A DNA stretch of 51,727 nucleotides from Bacteroidota bacterium (GTDB taxonomy: Bacteria > Bacteroidota > Rhodothermia > Rhodothermales > Rubricoccaceae). The translations under genes and the position numbers were made by a program. Below, piece by piece: positions 1-51,727 of this stretch (position 1 is the stretch's first letter; the number at the start of each line of letters is the position of its first letter). The notes below the pieces were generated by a model. The model was not told the origin of the DNA. It saw only the letters and a list, made by a program, of their open reading frames with translations, and made no database searches. The DNA lies in contig JBCBZH010000001.1 in NCBI GenBank assembly GCA_039815415.1, forward strand, positions 1-51,727, read 5' to 3'.

Positions 1-2496
1 CAGAGCCGCCGGTATGAGGAGCGCGAGGCTGCAGGCCGCCCTTCGATGAGCCGCCTGTACGTGGCCGAGTCCACGATGACGAACACGGGCGGCATGGCTG
101 ATCACCGCGTCGCGATGAAGGCCGGCAAGGTGCCGTTCTTCGCCAGCGCGCTGGCGAGTGCCCTCGGTGCAGGCGGCAACGCCTCTGTCGACATGACGGA
201 GTACGAGCAGGCCATGGTATCGGCCATCGCGGCTGACGTACAGAGTGCCTCCGGACGTGCCGTGTTCGTGGCTGGCGCTACGCAGCCACCCCAGGTTCAC
301 GCGCTGGCGGCCTCCCTCAACGGGCAGTACGGTAGCAGCGCCGTCGAGTACCTGGACACGCAGGCCGGGGCCATCGAGTCCGTGGGGCCGCAACTCCGCC
401 AGCTCGTGGCGGACATGAACAGCGGGGCCGTTGACGCCGTGCTCTGCCTGGACACCAACCCGGTCTACTCGCTCCCAGCCGATCTCCAGTTCGGAGAGGC
501 GATGGATGCTATGGCCGCGCGCGGTGGCGCAACGATCCACACCGGCCTCTGGCGCGACGAGACCGCTCAGCGGGCCACGTGGCACCTCCCAGCCACCCAC
601 TACCTCGAAGCGTGGGGCGATGCCCGTGCCTACGATGGCACGCTGTCAGTGATTCAGCCGCTGATTGCGCCGCTGTACGAGGACGCCCACTCGGGCCTCG
701 AAGTCCTCAACACGCTCACCACGGGCCGCACGGGCTCAGGCTACGATCAGGTCCGCGATGCCTTCCGCGGCCGCCTCACCGGATCGTTCGAGAACGAGTG
801 GCGGACCCTCCTCCACGATGGCTTCCTGCCGGGCACCGGCTTCGCGTCGATTGGCGCTGGCGGAGGCACGGCAGATCTGAGCGGCCTCACCGCTCCGGCT
901 GCGGATGACCTCGAGCTGGTGTTCCGCACCAGCCCGACGCTCTATGACGGCCACTTCTCCAACAACGCGTGGATGCAGGAGACGCCTGACCCCGTTACGA
1001 AGGTGACGTGGGATGGCGTTGCGCTGATGAGTGCCGCCACGGCACAGGAGCGGTTTGAGGTCAACGAAGAGGACATCGAGAAGGCAGGCAAGGCCTACGT
1101 GGACGTGGTCCGCATCACCTCGCCGAGCGGCGGGGTTGCCGAGCTTCCGATCTGGATTCAGCCCGGCCACCCGAACAACTCCGTGACGGTCTTCCTCGGC
1201 TACGGGCGCCAGCTCGAGTCGAGCCGCGAGATCAAGGACCAGAACATTTTCGAGCGCGTCTTCGACAAGGACGTGGATCCGTACGGATATGGCCCGGTCG
1301 CCAACATGGCCGGGGGCGGAGAGGGTCGGGATGCAGCCCTCCAGCGCGCGGAGCCGCTTCGCCAGCTCGATGGGATGACCATTGTGTCGGCGGTGAGCGC
1401 AGAGAAGGCCGAGCGGACCGACCGCAAGGGCTATCTCGTCGCCACAACGCAGGATCACGGTCGGATGCAGGGCGATCTGGCGATCGAGAGCAAGAGCCGC
1501 CTCATCGCACGCTACGCCTCGTTGGAGGAGTACAAGAAGGACGAGGACTTCGCCAGCGACGTCAGCCATTACGTCCAGGACCAGCCGTGGGAAGACTTCC
1601 CGTCGCTCTGGGGAGACGCGAATGAGGCGTCCGAGGACCCGCGCATCGCAGACGCCCTCTACTCGGAGAACCAGTGGGGCATGACGGTGGACCTCAACGC
1701 CTGTACGGGTTGCAATGCCTGCGTGACGGCCTGCCAGAGCGAGAACAACGTGCCGATTGTTGGCAAGGACCAGGTCTCGCGCGGACGCGAGATGCACTGG
1801 CTCCGTATGGACCGCTACTACGTGGGTGGCGAGGTGGATAAGGACCAGGATCCAGCCAACGTGGGGATGCTGACGCAGCCCATGATGTGTGTCCACTGCG
1901 AGAACGCGCCGTGCGAGCAGGTCTGCCCGGTCAACGCGACCGTCCACAGCCCGGACGGCATCAACGCGATGGTGTACAACCGCTGCATCGGTACGCGGTA
2001 TTGCGCCAACAACTGCCCGTACAAGGTGCGGCGCTACAACTTCTACAACTGGACCAAGGTGCTCCCTCAGGAGGTCTGGATGCAGTCCAACCCGTACGTC
2101 ACCGTCCGCTACCGAGGCGTGATGGAGAAATGCACCTTCTGCGTCCAGCGCATCCGCAAGGTGCAGCAGTACGCGCACGCGCAGGATCGTGCGGTCGAAG
2201 AAGGCGAAGTGGTTACAGCATGTCAGCAGGCCTGCGCGACCAACGCCATTGTGTTCGGGGATCTCACCGATCCGAACAGCGCAGTGGTCAAGAGCAAGCA
2301 GAGCCCACGCAACTACGCCGTCCTCGCCGAGCTGGCGATCAAGCCTCGACTGACCTACCTCGCCAGGATCCGGAACCCCAACCCGGCCCTCGCAGACTAC
2401 GATCCCTTCCGCCTGGAGCCGTCGGTTCCAAAGGCGTACGCTCCCTACGACGAAGAGGAGCCCGCTGAGGAATCGCACACCGAAGAGTCCGCCTAG
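1..2496 (+). CDS. actB: Alternative complex III subunit ActB (molybdopterin-like plus FeS ferredoxin module); 5' end lies outside the window
   Basis: The frame is open from nt 1 ([15 protein letters not shown] precedes the first Met at 46). The C-terminal half carries Cys clusters [37 protein letters not shown] and CTFC. An NrfD-like membrane subunit follows directly. Confidence 0.85.
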
Positions 2497-2510
2497 ACAC
2501 CCCCATCCCT

Positions 2511-4112
2511 GTGGCAACCGTCACCTCAAAGACCGCTTACGCCCGCTCCGGCGACGGCGAGCCGACCTACCCGGATGGCACGCCGCTGACGTTGGAGGAC
2601 GCCCCCCTCGTGGAGGGCAACCTGTCCTTCCACGACATCACCGAGCTGGTGTCCTACCACACCGAGAAGAAGACCCCCATTGGGTGGTACCTGGCCTTCG
2701 GGCTGGCACAGGTCGGAATGGCGTGCTTCACCGTTGCCATTGCCTACCTGGTCTGGAATGGACCGGGTGTGTGGGGGCTCAATAACCCCGTCTTCTGGGG
2801 CTGGGCCATCGTCAACTTCGTGTTCTGGGTTGGCATCGGTCACGCCGGAACGCTGATCTCGGCCGTCCTTTTCCTGTTCCGGCAGAAGTGGCGAACGTCG
2901 ATCAACCGAGCGTCGGAGGCGATGACGCTCTTCGCCGTGGCGTGTGCCCTCGTCTTCCCGACGTTCCACGTCGGCCGTGTGTGGGTGATCTACTACACGC
3001 TGCCGCTGCCGAACTCGATGGCAATGTGGCCCAACTTCAAGAGCCCGCTGCTCTGGGACGTGTTTGCGGTCTCCATCTACGGGACGGTCTCGTTGCTGTT
3101 CTGGTATGTGGGCCTCATCCCGGACCTCGCCACTCTGCGGGACCGCGCGGCCAAGACGGGCCGGACGCTCCGGGCGCGCATCATGGCCTTCTTTAGCCTC
3201 GGCTGGACGGGGTCCAACCGTCACTGGCGCCATTACGAGCGGGCCTACCTGCTGCTCGCCGGGCTGGCGACCCCGCTGGTGCTCTCGGTGCACTCGGTCG
3301 TCTCCTTCGACTTTGCCGTGTCGCTTGTGCCGGGCTGGCACACCACCATCTTCCCGCCCTACTTCGTGGCGGGCGCCATCTTCTCCGGCTTCGCCATGGT
3401 GGTGACGCTGATGGTGGTGTCTCGGAAGGTGTTCAATCTCGAGAACCTGATCACGATGGATCACCTCGAGAAGATGAACATCATCATTCTCGTGACCGGT
3501 ACCATCGTCGGCTTTGCCTACATCACGGAGTTCTTTGTGGCGTGGTACTCCGGGGTCATCTACGAGCAATACGCCTTTGCCAACCGAGCCTTCGGGGACT
3601 ACGCGTGGGCCTACTGGGCGATGATGAGCTGCAACCTCATCTTCCCGCAGGTCTTCTGGTTCAAGAAGTTCCGCCGGTCGATCCCGATCATGTTCGCCAT
3701 CTCGATCACGACCAACATCGGGATGTGGTTCGAGCGCTTCGTGATCACCGTGACCAGCCTCCACAACGACTTCCTGCCGTCGAGCTGGGACTACTACACG
3801 CCAACGATCTGGGACGCGCTTCTCTTCCTGGGCACGTTCGGGCTGTTCTTCACGCTCTTCCTGCTGTTCCTCCGCTTCGTTCCGATGGTTGCCATCGCCG
3901 AGGTGAAGGGGGTGATGCCGCAGGCCGATCCGCACTTCTACCACCACTCGGGCGATGGCCACTCGGCCGATCCTCAGCTCGAGGTGGCCGGCAGTTCTTC
4001 TTACCAGCAGGACGCCCACGTCCAGTCCACAGACAGCGAGCTGGCTGCTGACGAGGGATCTGTGGATTCGTCTGCGGATGTGGATACCTCTGACACCGAC
4101 GACCGCGCCTAA
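2511..4112 (+). CDS. actC: Alternative complex III subunit ActC (NrfD/PsrC-like polytopic quinol-interacting membrane protein)
   Basis: 533-aa highly hydrophobic ORF. GTG start 14 nt after the actB stop. Position in the act gene order. Confidence 0.85.
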
Positions 4113-4115
4113 GCC

Positions 4116-4790
4116 ATGTTCGACTCCATTCGCCAGCGCGCCGCCGACCAGCACGTGGGGCTCCTCGCGGAGTTCTCCGACCCCGGTGCGCTCTACGACG
4201 CCATGAAGGCGATCCGAAAGAAGGGCTACACCAAGGTGGACACCTTCAGCCCGTTCCCCATCCACGGCATGGACGCCGCGATGGGTCTTAAGACCTCGCC
4301 GCTGGGCTTCTTCGTGTTCGTGGGCGGAGCCACAGGCCTCTTGCTCGCCATCTTCCTCCAATGGTGGACGAGCGCTGGTGGTCAACCCGACTGGCTGGCG
4401 ACGTACCTCCAGGGATATCCCATCAACATCTCGAACAAGCCGCTGTTTGCGTGGGAGCCCAGTGTGCCCATCATGTTCGAGCTGACGGTGTTGTTCTCGG
4501 CGCTGACCGCCATCGGTGGCATGCTGGCGCTCAATGGCCTTCCGAAGCCGTACAACCCACTCTTCTTCTCGGAGCGCTTCTCGAGCGCCACCGATGATGG
4601 CTTCTTCCTTCATGTGGGCGTGAACGACGCGCAGTTCGACGCCAGCTCGACGGCCAGCGATCTCTTCGATGCCGGTGCGCTCGGAGTGGAGTCCATCTCG
4701 CATGACGGCGCAGAACCCGTCTCTGCTCCAGGCGAGACCGTCCCGGTTCAGCACACACCCGCACCGGCTCCCATCGCTGGCGACATCTAG
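4116..4790 (+). CDS. actD: Alternative complex III subunit ActD-like membrane protein
   Basis: 224-aa ORF starting 3 nt after the actC stop. It has a soluble N-terminal part followed by two hydrophobic helices. The call rests on position between actC and the monohaem actE. Confidence 0.7.
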   Translation: MFDSIRQRAADQHVGLLAEFSDPGALYDAMKAIRKKGYTKVDTFSPFPIHGMDAAMGLKTSPLGFFVFVGGATGLLLAIFLQWWTSAGGQPDWLATYLQGYPINISNKPLFAWEPSVPIMFELTVLFSALTAIGGMLALNGLPKPYNPLFFSERFSSATDDGFFLHVGVNDAQFDASSTASDLFDAGALGVESISHDGAEPVSAPGETVPVQHTPAPAPIAGDI

Positions 4791-4792
4791 CC

Positions 4793-4829
4793 GATCCGTG
4801 ATGTGAGGAGAAGACCTCCATCACGGATC
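4793..4829. repeat. Intercistronic inverted repeat between actD and actE (arms GATCCGTGATG / CATCACGGATC, 11 bp, 15-nt loop), related to the GATGCGTGAT-type repeat family
   Basis: Read directly: 4793-4803 pairs perfectly with 4819-4829. CATCACGGATCACGCATC (4819-4836) resembles the copies at 5541-5566 and 33868-33931. Confidence 0.7.
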
Positions 4830-4843
4830 ACGCATCTCTTACC

Positions 4844-5497
4844 ATGCACATCCGTCTCTCCGTTGTTCTCATCGCACTGGTCGCCTTCAGTGGCTGCCGG
4901 GGGATGAAGAGCGAGAAGACCCCCATTCACCCGAACCTCAACATGGACTTTGTTGAGCGCTTCGAGGCACAGGAGGCCAACCCGCTGTTTGCCGACGGTG
5001 CAGCCATGCGCCAACCCGTGGCCGGGACGGTCGCACGCGGCCAGCTCAGAACTACCGACAATGCACCGTTCCACTTCGGGCGCAATGCAGACGGGTCGCT
5101 TGTAGAGACGGTCCCCGTGGAGGTATCGGCCGCAATGCTTGAGCGGGGGCGGGAGCGCTACAACATCTACTGCTCCATGTGCCACGGAATTGCCGGCGAT
5201 GGGAATGGGATCATCATGGTGGGCAACAACGGTCAGGGCTATGGCTATGTCCCCGCGCCGACCTACCACAGCGAAACCCTCCGCTCGCAGCCGGATGGCT
5301 ACATCTACGACGTGATCCTCAACGGCGTCAACAACATGCCGAGCTACGGCCAGGCGATGCCGCCAGATGATCGCTGGGCTGTGGTCGCCTACATCCGCGC
5401 GCTCCAGCTGTCGCAGGCGGCACCCGAAAGCGTCCTCCCCGACGCTGAGCTCGAACGTCTCGCGACGTCCAACCCGAACTCTCCGATCCAGAACTGA
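4844..5497 (+). CDS. actE: Alternative complex III subunit ActE, monohaem cytochrome c lipoprotein
   Basis: Lipoprotein-type signal (LIALVAFSGC), a single CxxCH motif (CSMCHG) and a downstream Met-rich region (NNMPSYGQAMP). Confidence 0.8.
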   Translation: MHIRLSVVLIALVAFSGCRGMKSEKTPIHPNLNMDFVERFEAQEANPLFADGAAMRQPVAGTVARGQLRTTDNAPFHFGRNADGSLVETVPVEVSAAMLERGRERYNIYCSMCHGIAGDGNGIIMVGNNGQGYGYVPAPTYHSETLRSQPDGYIYDVILNGVNNMPSYGQAMPPDDRWAVVAYIRALQLSQAAPESVLPDAELERLATSNPNSPIQN

Positions 5498-5566
5498 TGC
5501 GTGGTTTGGAACGCGTGAGGCCTCGGTAGAGGCTCGCCACGCATCCCGAATCACGGGTCACGCATC
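5496..5566. repeat. Intercistronic stem-loop plus GATGCGTGAT-family repeat copies between actE and actF
   Basis: GATGCGTGG (5496-5504) pairs with CCACGCATC (5537-5545). It is followed by CCCGAATCACGGGTCACGCATC, which repeats the same word. Confidence 0.6.
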
Positions 5567-5573
5567 CACCCCG

Positions 5574-6968
5574 ATGTCCAACCCCATCACCCGTCTTCTC
5601 TTCGACCCGGTGGACCCGGACCGCGAGGCCGTACCCCGCCGGTATCAGTTCGATGGTGCCTCGCGCTGGTGGACGATCCCGCTCGGCGTCGGCCTCGCGC
5701 TGGTGGCCGTGACCGCATTCGTCGGCGTCATGGCAGGCTCCACTACGAAGACGCTCTTCGCCTACCTCATCGCGTGGTCGTTCTGCGTGTCTATTGCGCT
5801 GGGTGCCACGTTTTTCGTGATGATCCAGCACGTGACGCGGGCCAAGTGGAGCACCACCATTCGGCGCATCCCGGAGGCCATGATGGCCTCGTTCCCGATC
5901 CTCGGGCTGGCGGGCATTCCCATTCTTCTGGGCATGCACGACCTGTTCCACTGGAGCCACGCGGAGCTGTATGTGAAGGACACGGCGTACTACGACAGCA
6001 TCCTCTACGGCAAGGCCGGCTACTTCTTCTGGCCCATGGCGAAGGGCGGCTTCCCGCTGTTCTTCGTGGCTCGGTTCATCGGCTATTTCCTCGTGTGGAC
6101 GTGGCTCGGCACGAAGCTCTACCGCGCCTCGGTGCAGAACGACACGACGCCGAGTCTCGACAACACGAAGCTGCTCTACAAGTGGAGTGCCATTGGCATC
6201 CCCATCATGGCGGTCACTACGGCCTTCGCCAGCTACGACTTCATCATGTCCACAGACCCGCACTGGTTCTCGACCATGTTCGGGGTCTACTTCTTCGCAG
6301 GCGGCTGGCTCGGGGCGCTGTGCCTCATCACGTTCATGGCGCTGCTGCTCAAGAAGGGCGGGATGCTGAACATGGAGGTGACCACCGAGCACATCCAGGA
6401 CATGGGCAAGTTCATGTTCGCCTTCGTCGTCTTCTGGACGTACATCGCGTTCAGCCAGTACATGCTCTACTGGTACGCCAACCTGCCTGAAGAGACCGTC
6501 TGGTACCTGAAGCGGTTCACCGGAGGCTGGGGGATCGTCGCGGCGGCTCTGTTCATCTTCCACTTCGTGCTGCCGTTCCTCATTCTCATCTTCCGCAGCG
6601 CGAAGCGGATCTACCCCGTCATCGCCACCATGGCTGTCTGGCTGTTGGTGATGCACTGGGTGGACCTCTGGTGGATGACCATGCCGTCGATGTTGCCCGA
6701 GGCAGCGGCTGGACACGCCAGCGCGATGCTCTCCGACGGCGGAGCCTTCCTCGCGTCCCTCCAGACCATGCCTGACGCTGTCGCTGCCCCGATGTATGAC
6801 ATCCACCTCGAGCGCGTTGACGCAGCGGTTCCTGCGCTAGAGTTTGGGATGTGGCTCGGCATGTTTAGCCTCTTCATGGGCTCCATCTTTCTGCGGCTTA
6901 GCCGCCACGCGCTGACGCCGTACGCCGACCCCTACTTCGCAGACTCGCTCAAGTTCGAGAATGTGTGA
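5574..6968 (+). CDS. actF: Alternative complex III subunit ActF (second NrfD-like membrane subunit)
   Basis: Polytopic membrane protein. I moved the start to ATG 5574 (MSNPITRLLF) because the ORF-track N-terminus (5367-5573) overlaps actE and is Arg/Ser-rich, non-protein-like sequence. Confidence 0.75.
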   Translation: MSNPITRLLFDPVDPDREAVPRRYQFDGASRWWTIPLGVGLALVAVTAFVGVMAGSTTKTLFAYLIAWSFCVSIALGATFFVMIQHVTRAKWSTTIRRIPEAMMASFPILGLAGIPILLGMHDLFHWSHAELYVKDTAYYDSILYGKAGYFFWPMAKGGFPLFFVARFIGYFLVWTWLGTKLYRASVQNDTTPSLDNTKLLYKWSAIGIPIMAVTTAFASYDFIMSTDPHWFSTMFGVYFFAGGWLGALCLITFMALLLKKGGMLNMEVTTEHIQDMGKFMFAFVVFWTYIAFSQYMLYWYANLPEETVWYLKRFTGGWGIVAAALFIFHFVLPFLILIFRSAKRIYPVIATMAVWLLVMHWVDLWWMTMPSMLPEAAAGHASAMLSDGGAFLASLQTMPDAVAAPMYDIHLERVDAAVPALEFGMWLGMFSLFMGSIFLRLSRHALTPYADPYFADSLKFENV

Positions 6969-7084
6969 TCGCGTCGGCGGAGCCTTCGCTTGAGGGCTGC
7001 TGCAGGGCCGGAACCCGTCCTGTTTGCAATCCTTTCAATAAAAACTGAAAACAGTCCGGCCTGGTCCGGCGTTTCTTTGCCACG

Positions 7085-7750
7085 ATGGACGACAACGCGA
7101 CCCCTGCTCTGCCTGAGGATCCTGAGGCCACGCCACACACAGGCGAGGCGCTTCCGCCTGAACTGGAGGAGCCCAATGGCCCTCTTCCAGGTCTCGTCAA
7201 CACGGCCAAGCTGGAAGTGGAGGCAGAGCTTGGCGACGACAGCGCCGAAGCCCTCCTCGCCCAGATGGGAGTGGAGGACGAAGGCCTCGAGTCCGGCCAG
7301 CTCCTGGGCATGGTCCTCTCCATCGTGGTCAGCGTGGCTGCACTGGCGTTCGGACTGATCTACCTGTTCATCATTCCACTCCAGCAGCAAACCGCCGACG
7401 AAGCCGAGATTGGGACCGAGTACCCTGAGCTGGCGTCTGCGACCGCAGCAGGAGAGTCCCAGCTGAATGACTATCGGACAGTCGATGGAGGCTATGGTGT
7501 CCCCGTCGAGCGTGCGATGGAGGTCATTGCAACTCAGTATGATTCCACAGCGGGTGCGGCAGGCGCCAGGACGCGTCAGGAGTTCAACACGGCATGGATT
7601 GACCTCGGGCCGGATGCCGCGGTACGTGAAGCCACGGGACGTGAGACGCTCAGCGATGTGGTGGCGCCCGTAGACGATGAGGCGTCCGAGGACGCGACGG
7701 ATGCCGCAGAGACACCGGAAGAGCCCGACGACGAGGAGCCTAGAGAGTAA
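7085..7750 (+). CDS. Very acidic single-pass membrane protein of unknown function, placed between the ACIII and oxidase genes
   Basis: 221 aa with one central hydrophobic helix (LLGMVLSIVVSVAALAFGLIYLFII) and Asp/Glu-rich N- and C-terminal tails. An AT-rich spacer precedes it (7020-7084). I recognise no family motif. Confidence 0.5.
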   Translation: MDDNATPALPEDPEATPHTGEALPPELEEPNGPLPGLVNTAKLEVEAELGDDSAEALLAQMGVEDEGLESGQLLGMVLSIVVSVAALAFGLIYLFIIPLQQQTADEAEIGTEYPELASATAAGESQLNDYRTVDGGYGVPVERAMEVIATQYDSTAGAAGARTRQEFNTAWIDLGPDAAVREATGRETLSDVVAPVDDEASEDATDAAETPEEPDDEEPRE

Positions 7751-7752
7751 CC

Positions 7753-8691
7753 ATGTGGATTCGCGGCTCCCTGGGATGTTTCGTGGCCGCCGTCGTTCTG
7801 GCGGCGTCTGCATCGGTGCAGGCAAGAGTCGTGTTTCAAGCGCCCGTGCTGGCGCAGGTCACGTTCCCCTCGGACTTCCGGGCCACGGATGCAGAGAAAG
7901 TAGAGGGCGCCCTCCCGAACCGCCTCGAAGGCCAGACGCTGATTGACGAGCAACTCGGGCGCCGCATCTCACGGGACCTTCAGTTCCTGAACGAGCAGGG
8001 CGAGACCGCCGAGCTGGCGTCCCTGATGGACAACGAAAAGCCGGTGGTGGTGGCGTTTGTCTACCACAACTGCCCGATGCTCTGCAGCCTCATTCTAGAC
8101 GGCGCCGTGGAGGCCATGGCCTCTACGGACCTCGAGGTGGGCCAGGACTACGACCTGCTCGCCGTCTCGTTCGACCCCAACGACACGCCAGCTCGAGCCG
8201 ATAGCGTGAAGACGCGCTACCTGCGGTCTCTCGGCCCGGATGCCGCAGAGGGCATGCACTTCTGGACCGTCACGCCCGAGACGGAGGAGAACGTGGAGAG
8301 CCTTGCTCGCCAGGCGGGCTTCGGCTATGCGTACGATCCAGTGATCGGCGAGTACGGCCACAGCGCGGCGCTCATCTTCCTCAGCCCGGATGGGGTGGTG
8401 ACGCGCTATCTCTACGGCGTCGTCCACGAGCCTCGCAACTTCCGCCTCGCGCTGGTGGAAGCCGGACAGGGCACCGTCGGGACCACCATCGACCGGTTTC
8501 TGATGACGTGCTACCAGTACGATCCGGACGCTCGCGGGTACGCGTTCTACGCCCCGCTGGCGCTGAAGCTTGGCGGGGTACTGCTGCTGCTCGTTTTTGG
8601 TGGCCTTCTGGCCCGACTGTGGCTGCGTGAAGGTCAGCGACAGGCCATCGACAACTCAGCGGGCGATCTTCCCGCCGATCCTGCACTATAA
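7753..8691 (+). CDS. SCO1/SenC family copper chaperone (thioredoxin fold) for CuA assembly
   Basis: Signal/anchor N-terminus, a CxxxC motif in the typical context (VYHNCPMLCSLI), a downstream His (YGHSAALIFLSPDG) and a C-terminal TM helix. It sits directly upstream of coxB. Confidence 0.8.
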   Translation: MWIRGSLGCFVAAVVLAASASVQARVVFQAPVLAQVTFPSDFRATDAEKVEGALPNRLEGQTLIDEQLGRRISRDLQFLNEQGETAELASLMDNEKPVVVAFVYHNCPMLCSLILDGAVEAMASTDLEVGQDYDLLAVSFDPNDTPARADSVKTRYLRSLGPDAAEGMHFWTVTPETEENVESLARQAGFGYAYDPVIGEYGHSAALIFLSPDGVVTRYLYGVVHEPRNFRLALVEAGQGTVGTTIDRFLMTCYQYDPDARGYAFYAPLALKLGGVLLLLVFGGLLARLWLREGQRQAIDNSAGDLPADPAL

Positions 8692-8716
8692 AGCCTCCGG
8701 CACATGCCGGACTCGC

Positions 8717-9799
8717 ATGCAATCCATCGCTCCTCTCGCTGCGGACTCGACCGTCGGACGCTCAGAATTCTGGGTGGACGGAGCCTCGACGTGGCTCCCG
8801 CCGCAGTCGTCGACCACAGCACACGAGATCGACGCTCTCTTCTACTTCATCCTCTACTCCAGCACCATCCTGACACTGATCGTGCTGGCGGCGATGATCT
8901 ACTTCATCGTGAAGTACCGCCGGAAGAGCCACGCCGACCGACCTCAAGAGGTGCACGAGAGCAAGTGGCTCGAGATCTCCTGGATCGTCGTCCCGACGCT
9001 TCTCGTGATGATCGTGTTCTTTTGGGGCTTCCGTGCCTACGTGAGCACCACAGTGCCTCCAGCGAATGCCTACGAGATCGACGTGGTGGGGAAGAAGTGG
9101 AACTGGACGTTCCAGTATGCCAACGGGGTTGAGATTGCAGGGCAAGAAGGGCTTGTCGTGCCCGTCAACACGCCCATCAAGCTCCGGATGACGAGCGTCG
9201 ATGTGCTCCACAGCTTCTTCGTGCCCGAGTTCCGCATCAAGCACGACGTATTGCCAGGACGCTACTCGTATGTCTGGTTTGAAGCTCCGGAGGAGGGGAT
9301 CTACCAGGTGGTCTGCACAGAGTACTGTGGCACATCTCACTCCGACATGGGCGCTCGGATTCGAGTGGTAAGCCAGGGAGAGTTCAACGAGTTCCTCCCC
9401 GATGGCTACAGCACCGGCCCGATGATGCCTGTGGCGATGGGCGAGCGGATGCATGCCGCGCAGGGTTGCAATGCGTGTCACTCCATCGATGGCTCACCAG
9501 GCGTGGGGCCGACGTGGCAGAACATCTGGGGAGAGCCACGGCCGGGCAGTGAGCAAGGCGTGGTCAATGAGGAGTACGTCTATGAGTCGATCGCAAACCC
9601 CAACGTATACAAGACGCCAGGCTACGAGTCTGGCAACATGGCGCCGTACGAGCTAGATGAGGACCAGCTGGCGGGCATTGCAGCCTATATCCGGCAATTG
9701 AGCGGCGCGATGCTGCCCTCCGACACCCTGCTCGCGGTCCCCGACATTGTGACGGACACAACGGCCTCTGCTCCTGACGCCGCCGCACCCGTCGAGTAA
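8717..9799 (+). CDS. coxB: Cytochrome c oxidase subunit II with fused C-terminal cytochrome c domain (caa3-type)
   Basis: Two N-terminal TM helices, a CuA motif (HSFFVPEF ... CTEYCGTSHSDM) and a C-terminal CNACHS haem-c motif. The start is set at ATG 8717 (MQSIAPL) to avoid overlap with the SCO1 gene. Confidence 0.9.
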   Translation: MQSIAPLAADSTVGRSEFWVDGASTWLPPQSSTTAHEIDALFYFILYSSTILTLIVLAAMIYFIVKYRRKSHADRPQEVHESKWLEISWIVVPTLLVMIVFFWGFRAYVSTTVPPANAYEIDVVGKKWNWTFQYANGVEIAGQEGLVVPVNTPIKLRMTSVDVLHSFFVPEFRIKHDVLPGRYSYVWFEAPEEGIYQVVCTEYCGTSHSDMGARIRVVSQGEFNEFLPDGYSTGPMMPVAMGERMHAAQGCNACHSIDGSPGVGPTWQNIWGEPRPGSEQGVVNEEYVYESIANPNVYKTPGYESGNMAPYELDEDQLAGIAAYIRQLSGAMLPSDTLLAVPDIVTDTTASAPDAAAPVE

Positions 9800-9829
9800 C
9801 CCTTTTTTTCTGATTCGCTCCGATCCGTC

Positions 9830-11644
<1,815 letters not shown>

Positions 11645-11709
11645 TCGCCAGCTCGACATTCGCTCCCGTAGCGTTTCAGAATCCGCTTTCGGCCTCACCC
11701 GGCTCTCTC

Positions 11710-12609
11710 ATGGCAACACCTACCGTCACTGTTGACGATCCTCATGTGGCCGAGCACGGCGGTGCTCATGGCGACGGCCACCACGGCGCCGAGTTGGCGA
11801 AGGGCTACGACGGAAACATGTACCCGTCGAGGAAGCAGTTCTTCTTCCACTCCTCGGAGCAGCAGTTCGAGGCCTCGAAGCTGGGCATGTGGCTCTTCCT
11901 GGCAACGGAGATCCTGCTCTTCGGCGGAATGTTCGTGGCCTACGGCATCTTCCGCGCGCTCTATCCGGAGGTGTGGGAAGCGGCCAGCCTCCAGCTCGAC
12001 ACGCTCCTTGGTGCGGCCAACACGGTGGTCCTTCTGCTCTCGTCGCTGACGATGGTGTGGGCGATCCGAGGCATTCAGATGGACAACCGGAAGGTGCTCA
12101 TCGGCAACCTGCTGGCAACCATCTTTTTGGCGTCCGCTTTCTTGGTGGTCAAGTACTTCGAGTACGAGCTCAAATTCCACTACGGCATCTTCCCGGGCAG
12201 CAACTTCGAGCTGGCGGAGGACACGCAGACGGTGAGCGAGCTGTCGGGCGTTCCCGCGCTGGAGCCCATCGTGGTGGTGGAGGGGCACGCGGGCGATGCC
12301 GGGCACTCTGAGGAGGCGGCTGCGGGCGACGGCTACGCCGAAGCCGCACTCTCTGAAGAGGAGATCGCCAAGCAAGAGATCTTCCATGAGCGGCGCGCAG
12401 GCATCTTCTTCGCCATCTACTACATGATGACGGGGATCCACGCGATCCACATTCTCATTGGCATCGTCGCCATCGGGATTCTGGCGTGGAAGGCATGGAA
12501 GGGCGCGTACTCTAGTGTGTGGTACACGCCAGTCGAGAACGTGGGCCTGTACTGGCACATCGTCGACATCATCTGGATTTTTGTCTTCCCCCTGATGTAT
12601 CTCATCTGA
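11710..12609 (+). CDS. coxC: Cytochrome c oxidase subunit III
   Basis: Subunit-III-like helices (KLGMWLFLATEILLFGGMF, YWHIVDIIWIFVFPLMYL) with an acidic insertion in the middle. Confidence 0.85.
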   Translation: MATPTVTVDDPHVAEHGGAHGDGHHGAELAKGYDGNMYPSRKQFFFHSSEQQFEASKLGMWLFLATEILLFGGMFVAYGIFRALYPEVWEAASLQLDTLLGAANTVVLLLSSLTMVWAIRGIQMDNRKVLIGNLLATIFLASAFLVVKYFEYELKFHYGIFPGSNFELAEDTQTVSELSGVPALEPIVVVEGHAGDAGHSEEAAAGDGYAEAALSEEEIAKQEIFHERRAGIFFAIYYMMTGIHAIHILIGIVAIGILAWKAWKGAYSSVWYTPVENVGLYWHIVDIIWIFVFPLMYLI

Positions 12610-12657
12610 TGCGTGAGGTCCCTGCAGACACCCTCACGTATTACGCTTCTCTGATTC

Positions 12658-13197
12658 ATGGCTCACGATTCGCACGGGGACCACGGCGGTCACCACGTTT
12701 TCGATTCCAAGATCCTCATTCGGACATTCGTCGGGCTCCTGGTTCTGACGGTGCTCACCGTCGTGACGGCGTTCGGAGAGCGCGCGGGATGGTTGCCACT
12801 CGGACCGCTCAGCGTGCCGGTCGCGCTGGGGATCGCAGGGGCGAAGGCGTTTCTGGTGGCGGCGTTCTTCATGGACCTGTGGCATGACCGGGGCACCAAC
12901 CTGCTCGTATTCGTGGGCAGCATCGTGTTCGTAGTCATTTTCATTGGGATCACCTGGCTGGACTTTGGCTATCGGGGCACGTTCGAGGAAAGTGTGAGAG
13001 AGCCGCTCGACATCATTCAGGAACAGCAGCTCGAGGCCGAAGCCGCCAACGAATCCGTCTTGGAGCGGTTCGAGGCCATTCCGCTCGTGGAGGAGGCCGA
13101 CCCCGTTCTTTTCGGGACCGAGCCTGCGGCTGCGCCTCCCGAAGCGGCTCCTGTGGATGACGCCGCGCCCGCCGACGAGCCTGCTGCTACCAACTAG
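12658..13197 (+). CDS. Small oxidase-associated membrane protein (prokaryotic subunit-IV-like) with an acidic C-terminal extension
   Basis: His-rich N-terminus followed by three hydrophobic helices. Position immediately after coxC. Confidence 0.6.
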   Translation: MAHDSHGDHGGHHVFDSKILIRTFVGLLVLTVLTVVTAFGERAGWLPLGPLSVPVALGIAGAKAFLVAAFFMDLWHDRGTNLLVFVGSIVFVVIFIGITWLDFGYRGTFEESVREPLDIIQEQQLEAEAANESVLERFEAIPLVEEADPVLFGTEPAAAPPEAAPVDDAAPADEPAATN

Positions 13198-13220
13198 ACT
13201 GGCGGGACACGCCTGGATCC

Positions 13221-13556
13221 ATGTTTCTCGTGATGCTTCCCGTCCCCCCATTGGCGGCCATCATCACGAGCATTTTCCTGATCGCCCTTCCAGTCATCGT
13301 GCTGATGACGGCGTGGACGGTGGTGACGATGGTGCGCATCCTGTTTCCAGAGCGCGAGCTGCCGATCGATCCGTCGGCTCTTCGGAGACGCGCGCGTGAG
13401 CGTGGACAGGCGGTTCCCGTTCGGTTTCGTGACCTCGTGGAGGACCAGCGCCATGCCGAGGCGCCAGCCATGCCCCATCGTGCCTCACCCGACGCCAGCT
13501 CGACAACCGAGATTCCCAGTGCGCTGGTGGAGGATCTCTGGCTCCGCCGGAACTGA
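13221..13556 (+). CDS. Possible small membrane protein (hypothetical)
   Basis: 111-aa ORF with a hydrophobic N-terminal half (PLAAIITSIFLIALPVIVLMTAWTVVTMV). There is no motif, so this is a weak call. Confidence 0.3.
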   Translation: MFLVMLPVPPLAAIITSIFLIALPVIVLMTAWTVVTMVRILFPERELPIDPSALRRRARERGQAVPVRFRDLVEDQRHAEAPAMPHRASPDASSTTEIPSALVEDLWLRRN

Positions 13557-13714
13557 CGTCAGCTCGAGGGCCGTTCGGATGCCAAGGCTCCACGGTGCAT
13601 TCTTCCCGGTGCCGATCTGAGAGATGTTCCTTCCTCGAAGGAGAGCACGCACCTCCACGGGTCGACCTCGAGCTGGCGACACCGCGCACGGCTCACAGCC
13701 CCTAGCTTGCCCCT

Positions 13715-14671
13715 ATGAAAGTCACCGAGCATTACGACCGCGCCGATGGGCCACTGCTCTCCTACGAGATCATCCCGCCGAAGCGTGGTGGAGGGGTGGA
13801 CCAGGTGCTGGAGATTGTACAGGCGCTGAAGCCGTACCGTCCGCCCTTCGTGGATGTCACCAGCCACTCGGCCGAGACCATCTATGAGGAGATGCCGGAC
13901 GGGACCATCCGGCGGCGCGTCAAGCGCAAGCGCCCTGGGACGCTCGGGCTGTGCGCGGCCATCCAGCACCGCTTCGGCATTGATGCTGTGCCGCACGTTC
14001 TCTGTCAGGGGTTCACGCGGGAAGAGACCGAAGACGCGCTGATCGAACTGCACTACCTCGGCATCCACAACGTGCTGGCGGTTCGGGGCGACGACAAGGG
14101 CTTTGCCAAGCCGTTCCGCGCCGACCGAACGCGCAACGAGTACGCCTCAGACCTGGTCGCGCAGGTGACCGACATGAACGCCGGGAACTACCTCGAAGAC
14201 TTGCTCGACGCCGCGCCGACGGACTTCTGCGTCGGCGTGGGAGGCTATCCCGAGAAGCACGAGGAAGCGCCCAACATGACCTGGGACATCCTCAATCTCA
14301 AGAAAAAGGTGGATGCGGGGGCGGACTACGTGGTCACTCAGATGTTCTTCGAGAACCGTCACTACTTCGACTACGTGGAGCGATGCCGGGACGTGGGCAT
14401 TGATGTGCCCATTGTGCCGGGGCTGAAAATCCTGACCTCGAAGCGGCAGCTACAGTCCCTCCCGAAAGTGTTTCACACAGAGATCCCCGAGGCACTGGCC
14501 GCCGAGGTGGAGGCCGCGCCCGATGAACAAACGGCAGACATCGGAGTGGAATGGGCGCGGCAACAGGCGACCGAGCTGATGGACGCAGGCGTGCCCGGCA
14601 TTCACTTCTACATCATGTCCACAGCCAGGCACGTGGTGCGTGTGGCGGAGCCTCTGCAGCGGCTGGTCTGA
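13715..14671 (+). CDS. metF: 5,10-methylenetetrahydrofolate reductase
   Basis: 318 aa with MetF-like sequence throughout (SYEIIPPKRG, NVLAVRGD, GADYVVTQMFF). Confidence 0.9.
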   Translation: MKVTEHYDRADGPLLSYEIIPPKRGGGVDQVLEIVQALKPYRPPFVDVTSHSAETIYEEMPDGTIRRRVKRKRPGTLGLCAAIQHRFGIDAVPHVLCQGFTREETEDALIELHYLGIHNVLAVRGDDKGFAKPFRADRTRNEYASDLVAQVTDMNAGNYLEDLLDAAPTDFCVGVGGYPEKHEEAPNMTWDILNLKKKVDAGADYVVTQMFFENRHYFDYVERCRDVGIDVPIVPGLKILTSKRQLQSLPKVFHTEIPEALAAEVEAAPDEQTADIGVEWARQQATELMDAGVPGIHFYIMSTARHVVRVAEPLQRLV

Positions 14672-14689
14672 TCGCCAGCTCGAAGCTGG
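14672..14689 (+). repeat. Copy of the TCGCCAGCTCGA(G) intergenic motif directly abutting the metF stop codon; also a small palindrome CCAGCT-cga-AGCTGG
   Basis: TGA occupies 14669-14671 and TCGCCAGCTCGAAGCTGG begins at 14672. Confidence 0.8.
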
Positions 14690-14705
14690 TGTCATCTCAT
14701 GCGGG

Positions 14706-14727
14706 GGGGCACGATGCATCGTGCCCC
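14706..14727. terminator. Perfect 22-nt palindrome between convergent metF and hpf; candidate bidirectional terminator hairpin
   Basis: GGGGCACGATGCATCGTGCCCC read directly. It lies between the two convergent 3' ends. There is no strong U-tract on either side. Confidence 0.55.
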
Positions 14728-14777
14728 TACGGATCACAATTGCTCCGGTCAAACACACGCATGAGGGGTAAGGGGCG

Positions 14778-15089
14778 TCAGGCGCGGACCTGGCGGTCGC
14801 CTTTGTCGCGGAGCTGGTCCTTGAAGCGGAGCAGCTGGCGACGAAGATGCTTGACGCACGCATGGACCGCAGCATCATGGGTCTGTGCCGTGTCCTGGGC
14901 AGTGATCGTCTGGCGGTAGACCTGGAGGGTCACATCGGCGCGCTTACGGTCCTCGGCCTCTTCTGTAAGCACGACGTGGGCGTCGAGGATGCCGTTGTAG
15001 ACCTTGTCGAGGGATTCGATTTGCTGAGTGACGTGGTCGCGGAGTCCATCCGTGGCGTCGAACTGGCGAGCGGTAATCCGGATCTGCAT
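14778..15089 (-). CDS. hpf: Ribosome hibernation promoting factor / ribosome-associated inhibitor (short HPF/RaiA type)
   Basis: MQIRITARQFDATDGLRDHV... is typical of the S30AE/HPF family. The start is set at ATG 15089; the upstream ORF-track extension is not protein-like. Confidence 0.8.
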   Translation of the reverse strand: MQIRITARQFDATDGLRDHVTQQIESLDKVYNGILDAHVVLTEEAEDRKRADVTLQVYRQTITAQDTAQTHDAAVHACVKHLRRQLLRFKDQLRDKGDRQVRA

Positions 15090-15249
15090 CGCAAGGTGGG
15101 AAGTGAGGGGGACCGTATGGGTACGCTTTGGGGAGGCCGCCGTCAAGGGGGAGGTTCGAGAGAGGCCGAGTGGGGAAAAGGAGCACCCCCGGTTCAGCCG
15201 AACTCGTACGTCGGTGTGGAGCCTGCGTCCGGTTCGCCCTGGCCGCCTC

Positions 15250-15711
15250 TCAGGTCACCTGCTCGAGGTAGCGGTCCTCGAGCTGGCGCATGGCCGCGCG
15301 CTCGGCGTCGGTGGCATCGTCGTAGCCGACGAGGTGCAGCAAGCCGTGAGCGACGTACCGCAAGGCCTCGTGCTCCGGAGTCGCCCCGAACTCGCCAGCT
15401 CGCTCCGCAGCCATGTCGAGGTCCACGTAGATCTCGCCGTCAATGTCGCCCTGGGCTTGGGCAGCCTCGTCTAGAACGAACGAGACCACGTCCGTTGGAT
15501 AGTCGTGCTGGAGCCAGTCGCGGTTGACCGTCCACACCGTCTCGCGGTCCGCCAGCACAACGCTCAGGCTGGTGACACGGACGCCTTCGCCCTGGCACAC
15601 GGCGTCCACCACAGCCTCCACGGTCGCCAGATCGAGCTGGCGAGTGGGGTGTGCCGCGTGGACCTCAAGGCCCGATGCCTGGGCGTCTCTCTCCGGCGCC
15701 GGAGCAGGCAT
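15250..15711 (-). CDS. ybeY: rRNA maturation endoribonuclease YbeY
   Basis: Metal-binding motif HGLLHLVGYDD. The start is placed at ATG 15711 to avoid overlap with the upstream gene; ATG 15759 is an alternative. Confidence 0.85.
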   Translation of the reverse strand: MPAPAPERDAQASGLEVHAAHPTRQLDLATVEAVVDAVCQGEGVRVTSLSVVLADRETVWTVNRDWLQHDYPTDVVSFVLDEAAQAQGDIDGEIYVDLDMAAERAGEFGATPEHEALRYVAHGLLHLVGYDDATDAERAAMRQLEDRYLEQVT

Positions 15712-15724
15712 CGCGGTGGCGGGG

Positions 15725-16174
15725 CTACTCGGCGCCGTCGCCTTCGAAGAAGGGCTCACTCATCGACAGCACGACGGCGGCTTGGGCCACTTCCGGCGCC
15801 AGCTCGAGGAAGTCAGCGGAGAGCAGCTTCTCGGAGACGTTGGCGTAGAGCGAGCACGCGGCAGCCTTCTCGATGACCATGCCGTGGACGCGTCCACCGT
15901 CACGCGCGAAGAAGATGACCTCGCCCAACTCATCCGAGGTCACGACGCCCGCACAACCGTGCAGCTCCAGGTGGGACTCGGTGCCGTACACCTTCACCAG
16001 GGACGCGCCACCAGCTTGCACCACTTCGACGGCGAGCCGCCGTCCGGAGGCCGCATCCGCCAGCGCGAAGCGGACGCCGCCGGGGCTGCCGTCGGCTCCG
16101 GGGAGCGGCTCCGCCGGGACGCCGAGCGTCGCGGCCACGCGGTCGAAGTCAGCGGAGGTCAAGAGGGCAGGCAT
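15725..16174 (-). CDS. Hypothetical protein
   Basis: 149-aa ORF with host-like codon usage, co-directional with ybeY. No motif recognised. Confidence 0.45.
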   Translation of the reverse strand: MPALLTSADFDRVAATLGVPAEPLPGADGSPGGVRFALADAASGRRLAVEVVQAGGASLVKVYGTESHLELHGCAGVVTSDELGEVIFFARDGGRVHGMVIEKAAACSLYANVSEKLLSADFLELAPEVAQAAVVLSMSEPFFEGDGAE

Positions 16175-16251
16175 GGGCTACAGAATGAAGCGAGGGGAAA
16201 GGTACGACGGGCTAGGAACGGGCTGGCGAGTGATATCGACCGAGTCGTTCT

Positions 16252-16278
16252 GTCATCCTGAGTGCTAGCGAAGGATCT
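16252..16278. repeat. Solo arm of the GTCATCCTGAGCG...GGATCT repeat family
   Basis: GTCATCCTGAGTGCTAGCGAAGGATCT read directly. It is preceded by GGCTGGCGAGTG, which resembles the 13-mer motif. Confidence 0.7.
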
Positions 16279-16280
16279 GG

Positions 16281-16640
16281 TCAGAGGTTGGCATTCCGGT
16301 TCAACTGGACAGCAAGATTCTTCGCTAAGGTCATGACTCGGCGCCACTCGGGGCGCTTCTGAAGCTCAGCAACTGTCGACGCTTCAACGGGAGCTGCTTC
16401 TCGAATTAGGCCATAGAGATGTGCAAGGTCTCGATGCTCAGCGTCCGTGAACGCATCAACGTAGGCAGGACTCTTGATGTGCAGCAGTTGATCGTCTGCT
16501 TCGATCAACTCGCCGGGCACAAAAGCGTGAGGCACATCTCGCTCGTAGCGTGCCTGCGCCGAGGCTGACGCAAGCAATTCAACGTATGCGACAACAGATG
16601 CGCGGATGCTCAAGACGTTGTGTTGTGGCTTGAGGTTCAA
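16281..16640 (-). CDS. Hypothetical protein in a low-GC patch
   Basis: 119-aa ORF. Its only possible start is TTG at 16640, which overlaps the TGA of the upstream DUF2723 gene (TTGA). A sampled 60 nt is about 52% GC, against about 70% in flanking genes. Confidence 0.4.
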   Translation of the reverse strand: MNLKPQHNVLSIRASVVAYVELLASASAQARYERDVPHAFVPGELIEADDQLLHIKSPAYVDAFTDAEHRDLAHLYGLIREAAPVEASTVAELQKRPEWRRVMTLAKNLAVQLNRNANL

Positions 16641-19519
16641 CCCCCCGCGAGGGAATCCTGCTGCTCCTGAGCGCGCAGCATGGCCTTCGCCTGTTGCCGG
16701 ATGTCGTCCGCGCTGCGTTCCAGTGCAGGGTCACCTGCAGCCACTGCGAGACGGCTCGAGAACGCTGCAGCCTCCTCGTAGAGCCCACTCAGCAGATACG
16801 ACTGCTGGATGAACTGGAGATACTGGACTGCGGTGCTCTGCTGCTGACGGTCACCAGAGCGGTCGGCCCGGTCGAGTTGCTCGAAGGCGAGGGCCTCCGC
16901 GTCTTTCAGAATCTGGACGCTCTGCTCGGGCTGCCCAGCATTCTGGTAGGCCTGGGAGAGGGTGTAGAGTGCGCCAAAGCTCGACGGAATGGTTTCGGTC
17001 GGGACGGCGGTCCGAATCCGGTCCAACAGCTCGAGGGCCTCCTGCTCCCGGCCTTGCTGGGCCAGCGCCATCGCGATGGTGGCGAAGCGCGTCCGGTAGC
17101 CATCCGCCATGTTGCGGGCGTTCTCGTCGTGGTAGACCTCCGGGTCATCGAGGCCTTGGAACTGGAACTTGCCGAGGCGGTCGGCCACGATCTCCGGGAC
17201 CACCACGCCATCCGGGTCTCCGGTGTCCCGGCGGATGGGCACGATGCGGCGGGCGAGGCCCTCGTTCTGGAAGAACGGCTGGAGGTCCAGTTCTGAATCC
17301 GGCGCGACGGTCGAGGCGAAGTAGACTGGGCGCGTCCAGCCCTCCTCGGCGACAGCCTTCAGGATGTCGAGGACTGCGATGTCGTTCGGATAGAGGACGT
17401 TCACCCCCTCCCCGAACACGCGACCATTGAGCTGCCACGTCATCTGGCGAGGCATTCCGGACGTATCCACGCGGCCTGCGATGCGCTCGTCCACGAACGC
17501 GCGCGGATCCACCGGCAGGGAGACCTGCTGAGGGTCGAAGCGCGACGCCTGGATGGCCTCGATCTGCTCATCCGTAAAGGTCATCGGGATGGGCGCAGAC
17601 TCGCGGCTCCACTGGTTCTTGAGCTGCTTCACGTACCACGGCGTCTGCAAGAGCGACAGGTTGACCACGCGCACATCACGCCGGACGCCTTTGACTTCCT
17701 GCAGGTACCAGAGTGGGAAGGTGTCGTTGTCACCGTTGGTGAACAGGATGGCGTTGGGTGCCGTGGACTCGAGCAGGTTGCGCGCGAAGTCCGTGGCAAT
17801 GCGGCGGCCGGAACGGTCGTGGTCGTCGTAGTTCTCGACGGCCATCCAACCAGGTACGGCCACGAACATGAGCGCCGCCAGCCCAACGGCCGCGACGCGC
17901 TTGACGGTCGCCGCCGAGCTGGCGAGGGCCTCCGTAGCGAGTTGGATCAGACCGGTCGCGCCGATGCCGATCCAGAGTGAGAAGGCAAAGAACGACGCGA
18001 CGTACGCGTAGTCCCGTTCTCGAGGCTGGAACGGATACTGGTTGAGGTAGACGATGATGCCGACCCCTGTGATGAGGAACAGCACCAGCACCGCCAGCGC
18101 GCGTCTCCAGTCGCGACTGAAGTGGAACATCAACCCGAGAAGCCCCAGCAAGAGCGGGAGTCCCCAGTAGGCGTTCCACCCGGCGCGTTCCGAAGGCGTC
18201 AGGCCCGATAAATCCCCTTTGCCGCCGAGGCCGCTGATCCACCCGGTGTCCTGGATATCTCCCGCCTTGCCCACGAACTGCCACATGAAGTAGCGCCAGT
18301 ACATGTGCCCGAGCTGGTAGCTCAGGAAGTAGTCCATGTCCGAGGAGTACTCCGCGTACTTGCTGAGGTGGCTCGGCTCCGACGAGTAGCGGCGCGGGAA
18401 CGTGGTCTCGCGTGCGTCGATCTGGCCTGTTCGGTTGTTGAACGTGTTGCCCGTCAGCAGCGGCGTGTTGCCGTACTGCTCGCGCTTGAGGTAGCTGACA
18501 ATGGCCTCTGTCGTCTCCGGGTCGTTCTCGTCGATGGGCGGATCGGCGGCGGAGCGGATGAAGATGACCGCGTAGGACGAGTACCCGATCATCACCACCG
18601 TGATGGTCAGCGCCAGCAGATTGAGGATGGGGTGCTTGGTTTTCTGCGTCCACCACACCAGCCCGACGAGCACAGCTACCAGCGCGGTCAAGAACAGCAC
18701 CGGCACTCCAGACTTGCCTGCCAGATCCGGCAGCACCTGCACGATGCCCGGATAGATGACGAGGAAGAGGGCTGCCGATCCGAGGGCCGTCAGTGCGAGG
18801 CCTTTGATGCGCTGGCCCATCGTGGCTCCTGGCGCCTCGATCTTCTGGAAGTAGATGATGAGCGCGATGAAGAACAGCGTCAGGACGTTCAGCAGGTGAA
18901 TGCCGATCGCCAGCCCGAAGAGGTATGCAATGGCAACGAGGTAGCGATCTGCGTGGAGGCCGAACGGGTGCTCCCCACGGGCGCGAAGCTCGGCTTCTTC
19001 GGCCCGCGTGGCATCGCGCCAGACCAGCGCCAGCCACACCACGAGCACCGTGAACAGCATGGACATGGCGTAGACCTCGGCCTCGACGGCGTTGAACCAG
19101 AACGAGTCCGTGGCCGCAAACGCCAGCGCGCCGATCACACCGCCCGCGTTGGCCGCGATGCGCTGAAGAGGCGTCCATGTATCCGGGTGGCCGGTCCAGA
19201 TGCGCACCAGTCGGAGAATGACCAGATGCACCAGCAGGATCGCCAGTGCGCTGGACAACACCGACATGAAGTTGACGGCGTAGGCGACCGGCTCGGGCGA
19301 CAGCCCGGAGAACACGCCCGAGAACATCGAGAAGAACCGCCCGGCGAGCATGTAGAAGGGCGCTCCGGGCGGGTGCGAGACCTGCAGGCCGTTCGAGATG
19401 GCGATGAACTCGCCAGAGTCCCAGAAGGGCGAGGTCTCGGCCATCGTCATCCAGTAGAGGACGAGGGCGTAGAGGAATACGGCCGCCGCCACGAGGCGGT
19501 CGATAAGCTTGCCAGTCAT
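16637..19519 (-). CDS. DUF2723-type large polytopic membrane protein (glycosyltransferase-like) with a C-terminal TPR-like region
   Basis: It has the signature FWDSGEFIA near the first helices, many TM helices, then a soluble helical-repeat C-terminus. The start is set at ATG 19519 (MTGKLIDRL); the 69-aa ORF-track extension runs into a repeat element. Confidence 0.75.
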   Translation of the reverse strand: MTGKLIDRLVAAAVFLYALVLYWMTMAETSPFWDSGEFIAISNGLQVSHPPGAPFYMLAGRFFSMFSGVFSGLSPEPVAYAVNFMSVLSSALAILLVHLVILRLVRIWTGHPDTWTPLQRIAANAGGVIGALAFAATDSFWFNAVEAEVYAMSMLFTVLVVWLALVWRDATRAEEAELRARGEHPFGLHADRYLVAIAYLFGLAIGIHLLNVLTLFFIALIIYFQKIEAPGATMGQRIKGLALTALGSAALFLVIYPGIVQVLPDLAGKSGVPVLFLTALVAVLVGLVWWTQKTKHPILNLLALTITVVMIGYSSYAVIFIRSAADPPIDENDPETTEAIVSYLKREQYGNTPLLTGNTFNNRTGQIDARETTFPRRYSSEPSHLSKYAEYSSDMDYFLSYQLGHMYWRYFMWQFVGKAGDIQDTGWISGLGGKGDLSGLTPSERAGWNAYWGLPLLLGLLGLMFHFSRDWRRALAVLVLFLITGVGIIVYLNQYPFQPRERDYAYVASFFAFSLWIGIGATGLIQLATEALASSAATVKRVAAVGLAALMFVAVPGWMAVENYDDHDRSGRRIATDFARNLLESTAPNAILFTNGDNDTFPLWYLQEVKGVRRDVRVVNLSLLQTPWYVKQLKNQWSRESAPIPMTFTDEQIEAIQASRFDPQQVSLPVDPRAFVDERIAGRVDTSGMPRQMTWQLNGRVFGEGVNVLYPNDIAVLDILKAVAEEGWTRPVYFASTVAPDSELDLQPFFQNEGLARRIVPIRRDTGDPDGVVVPEIVADRLGKFQFQGLDDPEVYHDENARNMADGYRTRFATIAMALAQQGREQEALELLDRIRTAVPTETIPSSFGALYTLSQAYQNAGQPEQSVQILKDAEALAFEQLDRADRSGDRQQQSTAVQYLQFIQQSYLLSGLYEEAAAFSSRLAVAAGDPALERSADDIRQQAKAMLRAQEQQDSLAGG

Positions 19520-19697
19520 GCGCAGGGGGAGAGTCGGCCCGGCGGGAGCGCGGGGAAGGGCGAAGATACCCCGGTCCGTGTGAGGCCCGGGCGAACGCCC
19601 AACGGAGACGCGCCGCGCGTTCGCGCCTCGAGCTGGCGGTGGCAGAACGGATGGGGCGTCGTGCGCGTGACCTCTCGATGTGTCCGATGCCTCTCCT

Positions 19698-19823
19698 GTC
19701 ATCCTGAACGAAGTGAAGGATCTCAACGCATCCCTCTCAATTCTGGCTACCGACGGCCAAGGCTACCCTCGCGCTGAGATCCCTCGACAAGCTGGCTACG
19801 CCGACCTAGCGGTTCGGGATGAC
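19698..19823. repeat. Palindromic REP/MITE-like element of the GTCATCCTGA...GGATCT family
   Basis: The left arm GTCATCCTGAACGAAGTGAAGGATCTC and right arm GAGATCCCTCG...CGGGATGAC are inverted relative to each other. Confidence 0.7.
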
Positions 19824-19886
19824 ATCCCGGGGAGGTGCTTCTAGGGGACCCACTCAGCCTCTGGCAGTCCCCATCGAGCTGGCGAC

Positions 19887-20333
19887 TTACCAGCTGTTCT
19901 TCGCACCCCGAATGGCACGGTCGAGCTGGTGCTTCGTGACCTCGCCGTAGTTGAAGGCAGTCGCCAGCTCGCCGTTGCGGTTGAACACCCAGGTGGTGGG
20001 AATCCAGGTGACGGGGAGGCCGAGAAAGGTCATCTCGCGGTCCTCCTTCGGAGCCTCCTCGCCTACGCCAGGTTGACCCACGATCTGGGCGCGCGTGGGG
20101 ATGCCATGCTCGCGGAGCGTCGCCTCACCGGTCTGGCCCTCGTCCCACATCGACACGAAGGTGAACGTCACGTCGTCGTGCTGGCGAATGGCGTCGGCCA
20201 GCCCGCGCTTGAGCTGGGAGATGGAGTTGCCACACCACGCTGCCCAGAACACGATCACGTGGATGCCGTCGGCCTGAACCGTGTCGTGGACCGTTCGTTC
20301 GGCGTCCGTGCGAGGGGAGGCGAGGTTAGTCAT
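19887..20333 (-). CDS. Thioredoxin-fold protein, single-Cys WCGNS motif, no signal peptide
   Basis: It has FWAAWCGNS in place of WCxxC and only one Cys in the whole protein. It is a paralogue of the upstream gene. ATG 20333 overlaps the upstream stop by 8 nt. Confidence 0.7.
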   Translation of the reverse strand: MTNLASPRTDAERTVHDTVQADGIHVIVFWAAWCGNSISQLKRGLADAIRQHDDVTFTFVSMWDEGQTGEATLREHGIPTRAQIVGQPGVGEEAPKEDREMTFLGLPVTWIPTTWVFNRNGELATAFNYGEVTKHQLDRAIRGAKNSW

Positions 20334-20796
20334 GGTGCCACTCGTTCTGGGCGTTCGCAATGGCCTGGGTCAGCATGGCATTGGAGACCTCGCCATAGTT
20401 AAAGGCATACGCCAGCTTGCCGCCTCGGTTGAAGAGCCACGTCGTGGGGGTCCAAGAGATGGACTGACCGAGAAAGTCCGAGGCGTCGTGCTGAACGAGG
20501 ATCTGGACACGGTCCGGGATGCCATAGCGCTGCAGGGTGCTCTCGCCACTCTCGACCCCGTTGCGAATGGTAATGAAGGTGAATGTCACATCGGGATGCG
20601 CCTCCACAACCTCCGCAAGGCCTGCTCTCAGCTCGGCCATTGAGTTGCCACACCACGGGGCCCAGAAGCGAACGACATGGATGCCCTCTTCAGAGACCGT
20701 GTCCAACACCGTCTGCTCAACGTCGGTGAGGTCGGGGTCGGACTGACCCCAGGCGGGTGCAGCAGCCAGAGCAAGGGCAAGAAGGAGAACACGCAT
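20326..20796 (-). CDS. Exported thioredoxin-fold protein, single-Cys WCGNS motif
   Basis: Signal peptide MRVLLLALALAAAPAWG, FWAPWCGNS and a single Cys. The start is set at ATG 20796. Confidence 0.7.
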   Translation of the reverse strand: MRVLLLALALAAAPAWGQSDPDLTDVEQTVLDTVSEEGIHVVRFWAPWCGNSMAELRAGLAEVVEAHPDVTFTFITIRNGVESGESTLQRYGIPDRVQILVQHDASDFLGQSISWTPTTWLFNRGGKLAYAFNYGEVSNAMLTQAIANAQNEWHHD

Positions 20797-20831
20797 AGAG
20801 TGGGGCAGAGACGAGAAGCCCATTCAACCTT

Positions 20832-20858
20832 GTCATCCTGAACTTGATTCAGGATCTC
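20832..20858. repeat. Short hairpin version of the GTCATCCTGA...GGATCT repeat
   Basis: GTCATCCTGAACTTGATTCAGGATCTC contains ATCCTGAA/TTCAGGAT arms. Confidence 0.65.
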
Positions 20859-20938
20859 CTCCGAGAGGGGAACGAGGCAGAATACCGGCTCGAAAGTAGA
20901 GGTCGCCTGCGACTCGAGGCCGTCCGTCGATCTAGCGA

Positions 20939-21607
20939 TTAGGAGGCACCGCCAACCACCACGACGATCTCGCCTCGGACCTTGGCTTGTGTGCCATAAT
21001 GGTCCGCCAACTCGGCCAGTGTCCCGCGCCGTGTCTCCTCGTGAAGCTTCGAGATCTCGCGCGCCACGGCTGCCGGTCGGTCAGGCCCGCAGTGCTCCTC
21101 GAGCTGGCGCAGGAGCTTCACCAACCGGTGCGGGCTCTCGTAGAGCACGACCGTCCGAGGTTCCTCGGCGATGGCCTGGATCCGCGTCTGGCGCCCTTTC
21201 TTGTGCGGCAGGAAGCCCTCGAAGACGAACCGATCCGTCGGCAGCCCGCTGGCGACCAGTGCAGGGACGAACGCGGTTGGTCCCGGCAGCACCTCTACGC
21301 GGATTCCGGCCTCAGCGGCAGCACGGACGAGCAGGAAGCCGGGGTCCGAGATGCCAGGCGTCCCAGCATCCGACACCAGCGCGACGGTCTCACCGGCTTC
21401 CATCCGGTCTACGAGCTGGCGAACGCGCCCATGCTCGTTGTGGATGTGAAAGCTGACACGTGGCGTGTCGATGCCAAAGTGTTGAAACAGCGTGCCCGTC
21501 GTTCGGGTGTCCTCGCACGCGACCACGTCCGCATCCTTCAGGGCCTGGAGGGCGCGAAGGGTGATGTCGTCGAGGTTGCCGACAGGGGTGGGGACGAGGA
21601 TGAGCAC
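20939..21607 (-). CDS. rsmI: 16S rRNA (cytidine1402-2'-O)-methyltransferase
   Basis: 222 aa, tetrapyrrole-methylase-like RsmI sequence (LVPTPVGNLDDITLRAL, CEDTR, SDAGTPGISDPG). Confidence 0.85.
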   Translation of the reverse strand: MLILVPTPVGNLDDITLRALQALKDADVVACEDTRTTGTLFQHFGIDTPRVSFHIHNEHGRVRQLVDRMEAGETVALVSDAGTPGISDPGFLLVRAAAEAGIRVEVLPGPTAFVPALVASGLPTDRFVFEGFLPHKKGRQTRIQAIAEEPRTVVLYESPHRLVKLLRQLEEHCGPDRPAAVAREISKLHEETRRGTLAELADHYGTQAKVRGEIVVVVGGAS

Positions 21608-21667
21608 GGAGTCAGGGATGGAAGGAGCGGCGTGTCGCCCATCGCATGGGCGATGTACGAGCCGGGG

Positions 21668-23152
21668 TCACCCGCCGCGTTTGGCAAACCGCCCGGCCAG
21701 CGCCCGGATGGGGTCGCGCCAGGCCGGGTCGCGCATTTCGCGGATCACGAGGTAGATCCCGAGGGCGCCCACCAACACGTTGGCGACCCACATGCCCAGC
21801 CACGGCGGGAAGAAGCCCCGGTCAATCAGCTTCTCGCCGACCACCAGCGTCACCCAGTAGAACAGGAACACGCTCACCGCCAGCGTTGCCACCAGCCCGA
21901 CGCCCGCACGCTGAATGGAGAGCCCCAGAGGCACCCCGATCAGCACAAACACGAGGCACGCCAGCGCGAGCGAGTTCTTCTTGTAGATCTCCACGCGGTA
22001 GCGAGTGGACCGGCGCTCGTCCCACTCGGCTGCGCTGGCGATCTGGGCCGTCTCGCTCTGGACGGCCGCCGCACGGTCAAGAGCGAGGTCGTACACCGTT
22101 TCGCGGGCGGCATTCGAGAGGCCTTCGAGCACGATCCGGTCGGCGCCAATGAGGGCTGTGCTGGTATCTGGTGGCGGAGCGGGGATAGGCGGGCTAGCGT
22201 CGGCGATGGGTTGGGCGAGGGCAGCGAAGCTGTCGTCGTCGAGAGCAGTCGTGTCGGCCTTCGGGCGAGCACGCCAGGCCAGCGTCTCGGCGATCTCCAC
22301 CTCGCGCTGGCGTTGGGTCGCGTCCAGAGAGTCCACGAAGGCGAGCATCTGGGACGTTCGCATGGAGCGGTCGGTGCGGCTGCCGCCGTCGCGCGAGCGG
22401 CGCTCGAAGCCGCCGAGGCTGCTCAGGTCGAATGCCATCCGGTAGCGCTCGAACTGGAGGCGTTCGTAGGGCTCACCCCTGCCTCGGTTGACCTTGCGCT
22501 GGTGGACCTCGCCATCTTCGAGCAGCATGGTCAGACGCTGACCGCCGTACTGCGTCTGGATTCGTGCGCGCTCCGCGGTGAGCACGGCCTGGCCCCCGTT
22601 GGCGGAGCGCGGCTCGAAGACGGTCACGCCGACGAGCAGGCCCGACGAGTCCGGCGGGATGGTGTCGGCGCGGATGGCGTAGCCGTCGATGCCAGTGTAG
22701 AAGACGCCTGGCTCGAGGGCAAACTCCGGTCGGCTCACGCTGATGTCTCGCCAGAGACCGCCGAGGCGGAAGTTGGCCTCGGGCAGCATCTCGTTGTTGA
22801 AGTAGGCCATGCCTGAGGTCAGCGCCAGCCCGACGACCAGCACCGGCCACGCCAGCCGGGGCAGGCTGACGCCTGCACTTTTTGCGACCACGTAGGCCCG
22901 GCTCTCGCTCAGCCGCCCAAACGCCGCCAGCAGCGCGATCAGCCACGCCATCGGCACCGCGAGCGTCACCATGTAGGCGAGGCTGTATGTCAGCAGCTCG
23001 GCCACAGCGACCGGTGGCAGTCCGCGCCCAACGAGGTCCGGCAGCTTGTCGATCAGAAACTGCATCAGCAGCAGAAACAGCAGCACCGAGAACGCGGCCA
23101 CGAACGGCAGCGGCAGCGCCTTCAGGATCGAGCGGTGGAGTCGAGCGAGCAC
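21668..23152 (-). CDS. LptF/LptG (YjgP/YjgQ) family permease
   Basis: 494 aa. N-terminal TM helices are followed by a long extracytoplasmic insert and C-terminal TM helices, as is typical of this family. Confidence 0.7.
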   Translation of the reverse strand: MLARLHRSILKALPLPFVAAFSVLLFLLLMQFLIDKLPDLVGRGLPPVAVAELLTYSLAYMVTLAVPMAWLIALLAAFGRLSESRAYVVAKSAGVSLPRLAWPVLVVGLALTSGMAYFNNEMLPEANFRLGGLWRDISVSRPEFALEPGVFYTGIDGYAIRADTIPPDSSGLLVGVTVFEPRSANGGQAVLTAERARIQTQYGGQRLTMLLEDGEVHQRKVNRGRGEPYERLQFERYRMAFDLSSLGGFERRSRDGGSRTDRSMRTSQMLAFVDSLDATQRQREVEIAETLAWRARPKADTTALDDDSFAALAQPIADASPPIPAPPPDTSTALIGADRIVLEGLSNAARETVYDLALDRAAAVQSETAQIASAAEWDERRSTRYRVEIYKKNSLALACLVFVLIGVPLGLSIQRAGVGLVATLAVSVFLFYWVTLVVGEKLIDRGFFPPWLGMWVANVLVGALGIYLVIREMRDPAWRDPIRALAGRFAKRGG

Positions 23153-23210
23153 GGCCTGAAGCTATGGGCGACGAGTGAGGGGCTACGGGTTTTCTGTGTT
23201 GGTCGGGGCT

Positions 23211-23259
23211 CGCCAGCTCGAGGCGGATGGGATCGGTTTCGAGCTGGCGTTGACGTTCA
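23211..23259. repeat. Inverted pair of the 13-mer motif (CGCCAGCTCGA ... TCGAGCTGGCG), perfect 11-bp arms, 27-nt spacer
   Basis: Read directly in the divergent intergenic region between the LptF/G-like gene and the MBL hydrolase gene. Confidence 0.8.
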
Positions 23260-23357
23260 CAGGCGGGTGCAGCAGGCCGTTGGTAGCAGAAACATCAAAC
23301 GCCAAGCCGCCTTTCTTGGTCTCTACGGGGCGCCGGCCGTCGAGCGGGTGACATCTT

Positions 23358-23434
23358 GCCCACTGCCCACTGCCCACTGCCCACTGCCCACTGCCCACTG
23401 CCCACTGCCCACTGCCCACTGCCCACTGCCCACT
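23358..23434. repeat. Perfect heptanucleotide tandem repeat (GCCCACT)x11 ending 4 nt before the start codon at 23439
   Basis: Counted directly: 11 perfect units from 23358 to 23434, then GCCC-ATG. Confidence 0.95.
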
Positions 23435-23438
23435 GCCC

Positions 23439-24092
23439 ATGACTATCCAGACCTTCGTCGTCAGCCCGTTCGCCGAGAACACCTACATCCTGTCCGACAG
23501 TGGAGAGTGCGCGCTGGTGGATCCCGGCACGGCCACACGCGGAGAGCGCCAGCTCGTCGGCGGCGCCATCGAGGATGCCGAGCTTCGGGTGCGGCACCTT
23601 CTGCTCACGCACGGCCACATCGACCACGTGTTCGGGTGCGATCACTTCGCACATCGCTACGCCAACGACGCCGACTATGGCGGCTGGCAGCTCCACCCGG
23701 CGGATGGACCGTTGCTCGAGCAGGCCGTGGTGAAGGGCGAGCTGTACGGCGTCCGCGTGGATGCGCCGCCTCCGGCCACGCGCGAGCTGGCGGAAGGCGA
23801 CACGGTCGAGATCGGGAGCACCACGCTGCGCGTGCTCCACGTCCCCGGCCACTCGCCCGGCTCCGTCGCGTTCTACGACGAGGCAGGCGGGCAGCTCATC
23901 GGCGGCGACGTGCTCTTTCAGGGCTCTATTGGGCGCACCGATCTCTGGCAGGGCAGCATGGAGACGCTGCTCGCATCCATCCGCGACAAGATCCTGGTCT
24001 TGCCCAACGACACGGTGGTCCACTCTGGCCACGGTCCGAGCACGACGGTCGGGGCCGAGCGGCGATCCAACCCGTTCCTGCGCGATCTGTAG
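23439..24092 (+). CDS. Metallo-beta-lactamase fold hydrolase (glyoxalase II / YcbL-like)
   Basis: HGHIDHV motif and further His/Asp ligands ([13 protein letters not shown]); 217 aa. Confidence 0.8.
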
Positions 24093-24295
24093 AGACGTCG
24101 GGGTGGCAACCCGTCTTAGAAATGAGTCATCCCCGCGTAGGCGGGAACCGAAGGTCGCGTAGCAACCCATGCGAGGTAGCGTCATCGCCTTTTTGCTCAT
24201 GCTGGTGACCGCCAGCTCGTAGGCGATGCCGAACCCCTCACCCTGTACCTCTCACGCGGGGAGAGCGGACGCATAGTTGACCTCGAGCTGGCGAA

Positions 24296-25474
24296 TCAGC
24301 CGAACGCCTCAACCAAGCGCTGGCAGGCCTCCTCGAGCACGTCCATCTCCTTCGCGTAGCAGAACCGGAGGTAGGCATCTCCATCCGACGAGCTGGCGAA
24401 GAACGAAGGACCCGGCACACACGCCACGCCAGCTCGTTCGATCAGCGTCTCGGTGGCACGATGAGCGTTCTCGAAGCCCGACGTGCCGAGGCGGTCGCCG
24501 AGGTGCGTGAAGGCGTAGTAGGCACCCTCGGGCGGGTCGATGGTGAAGCCGCAGGCGCGGAGCGTATCCACCATGCGCGTCCGCTTGGCCGTGTAGTCGG
24601 CGAGCATCTGCGTGTAGTAGACGTCGGGCAGCGGGAGGGCCGCAGCCAGCCCGTGCTGCAGCGGCGCCGGGGCGCAGATATAGACGAGGTCGTTGATGAG
24701 CCCCATCTTGGCGGCCACGGGCTTGGGGGCAATCGCATAGCCCAGCCGCCAGCCCGTCATGTTGAACGTCTTCGAGAAGCCCGAGAGCGTAACCGTCCGT
24801 TCGAAGGCGCCGTCGAGCGAGGCAGGCGAGAGGTGCTCGCGCCCGTCGTAGGTCATGTACTCATAGATCTCGTCGGTGAGGACCCAGAGGTCATGCCGCT
24901 CGGCGAGGGCGTAGAGGGCTGCCAGCTCGTTGTGCGTCCAGATCTTGCCCGTCGGGTTGGCGGGCGTGCAGCAGACGACGGCCTTCGTGCGCGGCGTGAT
25001 GGCGGCCTCGAGTCGGTCCGGGTCGAAGGTCCATAGTCCATCCTCGCGGCTTAGTGGGACCGTGACCGGTCGGACGCCATACAGGTTCAAGAGCCCTGAG
25101 TGGTAGCCGTAGAACGGCTCGAACAGGACCACCTCGTCGCCCGGGTCGCACAGCGCCAGGATGGCAGCGGTGAACGCACCCGTCGATCCATTCGAGACCA
25201 CAACCGTCTCCGGGCTGGCGTCTGCGATTCGGTTGAATGTGCGAGCCTTCTCGGCGATGGCCTCGCGGAGTGGCGCGATGCCGTTGTATGCCGTGTAGAT
25301 GGAGGTGCGGTCGCTCTCAATTGCCTTGTGCGTGGCTTCCACGATAGACGGCGGCGTGGCGAGATCGCAGATGCCCTGGCCCAGGTTGACGCCGCCGACG
25401 CGGTTCACCGCAAACGTGACCGCCCGGATGTCGGACTGCTTCAGAGCGTCGGTGCGTGTAGCGAGGGGCTTCAT
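24296..25474 (-). CDS. Class I/II PLP-dependent aminotransferase
   Basis: SGFSKTFNMTGWRLGY lysine motif and an N-terminal LKQSDIRAV...NLGQG pattern. The start is set at ATG 25474, which gives 392 aa. Confidence 0.85.
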   Translation of the reverse strand: MKPLATRTDALKQSDIRAVTFAVNRVGGVNLGQGICDLATPPSIVEATHKAIESDRTSIYTAYNGIAPLREAIAEKARTFNRIADASPETVVVSNGSTGAFTAAILALCDPGDEVVLFEPFYGYHSGLLNLYGVRPVTVPLSREDGLWTFDPDRLEAAITPRTKAVVCCTPANPTGKIWTHNELAALYALAERHDLWVLTDEIYEYMTYDGREHLSPASLDGAFERTVTLSGFSKTFNMTGWRLGYAIAPKPVAAKMGLINDLVYICAPAPLQHGLAAALPLPDVYYTQMLADYTAKRTRMVDTLRACGFTIDPPEGAYYAFTHLGDRLGTSGFENAHRATETLIERAGVACVPGPSFFASSSDGDAYLRFCYAKEMDVLEEACQRLVEAFG

Positions 25475-25517
25475 GTCAAGCTGGCGAGTGGGAGAGCACC
25501 GCGTTCGTTCCTCACAG

Positions 25518-25557
25518 CCATGGCGAGGAGCCGAGCGACGTGACAATCTCGCCATGG
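25518..25557 (-). promoter_or_regulatory. Perfect 10-bp-stem hairpin in the putative 5' leader of the aminotransferase gene
   Basis: CCATGGCGAG (25518-25527) pairs with CTCGCCATGG (25548-25557), 44-83 nt upstream of ATG 25474. Function unknown. Confidence 0.4.
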
Positions 25558-26002
25558 TATAAGTTGGGTGTGGAAGGCGTCTCTCGGGACCGCCAGCTCA
25601 ACAAACGCGGAGAGCTGGGTATCGGCGGTCTGGCGAGAATGCACCCAGGTCCACACTGAGCGGGAGCATCTTGGACATCCGGGACTCACTGTTCTTGGAG
25701 GGCTTCGGCGCGTGTCGCGCTAAGGGCATACACGCAGTCCACCCGGCTGTAGACACGTCAGGGCATAGCGGTCTGCCAGCCCAAAGCGCCACTGCATCAG
25801 TGCAGACGCCGGTGTGTTGGGGAGAATGCGTTCCAGCTAAGCGCCGCTGAGACCACCGCTGTGTTCGCGAGGAAAGTCCGTTCGGTATCTACCGATGACG
25901 GCTGTAGCGGGGTGTGCGCTAATGTGCCAACGCGGACCACGGCAAATTGTCCGCGTCCAAGCTTTCAGGGACCGGCATGCATCCAAACACGGGAGCCCAA
26001 TA

Positions 26003-26686
26003 TCAGAAATCAACCCCCACCCCGATACTTCCCGTCAGCGCGAGGGCTTCGATGCCAGATCCTGCTAGAGCCACATGGCCGCGCACGTCTGCACGTGCTG
26101 TGAGATCACCGAAGAAGGGCGCAGCGATGTTCAGGGGGCGCTCTGCACCTAGGCTGGCAGTCACTTGTGGAAAGATGTGAGATGGGCGAAGGGTCTCAGG
26201 ATTCATCAGCGTCAAGAGCCCGCCTCCTACAGAAGCCGATCCGATGATGGTGTCGAACGCCTGCTGATGAACTCGCAGGCCGACATCATAAGCCCCATAC
26301 CAGTGTCCTCGGGACGGTACCGTGGTGCCTGAGTTGGTTTTTACGTTGGCGTCCAGGCTGGTGGGTGTGAACAGAGCACCGGCCTCAATCATCACGTCAT
26401 CGCGCAGGCGGTACGTCGCCCGGGCTCCGGTGGTCATCGTGAGGCCTCGCGCGCGATCGCTCGGAGCCGGATTGAGAAAGTCGACCGCGGGCTCACGTTC
26501 GAAAATGGCCACGTTATAGTCATACCGTCCGTTCGTGAACCCGGCATTTGAGAAATAGCCTGAGCCAAGGGTGATATACACCCGGAGAGGTGCGGCCTCT
26601 TCTATTGACTGCGCAGTGGCCGTGGTGAGTGCGAGAGACGCTACAACCAGCAGTGTGGAGATACGTACGGAATTAGAGCCGGACAT
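26003..26686 (-). CDS. Outer-membrane beta-barrel protein
   Basis: Signal peptide (STLLVVASLALTTATAQS), alternating beta-strand pattern and a C-terminal aromatic residue (GVGVDF). The start is set at ATG 26686. Confidence 0.65.
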   Translation of the reverse strand: MSGSNSVRISTLLVVASLALTTATAQSIEEAAPLRVYITLGSGYFSNAGFTNGRYDYNVAIFEREPAVDFLNPAPSDRARGLTMTTGARATYRLRDDVMIEAGALFTPTSLDANVKTNSGTTVPSRGHWYGAYDVGLRVHQQAFDTIIGSASVGGGLLTLMNPETLRPSHIFPQVTASLGAERPLNIAAPFFGDLTARADVRGHVALAGSGIEALALTGSIGVGVDF

Positions 26687-27164
26687 CGAATACACCGGAG
26701 ATGGGGTTGGGATCGTCTGGGCGGGTGGTGAAGGAGAAGGACCCCGAAAGGCGAGATCCGTCTGCCACATCAAGGGTCAGTGTGCCGACCTCGACATCCG
26801 GCCAAGAGAACGTGGCCAATCCACCTCGGGGCCCGGCCAGGAAAAACGTGACCTCGTCTCGGTCGTCTACAAGGTCATAGGTCCGACCTTCCTCAGGAGC
26901 AACAAGAGTGATGTGTGCGCCGGCAACGGGATCCGATCTGTTGAATCCGCCAGCTCCGCCGAAAGAGCCATCCTCCACGCCGAGAGAGCGGAACTGGAAC
27001 GCCACAACATCGACGTCCTGAGCAATGAAGAGGCATTCGGACACAAAAGTGTTGAAGCCATCCGAGAATGAGAATGTGCTCTCGCTGGAGCAGCCCTCAG
27101 AGAGGGCGTCACACCCACTTAGGGCCAAGGACGCGCTGGTGATGAGGAGAATCAGGGGTCGCAT
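26673..27164 (-). CDS. Lipoprotein of unknown function
   Basis: Lipobox LALSGC after a hydrophobic leader (MRPLILLITSAS). It overlaps the downstream OMP gene by 14 nt. Confidence 0.55.
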   Translation of the reverse strand: MRPLILLITSASLALSGCDALSEGCSSESTFSFSDGFNTFVSECLFIAQDVDVVAFQFRSLGVEDGSFGGAGGFNRSDPVAGAHITLVAPEEGRTYDLVDDRDEVTFFLAGPRGGLATFSWPDVEVGTLTLDVADGSRLSGSFSFTTRPDDPNPISGVFDVRL

Positions 27165-27325
27165 AAGGAAGAAGGCTGGGGCCATTCACATACACAACCG
27201 AGATCCAGTCTCCATGTGGCTCACCCCCGCTCCTTGTTCAGCGGGCGCATTTCTGTCAGGGCTAGTGGGCGGCCGACGCAGACTTAATCCTTAGCGGACT
27301 CAATTCTTCATCCATTCGCTTGGCG

Positions 27326-28600
27326 CTACCGGCCTCGCGAGCCGCGGCCGCGTCCCTTGCCACCACCGGCGCCCCGGTTGGGCTGTGGCGACTTCTTTCG
27401 GTTCTTGTGACCGCGCGGGTTGGAGCGCTTCTTCGTGGCTGTCGTCAGCGCGTCGGCCATCGTCGGTCTAGCGAAGCCCTCGAATGTGGCCTCCTCGATG
27501 GGTTTCCCGATGTGCCGCTCGATGCCCTTCAGGTTGCCGCGCTCGGCGGCGTTGACGAACGAGATGGCGTCCCCGGTAGCGTCCGCCCGCCCTGTCCGGC
27601 CGATGCGGTGGATGTAGTCCTCCGGGATGTTGGGGGTGTCGAAGTTGATGACGTGCGAGATGCCGTCGATGTCGATGCCACGTGCGGCGATGTCGGTGGC
27701 GACAAGAATCTGATACTGCCCATCCTCGAAGCCCTTAAGCGCGCGTTGGCGTTGGCCTTGGGACCGGTTTGAGTGGATGGCGATGGCATCGTACCCCGCG
27801 CGGTCGAGCTTCTTGCGGATGCGGTCGGCGCGGTACTTGGTCCGCGAGAACACGATCATCTTGTCCACCGGTTCGGTGTCGAGCAGGTGATGCAGCAGGT
27901 TCTGCTTCTCAGCCTCCGCGATGTGCACGGCGCGTTGCGCGACCGTCTTGGCGGGGTCGCGCCGTTTGCCCACCTCCACGGTCTCTGGCTTGTAGAGGAT
28001 GCTCTTCGCGAGCTTCTGGATCTCCGGTGGCATGGTGGCCGAGAACAGCATCGTCTGGCGCTGCTCTGGCACCAGCGCGACGATCTTGCGGATGTCGCGG
28101 ATGAAGCCCATGTCGAACATCCGGTCAGCTTCGTCCAGCACGAGGATGTCCACGAACGAGAGGTCGATTTCGTTCGAGCTGGCGAAGTCCAGCAGGCGCC
28201 CAGGCGTCGCCACAGCGATGTCGATGCCGTTGCGGAGCGCCGTACGCTGCGGCCCCTTGCCGACGCCGCCGTAGATCGTCGCGCTCTTGAGTCGCGTCGT
28301 GGCTCCGTACGTCTGGATGGCGTCCTCCACCTGGATCGCTAGCTCGCGGGTGGGCGTCACCACCAGGGCTCGGATGGGGCGCTTCTTGCCTGTGGAGGGC
28401 TCGCGGACGAGGTAGTCGAGAATCGGCAGCACGAACGCCGCCGTTTTGCCCGTGCCGGTCTGCGCCACGCCCACCACGTCGATGCCCTTGAGGGCATGGG
28501 GCAGGGTGGCTGCCTGGACGGGCGTCGGGGTGGTGTATCCCGCCTCGCGAACGCCCTGGCGGACGGGCGTTGCGAGGTCGAAGGCGTCGAAGGAAGGCAT
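27326..28600 (-). CDS. DEAD-box ATP-dependent RNA helicase with an Arg/Gly-rich C-terminal tail
   Basis: Motifs [16 protein letters not shown] (VLDEADRM), SAT and HRIGRTGR. The start is set at ATG 28600 (MPSFDAFDL). Confidence 0.9.
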
Positions 28601-28667
28601 GCAGTCAGAGTCCGGGGGCTGCAAGGTCTGCACGTCGTCCTGGTTTGGCCTCTGCGCGGTCTTCGTT

Positions 28668-28685
28668 CGCCAGCTCGAGCTGGCG
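28668..28685. repeat. Perfect 18-bp palindrome CGCCAGCTCGAGCTGGCG (two fused copies of the 13-mer motif core)
   Basis: Read directly, 68-85 nt upstream of the helicase start codon. Confidence 0.9.
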
Positions 28686-28780
28686 CAGAACGACGAGGGT
28701 TCAATCGAGCAGGAGAGATGTGGCATCCCTCTCTTTATTCAGCAGGGCCGCTACGTGCAAGCTCACTACCCTCCCCCAAA

Positions 28781-28916
28781 GTCATCCTGAGCGAAGTGAG
28801 CGGACGCGAATGCAGTCGAAGGATCTCAGGATTGCATGACGGTTCCCCAGCTCGAGCTGGCGCTGTGCTCGGAGGAGATCCTTCGACTCCGCCCTCCGGG
28901 CTCCGCTCAGGAGGAC
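28781..28916. repeat. Palindromic REP/MITE-like element (GTCATCCTGAGCG...GGATCTC / GAGATCC...CTCAGGAGGAC) carrying CCAGCTCGAGCTGG in its loop
   Basis: Inverted arms read directly. The loop palindrome lies at 28847-28860. Confidence 0.75.
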
Positions 28917-29122
28917 TCAGATTGAGAGGTCGTGTCAGAACCTAGCGGCCTTGTCTCTTGAGCCAGTGACAGGGAGGGGGAGCATGGGATTCAGGTTCCT
29001 CGGATTCTCAGTTTGCCTCCGAGAACAGCCGGGCTCGAGTCGATGTAGTCACGCCATTCCATACGTCTGGTTCATCCATACGAGCTTGAGCAAGGGGCTC
29101 TCGAGCTGGCGACTCCCGGCGG

Positions 29123-30820
29123 CTACGGCGTGTAGTACGTCGGCGCCTCGGGGCCGACCGGCATCCCGAGTAGGAAGACCCACACGTAGAACAGCGTAAT
29201 CCAGCCGAGCAGGAAGAAGATGGTGTACGGTAGCATCATCGCCACGACGGTCCCGACGCCTGCCTTCCGGTCGTACTTAACCATGAACGCCAGGATCAGC
29301 CCGAAGTAGCTCATCATCGGCGTGATGATGTTGGTCGTGGAATCGCCGATGCGGTAGGCCGCCTGGATCACCTCGGGCGAGAAGCCGATCAGCATCAGCA
29401 TCGGTACGAAGATGGGCGCCGTGACGGCCCACTGCGCGCTGGCGGACCCCAGCATGAGGTTCACGAAGCAGCACATAAAGATGAACGGGATGAACACGGC
29501 AGGCCCCGTCAGCCCGGCGGCTTCCAACCCGTTGGCGCCCGTGACGGCCAGGATGGCGCCGAGGTTGGTCCACCCGAAGAAGGCCACGAACTGCGCCGCA
29601 AAGAACACCAGCACGATGTAGAGCCCAAGCGTCGACATCGACTTCGCCATGCCGTCTACCACGTCGCGGTCGCTGCGCATAGAGCCGGTTACCCAGCCGT
29701 AGACCACACCCGGGACGAGGAAGAACACGAAGATGAGCGCTACGATGCCGCGCAGGAACGGACTTCGGAGGACGTCGCCGGTCTCAGGATTGCGAAGCAC
29801 ACCGCCCTCGGGTACCACCGCCAGCGCGACGAGCCCAGCCACGACGGCCACCGCCACGGCAGCCCACTTCAGCCCGCGCACCTCGTCTGTCGAGAGCGGG
29901 TCCATGCGCGGCGGCGGCAGGTCCTCGCTTGCAATGGACGGATCGTACGTGCCGAGCTGAGGTTCCACAAACCTGTGCGTCACCCACGTGCCGATGCCGG
30001 CGATCAGGAAAGTGCTGATCACCATGAAGTAGTAGTTGACCGCTGCATGGACCTCATATCCAGGGTCGATCAGCTGCGCCGCCTCCTGTGTGATGCCTGC
30101 CAGGAGCGGGTCCACCGTGCCGATGAGCAGGTTGGCTGAGTAGCCGCCGGAAACACCCGCGAAGGCTGCTGCCATGCCTGCGAGCGGGTGCCTCCCGAGC
30201 GCGTGGAAGATGACCGCCGCGAGCGGAATCAGAACCACATAGCCCATCTCCGATGCCGTGTTGGACACCACGCCGCCAAATACGACCGCCAGCGTCATCA
30301 GCCGCGCCGGTGCCTTCTGCACGAGCAGGCGGATTGCTGCGGTCAGGAGCCCGGAGTGCTCGGCCACGCCCACGCCGAGGAGTGCCACGAGAACCGTCCC
30401 GAGCGGAACGAAGCCCGTGAAGTTGGTCACCAGGTTCTCGACGATCATCCGGAGCCCGTCGCCGGTCATGAGGCTGACAGCTCGGATCATGCCGTCATCC
30501 GCTCGGCCGCGAGCGCCTTCTGGGCGCGGGTCGTCCACGGCGAGGTCGGCCCAGCCTGCGATGCCACTGACGAGGATCACCGCCAGCGCGAAGAGCGCGA
30601 AGAGCGTGACGGGGTGGGGGAGGAGGTTGCCTAGCCACTCGACCGTGCGGAGGAACCGGGCGAACCACCCGCGTCCCCCATCACCCGGTGTGCGGTCCGG
30701 CGGATCGTCGTCGGCGGGGCGGGGAAACTCCTCGGGGGCAGGCGGGATGGCGTCAGGCATGGGCAAGCAGGCAAAGCGCGAAGATATCAGACGGGCCGCC
30801 AAGTCCGCCGCCGGCGTCAC
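29123..30820 (-). CDS. AbgT family (p-aminobenzoyl-glutamate type) transporter
   Basis: 565-aa polytopic protein whose N-terminal region (FLRTVEWLGNLLPHPVTLF) and overall layout are typical of AbgT. ATG 30760 is an alternative start. Confidence 0.8.
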   Translation of the reverse strand: MTPAADLAARLISSRFACLPMPDAIPPAPEEFPRPADDDPPDRTPGDGGRGWFARFLRTVEWLGNLLPHPVTLFALFALAVILVSGIAGWADLAVDDPRPEGARGRADDGMIRAVSLMTGDGLRMIVENLVTNFTGFVPLGTVLVALLGVGVAEHSGLLTAAIRLLVQKAPARLMTLAVVFGGVVSNTASEMGYVVLIPLAAVIFHALGRHPLAGMAAAFAGVSGGYSANLLIGTVDPLLAGITQEAAQLIDPGYEVHAAVNYYFMVISTFLIAGIGTWVTHRFVEPQLGTYDPSIASEDLPPPRMDPLSTDEVRGLKWAAVAVAVVAGLVALAVVPEGGVLRNPETGDVLRSPFLRGIVALIFVFFLVPGVVYGWVTGSMRSDRDVVDGMAKSMSTLGLYIVLVFFAAQFVAFFGWTNLGAILAVTGANGLEAAGLTGPAVFIPFIFMCCFVNLMLGSASAQWAVTAPIFVPMLMLIGFSPEVIQAAYRIGDSTTNIITPMMSYFGLILAFMVKYDRKAGVGTVVAMMLPYTIFFLLGWITLFYVWVFLLGMPVGPEAPTYYTP

Positions 30821-31029
30821 GCCCTAGTTCTGGAGGCAACTCTCGAGCTGGTGATCAGAACCGGTGAGGCCTCTCCTCAATGCTGTCATGCCTGTCCCTG
30901 CCTCCGCAAGGATGGACTCCGGGAGGCATCCCACGCGTCAGCTCGAGATGATCGACCAACTCGACGGCTCCAGAAGACAGCCTTCTCTCATCGCCAGCGT
31001 CTAGGAGGACGTGTACACTTCGCGTCCAG

Positions 31030-31163
31030 CCTTGTCATCCTGAGCCGCTAGGCCGACGCAGTCAACGTGATTCAGGATCTCATGCCCAAAGTTGAAACGT
31101 ATCGCCAACCTGAGATTCCGAATCGAGTTGACTGCGTCGGCCTTGCGGCTCGGAATGACAAGG
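31030..31163. repeat. Palindromic REP/MITE-like element, about 134 bp, with near-perfect 37-bp terminal inverted repeats
   Basis: CCTTGTCATCCTGAGCCGCTAGGCCGACGCAGTCAAC matches the reverse complement of the right end, CCTTGTCATTCCGAGCCGCAAGGCCGACGCAGTCAAC. Confidence 0.85.
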
Positions 31164-31229
31164 GAGCTACGGAAGGCCTATCTGGATGATCTCCCTTCAC
31201 CGACAGAGTCACACCCTCGAGCTGGCGAC

Positions 31230-32351
31230 TTAGATCACGTCACCTGCGACGTCCGCCGCCGTCGCGCCGGAGAGCAGGCGCAGACTCGCAGGCTCGGCGC
31301 GTTGCATCAGCATGTCCAGCGACAGGCTCACCAGCTCGCCCATCGTGTCCGCGGTGCGGAAGGCAGGATCATCGTAATGCTCTGCAAGCGTGGCGCCGAG
31401 CCCGGCGACGTAGGCAGGCGGCGCGATAATGTCCTCGCGCATGACCTCCATCAACTCCTCGTAGCGCCGGTGACCTACGCGGAGGCGGCCCGCCATCAGT
31501 GCGCGCTCCTCGCGCTGGTACTGGTTCACTGTAGGCTCGGTAAGCTGTTCGAGCCCGAAGGCGATCACCGGGTTGTTCTGCGGGAAGAACTGCGGCAGGT
31601 AGACCTGACGGCGCGGGTGGTGACTCTGCTGGTCGAAGTCGATGGCGCGGATGCGGAAGTGCAGCTTCTCGAAGTCCGGCGTGATGTCCACGACCCAGTT
31701 GCCCGCGTGCATGTCGCCCAGCAGGCGCACGAAGCAGCGCTCGTTGAACTTGACGAACTCCTTCGCCAGCCGGACCTGATCGAACCGGTTGTCGGGCAGC
31801 GCGTCGCGGATAAACGCGTCACCTGGAAGACCGATGATGTGCTCCTCGATGAGCGTCTGGTCTCGTACGTCTGGCCCGTCTACACGGGCGAGGAAGTTGA
31901 TGGGGTTGGGCGAGAGGATGTGCTCCAGTTCGAGGCCGTAGGCCCGGCTGGCGTCGGCGCGCTTGACGTAGAAGTAGTCGAAGTTCTCGTTTAACCGGTT
32001 GACAATCCGAACGCGGAACGGTGCCGTGTTGCCGTAGAGGCACAGGTCGATGCGGTCCACGTACAGGTGCTCGACCGTCGAGATGTCACCGCCGGACTTG
32101 AGAAGCGCATACGTGAGCTTCAGTGCCTTGTGGATCTCGGCCTGCTCACTGGGCCCGTAGTAGACCGAACTCCAGAGCGTATCGTCGCCCTGCTCGTCGT
32201 AGAGCGGGATCTGGCCCGCGAAGCGCTCGATGTCATCGTAGCGCACGCCGCCCTGCACCAGTCGCCCGTAGCGGTCGAGGTACTCGGTCAAGAAGTCGCC
32301 GATGGGGTAGGCGGGCTTCTTACGGGAGATCAGGTTACGGCGGCCGTCCAC
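31230..32351 (-). CDS. Hypothetical protein with protein-kinase-like catalytic-loop-like motifs
   Basis: 373 aa with a GTG start. LLGDMHAGNWVV resembles the HxDxxxxN catalytic loop of ABC1/APH-type kinases, and IRAIDFD resembles a DFG-type metal-binding motif. This is pattern similarity only. Confidence 0.45.
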   Translation of the reverse strand: MDGRRNLISRKKPAYPIGDFLTEYLDRYGRLVQGGVRYDDIERFAGQIPLYDEQGDDTLWSSVYYGPSEQAEIHKALKLTYALLKSGGDISTVEHLYVDRIDLCLYGNTAPFRVRIVNRLNENFDYFYVKRADASRAYGLELEHILSPNPINFLARVDGPDVRDQTLIEEHIIGLPGDAFIRDALPDNRFDQVRLAKEFVKFNERCFVRLLGDMHAGNWVVDITPDFEKLHFRIRAIDFDQQSHHPRRQVYLPQFFPQNNPVIAFGLEQLTEPTVNQYQREERALMAGRLRVGHRRYEELMEVMREDIIAPPAYVAGLGATLAEHYDDPAFRTADTMGELVSLSLDMLMQRAEPASLRLLSGATAADVAGDVI

Positions 32352-32389
32352 AAGCAGTCAGGAGCGAGGCACCTAAACATCGGAAGGAA

Positions 32390-32421
32390 TCGCCAACTCG
32401 ACCAATCCCTCGAGCTGGTGA
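32390..32421. repeat. Inverted pair of the 13-mer motif (TCGCCAACTCGA / TCGAGCTGGTGA) directly abutting the bshA stop codon
   Basis: Read directly. The right arm ends at 32421 and the stop codon occupies 32422-32424. Confidence 0.75.
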
Positions 32422-33597
32422 CTACGCTGCGACGCCCTCGACGACGTTCGCGTAGTGGGCCTCGTACCGTGGCACAATCCGGTCGATGTCGAACACGTCC
32501 ACGGCGCGCTGGCGAGCGTTCGCAGCCATGCGGGCGTGCAGTTCAGGGGTCATCAGGATCTCGCGAGCAGCAGCCGTCATGCCATCGACGTCACCGAGAG
32601 GGCGGAGGAAGCCGGTCTCGCCGTCGATGTTCAGCTCGGGGATGCCGCCGATGTCGGAGGTGAGCGCGGGCACCTCACAGGCCATCGCCTCGAGGGCCGC
32701 CAGCCCGAAGGTCTCGCTGCCCGAGGGCATCATGAACAGGTCTGCGATGGAGAGGATCTCCTCGACGGGCTCCTGCTTGCCGATGAACCGAACGTCGGAC
32801 CAGACGCCGTGCTCTCGGGCGAGAACCTCGCACGCGGCGCGGTCGGGGCCGTCGCCCACCATCAGGAGCTTGACGCCACCAGACGTGCCGTGGCATCGGT
32901 GGCCTTCGGGCCAGACGCCTTCCTTGTGAAGCCGCGCGAACACTTCCACCACGTCCGACGCCCGCTTCACCTTCCGGAAGTTGGAGACGTGCACCGTCAG
33001 GCGCTCGCCGTCCGGCGCGATGGCACGCTTGAAGTGATCCTTCGATGTTCGCTTGAACCGCTCGGTGTCCACGAAGTTGGGAATCACCTCAACCTCCTGA
33101 GAGATATCGAACGAGTCCAGGGTCTCGCGCCGGAGCCAGTCGCTCACGGAGGTCACCCCGTCGGACTGGTTGATGGCGTGCTCCACGACCGGCTTGTAGC
33201 TCGCGTCTTTCCCGACGAGGGTGATGTCGGTGCCGTGCAGCGTGGTCACGACCGGGATGCGGTGCCCATTCCGGCACAGAATGTCGCGCGCCATCACGGC
33301 GCTGGTCGCGTGCGGGACCGCGTAGTGGACGTGGAGCAGGTCCAGCTTCTCGTGCGTCACCACGTCGATCATCTTCGACGCCAGCGCGAGCGCGTAGGGC
33401 GGATACTCGAACAGCGGATACGTGTTGACACGCACCTCGTGGAAGAACACATTCTCAGCCACGTGCTCCAGCCGGAGCGGCAGCGCGTAGGCGATGAAGT
33501 GGACGGTGTGGCCGCGCTGGGCGAGCGCCTTCCCCAACTCCGTGGCGACCACGCCGGAGCCGCCGAAGGTGGGGTAACAGGTAATTCCAATCGTCAT
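32422..33597 (-). CDS. bshA: N-acetyl-alpha-D-glucosaminyl L-malate synthase (bacillithiol biosynthesis glycosyltransferase)
   Basis: The N-terminus IGITCYPTFGGSGVVATELGKALAQRGH is characteristic of BshA. GT4 C-terminal ETFGLAALEAMAC motif. Confidence 0.8.
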   Translation of the reverse strand: MTIGITCYPTFGGSGVVATELGKALAQRGHTVHFIAYALPLRLEHVAENVFFHEVRVNTYPLFEYPPYALALASKMIDVVTHEKLDLLHVHYAVPHATSAVMARDILCRNGHRIPVVTTLHGTDITLVGKDASYKPVVEHAINQSDGVTSVSDWLRRETLDSFDISQEVEVIPNFVDTERFKRTSKDHFKRAIAPDGERLTVHVSNFRKVKRASDVVEVFARLHKEGVWPEGHRCHGTSGGVKLLMVGDGPDRAACEVLAREHGVWSDVRFIGKQEPVEEILSIADLFMMPSGSETFGLAALEAMACEVPALTSDIGGIPELNIDGETGFLRPLGDVDGMTAAAREILMTPELHARMAANARQRAVDVFDIDRIVPRYEAHYANVVEGVAA

Positions 33598-33714
33598 GGG
33601 GGCCGAACGCCAGAGCCGGGGTGGTGTTGCGAGGAGAGCACGTATCGAGCGGTCTACCGACTGCGCTCAGTGAGATAGAACTTCCGCCGTTGGTATCCAA
33701 CCTCCTCCATCCAC

Positions 33715-33836
33715 GTCATTCTGAGCGCAGCGAAGAATCTCGCTGTCCCTAGCGCTCGGCTCCCTAGGGGCAAAACGCTGCCACGCGACCAGATCCTTCG
33801 CACCACCGCCCGTCGGGCGAGCGGGCTCAGGATGAC
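33715..33836. repeat. Palindromic REP/MITE-like element of the GTCATYCTGAGCG...GGATCT family
   Basis: The left arm GTCATTCTGAGCGCAGCGAAGAATCTCG is inverted relative to the right arm AGATCCTTCG...GCTCAGGATGAC. Confidence 0.75.
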
Positions 33837-33867
33837 ATTTTGGTTGAAGTGCGTAACTCCTATGAGA

Positions 33868-33931
33868 GATGCGTGATTCGAGATGGGTTGAGGTCTCTAC
33901 GGAGCACCCTCGCGCATCCCGAATCACGCAT
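33868..33931. repeat. Inverted repeat of the GATGCGTGATTCG family (18-bp arms, one mismatch)
   Basis: GATGCGTGATTCGAGATG (33868-33885) matches the reverse complement of 33914-33931, GATGCGTGATTCGGGATG. Confidence 0.75.
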
Positions 33932-33963
33932 CAGAGCCAGAAGGGCTGACTCGATCTGGCGAT

Positions 33964-34467
33964 CTAGAACTTCCGCAGACCGATCTTGAGCTGCACGTCA
34001 GCGCTGGTCACGCCCTGGTAGTCATTGTTGATGTCTTCGAGGTTGACACCGGGCTGGAAGACCTCCGCTCTGAGCCGGTCTCCGCCGCCTTCGAAGACGA
34101 TGGTGCCTGGCATGTAGAAGGACTCCAAGCGACGGTCATCGTCGAAGTTGACGCGGACATCCCGGCCGTTGACCTCATACGAACCGGTGCTGAGCACTTC
34201 TTCGACAGAGTTCTCACCAACCCGCTCGAGCGTGGCAATGCCCCCCAGCTCGAGGTTTAGCACCACGTTGTCACCGAGCACGTCGCGGAGCAGGTCAACG
34301 TCCCGGACAGCGCCTGAGGTGGGAGCCATCGTGTACTCCGTGAACTGGTAGCGCCCGGAGACCTCAAGAGCCGTGAGATCGGATTGGCCGAACAGGCCAA
34401 AGCCGCCGCAGCCCGACACCGGAAGGACGAGGGCGACGAGGAGAAGAGAAAGCAGGGAGACGCGCAT
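33964..34467 (-). CDS. Lipoprotein of unknown function
   Basis: Lipobox VLPVSGC after a hydrophobic leader; 167 aa, beta-rich. Confidence 0.6.
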   Translation of the reverse strand: MRVSLLSLLLVALVLPVSGCGGFGLFGQSDLTALEVSGRYQFTEYTMAPTSGAVRDVDLLRDVLGDNVVLNLELGGIATLERVGENSVEEVLSTGSYEVNGRDVRVNFDDDRRLESFYMPGTIVFEGGGDRLRAEVFQPGVNLEDINNDYQGVTSADVQLKIGLRKF

Positions 34468-34695
34468 GGGGAAGAAGGAGGTAGCAGTGGGATGAAGCCA
34501 GACGATACCTGGGGGCCTTGCGGGGCGGCTGAAGCAGGGCTGTGCGGTGGGCGGTGGACTCCGGTCGTCCGTTGAGCCTTGTGCATCAGGGCATAGGCCC
34601 CTATCGTCTGGTCTGTACAGCGATTAGATACGGCGGACGACGCAATGTGCGCCGGTCATTCGAGTACGTTCTTTTCTCCCCATCCGGTCCCTCCC

Positions 34696-35286
34696 ATGAC
34701 CGCCTCTCTCCGTTTCTTCCTTCTTCTGGCCCTACTCGCCAGCGCGACGGCTCCCGCTCAGGCTCAGTTCGGCATCACTGGCGGCGCCAATTTCTCCGAC
34801 CTCGGCGATGCCCGCGCCGCAGACTTTAACCAGTCCACGGGCTGGCACGTGGGGATCTATGGGCAGGCCAAGCTGGCCGTCGTAGGGGTTCGCGCCTCCG
34901 TGCTCTACATGGACGCTGGGAATGCTCAGTTGCTCTGCACCAACCTCTTCGACGAGTGCGGCTTGGCCTCCATCGTTCCCACCGCACCGGTCGATCTGGT
35001 GTCGGTGCCGCTGGACCTCCAGCTCCGCTTGCCCCTCGGGGTGGGTGCGCTCTACGTGGCGGGCGGGCCGGACTTCCGGTTTCCCATCGAGGACGGGCGC
35101 CCGGTGTTCGACGCCCGGCAGGTGAACGTCGCTGCGAGCGGCGCGGCAGGCGTCGAGCTGGCGAATGTGTTTCTCGAGTTGCGCTACGCCCGCGATGTCA
35201 CCAGCTACGCGCAGGACCTCGGCGCAGACACCGTAACGGACTACGAGCTGAACACGGTGATGCTCCGCGCCGGGATCGGACTGTGA
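34696..35286 (+). CDS. Small outer-membrane beta-barrel (OmpW/porin-family-like) protein
   Basis: Signal peptide MTASLRFFLLLALLASATAPAQA, a mature N-terminus FGITGGANFS and alternating strands. The start is set at ATG 34696. Confidence 0.65.
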   Translation: MTASLRFFLLLALLASATAPAQAQFGITGGANFSDLGDARAADFNQSTGWHVGIYGQAKLAVVGVRASVLYMDAGNAQLLCTNLFDECGLASIVPTAPVDLVSVPLDLQLRLPLGVGALYVAGGPDFRFPIEDGRPVFDARQVNVAASGAAGVELANVFLELRYARDVTSYAQDLGADTVTDYELNTVMLRAGIGL

Positions 35287-35349
35287 GCGAGTGAAGAGCC
35301 AGGGGTGATGAGAAGAGGCTCTCTTGCTCATCACCCGTCGCGCATCGCC

Positions 35350-36537
35350 CTAGAACCGGAGAATCGCTGCCGTGGGGCCGTGCTTGCGGAGGGCCTCCTT
35401 GGCGGGTTCGCTGCGCACCAGCTCGAGGCTGGCGCCCTGGGCCATCGCTTTGTCCAGCATGTGTTCCACGAGGTCGCCGACGGGCTCGATCGCGCCACCG
35501 GTGGCCGCATAGGTGCCGTCGGTCTCGGAGGTCAGCATCTCGGCCGTCGGCTCGATGCCACCAGGAACCCGCACATCGTCGTCAACCAGGAGCGTCATCA
35601 CGCGCTGCTGGTTGAGCATGTCCAGCGTGTCATCGAGCCCAGCCACGGCACGTGTAGAGAGCAATTCCTCCACCTTGCCGATGGTTTCCATCTCTTCGCG
35701 GGCCTCTACCTCGCGCTGAATGGGATCGGCGGCGGCAGCCAGCTCGGCGGTGGTCACGTTGGTGTCGCACGCAAAGGATGCGGAGACGCGCTGGCGCGTG
35801 GCTTGGTCGAGGCGGTCGAGGAAGTCAGCCTCCATGTCGGCCGGCGCGGAGTAGATCACGTGGCGCGCGCTGAGGGTCTCGGTGATGAGCTGCAGCGCGT
35901 GGGCGCTTCGCTGCGCCTGGGTCTTGCGGAGGTCTGCCTTGATGTCCTGACGCTGGTCTTTCGTCGCGAAGTCTGTGACAGCCATCTCCTCGCCGGCCAT
36001 CTCATAGACCTCCTCCACCAGCCCGATCTGGGCGAAGAAAAAGCGACTCTTGTGAGCCGAGAGCAGCGCGATCACAAAGCGGTCGTTCTCGTCTCGGATG
36101 CGGGCCAGCGGCCGGATGTACGAGCGGCGGTCCAGGTGAACCGTGTTGGGCAGCTCGATGGCCGTTCCGAGCTGGCGAAACAGGCCCAGGGACTCGCATG
36201 CGAAGAAGGCGATTCCGTTTCCGGTGCGGGGCAGACCGGCCTGAAGGGCGGCTTCGATCCGCGCCAGCTCGCTCTTGACCTGGTGGCGGTTCTCGGCCGA
36301 GCTGGCGGCGAGGGCCCGGTCTCGGAGGTCCTTGAATCCGGTGATCCACGAGTCGCCGACGCGCATCTCGGGCTTCAGGGCCATGTAGAGGCTGACAATG
36401 GGGGCACTTTCAGACTGCAGGTCGTTCAGTTCCTGCAGGTGGTCGGGCGAGAGAAAGTGGTAGCCTGGCGTGGTGATCCGGCGGCGCAGTTCCGCGAGCA
36501 GCTCGTCACGGGCGTCAGGCGTCAGCGTGGTAGACAT
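35350..36537 (-). CDS. Bacterial eRF1/Pelota-like (baeRF/VLRF1-type) protein
   Basis: 395 aa starting MSTTLTPDARDE at ATG 36537. The three-part layout and the C-terminal end (...ALRKHGPTAAILRF) resemble eRF1/Pelota domain 3. The ORF-track extension from 36538 to 38106 is antisense to the next gene and is rejected. Confidence 0.5.
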   Translation of the reverse strand: MSTTLTPDARDELLAELRRRITTPGYHFLSPDHLQELNDLQSESAPIVSLYMALKPEMRVGDSWITGFKDLRDRALAASSAENRHQVKSELARIEAALQAGLPRTGNGIAFFACESLGLFRQLGTAIELPNTVHLDRRSYIRPLARIRDENDRFVIALLSAHKSRFFFAQIGLVEEVYEMAGEEMAVTDFATKDQRQDIKADLRKTQAQRSAHALQLITETLSARHVIYSAPADMEADFLDRLDQATRQRVSASFACDTNVTTAELAAAADPIQREVEAREEMETIGKVEELLSTRAVAGLDDTLDMLNQQRVMTLLVDDDVRVPGGIEPTAEMLTSETDGTYAATGGAIEPVGDLVEHMLDKAMAQGASLELVRSEPAKEALRKHGPTAAILRF

Positions 36538-36756
36538 AGATGGGAGGATCAATGAGGCGAGCAGGGCAGGAGCAACCGCACAGGAATCGATCAGAGCGGC
36601 CGCGACCCGATCGCGGAGGAGGGACACGTGGGTGGCGGGATTGAATGGAGAATAGGTGCCCTGGGATCCAGTTGGGCCTCGTCTTTCGGGTGGCGTGAGC
36701 CGTTGCGAGCAGTTTTCTCGGTTGAGACCGTGACCCCCTCTTTCTCCCTTCGATCC

Positions 36757-38514
36757 ATGCGCATTGCGTCTCTCATCATTCTCCTTGGATTGGCTCCTGT
36801 AGCCCTCGCTCAACCCACCTTTGTCAACGCCGTAACCGGCTCTGAAGAGATCGCGGTTGAAGGCGTGGCGGCAGACGCTGCCGGGAACGTCTACATCACG
36901 GGCCATTTTGAAGGCACCGTCGATCTCGACCCCAGCGACGGGCCCGATGCCGAGGACTCCTTCACCGCGATCGGCCTTCGCCAGCCCAACGCCTTTGTGG
37001 CGAGCTACACGTCTGCGGGCGCCTATCGGTGGGGCTATGGCTTCGGCGGCACGACGAGCGACATCGGAAACAGCATCGCCACGGATGGGACGCGTGTCTA
37101 CGTGGTGGGAGGCTTCCGGAGTTCGGCGGGCATGGACGTAGAGCCAGGCGCTGGCGAGACCGTGCTGACGCCGGAAGGAGGCAACGATGCCTTCGTTGTG
37201 GCTTACGCGGCCTCCACAGGTGCGCTGGAATGGGCCTTCAATCTCGGCGGCGTCGGGGCTGACAACGTGTTCGACGTGGCGACGGATGGCGACCGGGTGT
37301 ACCTCGGCGGCGTCTTCGAGGACCCGATGGACATCGACCCCGGTGCAGGTACCACCACGCTGGACGGCTTTACGGATCAGGTCAACGCCTTCATGGCTGC
37401 CTACGCTGCTGACGATGGCACCTTCGTCTGGGGGCATGACTTCTTTGGTCCGGCCATCACGCAAAGCCTCGGCATCGGGACGGACGGTGACGGCGCGTAC
37501 GTCACGGGCTCGCTGCGTGGCACGGCGGACTTCGACCCGAGTGGTGGGACGGCCGAGCTGACCGGCTCCACGGAGACCGGGGGTGCCACGGCAACGGAAG
37601 ACGTGTTCGTGGCTGCCTACGACGCCAGCTCGGGCGCGTACCGCTGGGCCCACCTCATCTCGGGACCCAACGGCCAGAGAGGCTTCACCATCGACGCCGA
37701 TGGCGATCAGGTGTACGTCGGAGGCGGGCTGGCGGGCTCTGCAGACTTCGACCCCGGTGCAGGAACCGCCACCCTGGAGTCCTCCGGTGTGATCAAGCCG
37801 TTCATCGCGGCGTACACGGCGAGCGCTGGCGCCTACGTGTGGGCCAACCTCCTCGACTCGACCGAGCGAGGCTCCGAGCGGACCTATGGCATCGCCGCCA
37901 TTGGCAACCGCGTGTACGCGACCGGCGCCATCCAGGGCACCATCGACTTCGATCCCGGCCCGGGAACCGTCGAGCTGACGACGGCCGGGTTCCTCGACGC
38001 TTTTCTCGTCGCCTACAACACCGCCGACGGGGCGCTGGAGGAGGCCGGGCTCATCAGTGGGACGGCCAACGAGCGGGCCTACGCCGTTGCCGTCAGCTCG
38101 ACGCACGTGATCGTGGGTGGGGACTTCTCGGCCATCAGTAGAAGCCCGGTGGACTTTGACACCGGCGCGGGCATGGAGACCCGCGTCAGCACCGGCAGCT
38201 TCGATGGCTTCCTTGCCAGCTATCCAGTCCCCGAAGGAGTGGATGCTGAATCGTCGCCAGCTCGGTTGGCCTCCCTCTCGGTCTATCCCAACCCCGGCAC
38301 ACGCGCCACGGTCGAGCTGGCGGTGGAGGCCCCTGCGTCCGTCTCCCTCACCCTGTACGATGCCCTCGGTCGCCAGCTCGAGGTTCTGTTCGAGGGCGAG
38401 GTCGTGGACGCGGTTCAGACGCAGCTGCCCGTCGGGCTGGCGCCAGGCGTGTACGTGGTGCGCGCGAGCAGCGAAGGCCTGGCGGAAAGCGTTCGCGTGA
38501 CCGTGCTGCGGTGA
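36757..38514 (+). CDS. Secreted beta-propeller-repeat protein with a T9SS C-terminal sorting domain
   Basis: Signal peptide MRIASLIILLGLAPVALAQ. Repeats of the type G..D.FVAAY...G...W recur about every 50 aa. The C-terminus LSVYPNPGTRATVEL...LYDALGRQL...GVYVVRA is typical of a type-A T9SS CTD. Confidence 0.8.
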   Translation: MRIASLIILLGLAPVALAQPTFVNAVTGSEEIAVEGVAADAAGNVYITGHFEGTVDLDPSDGPDAEDSFTAIGLRQPNAFVASYTSAGAYRWGYGFGGTTSDIGNSIATDGTRVYVVGGFRSSAGMDVEPGAGETVLTPEGGNDAFVVAYAASTGALEWAFNLGGVGADNVFDVATDGDRVYLGGVFEDPMDIDPGAGTTTLDGFTDQVNAFMAAYAADDGTFVWGHDFFGPAITQSLGIGTDGDGAYVTGSLRGTADFDPSGGTAELTGSTETGGATATEDVFVAAYDASSGAYRWAHLISGPNGQRGFTIDADGDQVYVGGGLAGSADFDPGAGTATLESSGVIKPFIAAYTASAGAYVWANLLDSTERGSERTYGIAAIGNRVYATGAIQGTIDFDPGPGTVELTTAGFLDAFLVAYNTADGALEEAGLISGTANERAYAVAVSSTHVIVGGDFSAISRSPVDFDTGAGMETRVSTGSFDGFLASYPVPEGVDAESSPARLASLSVYPNPGTRATVELAVEAPASVSLTLYDALGRQLEVLFEGEVVDAVQTQLPVGLAPGVYVVRASSEGLAESVRVTVLR

Positions 38515-38530
38515 GATTCAGAGATCGACT

Positions 38531-38547
38531 CCTCCCTTCGAGGGAGG
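38531..38547 (+). other. Short stem-loop CCTCCCT-tcg-AGGGAGG 17 nt after the stop of the T9SS-sorted gene
   Basis: Read directly. Confidence 0.5.
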
Positions 38548-38620
38548 TGGCCGCAAAGCGGTCGGAGGGTGTTCTCAACCTTGCGAGCTAGCGACGACAC
38601 CCCCACCCGCTCCGCGGGAG

Positions 38621-38642
38621 CCCCCTCAAAGGGGGCGTTTTT
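38621..38642 (+). terminator. Candidate intrinsic terminator (CCCCC-tcaaa-GGGGG followed by CGTTTTT)
   Basis: GC stem followed by a run of 5 T on the + strand, downstream of the 36757-38514 gene. Confidence 0.5.
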
Positions 38643-38699
38643 GAATCCATCGCCTATATCCGAACAGACTCTGATACAGGGCACCTCGGTACGTTGTCC

Positions 38700-39359
38700 C
38701 TACGAGCGCTTTCCCTGTTCCGGCCTCATTCGTGCACCGAACCAGACGAAGCGGAAGAAGAGATATACGATGCCAAGGATGGCAAAAGGAGCCACCAGTT
38801 CGATCATCCAGTCGGGATAGCCGGACATCCACGGGTCAGGAATCAATCCGAGCCAAAGCAGAGCGAGGAGGATTGTGAGGGCAATCGTCCAAGTCGCGCC
38901 GGCATACAACCATGCGAGGTCGTTTAGGGAGGCGCTTTCATCCAGCTGGTCCTCCGAAATCATCTCGGCTTCCATCAGCTCGTCGAAGAGGTTCCAAAGC
39001 TCGCCGCTGTTCTCAAAAGCGCTCCAACGGAGGCCGCCGTGGCGTGCTTTGAGATAGTCGATGCCCAAGCTGGTGATGTCGTTGTATTCGATCCGCTTGT
39101 CAGCCAGAAGGCGGCGCTTGATGGTGATGACATCCGAGAAGACGATCTCGCGCGGGAGAATGAAGTAGAGGATGGCAAAGACGGAGAACGTGATGGCGAC
39201 AAACAAGCCTAGGATCAGGTTCTCCGAATCGCTCGCCATGATCCATACGCCGAGCGCTACGAATAGAAGACATGCAAGGCCTGACAGTCGAGTTTTCCAC
39301 GACAGCTGTGGATGAAACACTCTGGCGGGTTCAAAGCCAGCGTTTGATTCATGCCCCAT
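38700..39359 (-). CDS. Membrane protein of unknown function in a low-GC patch
   Basis: 219 aa with about four hydrophobic helices flanking a soluble middle domain. Its ATG overlaps the upstream TGA (TGATG). A sampled 60 nt is about 52% GC. Confidence 0.55.
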   Translation of the reverse strand: MGHESNAGFEPARVFHPQLSWKTRLSGLACLLFVALGVWIMASDSENLILGLFVAITFSVFAILYFILPREIVFSDVITIKRRLLADKRIEYNDITSLGIDYLKARHGGLRWSAFENSGELWNLFDELMEAEMISEDQLDESASLNDLAWLYAGATWTIALTILLALLWLGLIPDPWMSGYPDWMIELVAPFAILGIVYLFFRFVWFGARMRPEQGKRS

Positions 39360-40384
39360 CAGTTCAGCGTCACCACCACCGGGAAGTGGTCGCTCACGCG
39401 GCGTGGGTCGTGGACGGGTGCGAACCGCACCTCCCGGACGCGCTCGTAGAGACCCTTCGAGAGCAAGACGTGGTCGATGGCGCTTAACTCGCCCTCGTCG
39501 ATCTGGTCGTTGCCGTTGCGGTCGTAGAGCGCCGTGTAGCGCTCCGCCTGCGGCACATCGCCCATCACGTTCACCAGATCGTCGGCGTCGCCGGGGCCCA
39601 CGCGCTTGATGCGTTCCATCACGTCGGTGATGGGCGTGGAGCCGCGCCGGTCGAGCACGGCGTCGTCGAAGTCGTTGAAGTCTCCCAGGACGATGAGCTG
39701 GCGCCCGGCGGCAGCCTCCTGTTCGGCGAGCTGGCGGATGACCTCAGCCTGTGCCTCGCGGCGGTCGCGGCGCTCCACGTCGTCCGGGCGGGCCAGGAAG
39801 TGAACGCCGATGATCGTGACCGGCACCATCTCGTCTCCCAACGGCAGGTCCATCCGCGCCCAGAGGTTCTTCGAGACGCCGTACGTGCGGTCGCTGACGC
39901 CGACGGGCACGCGAACGCCCGTGCGCCCGGTCTCCTGCACGGGCACGCGCGAGAGCAGGCCGACGTCCTGTCCGGTGAAGTCATCCAGTCCATCCACCAG
40001 ATGCGCGGTGAAGCCGAGGTCGGCCAGCGACTCGTCGGCCATGCGCTGCAGCGTGCTCAGGTTCTCGGTTTCAGGAACGAGCAGGATGTCGACGTCGAGC
40101 TTTCGGATGGAGCGGGCGACGGCGTCGCGGTGGGCGCGAGCCTTGGCGGGATCGCCTTTCCAGTCGAAGGTGGCCTCGCCCTCGTCCCCCTCGCCATCGA
40201 ACAGAAACTCACCATTGAGCGTCCCGATGCGGAGCCCGTCGGTGCGCCACTCCACCGTATAGACCACGGCGAACGGGGGAGGTGCGTTCGAGCTGGTGGT
40301 GGGAGCCGGGCTCGAGCACCGGGCTGCTGAGATCGCCAGCCCGACGATGAGGAGGACCGGAAGAGTGGGCGCGAATCGGGGCAC
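39359..40384 (-). CDS. Exported endonuclease/exonuclease/phosphatase (EEP) family protein
   Basis: Hydrophobic leader with Cys (GLAISAARCSS). EEP-like blocks (LLVPETEN, VTIIGVHF, IVLGDFND, SDHFPVVVTL). GTG start. Confidence 0.7.
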   Translation of the reverse strand: MPRFAPTLPVLLIVGLAISAARCSSPAPTTSSNAPPPFAVVYTVEWRTDGLRIGTLNGEFLFDGEGDEGEATFDWKGDPAKARAHRDAVARSIRKLDVDILLVPETENLSTLQRMADESLADLGFTAHLVDGLDDFTGQDVGLLSRVPVQETGRTGVRVPVGVSDRTYGVSKNLWARMDLPLGDEMVPVTIIGVHFLARPDDVERRDRREAQAEVIRQLAEQEAAAGRQLIVLGDFNDFDDAVLDRRGSTPITDVMERIKRVGPGDADDLVNVMGDVPQAERYTALYDRNGNDQIDEGELSAIDHVLLSKGLYERVREVRFAPVHDPRRVSDHFPVVVTLN

Positions 40385-40393
40385 GGCAGAGGC

Positions 40394-40433
40394 AGAAACA
40401 GAAAACGGACGCGTCCGGGTTGGACGCGCCCGT
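40394..40433 (-). terminator. Intrinsic terminator downstream of the SleB-like gene
   Basis: The minus strand reads ACGGGCGCGTCC-aaccc-GGACGCGTCCGTTTTCTGTTTCT: a 12-bp stem with one mismatch, followed by a T-rich tail. Confidence 0.7.
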
Positions 40434-40486
40434 TGAGGGACGGTTCAGGCCGCGGACCCTGAAGGCCCTGTTCGGTCGGTGGCGAC

Positions 40487-41107
40487 CTACATCAGAACCG
40501 AGGCCAGGCCCGAGTAGAAGCGGAACCGCTTGGGGTCGACGCGGTGCCGGACGGGGGTGACCGGGCGCTCGCCTTCGGCCCATCGGGGGGCTCGTCGGCC
40601 GACCATGGACTGCTCGCTGTAGAAGTGGCGTGTGGTCTTGGGGAAGGGGCGCTCGGAGGAGGGCGCGTAGTAGACGTTGTGCGCCACTTCGAGAGCCTGC
40701 TGGAAGCTGGCGGAGTTGCTGGCGGGCGTCAGCGTGGTGAAGAGGCGGCGCTTGGAGGAACCGGGGTTGAAGGCGCTGAACTGATACGGATCCAGCACCA
40801 CGCCTTCATAGGTGGACCGGCCCCGGTAGCTCGTCTCCACCCGGTTGCGGACCACCCAGGCGACCAAGTCTTGCTCGTACTCGCGCTTGGTCTCGGAGTA
40901 AATGCACCGAGCAAGCCACAGCACGTCGTCGCTGACGTGGGCGGGGTCGAAGGCCGGAACCGCATCGGAGACCATGGCCGTCGGAAGCGGAGTCTGCGCC
41001 AGCTCGTCGTCGGAGGTCGACGTGGAGAAGGCGAGGGTGAGAAGGGGAAGAAGGGCAGCGAGAACGACGGTCATCGTCATCGCAGCGTTCTTGCCAATTC
41101 GCGGCAT
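40487..41107 (-). CDS. SleB/CwlJ-like cell wall hydrolase domain protein
   Basis: Signal-like N-terminus and a conserved-looking block (ARCIYSETKREYEQDLVAWVVRNRV ... QFSAFN). The start is uncertain: ATG 41107 is chosen, and ATG 41158 is also possible. Confidence 0.6.
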   Translation of the reverse strand: MPRIGKNAAMTMTVVLAALLPLLTLAFSTSTSDDELAQTPLPTAMVSDAVPAFDPAHVSDDVLWLARCIYSETKREYEQDLVAWVVRNRVETSYRGRSTYEGVVLDPYQFSAFNPGSSKRRLFTTLTPASNSASFQQALEVAHNVYYAPSSERPFPKTTRHFYSEQSMVGRRAPRWAEGERPVTPVRHRVDPKRFRFYSGLASVLM

Positions 41108-41361
41108 ACGGGGACTCTGTTGGGAGCAAAAAGCGCGTGTCGTTGCGCGGGGTGCCAAAACAATACCCGGCCAGTGAAGGGACCGGGGAGAGGCGTTGCG
41201 CCGGGCGTGAAGTCGCGGAAAAGCCTCGATTCACGTTTGAATGGCAGACTGTGAAGGCGGGCCTCCACACGAGCTTCGAGAGTCACAATCCGGTGCCAGG
41301 GGTGCCTCAGGGCGTATTGTCTACCCATCCGGGCACCGTCGTCTCCATCTCCCGACACTGA

Positions 41362-42555
41362 ATGCTCCGCATCGTCGCTGACGCCAACATCCCCGCAGCT
41401 CGGGATGCCTTCGCCCCGTTTGGCGAGGTGCGCCTGATGCCAGGCCGCGAGATCACGCGCGCCGCTCTTCAGGCCGCTGACGTGCTGCTGGTCCGCAGCG
41501 TCACCCGTGTGGATGCCGCGCTGGTAGAGGGCACCCCGGTTCGGTTCGTTGGGACCGCGACTGCAGGCACCGATCACGTGGACGCAGAAGCGCTTCGCCA
41601 GCTCGAGATCGCGGTTGCCTCTGCGCCGGGCTCCAATGCGACCTCGGTGGTCGAATACGTGCTGGCGGCGCTGCTCGGGCTGGCGGCGGACCGAGGCGTC
41701 GGGCTGGCAGGGCGGACGCTCGGCGTGGTCGGCGTGGGGCAGGTGGGGAGCCGGTTGATCCCTCGGGCTCGGGCGCTCGGGATGGAGATCGTCGCCTCGG
41801 ATCCGCCTCTGGCTGAGGCTGGTGGCCGCCCCGGCGTGGATCTGGTCGGGCTGGCGGAGGTGCTGCACCACGCCGACATCCTGACGCTTCACACGCCCCT
41901 GTCTACCCCGGAGACCTCGGCGTACCCGACGCTCGGGAGGATCGGGGCGGAGGCGATCCACGCCCTGCGCCCCGGCGCGTGGCTGGTCAACGCCGCGCGT
42001 GGGCGCATCGTGGACGGTCCCGCGCTTGCAGAGGCTCTGGGGACTCGCCAGCTCGAGGCCGCCGTGCTGGACGTGTGGCCGACCGAGCCCTCGCCCGATC
42101 CGGAGTTGGTGGCCCAAGTCGATCTGGCGACGCCGCACATCGCGGGCTATTCGTTCGATGGCAAGGTGGCCGGGACGCGCCAGCTCGAGGCGGCCCTTCG
42201 CGCCTGGGTGGGCGACCCGCCCTCGCCGTGGGACGCCAGCCCGACGCTCGCGTCATCGGGTCCGCTCCTCGCCGAGGCGCCGCCTGCTGCTGGGGATCTC
42301 GCCGATCCGGTCCAGCAAGCCGCGTGGCTCGATGGCCTCGTGCGCCAGGCCTACGACGTGCGCGCCGACGACGCCCGGTTCCGGGCGGCGATGCACACCG
42401 AAGATCGGGCCTCGGCGTTCACGGCCCTGCGCAAGACCTACCCCGTCCGGCGCGAGTGGGCCCGCACCACCGTGCGTGGGAGCATCCCTGAGCCTCTCCG
42501 CGACGCCGTCCGAATCGGGCTGGCGTTTGGGAAGGCGGCAGACGGTAGACGGTAG
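41362..42555 (+). CDS. pdxB: Erythronate-4-phosphate dehydrogenase
   Basis: The N-terminus MLRIVADANIPAARDAFAPFGEVRLMPGREI matches the PdxB pattern. NAD-binding GVVGVGQVGSRL and a C-terminal PdxB dimerisation-type extension. Confidence 0.8.
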   Translation: MLRIVADANIPAARDAFAPFGEVRLMPGREITRAALQAADVLLVRSVTRVDAALVEGTPVRFVGTATAGTDHVDAEALRQLEIAVASAPGSNATSVVEYVLAALLGLAADRGVGLAGRTLGVVGVGQVGSRLIPRARALGMEIVASDPPLAEAGGRPGVDLVGLAEVLHHADILTLHTPLSTPETSAYPTLGRIGAEAIHALRPGAWLVNAARGRIVDGPALAEALGTRQLEAAVLDVWPTEPSPDPELVAQVDLATPHIAGYSFDGKVAGTRQLEAALRAWVGDPPSPWDASPTLASSGPLLAEAPPAAGDLADPVQQAAWLDGLVRQAYDVRADDARFRAAMHTEDRASAFTALRKTYPVRREWARTTVRGSIPEPLRDAVRIGLAFGKAADGRR

Positions 42556-42585
42556 ACGGTTTGTCAGCTGGTGTCTCACACATAA

Positions 42586-42702
42586 GCCGTCATCCCGAAC
42601 CGCAAGGTCGGCGAAGCCAACTTGATCCGGGATCCACGGATGAGCTAGAACGTGGATTGGTAAAAACCGGCCTTCGGCTCCCGCCTGCGCGGGAATGACG
42701 GC
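42586..42702. repeat. Palindromic REP/MITE-like element (GCCGTCATCCCG ... CGGGAATGACGGC) between convergent pdxB and era
   Basis: Terminal inverted repeats and an inner hairpin ATCCACG...CGTGGAT read directly. A copy of the 13-mer motif follows 18 nt later. Confidence 0.75.
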
Positions 42703-42746
42703 ATGGAGATGTAGTCGCCCCGAGCTGGCGCGGCCTCTTTGACGGT

Positions 42747-43745
42747 CTACTGCCCGAAGCCGTACTCCCGGAGGTGGCCGTCCTTGTTGCGCCAGTCGGC
42801 CCGCGTCTTGACGTAGAGCTGGAGAAACACGCCACGCCCCAGGAAGGCCTCGATCTCGGTGCGTGCCGCCTGCCCGAGCCGTTTGAGCGCGGCGCCGCCC
42901 TTGCCAATCAGAATCGCCTTCTGGGAATCCCGCTCCACCACGATGTCGCAGGCGATGAAGTCCTTGCGGCCCTCGCGCTCCTCGAACGTCACCACTACAG
43001 CCTGGGTGGAGTAGGGCACCTCATCGCGGAACTGGTGGAAGACGGCCTCGCGGACGATCTCGCCGATAAAGAAGCGCTCGGGGTGTTCCGAGAGCTGGTC
43101 GGTCGGGTAGTACGGCGGGCCTTCCGGGAGCCGGTCCAGGATGAGGCGCAGCAGCGTGTCCACGCCCGTGCCGTTGAGAGCGGAGATGGGGACGATCTCT
43201 TCGAAGATGCGGCCCTCCCCCAGGACGGCATCGTAGGCCTCCACCAGAGGCAGCGCGTCCGTGGATTGTCCGAGCCGATCCACCTTGTTGACCGCCAGAA
43301 AGATCGGGTTGGGGAACGTCTGGAGGCGCTCCAGCGCGGCCTCGGCATCGTGCGTGACGCGGGTGTCGGTGGCATCCGCCAGCACGACGGCCACGTCGGC
43401 GTCGGAGAGGGAGCGGTCCACGTCGCGCATCATGTGATCGTGGAGGCGGTAGCGGGGGCGCACCACGCCGGGCGTGTCCAGGAACACGATCTGGTGTGGC
43501 GGGCGACCCTCGGGCGGATTGGTCTCCGAGAGAATGCCGAGCACGCGGTTGCGCGTGGTGGAGGGGCGCGGCGAGACGATGGACAGCTTCGTGCCCAGCA
43601 GCCGGTTGAGCAGCGTGGACTTGCCCACGTTCGGGGCACCCACCAGCGCGACGTAGCCGCTCCGGTGGCCGTCCGGGACCGCGCCGGACATCAGCAGCTC
43701 GGCGCCGGGGACGTTTGCGAGCGGGTCGTCGGGAGACTCAGACAT
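42747..43745 (-). CDS. era: GTPase Era
   Basis: G1 motif GAPNVGKSTLLN, plus DTPG and NKVD, and a C-terminal KH domain. The start is set at ATG 43745. Confidence 0.9.
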   Translation of the reverse strand: MSESPDDPLANVPGAELLMSGAVPDGHRSGYVALVGAPNVGKSTLLNRLLGTKLSIVSPRPSTTRNRVLGILSETNPPEGRPPHQIVFLDTPGVVRPRYRLHDHMMRDVDRSLSDADVAVVLADATDTRVTHDAEAALERLQTFPNPIFLAVNKVDRLGQSTDALPLVEAYDAVLGEGRIFEEIVPISALNGTGVDTLLRLILDRLPEGPPYYPTDQLSEHPERFFIGEIVREAVFHQFRDEVPYSTQAVVVTFEEREGRKDFIACDIVVERDSQKAILIGKGGAALKRLGQAARTEIEAFLGRGVFLQLYVKTRADWRNKDGHLREYGFGQ

Positions 43746-43841
43746 AACAGAGGGGACGAGCTGGCACACCGCCAGCCCGTCCCCAAAGATCGTCACGGTT
43801 GGGAACCATGACGGGAGATGCCCGCTCAGGGAGCAGGTGTC

Positions 43842-45983
43842 TCAGCAGCCGCCCATGGTGGCGCCTTGAGTCTGAGCAAATCCCGTCAGGAAGGGGGGAA
43901 CGTAAACGCTCATGTTCATCGTTGTGTAGTCCGCCGGTCCCAGGCCGGCCAGGTCGGCCGGCGTGAGGTTGTGGAGGTCCTCCGGAGGCACGCCAATGGG
44001 AACGGGAATCGGCGCGCACATCAGCGACCACGACCCATCGGGCGGCCCAGCCCCGAAGGGGTTAAGGGGGCTGTCGCCCAGTGGGGGCACCGGACCGGGC
44101 GCTCCCGTGGTGTCGGGAGTGCTGCCGGCTCGGAACTCCTCGGCGGAGACGTGCCGGACAGACGTGCCGAGCTGCGTCACCTGGTTGCCCACGAAGCCCA
44201 GCCGGTCCGCGAGGCGCGTGATGTTGGGGATGTTGATCGTGATCGAGGCCCCGCTCAGATCTAGCTTGGTGCCGAACGAGCCGTTGGCGAGGATGTCGGC
44301 CTCCCACGCCGCCAGCTGGGCCAGGTGCTGGTTCCACTCGGCGCCCTCGTTGATGTGCCAGTACATCGCCGCCTCATACACAGGGCTGCCGTTGCGAACG
44401 AGCTGCACCGTCAGCGCGCCCTTGCGCTGGGTGTCCTGTCCCACGCAGATCGGCCACGGAGCGTCGCACCCGGCCTCGGTGTCGAAGAGCCGCTTAAGTG
44501 ACGGGAGGCTACGGACGTCGAGGGTAAAGCTCTCCAGCTCGTTGGCAGGGAAGGAGGGCGTCGTGAATTCGTTGCCCTGCCTGAAGTCTGCGGGGAAGCC
44601 GGAGCGGACGGGTCCTTCGACGAGCGGCTCGCCAGTGAGCTGGAGAGTGTAGTACGCGTGTCCATGCTTGCCCGCGTTCTTGAAGCGGAGCTGGACGGGG
44701 TCGCTGCCGAGCCCATCGAGCGTCTGCTGGAAGATCAGTGCGGCGTCCTGGTTCTTCGAGGCGTCAGCGTCGTTGACGAACCGGACCATGCGGAGGCCGC
44801 TGGCCACGTCCGCACTTGGGAGGTCGTCAAACTTGTGCGTGTGCTCGTAGAAGGGAACCGTGCCCCAGGACGACCAGGTCGGGTTCGGGCTGGTGAGGCC
44901 GAACGGGGTGCTCCAGGAGCCCGTCGGGTCGCGCAGCACGGTCACGTCCATGTGGCCGAACTGGGGAGCGGCCTCCTGGTTGACCACCAGCGCTCCATTG
45001 ATGGTCGCCGTGCCCTTGAGCTCCACCGCCAGCGCGTCCTCGTCCGAGCGGACGACCACCAGCCCGTCCCACTCGAGCTGGCCGCCCACCTCCACCACGA
45101 GGTCGCCATCGACGGCCAGCACGCCCTCGCCATCCACGCGGCCCGTCGAGGTCACCGTCAGCGGACCCGTCACGTGCGTGATGGTCGTCGGGCCGTTCCA
45201 CGCCACCGGACCCGAGACCGTGTAGGGCGTGCCCGGGGTGACAGGCGAAAGCGTCCGGTCGGAGGCGTTCTTGACGCCGATGATGGTCTGGTAGAGGTCC
45301 TCGGCGTTCTCGACGTTGAGGTCGTCGAGCAGCGAGCCCGCGCCGAGCAGCGCGTTCTTGGCCGTGTTCTTCAGGCCGTCGGAGATCTGGAGGGCCGCGC
45401 CCGAGAGGGCGGTCTGGAGCTGCGTCTGCATCGTTCCGAACGAGAGCAGGCCGCCCAACTCGTTGTACTTCGTGCGGTCGAGGTGCGCGTTGAGCGTCAC
45501 GTTGACGCCTGCGATGTCTGCGTTGCCGTCGATGGACGCGGCCGGGCTGCCCGCCGTGGTGGCGTAGGGGACATCGAGCCAGATGGGACCCGGGAAGTCC
45601 ATCGGATCGAACTCGTACGAGCTGGCGAGCACGTGCTGGGTCACGCTCGCTCCCGAGCCGTAGAGGCCGCTGACGACGATGTCGGCGCGGCGGCCGCCGT
45701 TGTAGGAGCGGAAGCTATCGGCCTGGTAAAAGCCTCCGTTGTAGGCCCGTGGGTCGCTCCCGAAGCTGGCGAAGAACTGGACATCGGACATGAATCCGTT
45801 GTCACTGACGGCCGCCGCCAGCGCGACGCCCTGGCCGCTCTCGGCGATCTGGCGTGCGAGGACGCTGGCCTGCCCCTCAGCGCGGTCCTGTGCGGTGAGG
45901 CCGGCGGTGCGGCGCATGTTGAGCGTCAGCAGAGATCCGCCGAGGATGGCGGAGAGGACGATCAGGAGGGTGTACTTGCCCAT
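43842..45983 (-). CDS. Large PilX/GspK-like (minor-pilin-like N-terminus) protein of unknown function
   Basis: 713 aa. A short N-terminus and hydrophobic helix (MGKYTLLIVLSAILGGSLLTL) is followed by an Ala-rich segment (AEGQASVLARQIAESG), as in the PilX N-terminal domain. The rest is beta-rich with no motif I can name. Confidence 0.45.
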   Translation of the reverse strand: MGKYTLLIVLSAILGGSLLTLNMRRTAGLTAQDRAEGQASVLARQIAESGQGVALAAAVSDNGFMSDVQFFASFGSDPRAYNGGFYQADSFRSYNGGRRADIVVSGLYGSGASVTQHVLASSYEFDPMDFPGPIWLDVPYATTAGSPAASIDGNADIAGVNVTLNAHLDRTKYNELGGLLSFGTMQTQLQTALSGAALQISDGLKNTAKNALLGAGSLLDDLNVENAEDLYQTIIGVKNASDRTLSPVTPGTPYTVSGPVAWNGPTTITHVTGPLTVTSTGRVDGEGVLAVDGDLVVEVGGQLEWDGLVVVRSDEDALAVELKGTATINGALVVNQEAAPQFGHMDVTVLRDPTGSWSTPFGLTSPNPTWSSWGTVPFYEHTHKFDDLPSADVASGLRMVRFVNDADASKNQDAALIFQQTLDGLGSDPVQLRFKNAGKHGHAYYTLQLTGEPLVEGPVRSGFPADFRQGNEFTTPSFPANELESFTLDVRSLPSLKRLFDTEAGCDAPWPICVGQDTQRKGALTVQLVRNGSPVYEAAMYWHINEGAEWNQHLAQLAAWEADILANGSFGTKLDLSGASITINIPNITRLADRLGFVGNQVTQLGTSVRHVSAEEFRAGSTPDTTGAPGPVPPLGDSPLNPFGAGPPDGSWSLMCAPIPVPIGVPPEDLHNLTPADLAGLGPADYTTMNMSVYVPPFLTGFAQTQGATMGGC

Positions 45984-46028
45984 GGTAGGAGGGGCTTGGT
46001 GGTCGAATCGGAGCGGTGCCGCGCCGAG

Positions 46029-46925
46029 CTAGAGGTCGAGGCCTGAGAAGTCTGGGGGGGGCGGAGTGTTGCCGGGTCCGCCCCCGCCGCCTCCGCCGCC
46101 GTCGTCGTCATCGTCGTCCCCTTGAGGGCTCCCCGGGTTTCCAGTGCCCGGTGGCGGTGGCGGGGGCGGCGGGCTGATGCCGGGGAACCGGGGGATCTCA
46201 ACGGTGCCGCCCGGGGGGGCCACCGCGCTGGCGTCGCCGGTGGAGGTGGCGTTGACGTTGCGGACGGTGATGGCCTGCTGGGTGGCGTTGGTCAGCGTGG
46301 TGGCGGCCAGGTCCCCCGTCTTCTGGCCGACCGGGGCCTCCGCCGCCGTAATCGCGATGTCGACGGAGACAGGCGGAGTCCCAATCCGGTCATCCGAGGT
46401 GCTCGATCCGTCTACGGTGTTGGCGCGAAGCGAGAAACGGGTCAGGTTGGCGTTGCTCCCACCGCGCCGCACCCAGTCTGCCGCGCCGGGCTCGTAGACG
46501 TAGCGGTGTACACGGTAGAGGGCCTGCCGAACGCCGCCGATGGTCACCGAGTCGCCCGTAGCGACGGCTTCGTAGCCGACGGCCAGAAGACCAGACGAGA
46601 TGCCGGCATCCGGGTCGGCGAGCGTCACAAGCTCGATCCGGTCGGTGTGCGTGTCGGTGCCGTAGATCCCAAAGGCCCGGTTGCCCCAGTTGCCAATCGA
46701 ATCGGGAGCCCACGATCCCAGGCCAGTCGTGATCTGACGGCTGGTGCGGGCATTCTCGAGGTCGCGGGTCAGCGTGCTCAGGAACGAGGCCGTCTGCGTT
46801 TCGGCGCGGTGCCGGATGGTGTTCTCCACCGCCGACTGTTGGCCGCGATGCTGAATGAAGAGCAGCGCACCGAGAAGCGTTGCGCCGACGAGAATGGCGA
46901 TCAGGTGATCGAAGATGAAGGCCAT
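46029..46925 (-). CDS. PilW-like (minor-pilin-like) protein with a Pro/Asp/Gly homopolymer C-terminal tail
   Basis: The N-terminal helix MAFIFDHLIAILVGATLLGALLFIQ is followed by a ...FLSTLTRDLENAR pattern reminiscent of PilW. The C-terminus contains PPPPPPPP, DDDDDD and GGGGGGGG. Confidence 0.45.
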   Translation of the reverse strand: MAFIFDHLIAILVGATLLGALLFIQHRGQQSAVENTIRHRAETQTASFLSTLTRDLENARTSRQITTGLGSWAPDSIGNWGNRAFGIYGTDTHTDRIELVTLADPDAGISSGLLAVGYEAVATGDSVTIGGVRQALYRVHRYVYEPGAADWVRRGGSNANLTRFSLRANTVDGSSTSDDRIGTPPVSVDIAITAAEAPVGQKTGDLAATTLTNATQQAITVRNVNATSTGDASAVAPPGGTVEIPRFPGISPPPPPPPPGTGNPGSPQGDDDDDDGGGGGGGGPGNTPPPPDFSGLDL

Positions 46926-46937
46926 GGCAGGGAGGGG

Positions 46938-47471
46938 CTAGCGGTATGCGGCCTGTGTGGATGGGGTGGCAACCTGGCGGAGCCGGGCGCCGATAGGGGG
47001 CGTGCCGACGAAGCCCACCGGAGCGGCGAAGACGGTGATCGTCACTTCTTTCGCGATGGTCTGGACACCCGCCGAAAGCGTGCTGTCCGGGTTGGCGGGG
47101 TCCACGTAGCGGACCGAGACCGAATCGGTGAAGGCGAGGTCCTCGCCCTCCCAGGGCCGCGTGACCGAGGTGGTGACGGTGTGGTAATCATCGATATCGT
47201 CGAAGGCCCCTTCGTCGGGCTCGTCAGGGTCTGCAGTCCCGATGGTGGAGAGGCCAGCGGCAGAGGACCGCGTGCCTTCCCGGCCGATATCCACCTCGTC
47301 GAACGCGTTGGCGAGGACCTCCGAGAGACGCTGCGTGGCGATGTCCGTAGCCGCCAGCTCCATCTCTGCCGTGATCGCGACACGCTCGAACTCCGCCTCC
47401 ACATTGTGGCGCGTGAGCATGTAGATCGAGAAGGCGAGCAGAGCCGCAAGGGCCAGAATCGTTTGCTGCAT
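46938..47471 (-). CDS. PilV-like (minor-pilin-like) small protein
   Basis: The N-terminal helix MQQTILALAALLAFSIYML is followed by an acidic beta-rich domain. The start is set at ATG 47471. An upstream in-frame ATG at 47528 would add a leader ending in Gly directly before MQQT. Confidence 0.4.
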   Translation of the reverse strand: MQQTILALAALLAFSIYMLTRHNVEAEFERVAITAEMELAATDIATQRLSEVLANAFDEVDIGREGTRSSAAGLSTIGTADPDEPDEGAFDDIDDYHTVTTSVTRPWEGEDLAFTDSVSVRYVDPANPDSTLSAGVQTIAKEVTITVFAAPVGFVGTPPIGARLRQVATPSTQAAYR

Positions 47472-47702
47472 ACCGAGATCGGGGGGAGAGCAGGGAGGGG
47501 GAAAGCCCTCACCAGATCCGTTCCCCAAGCCCCGAAATCGGCTTCACGGTGCTCTCTCCGTCATGCCGCCATGCCAGATGCGGCCTCCTGTCGTCTCAAA
47601 ACGACTGTCTCAGTCTCAGAATGAGCCCTCCAGCCGCAGGGGCTCCAGAGTCCTCGGCCTCCCGGTCTCACTCTGGAGCGGTCGAAAATCACCCGTGCTC
47701 GG

Positions 47703-48470
47703 TCATTTCTGCCCGCCCAGTACAGCGAGATACGCCCGAACGGCACTCGCCAGCCCGAGGCCAAGCGCGTCCGCAATGAGGGCCTGGCCGATGGAGACCT
47801 CGTCCACATGGGGCACGGCATCGAGGAACGCTCCGAGGTTCTCGAGATCGAGGTCGTGCCCGGCGTTGACCGCCAGCCCGGCGTCCTGGGCCGCATGGGC
47901 GGCATCGCGATGGCGAGCCAGCCACTCGGCGGCCTCGCCGCGTGCGAAGGCCCAGGCGTACGGCCCGGTGTACAGCTCCACCCGGTCGGCGCCGGTCTCG
48001 GCTGCCCGGGCCATCGAGCTGGCGTCGGGGTCCATGAACAGGCTCACCCGGCACCCGGCTGCGTGGAGGCGTTCGATGATCGGCACGAGGCGGTCGCCGT
48101 CGCGCTCCAGGTCCCAGCCGTGGTCGCTCGTGAGCTGGCCTGCGGCGTCCGGGACGAGCGTGGCCTGCGTGGGCTGGGTCGCTTCGCAGAGCGGGATGAA
48201 GCCGGGGTAGGCATAGCCGCCGGTCTGGCCGGGTGGCGCGAGGGGGTTGCCCTCCACGTTGAGCTCGGTGCCGGTCTCCGTCGCCAGCTCGGCGAGGGCC
48301 TGCACGTCGGCGGCGCGGGCGTGGCGGCCATCCGGGCGTGGGTGGAGCGTGAGGCCGGCTGCCCCAGCGTCCAGACAGATCCGTCCAGCCCGTACGACAT
48401 TCGGGCGGCTGCCACCACGGGCGTTTCGTAAGAGAGCCACTTTGTTGAGGTTGACGCTCAGGAGTGTCAT
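47703..48470 (-). CDS. pdxJ: Pyridoxine 5'-phosphate synthase
   Basis: MTLLSVNLNKVALLRNARG..., plus HPRPDGRH and EVSIGQALI blocks typical of PdxJ. Confidence 0.85.
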   Translation of the reverse strand: MTLLSVNLNKVALLRNARGGSRPNVVRAGRICLDAGAAGLTLHPRPDGRHARAADVQALAELATETGTELNVEGNPLAPPGQTGGYAYPGFIPLCEATQPTQATLVPDAAGQLTSDHGWDLERDGDRLVPIIERLHAAGCRVSLFMDPDASSMARAAETGADRVELYTGPYAWAFARGEAAEWLARHRDAAHAAQDAGLAVNAGHDLDLENLGAFLDAVPHVDEVSIGQALIADALGLGLASAVRAYLAVLGGQK

Positions 48471-48583
48471 GGGAAGCACTGGTGAGGGGGGCGAGCGCCA
48501 GGAGTCTAGATCCAGGGCGCGCGTTTCGGCCCGATCTGTGCACGCGTCCCCAGTATCTTCACCGCCGTTCTCCCCCCACCACC

Positions 48584-49087
48584 ATGACTGACGCTCCGAG
48601 CCTTACCCACGTAGACGACCACGGCCGCGCCCGCATGGTCGATATCAGCGCCAAGAGCGCCAGCGCGCGGACAGCCGTTGCCACGGGGCGCGTCAAGATT
48701 GGCGCGGAGGCGCTCGAGCTGGTTCGCGAGAACGCCATCCGCAAGGGCGACGTGCTCTCCGTCGCTCAGGTGGCGGGGGTGATGGGAGCCAAGCAGACGA
48801 GCCGCCTGCTGCCGCTCTGTCACGATGTGCTGCTCCAGAACGTGGAGATCGAGCTGGAGCTGAACGACGCTGAGAACGCCATCGACGTGCGGGCGATCAC
48901 CAAGACGGTGGGGCCGACGGGCGTGGAGATGGAGGCCCTCACGGCAGTGTCCGTGGCTGCACTGACGGTCTACGACATGTGCAAGTCGGTGACGAAGGAC
49001 ATCGAGATCACCGGCGTGCGCCTGCTGGCGAAGTCTGGCGGCCGCTCCGGCGACTACCGCCGCCAGCCCGACGCGCGGACGAACTGA
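48584..49087 (+). CDS. moaC: Cyclic pyranopterin monophosphate synthase accessory protein
   Basis: LTHVDDHGRARMVDIS, LLPLCH and TGVEMEALTAVSVAALTVYDMCK are typical of MoaC. The start is set at ATG 48584. Confidence 0.85.
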   Translation: MTDAPSLTHVDDHGRARMVDISAKSASARTAVATGRVKIGAEALELVRENAIRKGDVLSVAQVAGVMGAKQTSRLLPLCHDVLLQNVEIELELNDAENAIDVRAITKTVGPTGVEMEALTAVSVAALTVYDMCKSVTKDIEITGVRLLAKSGGRSGDYRRQPDARTN

Positions 49088-49092
49088 GGCGA

Positions 49093-49482
49093 ATGCCCAG
49101 GCTCACCGACGAGCTGGTGCGCGACGCCTTCGCTCCGCTCATGGAGCACGGGTTCTCGGGTCCCGACTGGTGGCTGGCTGGAACCGACCAGATGGTGACC
49201 TTCCGGCGTGACGGCGTTGAGGTCCATCTCGAGGTGGAGGATATGGGAACGAACCTCCCCAATGCCTACATCCGCCAGCCCGACGGGAGCGAGTTGTACC
49301 TGACCGACAACTCAGAGTATCCGGCGTTCTCCCGTTTTCTGCGCCTATGGCGTCCATTTCGATGTGGCCGACAGCGCCGTTTAATGGCAAGTCCTCTGAT
49401 GGCAGAGGTCGAGCGTGAGCGAGAGGCTCGTGTTAGGAGACTCGCATTGCTCGCAGAAGCACATCTTCCCAGACTCGCGTAA
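49093..49482 (+). CDS. Hypothetical protein
   Basis: 129-aa ORF starting 5 nt after the moaC stop. No motif recognised. Confidence 0.35.
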   Translation: MPRLTDELVRDAFAPLMEHGFSGPDWWLAGTDQMVTFRRDGVEVHLEVEDMGTNLPNAYIRQPDGSELYLTDNSEYPAFSRFLRLWRPFRCGRQRRLMASPLMAEVEREREARVRRLALLAEAHLPRLA

Positions 49483-49493
49483 GCCTGCCCCTT

Positions 49494-49591
49494 CCTGTCA
49501 TCCTGAGCGGACGCGAAGGATCTCGCCCCAATTGGGCTGCAGGCACCCGAGGAACCAGATCCTTCGTCGCGTCGCTCCTCAGGATGACAGG
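49494..49591. repeat. Palindromic REP/MITE-like element (CCTGTCATCCTGAGCGGACGCGAAGGATCT ... AGATCCTTCGTCGCGTCGCTCCTCAGGATGACAGG)
   Basis: Inverted arms read directly. A 13-mer motif copy follows at 49611-49623. Confidence 0.8.
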
Positions 49592-49673
49592 CAGAGGAGA
49601 ACGAGGGGATCTCGAGCTGGCGAAAGTGGCGGCTCGACCTGCGTATCGTGAGGCGTCCTCGCCCGTTCATGTC

Positions 49674-50090
49674 ATGGAAGCACTATCCGGAGGCGCCGCC
49701 CTCGTCGTCATTCTGGGGGTCCCGATCTTCGCGATCATCCTCCTCTACTATGTCCCAATGGGACTTTGGATTTCAGCCGTCACGGCTGGCGTGCCTCTGA
49801 AGATGTCCGAGCTGATCGGAATGCGGCGCAGGAAGGTGCCTCCGATACTCATCGTTCAGCCACTCATCGCTGCGCATGCGGCCGAGATAGACGTCTCCGT
49901 TCGGCAGCTCGAGGCCCATCATCGTGCCGGAGGACAGGTCCAGGAGGTCGTGAACACGCTCATCCGGGGACAAATGGCGAACGTCGAGCTGACGTTTTCA
50001 GAGGTCGCCGCGCTCGATCTGGCGAGGGATGATGATGGTGGAAAGGCTCTGGCGGCGCTTCTCGCCTCCATCGAAGAGCGGCGCGCCTGA
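49674..50090 (+). CDS. Truncated paralogue of flotillin-like FloA (TM helix plus the first part of the SPFH domain only)
   Basis: 138 aa. [40 protein letters not shown]... aligns residue for residue with the N-terminus of the next gene, and the first ~100 nt are nearly identical at DNA level. Confidence 0.6.
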   Translation: MEALSGGAALVVILGVPIFAIILLYYVPMGLWISAVTAGVPLKMSELIGMRRRKVPPILIVQPLIAAHAAEIDVSVRQLEAHHRAGGQVQEVVNTLIRGQMANVELTFSEVAALDLARDDDGGKALAALLASIEERRA

Positions 50091-50092
50091 GC

Positions 50093-50124
50093 CGAGCTGG
50101 CGACCAGGCGATTTCGCCAGCTCG
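50093..50124. repeat. Inverted pair of the 13-mer motif (CGAGCTGGCGA / TCGCCAGCTCG, 11-bp arms, 10-nt loop) 2 nt after the stop of the truncated floA paralogue
   Basis: Read directly. Confidence 0.8.
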
Positions 50125-50192
50125 AGGCGTGAGGGTTCGTTGCAACGCTGTCGCGCGTGGGGCGTATTGTGTACGGTCCACCCTCTCGACTC

Positions 50193-50978
50193 ATGGAAGC
50201 ACTATTCGGAGGCGCCGCCCTCGTCGTCATTCTGGGGATCGCGCTCTTTGCGATCATCCTCCTCTACTTCGTCCCAATGGGACTCTGGATCTCGGCCGTC
50301 ACAGCCGGGGTCAAGGTTCGGATCTCCGAGCTAATCGGGATGCGGCTGCGCAAGGTGCCGCCGTCGCAGATCGTCACGCCGCTGATCGCGGCGCGCAAGG
50401 CGGGCATCGACGTGAGCGCCAGCATGCTCGAGACGCACTACCTCGCAGGCGGGCACGTCGGGCAGACGGTCAACGCGCTCATCTCGGCGGACAAGGCCAA
50501 CATCATGCTCCCGTTCCAGCAGGCTACCGCCATCGACCTCGCTGGGCGCGACGTGTTCGAGGCCGTCCAGGTGTCAGTGAACCCGAAGGTGATTGAGACG
50601 CCGCCGATCTCGGCCATCGCGAAGGACGGCATCCAGGTTCGCGCCATCGCCCGCGTGACGGTGCGTGCCAACATCAACCAGCTTGTCGGTGGTGCCGGTG
50701 AGGAGACCATCATCGCGCGTGTCGGTGAGGGCATCGTGTCCACCATTGGCTCGTCGGACACACACCTGATGGTGCTCGAGAACCCGGACAACATCTCGAA
50801 GACGGTGCTCTCGAAAGGCCTCGACAGCGGGACGGCCTTCGAGATTCTCTCCATCGACATCGCCGATGTGGATGTGGGCGAGAACATCGGCGCGAAGCTG
50901 CAGACGGACCAGGCCGAGGCCGACCTCCAGGTGGCGCGGGCTCGGGCTGAGGAGCGCCGCGCAGCGGCGGTCGCGCAG
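50193..50978 (+). CDS. floA: Flotillin-like protein FloA (UPF0365/YqfA family), homologous part only; 3' end disrupted at about 50979
   Basis: It follows the FloA pattern ([88 protein letters not shown]). After Q (codon ending at 50978) the expected EQEM... continuation is replaced by unrelated Ala/Arg/Gly-rich sequence up to a stop at 51083. Confidence 0.75.
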
Positions 50979-51727
50979 CGCGCCTGCGCGACGACGGCGC
51001 GTGGGGTGGCGAGCCCATCATTGAGGGCTGAGCGAGGAGGCGGAGGGGCGCGTGCGCGCGTGTATTGTAATTGGATTTTATAGTACTAGTCGTGAGTGCA
51101 CACATGCGCTTGGGCTGGCGCGACGCCACAGCGCGTGCGCTGCTCGCCCGCGCGCGCGCGGGCGCCGCCTGGTCGCATCTGTCTCGCGCGTCGCGACCCG
51201 CGCAGCAGCCGCGTCCACAGGCGTGCTGTCCCACGTCATTTCGACCCCCCTACCCTCCGCCCCCCTCAGCGACCGCCTCTCAGGCGGCCGCCGCGGCCGC
51301 CGTGTCCGAGGTGCTCAGATGCCGCTGCAGCCGACGCTGCAGCCGCCGCCGAAGCGCCGCAGGCTAGGCACGGCGGCATGGGCGGCCGTCCCTCCCCCGG
51401 ACGCGGCGGAAGTGATCGACGCGGCTCTCGTCGCCACGGCAGCAGACACGGCGAAGCGCGCCGCCGCTGTCGAGGACGTGGGCGTCGAAGCACACAGGGG
51501 TTCTGACGCGACCTGCGCGCACAGGCTCGCGCTGTGGTGCTCACTGCTCATGCGCGGTGCTGCAGGGCCGGCGGCTGAGGTACGTGTGCGCGCGTGCGTG
51601 CACGTGGCCGCCCGCTCGTGCGCGTGCTCGCCTGCACATGCCAGCAGCGTTCGCCGCGGCTCTTGCGCCGCGCGTTTGCAGCGGCAGTTGGCCCTGGCGC
51701 GCTTGGCGAGCGGCTGCGAGCGTGCCG
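50979..51727. other. Terminal segment with a different sequence character and no credible bacterial ORF; possible chimeric join, contig boundary or foreign DNA
   Basis: Loss of FloA homology; GCGCGTGCG-type low-complexity runs; an isolated AT-rich island TGTATTGTAATTGGATTTTATAGTACTAGT (51061-51090); only Arg/Pro/Ala-rich ORFs in all frames. Confidence 0.5.

Follow-up and report, generated by a model that had tools for sequence, protein, structure and literature searches.

The window, meaning the whole 51.7-kb stretch of DNA that we analyzed (positions 1 to 51727), comes from a Rubricoccaceae (Rhodothermales) genome and covers a housekeeping region with genes such as cox1, metF, rsmI, lptFG, abgT, pdxB, and era. 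A family of short word copies is dispersed along both of its strands. An earlier note on this DNA had reported an over-represented 13-mer in noncoding DNA between positions 13667 and 50124. The repeat is real, and its extent had been understated. The exact 13-mer, TCGCCAGCTCGAG, occurs 11 times on the two strands (0.02 expected from dinucleotide shuffles), and 84 copies are found when up to two mismatches are allowed (4.9 expected; shuffle maximum, 11). Its 10-nt core, CGCCAGCTCG, has 58 exact copies (~1.1/kb), a density of 1.12/kb in the window versus 0.016/kb in 47 GC-matched loci (~70-fold). Variants of the core with one mismatch are likewise enriched, and cores with at most one mismatch number 160, spread about equally over the strands (76 on the plus strand and 84 on the minus strand). 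Copies occur from position 397 onward and occupy every 2.5-kb bin, so the range first given was too narrow. Nearly all of the noncoding positions listed earlier hold the word with zero to two mismatches, the exceptions being 25590 and 43757/43771 (at least three mismatches); an exact antisense 13-mer, for instance, precedes the start of metF by 36 nt (13667 to 13679, minus strand). Position 8 of the core accepts C or G (CGCCAGCCCG and CGCCAGCGCG), the conserved unit is the core with soft flanks (t-core-a-g), and nothing is conserved beyond ~13 nt. The 13-mer belongs to a hyperabundant, softly flanked DNA word of 10 nt that is specific to the lineage. We found no description of such a word pattern in the searchable literature.

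Coding DNA holds ~62% of the core copies. The earlier note had attributed in-frame copies to preferred codons, an explanation that the data refute: 36 coding copies were observed, whereas synonymous-codon shuffling gave 4.5 (maximum, 11) and codon-order shuffling 0.84. Weighed against codon preference, the core density was 0.87/kb here versus ~0.016/kb in GC-matched genomes. The note had also proposed looking for conservation in related genomes, and coding sites proved to be conserved in one close relative. Of 18 coding sites set against L273, a relative with 90% amino-acid identity, 12 were exactly conserved, compared with 23% of control 10-mers (P = 1e-4), and identity at third codon positions was 0.84 within sites versus 0.64 outside them (P = 2e-4). 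Sites were conserved in both orientations, and those lost between the two genomes mostly differed by 1 nt. Ortholog alignments at coding sites contained no indels, and residues departed from those of the relatives exactly at the word. In pdxB, three in-frame copies each encode RQLE (41595 to 42189, plus strand); at two of the three sites relatives show YQLG, ASLG, RALE, or AMLA, and the pdxB copies therefore arose by substitution. The alignments indicate that point substitution creates copies where they are tolerated, that is, at variable protein positions, in compatible frames (RQL, ELA, and ASS), and in intergenic DNA. Copies, once formed, are preserved. The word is kept up genome-wide by a sequence-specific, strand-indifferent process acting on DNA.

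Intergenic copies appear to concentrate 0 to 30 nt past stop codons. At seven called genes, the core starts 1 to 2 nt past the stop codon, always in the sense orientation, versus 0.26 such cases expected from random placement inside intergenic DNA (maximum of 3 in 5,000 trials). The nonrandom, orientation-biased register to stop codons noted earlier therefore holds, and all six tight cases given for it were correct. They are metF (14672 to 14684, plus strand; TGA-TCGCCAGCTCGAA, where the copy pairs with a following GCTGGTG into a small hairpin), gene 19887-20333 (19873 to 19885, minus strand; TAA-g-TCGCCAGCTCGAT), an aminotransferase gene ending at 24296 (24282 to 24294, minus strand; TGA-t-TCGCCAGCTCGAG, exact), gene 31230-32351 (31216 to 31228, minus strand; TAA-g-TCGCCAGCTCGAG, exact), the gene ending at 32422 (TAG-TCACC), and gene 33964-34467 (33950 to 33962, minus strand; TAG-a-TCGCCAGATCGAG). 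The tally of nine gene ends was nevertheless incomplete. Flush copies had been missed after cox1 (11645 to 11657, plus strand; TAG-TCGCCAGCTCGAC), after ORF 13221-13556 (13556 to 13568, plus strand; TGA-CGTCAGCTCGAG, with one core mismatch; the L273 ortholog reads TGA-CGCCAGCTCG), and, in decayed form, after rsmI (20926 to 20938, minus strand; TAA-TCGCTAGATCGAC), where L273 bears an intact copy (TGA-t-CGCCAGCTCG).

Two of the three looser cases also stood: an exact copy 10 nt past the abgT stop (gene ending at 29123; 29100 to 29112, minus strand) and a copy with an exact core but two mismatches in the 13-mer ~15 to 16 nt past the era stop (42747; 42719 to 42731, minus strand). The third, a sense copy placed 2 to 15 nt past ORF 49584-50090, did not, as the flush copy there is antisense (TGA-gc-CGAGCTGGCG) and the sense one lies 24 nt downstream. 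A two-mismatch mirror copy, said to end 1 nt before a start codon, in fact abuts the ATG of an aminotransferase gene with 0 nt between (25475 to 25487, minus strand; TCGCCAGCTTGAC-ATG). The orientation ratio of stop-flush copies was 7:0 in the window, 4:1 in L273, and 8:3 in the relative L056 (favoring the GCCTCTGGCG orientation). Flush sites turn over fast between 90%-identical genomes. L273 conserves the site at 19873 to 19885, which is degenerate in L274, and the word forms a conserved island in the otherwise diverged 3' region of gene 19887-20333. No significant fold was obtained for single post-stop copies in the window (z > -1), and copies away from stops share no common flanking target sequence.

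The word also forms inverted pairs, whose arms come in either order and whose spacers vary. One pair, flush with the stop of a GT4 glycosyltransferase gene (the gene ending at 32422), forms a hairpin (32390 to 32421, minus strand; TAG-TCACCAGCTCGAG-ggattg-GTCGAGTTGGCGA). A reverse-then-forward pair, with its flush arm antisense, forms another after the truncated floA-like ORF 49584-50090 (50091 to 50126), and a forward-then-reverse pair lies between the divergently oriented lptFG and MBL-fold genes (23210 to 23250). Perfect 18-bp palindromes are found upstream of a DEAD-box helicase gene (28668 to 28685; CGCCAGC-TCGA-GCTGGCG) and, outside the range described earlier, at the cox2/cox1 junction (9864 to 9881). 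The near-perfect palindrome CCCCAGCTCGAGCTGGCG (28845 to 28862) lies within the loop of a distinct hairpin element with arms GTCGAAGGATCTC and GAGATCCTTCGAC, and the near-palindrome TCGCCAGATCGAGCTGGCGA spans 15624 to 15643. Just one terminator-like site in the window is built from the word; it lies between a 713-aa gene and era (43752 to 43784, minus strand), where a 15-bp stem of the word variants CGGGCTGGCG and GCCAGCTCG is followed by a T-rich tail. Hairpin-plus-T-run terminators were not enriched (9 versus 8.8 expected and 11 versus 7.7). Because the pairs show both arm orders and variable spacers and single post-stop copies lack a significant fold, the unit is the word itself, neither a hairpin nor a mobile element. 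These intergenic regions also harbor a true hairpin repeat family that is conserved over a longer stretch (GTCATCCTGA...GGATCTC) and is quite unlike the word.

Relatives carry words of their own. In the 10 to 50 kb examined per genome, we found CGCCAGAGGC in Rubricoccus marinus (locus L148) and L056, GGGCGGGGCG in Rubrivirga litoralis, and CGTCCTCGAGGACG, CCGCCAGCGGG, and CCGCCTCGGGG in the metagenome-assembled genomes L001, L002, and L004, respectively, giving at least six words among the sampled Rubricoccaceae and their nearest relatives. These words run at 0.7 to 4/kb (the commonest 10-mer has a median density of 0.28/kb over 123 loci), are enriched in genes too, where they exceed the codon-usage expectation, and most crowd the first 30 nt past stops. 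No word was found in L151, L152, L003, or L005 to L007, and L147 had only a faint trace of CGCCAGC[T/C]CG words (0.09 and 0.26/kb). In most word-bearing genomes, 27 to 100% of genes have the word within 30 nt past the stop, compared with 0 to 24% before starts. At orthologous gene ends, the stop codon is unchanged and is followed in each species by that species' word: the abgT ends of L001, L002, and L056 bear those species' words, and the Rubricoccus marinus ortholog of gene 31230-32351 ends in TGA-GTCTCTGGCGCCAGAGGC. Words differ between genomes whose AbgT proteins are 89% identical. Inverted pairs in relatives form 3' hairpins resembling terminators or mRNA stabilizers, with classic forms in Rubricoccus marinus such as GCCTCTGGCG-7nt-CGCCAGAGGC-TTTTT, whereas in the lineage studied here most copies are single and unstructured. 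In L146, a tandem word array stands in place of the pdxB C terminus. The L001 word is a palindrome centered on CTCGAG, which the word in the window also contains; the cores of the window, L056, L148, L002, L004, and L150 are not palindromic.

The earlier note had left the role of the word undecided from sequence alone, and we agree. Its list of options did not include a genome-wide word like a DNA uptake sequence (DUS), and the differing words at the same gene ends of relatives were not visible to its author. The best reading, which we hold tentatively, is an uptake-sequence-like drive at the DNA level with species "dialects." For uptake and recombination, competent cells would favor DNA bearing the word of their own species; such biased uptake would raise the word to ~1 per kb, and the drive would let specificity diverge into dialects. 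To our knowledge, uptake sequences are known from two proteobacterial families only, and no competence genes were present within the loci examined. Uptake drive alone fails to predict the stop-flush register and the orientation bias, two features that suggest a further strand-specific constraint or role at the 3' ends of mRNAs. A mobile or defense-linked determinant would likewise be compatible with the patchy distribution, in which some close relatives have no word, and with a specificity that turns over fast, and tandem arrays such as that in L146 are atypical of uptake sequences.

Could the word instead be a selected signal at transcript 3' ends? Singly or as an inverted pair, it would be recognized by a sequence-specific factor or fold into a hairpin, terminating transcription or shielding the mRNA 3' end from exonucleases, and coding copies would be a by-product. 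The frequency of the word just past stops, the strong sense bias there, the species' own words after unchanged stop codons, the T-tailed forms of Rubricoccus marinus, and the conserved island at gene 19887-20333 all fit. We nevertheless consider this unlikely as a general explanation. It leaves the intragenic majority, present in both orientations and conserved at synonymous sites, unaccounted for, and it is at odds with the lack of structure in single post-stop copies, the unremarkable number of terminators, and the rapid turnover of flush sites. A 3'-end RNA signal, one of the roles offered earlier, may still hold for the post-stop subset, although it fails for intragenic copies conserved in both orientations.

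It is likewise improbable that an intracellular DNA process makes or preserves the word with DNA uptake uninvolved, in the manner of the highly iterated palindrome (HIP1). Candidates would be a repair or methylation system that acts on specific sequences and biases mutation, or a DNA-binding protein, present in very large amounts, that organizes or marks the chromosome. Such a process would be consistent with hyperabundance in coding and noncoding DNA, strand symmetry, site conservation above background, species-specific variants, and patchy occurrence across relatives, all of them properties of cyanobacterial HIP1, as well as with the CTCGAG shared by the L001 palindrome and the window's word. 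However, the cores of the six loci named above are nonpalindromic, methyltransferase or repair systems seldom have a contiguous, asymmetric specificity of 10 to 13 nt, the loci examined yielded no gene of this kind, and the process itself does not explain the 3'-end preference.

A REP/REPIN- or MITE-like mobile palindrome, spread by a RAYT or other transposase and having the 13-mer as its arm or terminus, is a very improbable source, and the earlier suggestion of a REP-like element or mobile-element terminus fits poorly. Most copies are intragenic and born by substitution, without indels; conservation stops at ~13 nt; arm order and spacing vary; copies not after stops share no flanking target; and a true hairpin repeat family, quite unlike the word, coexists with it. 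These points stand against the preference of intergenic copies for gene 3' ends, the inverted pairs and perfect palindromes (those at 28668 and 9864), the species-specific sequence and patchy distribution, and the L146 array that replaced the pdxB C terminus. Chance or the codon and composition bias of a GC-rich genome is refuted, for although preferred codons make up the commonest coding frames (CGC CAG CTC and GAG CTG GCG), the dinucleotide, synonymous-codon, and codon-order shuffles fall short 8- to 500-fold and GC-matched relatives with similar codon usage have ~70-fold fewer copies.

Among known systems, the REPs of E. coli and Pseudomonas are species specific, GC rich, often palindromic, and located just downstream of stop codons, and their 3' hairpins can stabilize upstream mRNA. 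The word shares with REP/BIME/REPIN elements and their RAYTs the species specificity, GC-richness, frequent palindromes, post-stop placement, and possible 3' hairpins. REPs, however, are structured extragenic units of 20 to 40 nt with fixed geometry, whereas the word is 10 to 13 nt long, largely intragenic, found in both arm orders with variable spacing, and of substitutional origin. Cyanobacterial HIP1 (GCGATCGC), with sites conserved beyond expectation, lineage-specific variants, and an unresolved function, is likewise a short word that is hyperabundant in both genes and spacers, but it is an 8-bp palindrome linked to methyltransferases, and the present core is a nonpalindromic 10-mer with a marked post-stop preference. 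E. coli Chi is GCTGGTGG. Like Chi and KOPS, the word is a species-specific, over-represented oligomer, and its reverse complement contains GCTGGCG, one base off E. coli Chi; unlike them, it has no strand skew in the window (76 versus 84), its orientation tracks the gene rather than a single strand, and its density is 5 to 10 times that of Chi. Rho-independent terminators share the post-stop position, and some inverted pairs are GC-rich hairpins, a few with T-tails (43752 to 43784 in the window and the gene ending at 16958 in the Rubricoccus marinus locus), but in the window the post-stop copies are mostly single, unstructured, and without a T-run, and one sequence recurs throughout the genome, within genes as well.

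Elsewhere, a pattern of this kind is known from the DUS of Neisseriaceae (Neisseria) and the USS of Pasteurellaceae (Haemophilus), together called DUES, whose published traits form the basis of our comparison (PMC1939737, PMC2346458, PMC3630211, and bioRxiv 10.1101/2025.10.24.684340). Shared features are an asymmetric word of 9 to 13 nt at ~1/kb, equal on both strands; presence in coding and noncoding DNA with an intergenic excess and restricted reading frames; enriched one-mismatch forms and origin by point mutation; inverted pairs at gene 3' ends, with one orientation relative to genes favored; and lineage-specific dialects among related species. The present word differs in that its host belongs to another phylum (Rhodothermales/Bacteroidota), in its copies flush with stops and their strong sense bias, in the existence of word-free close relatives, in the very fast turnover of its specificity, and in the tandem arrays of one relative.

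The 13-mer TCGCCAGCTCGAG occurs 11 times in the window, counting both strands, compared with 0.02 expected from dinucleotide shuffles, and allowing up to two mismatches gives 84 copies compared with 4.9. The enrichment suspected by eye in the earlier note is thus borne out. By k-mer counting, the conserved unit is a 10-nt core, CGCCAGCTCG, with 58 copies in 51.7 kb (1.12/kb in the window versus 0.016/kb in 47 loci of other genomes at 60 to 70% GC). The flanks of the core are soft (T at position -1 in 50% of copies; A at +1 in 60%, with two G positions following), core position 8 accepts C or G, and conservation ends at about 13 nt. Single-mismatch variants of the core are likewise enriched, with 160 window sites within one mismatch; 76 are on the forward strand and 84 on the reverse strand, counts that cover the 52 kb examined. 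Because such sites are present in every 2.5-kb bin of the window, the range previously given for the motif (13667 to 50124) is too narrow. Nearly all the individual positions listed for it hold a copy, those at 25590 and 43757/43771 being weak.

By gene calls, 36 or 37 of the core copies are coding (0.87/kb) and 21 or 22 are intergenic (roughly 2.2/kb), an intergenic excess. The calls were made with our own codon-usage caller in the window, with stops fixed by ORF ends and starts less certain, and were also our own for four relatives (loci L001, L002, L004, and L056). Among coding copies, the reading frames RQL, ELA, and ASS predominate; in the window, RQL tripeptides are written as CGCCAGCTC in 14 of 17 cases and ELA tripeptides as GAGCTGGCG in 13 of 19. 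The earlier note had ascribed in-frame copies to preferred codons. However, the 36 coding copies compare with 4.5 (maximum of 11) under synonymous-codon shuffling and 0.84 under codon-order shuffling, and this excess, together with the rarity of the core in GC-matched loci, refutes that explanation. In the four relatives, coding copies of each genome's own word also exceeded the synonymous-shuffle expectation.

Coding word sites are free of indels in ortholog alignments, and the window residues diverge from those of relatives exactly at word positions (in pdxB, for example, RQLE in the window corresponds to YQLG or ASLG in relatives). The nearest relative is metagenome-assembled genome (MAG) GCA_054602075.1 (locus L273), in which gene order is conserved and the TMEM260-like protein is 90% identical; its nucleotide identity to the window is 0.84. 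Of 18 coding sites of the window compared with this relative, 12 are conserved exactly, versus 23% of control 10-mers (P = 1e-4), and third-codon-position identity is 0.84 within sites versus 0.64 outside them (P = 2e-4). The conserved coding sites include both orientations, and those that are not conserved are mostly one base off. Since inverted pairs show either arm order and variable spacers (0 to 25 nt), the word and not the hairpin is the unit; single copies outnumber pairs.

The window covers a housekeeping part of the chromosome, with genes for alternative complex III, cytochrome oxidase, metF, HPF, YbeY, a TMEM260-like glycosyltransferase, RsmI, LptF/G, a DEAD-box helicase, AbgT, PdxB, Era, PdxJ, MoaC, and FloA, and the closest homologs of its proteins are from Rubricoccaceae/Rhodothermales. 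Exact-protein look-ups of the window MetF and of protein P0062 returned no record. Loci of other genomes were fetched via AbgT, Era, and TMEM260 homologs, and 10 to 50 kb was examined per genome, several of these being MAGs. When metagenomes were scanned with the TMEM260-like protein, nearly all matches were to distant Bacteroidota (30 to 37% identity), which served only as negative controls, and viral contigs scanned for TCGCCAGCTCGAGG gave single chance matches, with none word-rich. The window's word recurs in the related loci L273, L274, L146, and L275. The 13-mer was found in 0 of 65 AbgT loci.

The nearest relatives among the AbgT loci carry hyperabundant words of their own. These are CGCCAGAGGC in a Rubricoccaceae MAG (L056; 74 in 21.6 kb), CGTCCTCGAGGACG in a Rubrivirga MAG (L001; its 10-mer CGTCCTCGAG occurs 23 times in 9.8 kb), CCGCCAGCGGG in a Rhodothermales MAG (L002; its 10-mer occurs 15 times in 20.2 kb), and CCGCCTCGGGG in a Bacteroidota MAG (L004; its 10-mer occurs 22 times in 12.2 kb). 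Two cultured strains also have their own word at 2.6 to 4.2 copies/kb: CGCCAGAGGC in Rubricoccus marinus SG-29 (55 in 21 kb) and GGGCGGGGCG in Rubrivirga litoralis S365 (88 in 21 kb, 41 coding and 41 on the forward strand). For scale, the commonest 10-mer per locus has a median of 0.28/kb over 123 loci. A hyperabundant word is absent from loci L151, L152, L003, and L005 to L007, and L147 has merely a faint trace of CGCCAGC[T/C]CG words. Rubricoccaceae and related genomes have at least six different words, with some genomes having none. HIP1-like iterated palindromes are associated with a cognate methyltransferase. The L001 word is palindromic, as is HIP1, which speaks for a HIP1-like intracellular process behind the words, a serious rival to a DNA-uptake-like drive; however, the window's core CGCCAGCTCG is not self-complementary, and an 18- to 20-nt palindrome is formed at four sites only.

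Word-bearing and word-free Rubricoccaceae were found in one metagenome twice, as L275 and L147 (ERZ23498908) and as L146 and L151 (ERZ25070591). L275 and L147 are both close relatives of the window; the former has the CGCCAGC[T/C]CG words at about 0.8/kb each and the latter almost none, a contrast that may come from differences between genomic regions or from the two being different organisms.

The core begins 1 to 2 nt past the stop codon, in sense orientation, in seven called genes (cox1, metF, g19887, an aminotransferase gene, g31230, the glycosyltransferase gene GT4, and g33964), compared with 0.26 expected under random intergenic placement (maximum of 3 in 5,000 trials). This confirms the nonrandom, sense-biased register after stop codons described in the earlier note. 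ORF 13221-13556 (g13221) also has a post-stop copy (TGA followed directly by CGTCAGCTCGAG), rsmI has a decayed one, and abgT and era have looser ones, 10 and 16 nt after the stop, respectively. At the gene ending at 50090, a truncated floA-like ORF (49584-50090), a copy is present at the gene end as described, but the one flush copy is antisense and not sense. The flush sites of g19887, g13221, and rsmI are shared with L273, and part of the flush sites are lineage specific. In most word-bearing genomes, the word lies within 30 nt after the stop in 27 to 100% of genes versus 0 to 24% before starts. The L056 word overlaps or adjoins the stop in 8 of 17 genes (TAG followed by CCTCTGGCG, and TAA or TGA followed by GCCTCTGGCG). 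At orthologous ends (abgT, GT4, g31230, and g33964), the same protein C-terminus is followed by each species' own word.

A 3'-end RNA role is a serious rival explanation for this post-stop subset. Hairpins among post-stop copies are formed by inverted pairs only, and the folds of single copies are no stronger than those of shuffles (z > -1). A deletion ratchet stripping neutral spacer would explain the flushness of the copies, but it leaves their orientation unaccounted for. Insertion targeted to stop triplets was rejected (T[AG][AG] is absent upstream of non-post-stop copies), as were shifted or truncated C-termini (C-termini align across species, with the exception of L146 pdxB). Read-through or a fixed frame was also rejected, because offsets 0 and 1 both occur. 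Rho-independent terminators, which consist of a GC-rich hairpin and a U-tract, fail as well: scans for consensus hairpin-plus-T terminators found no enrichment (9 sites versus 8.8 expected and 11 versus 7.7). A consensus promoter scan likewise showed no enrichment, and searching the window against Rfam and for tRNAs gave no match. The flush register and its orientation bias are explained by none of the models that could be tested.

Stop codon usage was tallied in the window and in L001, L002, L004, L056, L146, L148 (R. marinus), L150 (R. litoralis), and L273, giving approximately 92 TAG, 54 TGA, and 30 TAA codons (about 176 genes). TAG is the commonest stop in these genomes of 64 to 75% GC; this is unusual for GC-rich bacteria, in which TGA is normally dominant. 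The window also encodes a bacterial eRF1-like protein (35350-36537, reverse strand; Pfam baeRF_family10, E = 3.5e-21), whose gene is found in L146 (17026-18213) and L148 (15218-16399) as well, with gene order kept among housekeeping genes. Its presence is curious where a word crowds stop codons.

Other repeats are also present. A second intergenic family, distinct from the word, forms long hairpins with arms of the GTCATCCTGA(g/a)CG...GGATCTC type (19697-19724, 19778-19823, 20831-20858, 28780-28930, 31030-31163, 33714-33748, and 42589-42634); the hairpin at 31030-31163 has 53-nt arms that are 87% complementary. The larger palindromic element of the earlier note, whose loop contains a copy of the word (28845-28862), belongs to this family, which has the look of a genuine REP/MITE-type element. 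Intergenic DNA further holds perfect heptamer tandem arrays whose unit differs by genome: (TGCCCAC)x11-12 in the window (23357-23439, ending at the ATG of an MBL-fold gene), (GTCAGCG)x6 in L273 (16014-16055), and four arrays in R. litoralis (2124-2172, 2428-2497, 6772-6806, and 16591-16632). They might serve as variable-length spacers. In L146, a tandem array of the word itself ((CGCCAGCTCGTAGG)x7 or more, 11418-11515) adjoins the 3' end of pdxB (11500-12681, reverse strand); the PdxB C-terminus is replaced by a word-encoded ...GASS followed by the TAG of the array, and the 390-nt Era-PdxB spacer is crowded with word variants. The truncated ORF at 49584-50090 in the window duplicates the 5' part of floA (Pfam FloA positions 2 to 111) just upstream of full-length floA (50193-51083). 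The two copies have in common a direct repeat of 121 nt at 89% identity (49672-49792 and 50191-50311), and their junction holds an inverted word pair (50091-50126). Finally, the region 25490-27325 has a lower GC content (0.61), no exact core, only poorly supported ORFs (one OMP-like, E = 0.009), and a gene order unlike that of L273, and it may have been acquired or rearranged recently.

REP/REPIN elements are confined to extragenic DNA and are structured imperfect palindromes of 20 to 40 nt with fixed geometry, whereas about 62% of the copies of the window's word lie inside ORFs, above the codon-shuffle expectation, and its conserved stretch spans no more than about 13 nt, with mostly single copies and variable pairs. 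The REP/REPIN explanation fails on these tested defining features. REP/REPIN systems also have a cognate RAYT (Y1 transposase) gene flanked by the repeat, and no gene of the PF01797 type was present in the loci fetched. A Chi-like function is rejected because strand skew is absent within the window (76/84), whereas Chi and KOPS show strong one-strand co-orientation.

To our knowledge, hyperabundant species-specific words are textbook-rare, the known cases being DUS and USS of two proteobacterial families and HIP1 of cyanobacteria. It is still disputed whether they owe their origin to selection or to molecular drive. The literature searched contained no earlier description of these words, of repeats in Rubricoccaceae, or of uptake sequences in Bacteroidetes, and no account of natural transformation in Rhodothermales. 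It is possible, if rather doubtful, that Rubricoccaceae have unrecognized species-specific self-DNA words forming the first uptake-like system outside Proteobacteria, with a specificity that shifts or is lost between close species and with stop-flush, oriented copies implying a second, strand-specific role in translation termination or at mRNA 3' ends. Such words reshape spacers and protein sequences alike. The clade is a natural experiment, with at least six words and several word-free genomes among close species, and the cultured carriers R. marinus SG-29 and R. litoralis S365 open direct tests. Sequence-biased DNA uptake in Bacteroidota-like bacteria, the pace at which specificity evolves, the gene that determines it, and the reason for packing against stop codons are therefore directly testable. 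In practice, work on these organisms will feel the words in assembly and binning, in the design of primers, in the prediction of terminators, and in protocols for transformation.

By likeness to the DNA uptake sequences (DUES) of Neisseriaceae (DUS) and Pasteurellaceae (USS), the putative process behind the word would be a DNA-uptake-like drive, which we put forward tentatively, at somewhat less than even confidence, as its origin. With DUES, competent cells use a specific receptor to bind and take up DNA containing the word by preference; no competence genes were present in the loci fetched. DUES are words of 9 to 12 nt that are free of strand or replication-orientation bias. Their published traits include a density of about 1/kb, strand symmetry, few coding frames, a surplus between genes, enrichment of mismatched forms, sites that arise by substitution and are then preserved, inverted pairs at 3' ends, and dialects (PMC1939737, PMC2346458, PMC3630211, bioRxiv 10.1101/2025.10.24.684340). 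The window's word is similarly short, near 1/kb, and far above compositional expectation; it is both genic and intergenic, with an intergenic excess and restricted frames. Like DUES, it has a point-mutation origin, enriched mismatch forms, preserved sites, and inverted pairs at gene 3' ends, and related lineages have diverged dialects.

Follow-up and report, generated by a model that had tools for sequence, protein, structure and literature searches.

A GCCCACT repeat array abutting the start codon of an MBL-fold hydrolase gene, and its counterparts at gene ends in Rubricoccaceae

Heptanucleotide repeats in bacteria

Heptanucleotides are the commonest long simple sequence repeats (SSRs) in prokaryotes, especially in large, GC-rich genomes of non-pathogens, according to Mrazek 2007 as cited in PMC4679880 and PMC4692102; the cause proposed there for their abundance is slippage set by the polymerase footprint. 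Some heptamer families have been described at defined positions relative to genes. The GGGAATC repeats of Xanthomonas and the GGGGAYT repeats of Nostoc occur with their G-rich strand in antisense at most 50 bp upstream of open reading frames, and in sense at stop codons (Rehm et al. 2015, PMC4692102). TAACTGA heptamers, found in Beggiatoaceae, cyanobacteria and some Bacteroidetes, stand directly before start codons that have no ribosome-binding site (MacGregor 2015, PMC4679880). In Haemophilus influenzae, the 7-bp repeats of hmw1A and hmw2A are located 69–106 bp upstream, within the promoters of these adhesin genes, and modulate expression (Dawid et al. 1999, as cited in PMC2651432). Bacteroidetes are devoid of Shine–Dalgarno (SD) sequences, and initiation in this phylum is tuned by structure in the initiation region (PMC6847099; PMC7797042). 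The geometry of the −7 promoter element in Bacteroidetes is TAHHTTTG, with G at −5 (PMC6847099).

The repeat tract and its flanking genes

The window analysed here is a stretch of 51,727 nucleotides of Rubricoccaceae DNA with a GC content of 64.7%. Its strongest tandem array, by TRF score, is a heptamer tract located between two divergent genes:

23357–23439, forward strand: heptanucleotide tandem repeat TGCCCAC/GCCCACT (TRF period 7, 11.9 copies, 100% matches, score 166).
23439–24092, forward strand: gene for an MBL-fold metallo-hydrolase of 217 aa, glyoxalase-II-like (Lactamase_B, PF00753, E = 2e-26).
21668–23152, reverse strand: divergent gene for an LptF/LptG-family permease of 494 aa, GTG start at 23152 (PF03739; start confirmed by orthology).

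Read directly, the sequence consists of eleven GCCCACT units (23358–23434), a GCCC (23435–23438) and the ATG of the hydrolase gene (23439–23441), with the final partial unit overlapping the A of this codon. A first-pass annotation had described such a run of units into the ATG, with the proximal leader filled by a perfect SSR, between an MBL-fold gene and a divergent LptF/G-like gene; the sequence, the TRF call and the two Pfam matches bear out each of these points. The value of 11.9 copies is that of the assembly, which looks like a metagenome assembly, and 99% of the sampled 31-mers of the window are present in one marine metagenome run. The runner-up array in the window scores 59. When the 14-mer GCCCACTGCCCACT was searched with up to two mismatches, 12 matches were found for 0.72 expected, and none of 100 shuffles reached 12. 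With perfect head-to-tail copies and a length beyond chance, the tract qualifies as a long SSR of the 5–11-nt unit class. As comparable repeats are routine at gene ends in this family (see below), it is best seen as a fairly ordinary member of the known heptameric SSRs and probably not as a special switch.

The two strands of the tract differ strongly in composition. The sense strand has 57% C and 14% G, and the antisense strand reads (GGGCAGT)n, a quadruplex-type G3N4 motif with 12 G3 tracts and 4-nt loops. In silico, a fold that takes G-quadruplexes (G4) into account reaches −26 kcal/mol on the antisense strand, as against −18.5 kcal/mol without them. A search of the whole window retrieved no Rfam family at gathering score, and in the intergenic region only a chance miRNA match was seen (E = 0.92).

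The start of the hydrolase gene is well defined. ATG 23439 is the first ATG, GTG or TTG downstream of an in-frame stop, and the N-terminus lines up with those of close homologues, which open at this very residue (MTIQTF in P0002, MTLQTF in P0003 and MTVQTF in P0004). Therefore, the tract is non-coding and abuts the true start. It lies in the 286-nt gap between the lptF/G and MBL starts, and its unit is not a multiple of three. A coding reading, in which the tract would specify an (AHCPLPT)n N-terminal extension, was rejected, since no in-frame ATG, GTG or TTG exists upstream of 23439 and the homologues begin at this Met. All frames are open across the tract. Being free of stops, tracts of this kind let gene callers run open reading frames through them, giving false N-terminal extensions (P0012, P0041 and P0117).

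The closest genomic relatives of the MBL gene, with 71–89% amino-acid identity, are found in Rubricoccaceae metagenome-assembled genomes (MAGs) and Rubrivirga isolates. The exact protein of the window is on no other contig searched, and a scan of JGI metagenomes with it gave almost no close relatives. Every NCBIfam match is far below its curated cut-off, so the enzyme can be named no more precisely than glyoxalase-II-like.

Putative promoter boxes and predicted leader

Bacteroidota-type promoter geometry can be proposed on both sides of the intergenic region:

23352–23359, forward strand: putative −7-like promoter box CATCTTGC, with the A-11, T-8, T-7 geometry of TAHHTTTG.
23157–23164, reverse strand: box TAGCTTCA, placed 4 nt before the start codon of lptF/G; relatives conserve it as TAGCTT(T/C/G)N, and alignment A1 shows AAGCTA columns without variation.
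23364–23438, forward strand: predicted 5′ UTR of the MBL mRNA, ∼75 nt, made of repeat units only, with a transcription start near 23364 as placed by the box.

A search of 23100–23500 for sigma-70 promoters returned none, as expected for Bacteroidota. The repeat begins within the last three bases of the box CATCTTGC, and a matching box stands just before the repeat slot in two relatives, as CCATCTTGC in L087 and as CCATCTTCG in L044. The same order of box, repeat and ATG recurs at the MBL genes of L042 and L002, at rsmI of L086, positions 7537–8262, and at the SpoIIE gene of L085, positions 15936–17621. The common pattern, nAnCTT(G/C/T)(C/G), is a GC-shifted form of the −7 element geometry. Searched as AnCTT[GCT][CG], a pattern picked post hoc, it occurs at 3.56/kb in sense orientation upstream of genes, versus 0.97/kb in coding DNA and 0.63/kb in upstream antisense orientation (p = 1.6e-5). 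In repeat-free genes, the box implies leaders of ∼0–35 nt. The box TAGCTTCA, likely also a −7-type element, would imply a leaderless or near-leaderless lptF/G mRNA, as it is placed 4 nt from the start. On the MBL side, the GCCCACT repeat probably forms the whole ∼75-nt 5′ UTR of the gene. The proposal that changes in copy number would alter promoter-to-start spacing holds in this sense: the distance from the putative box to the ATG, and with it the leader length, would change.

Folding predictions give a leader with almost no structure. The 82-nt MBL leader has a minimum free energy of −3.8 kcal/mol (z = +2.2 against shuffles). Extended by 30 nt, it reaches −7.4 kcal/mol, compared with −40.1 on average (sd 7.3) for 300 112-mers drawn at random from the window, not one of which folds as weakly.

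The absence of a ribosome-binding site from this leader had been given weight in the first-pass annotation, as a tract leaving no room for one. The point is moot. No SD-like motif is present in the MBL leader, and such motifs (GGAG, GAGG or AGGA at −20 to −4) precede only 5 of 74 called genes in relatives and none of the 13 window genes whose starts are fixed by orthology. The composition of leaders in this lineage is equally distinctive. In relatives, the last 20 nt before starts contain 50–52% C and 21% G, as against 37% C and 34% G further upstream; the leaders of the 13 window genes contain 47% C and 20% G. A missing ribosome-binding site is therefore unremarkable in a lineage where SD-like motifs are almost absent and the usual leaders are C-rich and G-poor, in line with what has been published for Bacteroidetes (PMC6847099; PMC7797042). 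Judged by composition, the repeat unit is an exaggerated form of this normal leader, down to the GCCC–ATG junction.

The same slot in relatives

In most lineages compared, the slot directly 5′ of the MBL start holds a short tandem repeat, and the unit is different each time:

L044: GCCCCCA, 6.6 copies (MBL protein 86% identical).
L087: AACTCGG, 2.7 copies (MBL protein 87% identical).
L042: CCCTCCGTC, 3.8 copies (MBL protein 89% identical).
L002: TGCGCTCC, 7.9 copies.
L043: ACTTCCC/TTCCCAC, 3.7 copies.
L003: a 13-mer, 2.8 copies, including the ATG.

In L001 and L085, the slot has no repeat. In L087, intergenic blocks can be aligned with the window up to the repeat slot (alignment A1), yet the repeat itself is unrelated. 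Common descent of the units within a slot was considered and is not claimed, since sharing a slot does not make units more similar: at the best rotation, pairs of 7-nt units agree at 4.19 of 7 positions within a slot and at 4.22 of 7 between slots. By the same measure, the likeness of CCCACTG in the window, CCCACTT in L043 and CCCCCAG in L044 reflects only shared C-richness. Among the other loci collected, GCCCACTGCC is found only in the orthologous intergenic region of L043, in four copies, and as one short tract in the unrelated locus L025. Among close relatives, the slot is retained and the unit in it turns over entirely.

Variation in copy number is seen among relatives. Across contigs of different samples, which encode an identical MBL protein and share at least 98.7% identity, the sister tract (CGGAGTT)n before rsmI has 8, 8 and 10 units. 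In that same population, the GCGCTCCT tract of the MBL slot has ∼1–2 copies, versus 7.9 in L002, another species. These counts indicate that slippage-type change operates within Rubricoccaceae, at loci other than the window tract, in agreement with the earlier view of the tract as a substrate for slippage.

Repeats across Rubricoccaceae

To what extent the locus is typical of its family was addressed with a TRF census of arrays with at least 3.5 copies and at least 95% match. Seventeen near-perfect arrays were counted in 157 kb of Rubricoccaceae DNA, a sample biased toward the MBL neighbourhood, and none in 366 kb of control DNA from around the MBL homologues of other bacteria, many of them with 65–72% GC. 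Without the MBL and rsmI slots, about six Rubricoccaceae arrays remain against zero in the control. Most of the 17 have a period of 7 nt (12 arrays), the others of 8 nt (three), 9 nt (one) and 5 nt (one). Arrays also occur in cultured Rubrivirga isolates (L085 and L086), one of them with a complete genome, and in many independent assemblies; given the isolates and the complete genome, they are not artefacts of MAGs. Repeat-bearing genes include those of the MBL hydrolase, rsmI, lptF/G, metF, a SpoIIE phosphatase and others. The surprise voiced earlier at such a repeat in front of a housekeeping-looking gene is thus misplaced for Rubricoccaceae, where rsmI, lptF/G and the SpoIIE phosphatase gene are preceded by repeats as well.

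Position and orientation follow a strict rule. Tabulated against gene ends, 20 arrays from about ten independent slots fall into 16 that are associated with starts and 4 with stops. Among the former, 13 of 16 overlap the start codon or lie within 3 nt of it, and all 16 have more C than G on the sense strand. All four stop-associated arrays overlap or abut the stop codon, with more G than C on the sense strand. All 20 arrays are thus consistent with one rule, by which the C-rich strand reads toward the ORF at starts and the sense strand is G-rich at stops. A background skew past stop codons was tried as a cause of the G-rich stop arrays and rejected, since C and G are otherwise balanced there (C 0.36, G 0.37).

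Each locus tabulated in the family has a unit of its own. About half of the repeats are devoid of G3 runs on both strands (CAAACTC, AACTCCG, AACTCGG, GCGCTCCT, TCGCCGC and AAAGTGG), and several others have runs of G3–5. The distribution is also uneven among lineages. In the L088/L082 lineage, no such repeats were found in 13.8 kb, and in L089, from a more distant genus, the only tract has 3 units and precedes the box. A literature search found no description of Rubricoccaceae or Rhodothermales as a repeat-rich lineage.

Comparison with described repeat systems

The window tract shares the main properties of prokaryotic SSRs with 5–11-nt units: it is perfect and non-coding, it lies in a high-GC genome of a non-pathogen, its abundance is lineage-specific and slippage is its presumed generator. 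Unlike the general class of long SSRs, the repeats of Rubricoccaceae are tied to start and stop codons.

In this respect, they resemble the repeats of Xanthomonas and Nostoc. The tract has a period of 7, one G3 run per unit and at least four consecutive G3+ tracts, and its G-rich strand is antisense, 0 nt from the ATG. In both groups, related species carry repeats at corresponding intergenic positions, and these repeats vary widely in length and sequence. The rsmI tract of L086 even carries, in rotation, GGGGACT, the Nostoc unit; Nostoc GGGGA(C/T)T repeats correspond to the STRR sequences of cyanobacteria. The differences concern the units. A single consensus prevails genome-wide in Xanthomonas and Nostoc, with a preference for four units, whereas in Rubricoccaceae each locus has its own unit, typically in 6–12 copies, and no shared genome-wide consensus was found. 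Furthermore, many Rubricoccaceae units cannot form G4, unlike those of Xanthomonas and Nostoc.

Similarity with the TAACTGA repeats lies in placement: forward orientation, a few nucleotides from the start, in the place of the ribosome-binding site, without an SD motif and before housekeeping genes. The TAACTGA system relies on one conserved A/T-rich unit, mostly in 2–6 copies, for which a specific regulator has been proposed. The unit in the window is GCCCACT, and the units of Rubricoccaceae are diverse and C-rich; this diversity makes a specific regulator implausible.

With the hmw repeats, to which the first-pass annotation had likened the tract, the common points are a 7-nt unit and an array of over 10 copies ahead of a gene, the hmw copy number being variable among strains. 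The analogy is a loose one. The hmw tracts lie 69–106 bp upstream, within adhesin promoters of a host-adapted pathogen (PMC2651432), whereas the window tract abuts the ATG of a gene for a housekeeping-type enzyme in a free-living marine bacterium.

Origin and possible roles of the tract

With moderate confidence, the tract is interpreted here as a slippage-generated, lineage-typical heptamer array that has displaced the short, C-rich 5′ UTR in front of the MBL gene, a gene of housekeeping type. Replication slippage would create and maintain the repeat from a unit of the short C-rich leader, and its spread would be bounded by the −7-like box CATCTTGC on one side and by the ATG on the other. With box and ATG acting as selective fences, the exact abutment of the repeat would be explained. 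Transcription would yield a ∼75-nt (GCCCACU)n leader unable to fold. In an SD-independent organism with 65% GC, such an unfolded leader may keep the initiation region open, and the repeat would be tolerated or mildly favoured. Changes in copy number would alter the length of the leader and at most tune MBL expression, with no on/off switching.

Some points weigh against this reading. Any G-poor sequence would provide an open leader, so that a tandem repeat is not required. Selection for open leaders also leaves the preference for 7 nt and the G-rich repeats at stop codons unexplained. The low density of repeats in the window and their absence from 13.8 kb of the L088/L082 lineage likewise speak against it. 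It is tempting to see in the start-codon arrays of Rubricoccaceae a selected, evolvable device and not neutral debris. Slippage of a G-poor unit would quickly build a long landing pad, free of structure, from the −7 box to the AUG, G-rich arrays at stops would mark or stabilize 3′ ends, copy number would be a heritable, fast-mutating knob for tuning translation of housekeeping genes, and the orientation rule, shared with Xanthomonas and Nostoc, would reflect a general mechanism. This more ambitious version is rather unlikely.

Other explanations give the tract a more specific role. Improbable, although suggested by the 12 G3 tracts, the 4-nt loops and the lower energy of the G4-aware fold, is an effect of DNA structure, in which G-quadruplexes of the antisense (template) strand and i-motifs of the sense strand would form on opening of the duplex and modulate transcription in the MBL or lptF/G promoter region, a role also proposed for GGGAATC and GGGGAYT repeats. 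Its placement agrees with the rule of Rehm et al. 2015 (PMC4692102), and the G3–5 runs of several units, with the Nostoc-type unit of L086 rsmI, point the same way. Against it, about half of the Rubricoccaceae repeats lack a G3 run on either strand and L087, which has the most similar upstream region, carries a non-G4 unit in the MBL slot; hence the ability to form G4 is not a requirement conserved in the family. A contingency switch at the MBL gene is distinctly unlikely and stands unproven. Frequent slippage would there switch or strongly modulate MBL expression in the manner of phase variation at hmw. It draws on the length and perfection of the tract, placed as it is between the putative −7-like box and the ATG, on the 8, 8 and 10 copies among near-identical strains at rsmI and on the modulation of expression reported for hmw-type heptamers, as cited in PMC2651432. 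Yet the tract is downstream of the −7-like box, which would leave the spacing of promoter elements unchanged, and 7-nt units outside an open reading frame cause no frameshift. In addition, two strains that differ elsewhere both have 8 copies at the rsmI tract. The repeat-bearing genes of Rubricoccaceae (MBL, rsmI, lptF/G, metF and SpoIIE phosphatase) are of housekeeping types, and no link with surface, host-interaction, virulence or restriction–modification genes was found among them.

Binding of an array of proteins to the mRNA leader, in which each heptamer would take up a single protein with an OB fold (cold-shock protein or S1 domains) for post-transcriptional control, as has been speculated for TAACTGA repeats, is highly improbable. 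The position directly 5′ of a start without a ribosome-binding site, as for TAACTGA repeats, would suit it, as would leaders that are pyrimidine-rich and predicted to be single-stranded. CspB is reported to bind heptamer repeats at a ratio of one protein to each unit, with a weak, pyrimidine-leaning specificity (PMC4679880). But a sequence-specific regulator is excluded by the change of unit from locus to locus and, within one slot, from one close relative to the next; in addition, some repeats have a period of 8, 9 or 13 nt. Least probable, to the point of being nearly negligible, is a trivial origin, either as a tract created or inflated by metagenome assembly or as a coding (AHCPLPT)n extension. 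The apparent marine metagenome source of the window and the open frames, through which gene callers extend homologous ORFs (P0117 and P0041), give it some footing. Perfect repeats of the same class in cultured isolates, a complete genome and many independent assemblies argue against an artefact, as does the length of the tract, at 83 bp shorter than common read lengths; the start-codon evidence given above opposes the coding version.

Significance

The value of the locus is mostly corrective: the tract exemplifies what is habitual in its family, and its missing ribosome-binding site is normal for the phylum. At the level of the family, Rubricoccaceae appear to be rich in repeats, a property not described for them before, with heptamer arrays apparently in place of entire 5′ UTRs. 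The orientation rule reproduces the report on Xanthomonas and Nostoc and suggests that heptamer repeats in bacteria are under a constraint of a general nature. As cultured Rubrivirga isolates carry arrays, it can be tested directly how repeats in leaders affect translation that is independent of SD sequences. On the practical side, start annotation by gene callers is unreliable at stop-free repeat tracts.

Repeat density in the window itself is low, with one strong and one weak array in 51.7 kb. The weak one is also a heptamer repeat:

42536–42560, forward strand: second heptamer repeat, TRF consensus CGGTAGA (rotation GACGGTA), 3.6 copies, 94% match.

The TAG stop of the open reading frame 41362–42555 falls within this array, whose G-rich sense strand fits the rule for stop codons.

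Start-codon contexts and putative promoter elements

In the 20 nt upstream of start codons, composition in the window, in the relative L042 and in the cultured Rubrivirga isolates L085 and L086 is ∼50% C and ∼20% G, with frequent leader ends of the type ...CCCC-ATG or ...GACCC-ATG; Shine–Dalgarno-like motifs are almost absent from this interval in the same four sequences. Such a C-rich, G-poor and nearly Shine–Dalgarno-free leader is a lineage-wide translation-initiation signature. A-rich Kozak-like leaders have been described in Flavobacterium, of which the C-rich signature of the Rubricoccaceae is a GC-rich counterpart.

Three further features of the window are:
23157–23164, minus strand: conserved TAGCTT(C/T/G)N box, 4–5 nt before the lptF/G start codon
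23302–23319, minus strand: terminator-like hairpin CCAAG-AAAGGCGG-CTTGG; of the first eight bases in the run behind it, five are T
24296–25555, minus strand: aminotransferase ORF, listed start ATG 25555

The box before lptF/G is kept at the orthologous sites of six relatives (L001, L003, L042, L044, L072 and L087), and metF (start at 13715 in the window) is preceded by the same box. If the box is a –7-type element, the lptF/G and metF mRNAs would be leaderless or nearly so. For the aminotransferase, orthology with L042 points to ATG 25474 as most likely the true start, and a AGCTTGAC box lies directly upstream of this codon. The hairpin falls within an intergenic block of the window (CAAACGSCAARCCGCCTTT) that is conserved in L087.

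Repeat arrays in relatives

In L002, one short intergenic region holds two perfect arrays (1010–1063 and 1275–1337):
(CGTCGGTG)x7.9, abutting the lptF/G stop, with a G-rich sense strand
(TCCCTTC)x7.7, abutting the rsmI start, with a C-rich sense strand

Before rsmI in Rubrivirga sp. IMCC45206 (L086:8262–8323), the unit is TGGGGAC, which matches by rotation the GGGGACT heptamer of Nostoc, where GGGGA(C/T)T heptamers are highly enriched (PMC4692102). Upstream of the MBL genes of L087 (333–351) and L089 (10048–10069), whose products share 87% and 63% amino acid identity with the window protein, stand heptamers that are rotations of one another (AACTCGG = GGAACTC), located between box and ATG in L087 and upstream of the box in L089.

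The lptF/G–MBL intergenic region of L043 (2280–2381), a relative with 65% identity, contains four copies of the 10-mer GCCCACTGCC, which is the repeat unit of the window plus 3 nt. Two copies lie on each strand in an inverted arrangement, upstream of this locus's own (ACTTCCC)n tract; this could reflect chance, a remnant array or a hairpin/operator.

The MBL gene in relatives

The closest MBL relatives (P0003–P0008, from L082–L084, L087 and L088) show a weak match to PF23023 (Anti-Pycsar Apyc1) in precomputed Pfam lists; Apyc1 is an MBL-fold cyclic-nucleotide phosphodiesterase. The gene has another genomic setting in the L082/L088 lineage, where it follows an OTCase gene.

In the Rubricoccaceae MAG L003, a 13-nt tandem duplication (3405–3445) lies within the conserved HVPGHSPGS-coding region of the MBL gene. 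Because of it, the tblastn match is broken into two frames (residues 1–144 and 136–214), and the gene looks frameshifted in this genome. Another 13-nt duplication spans its start codon.
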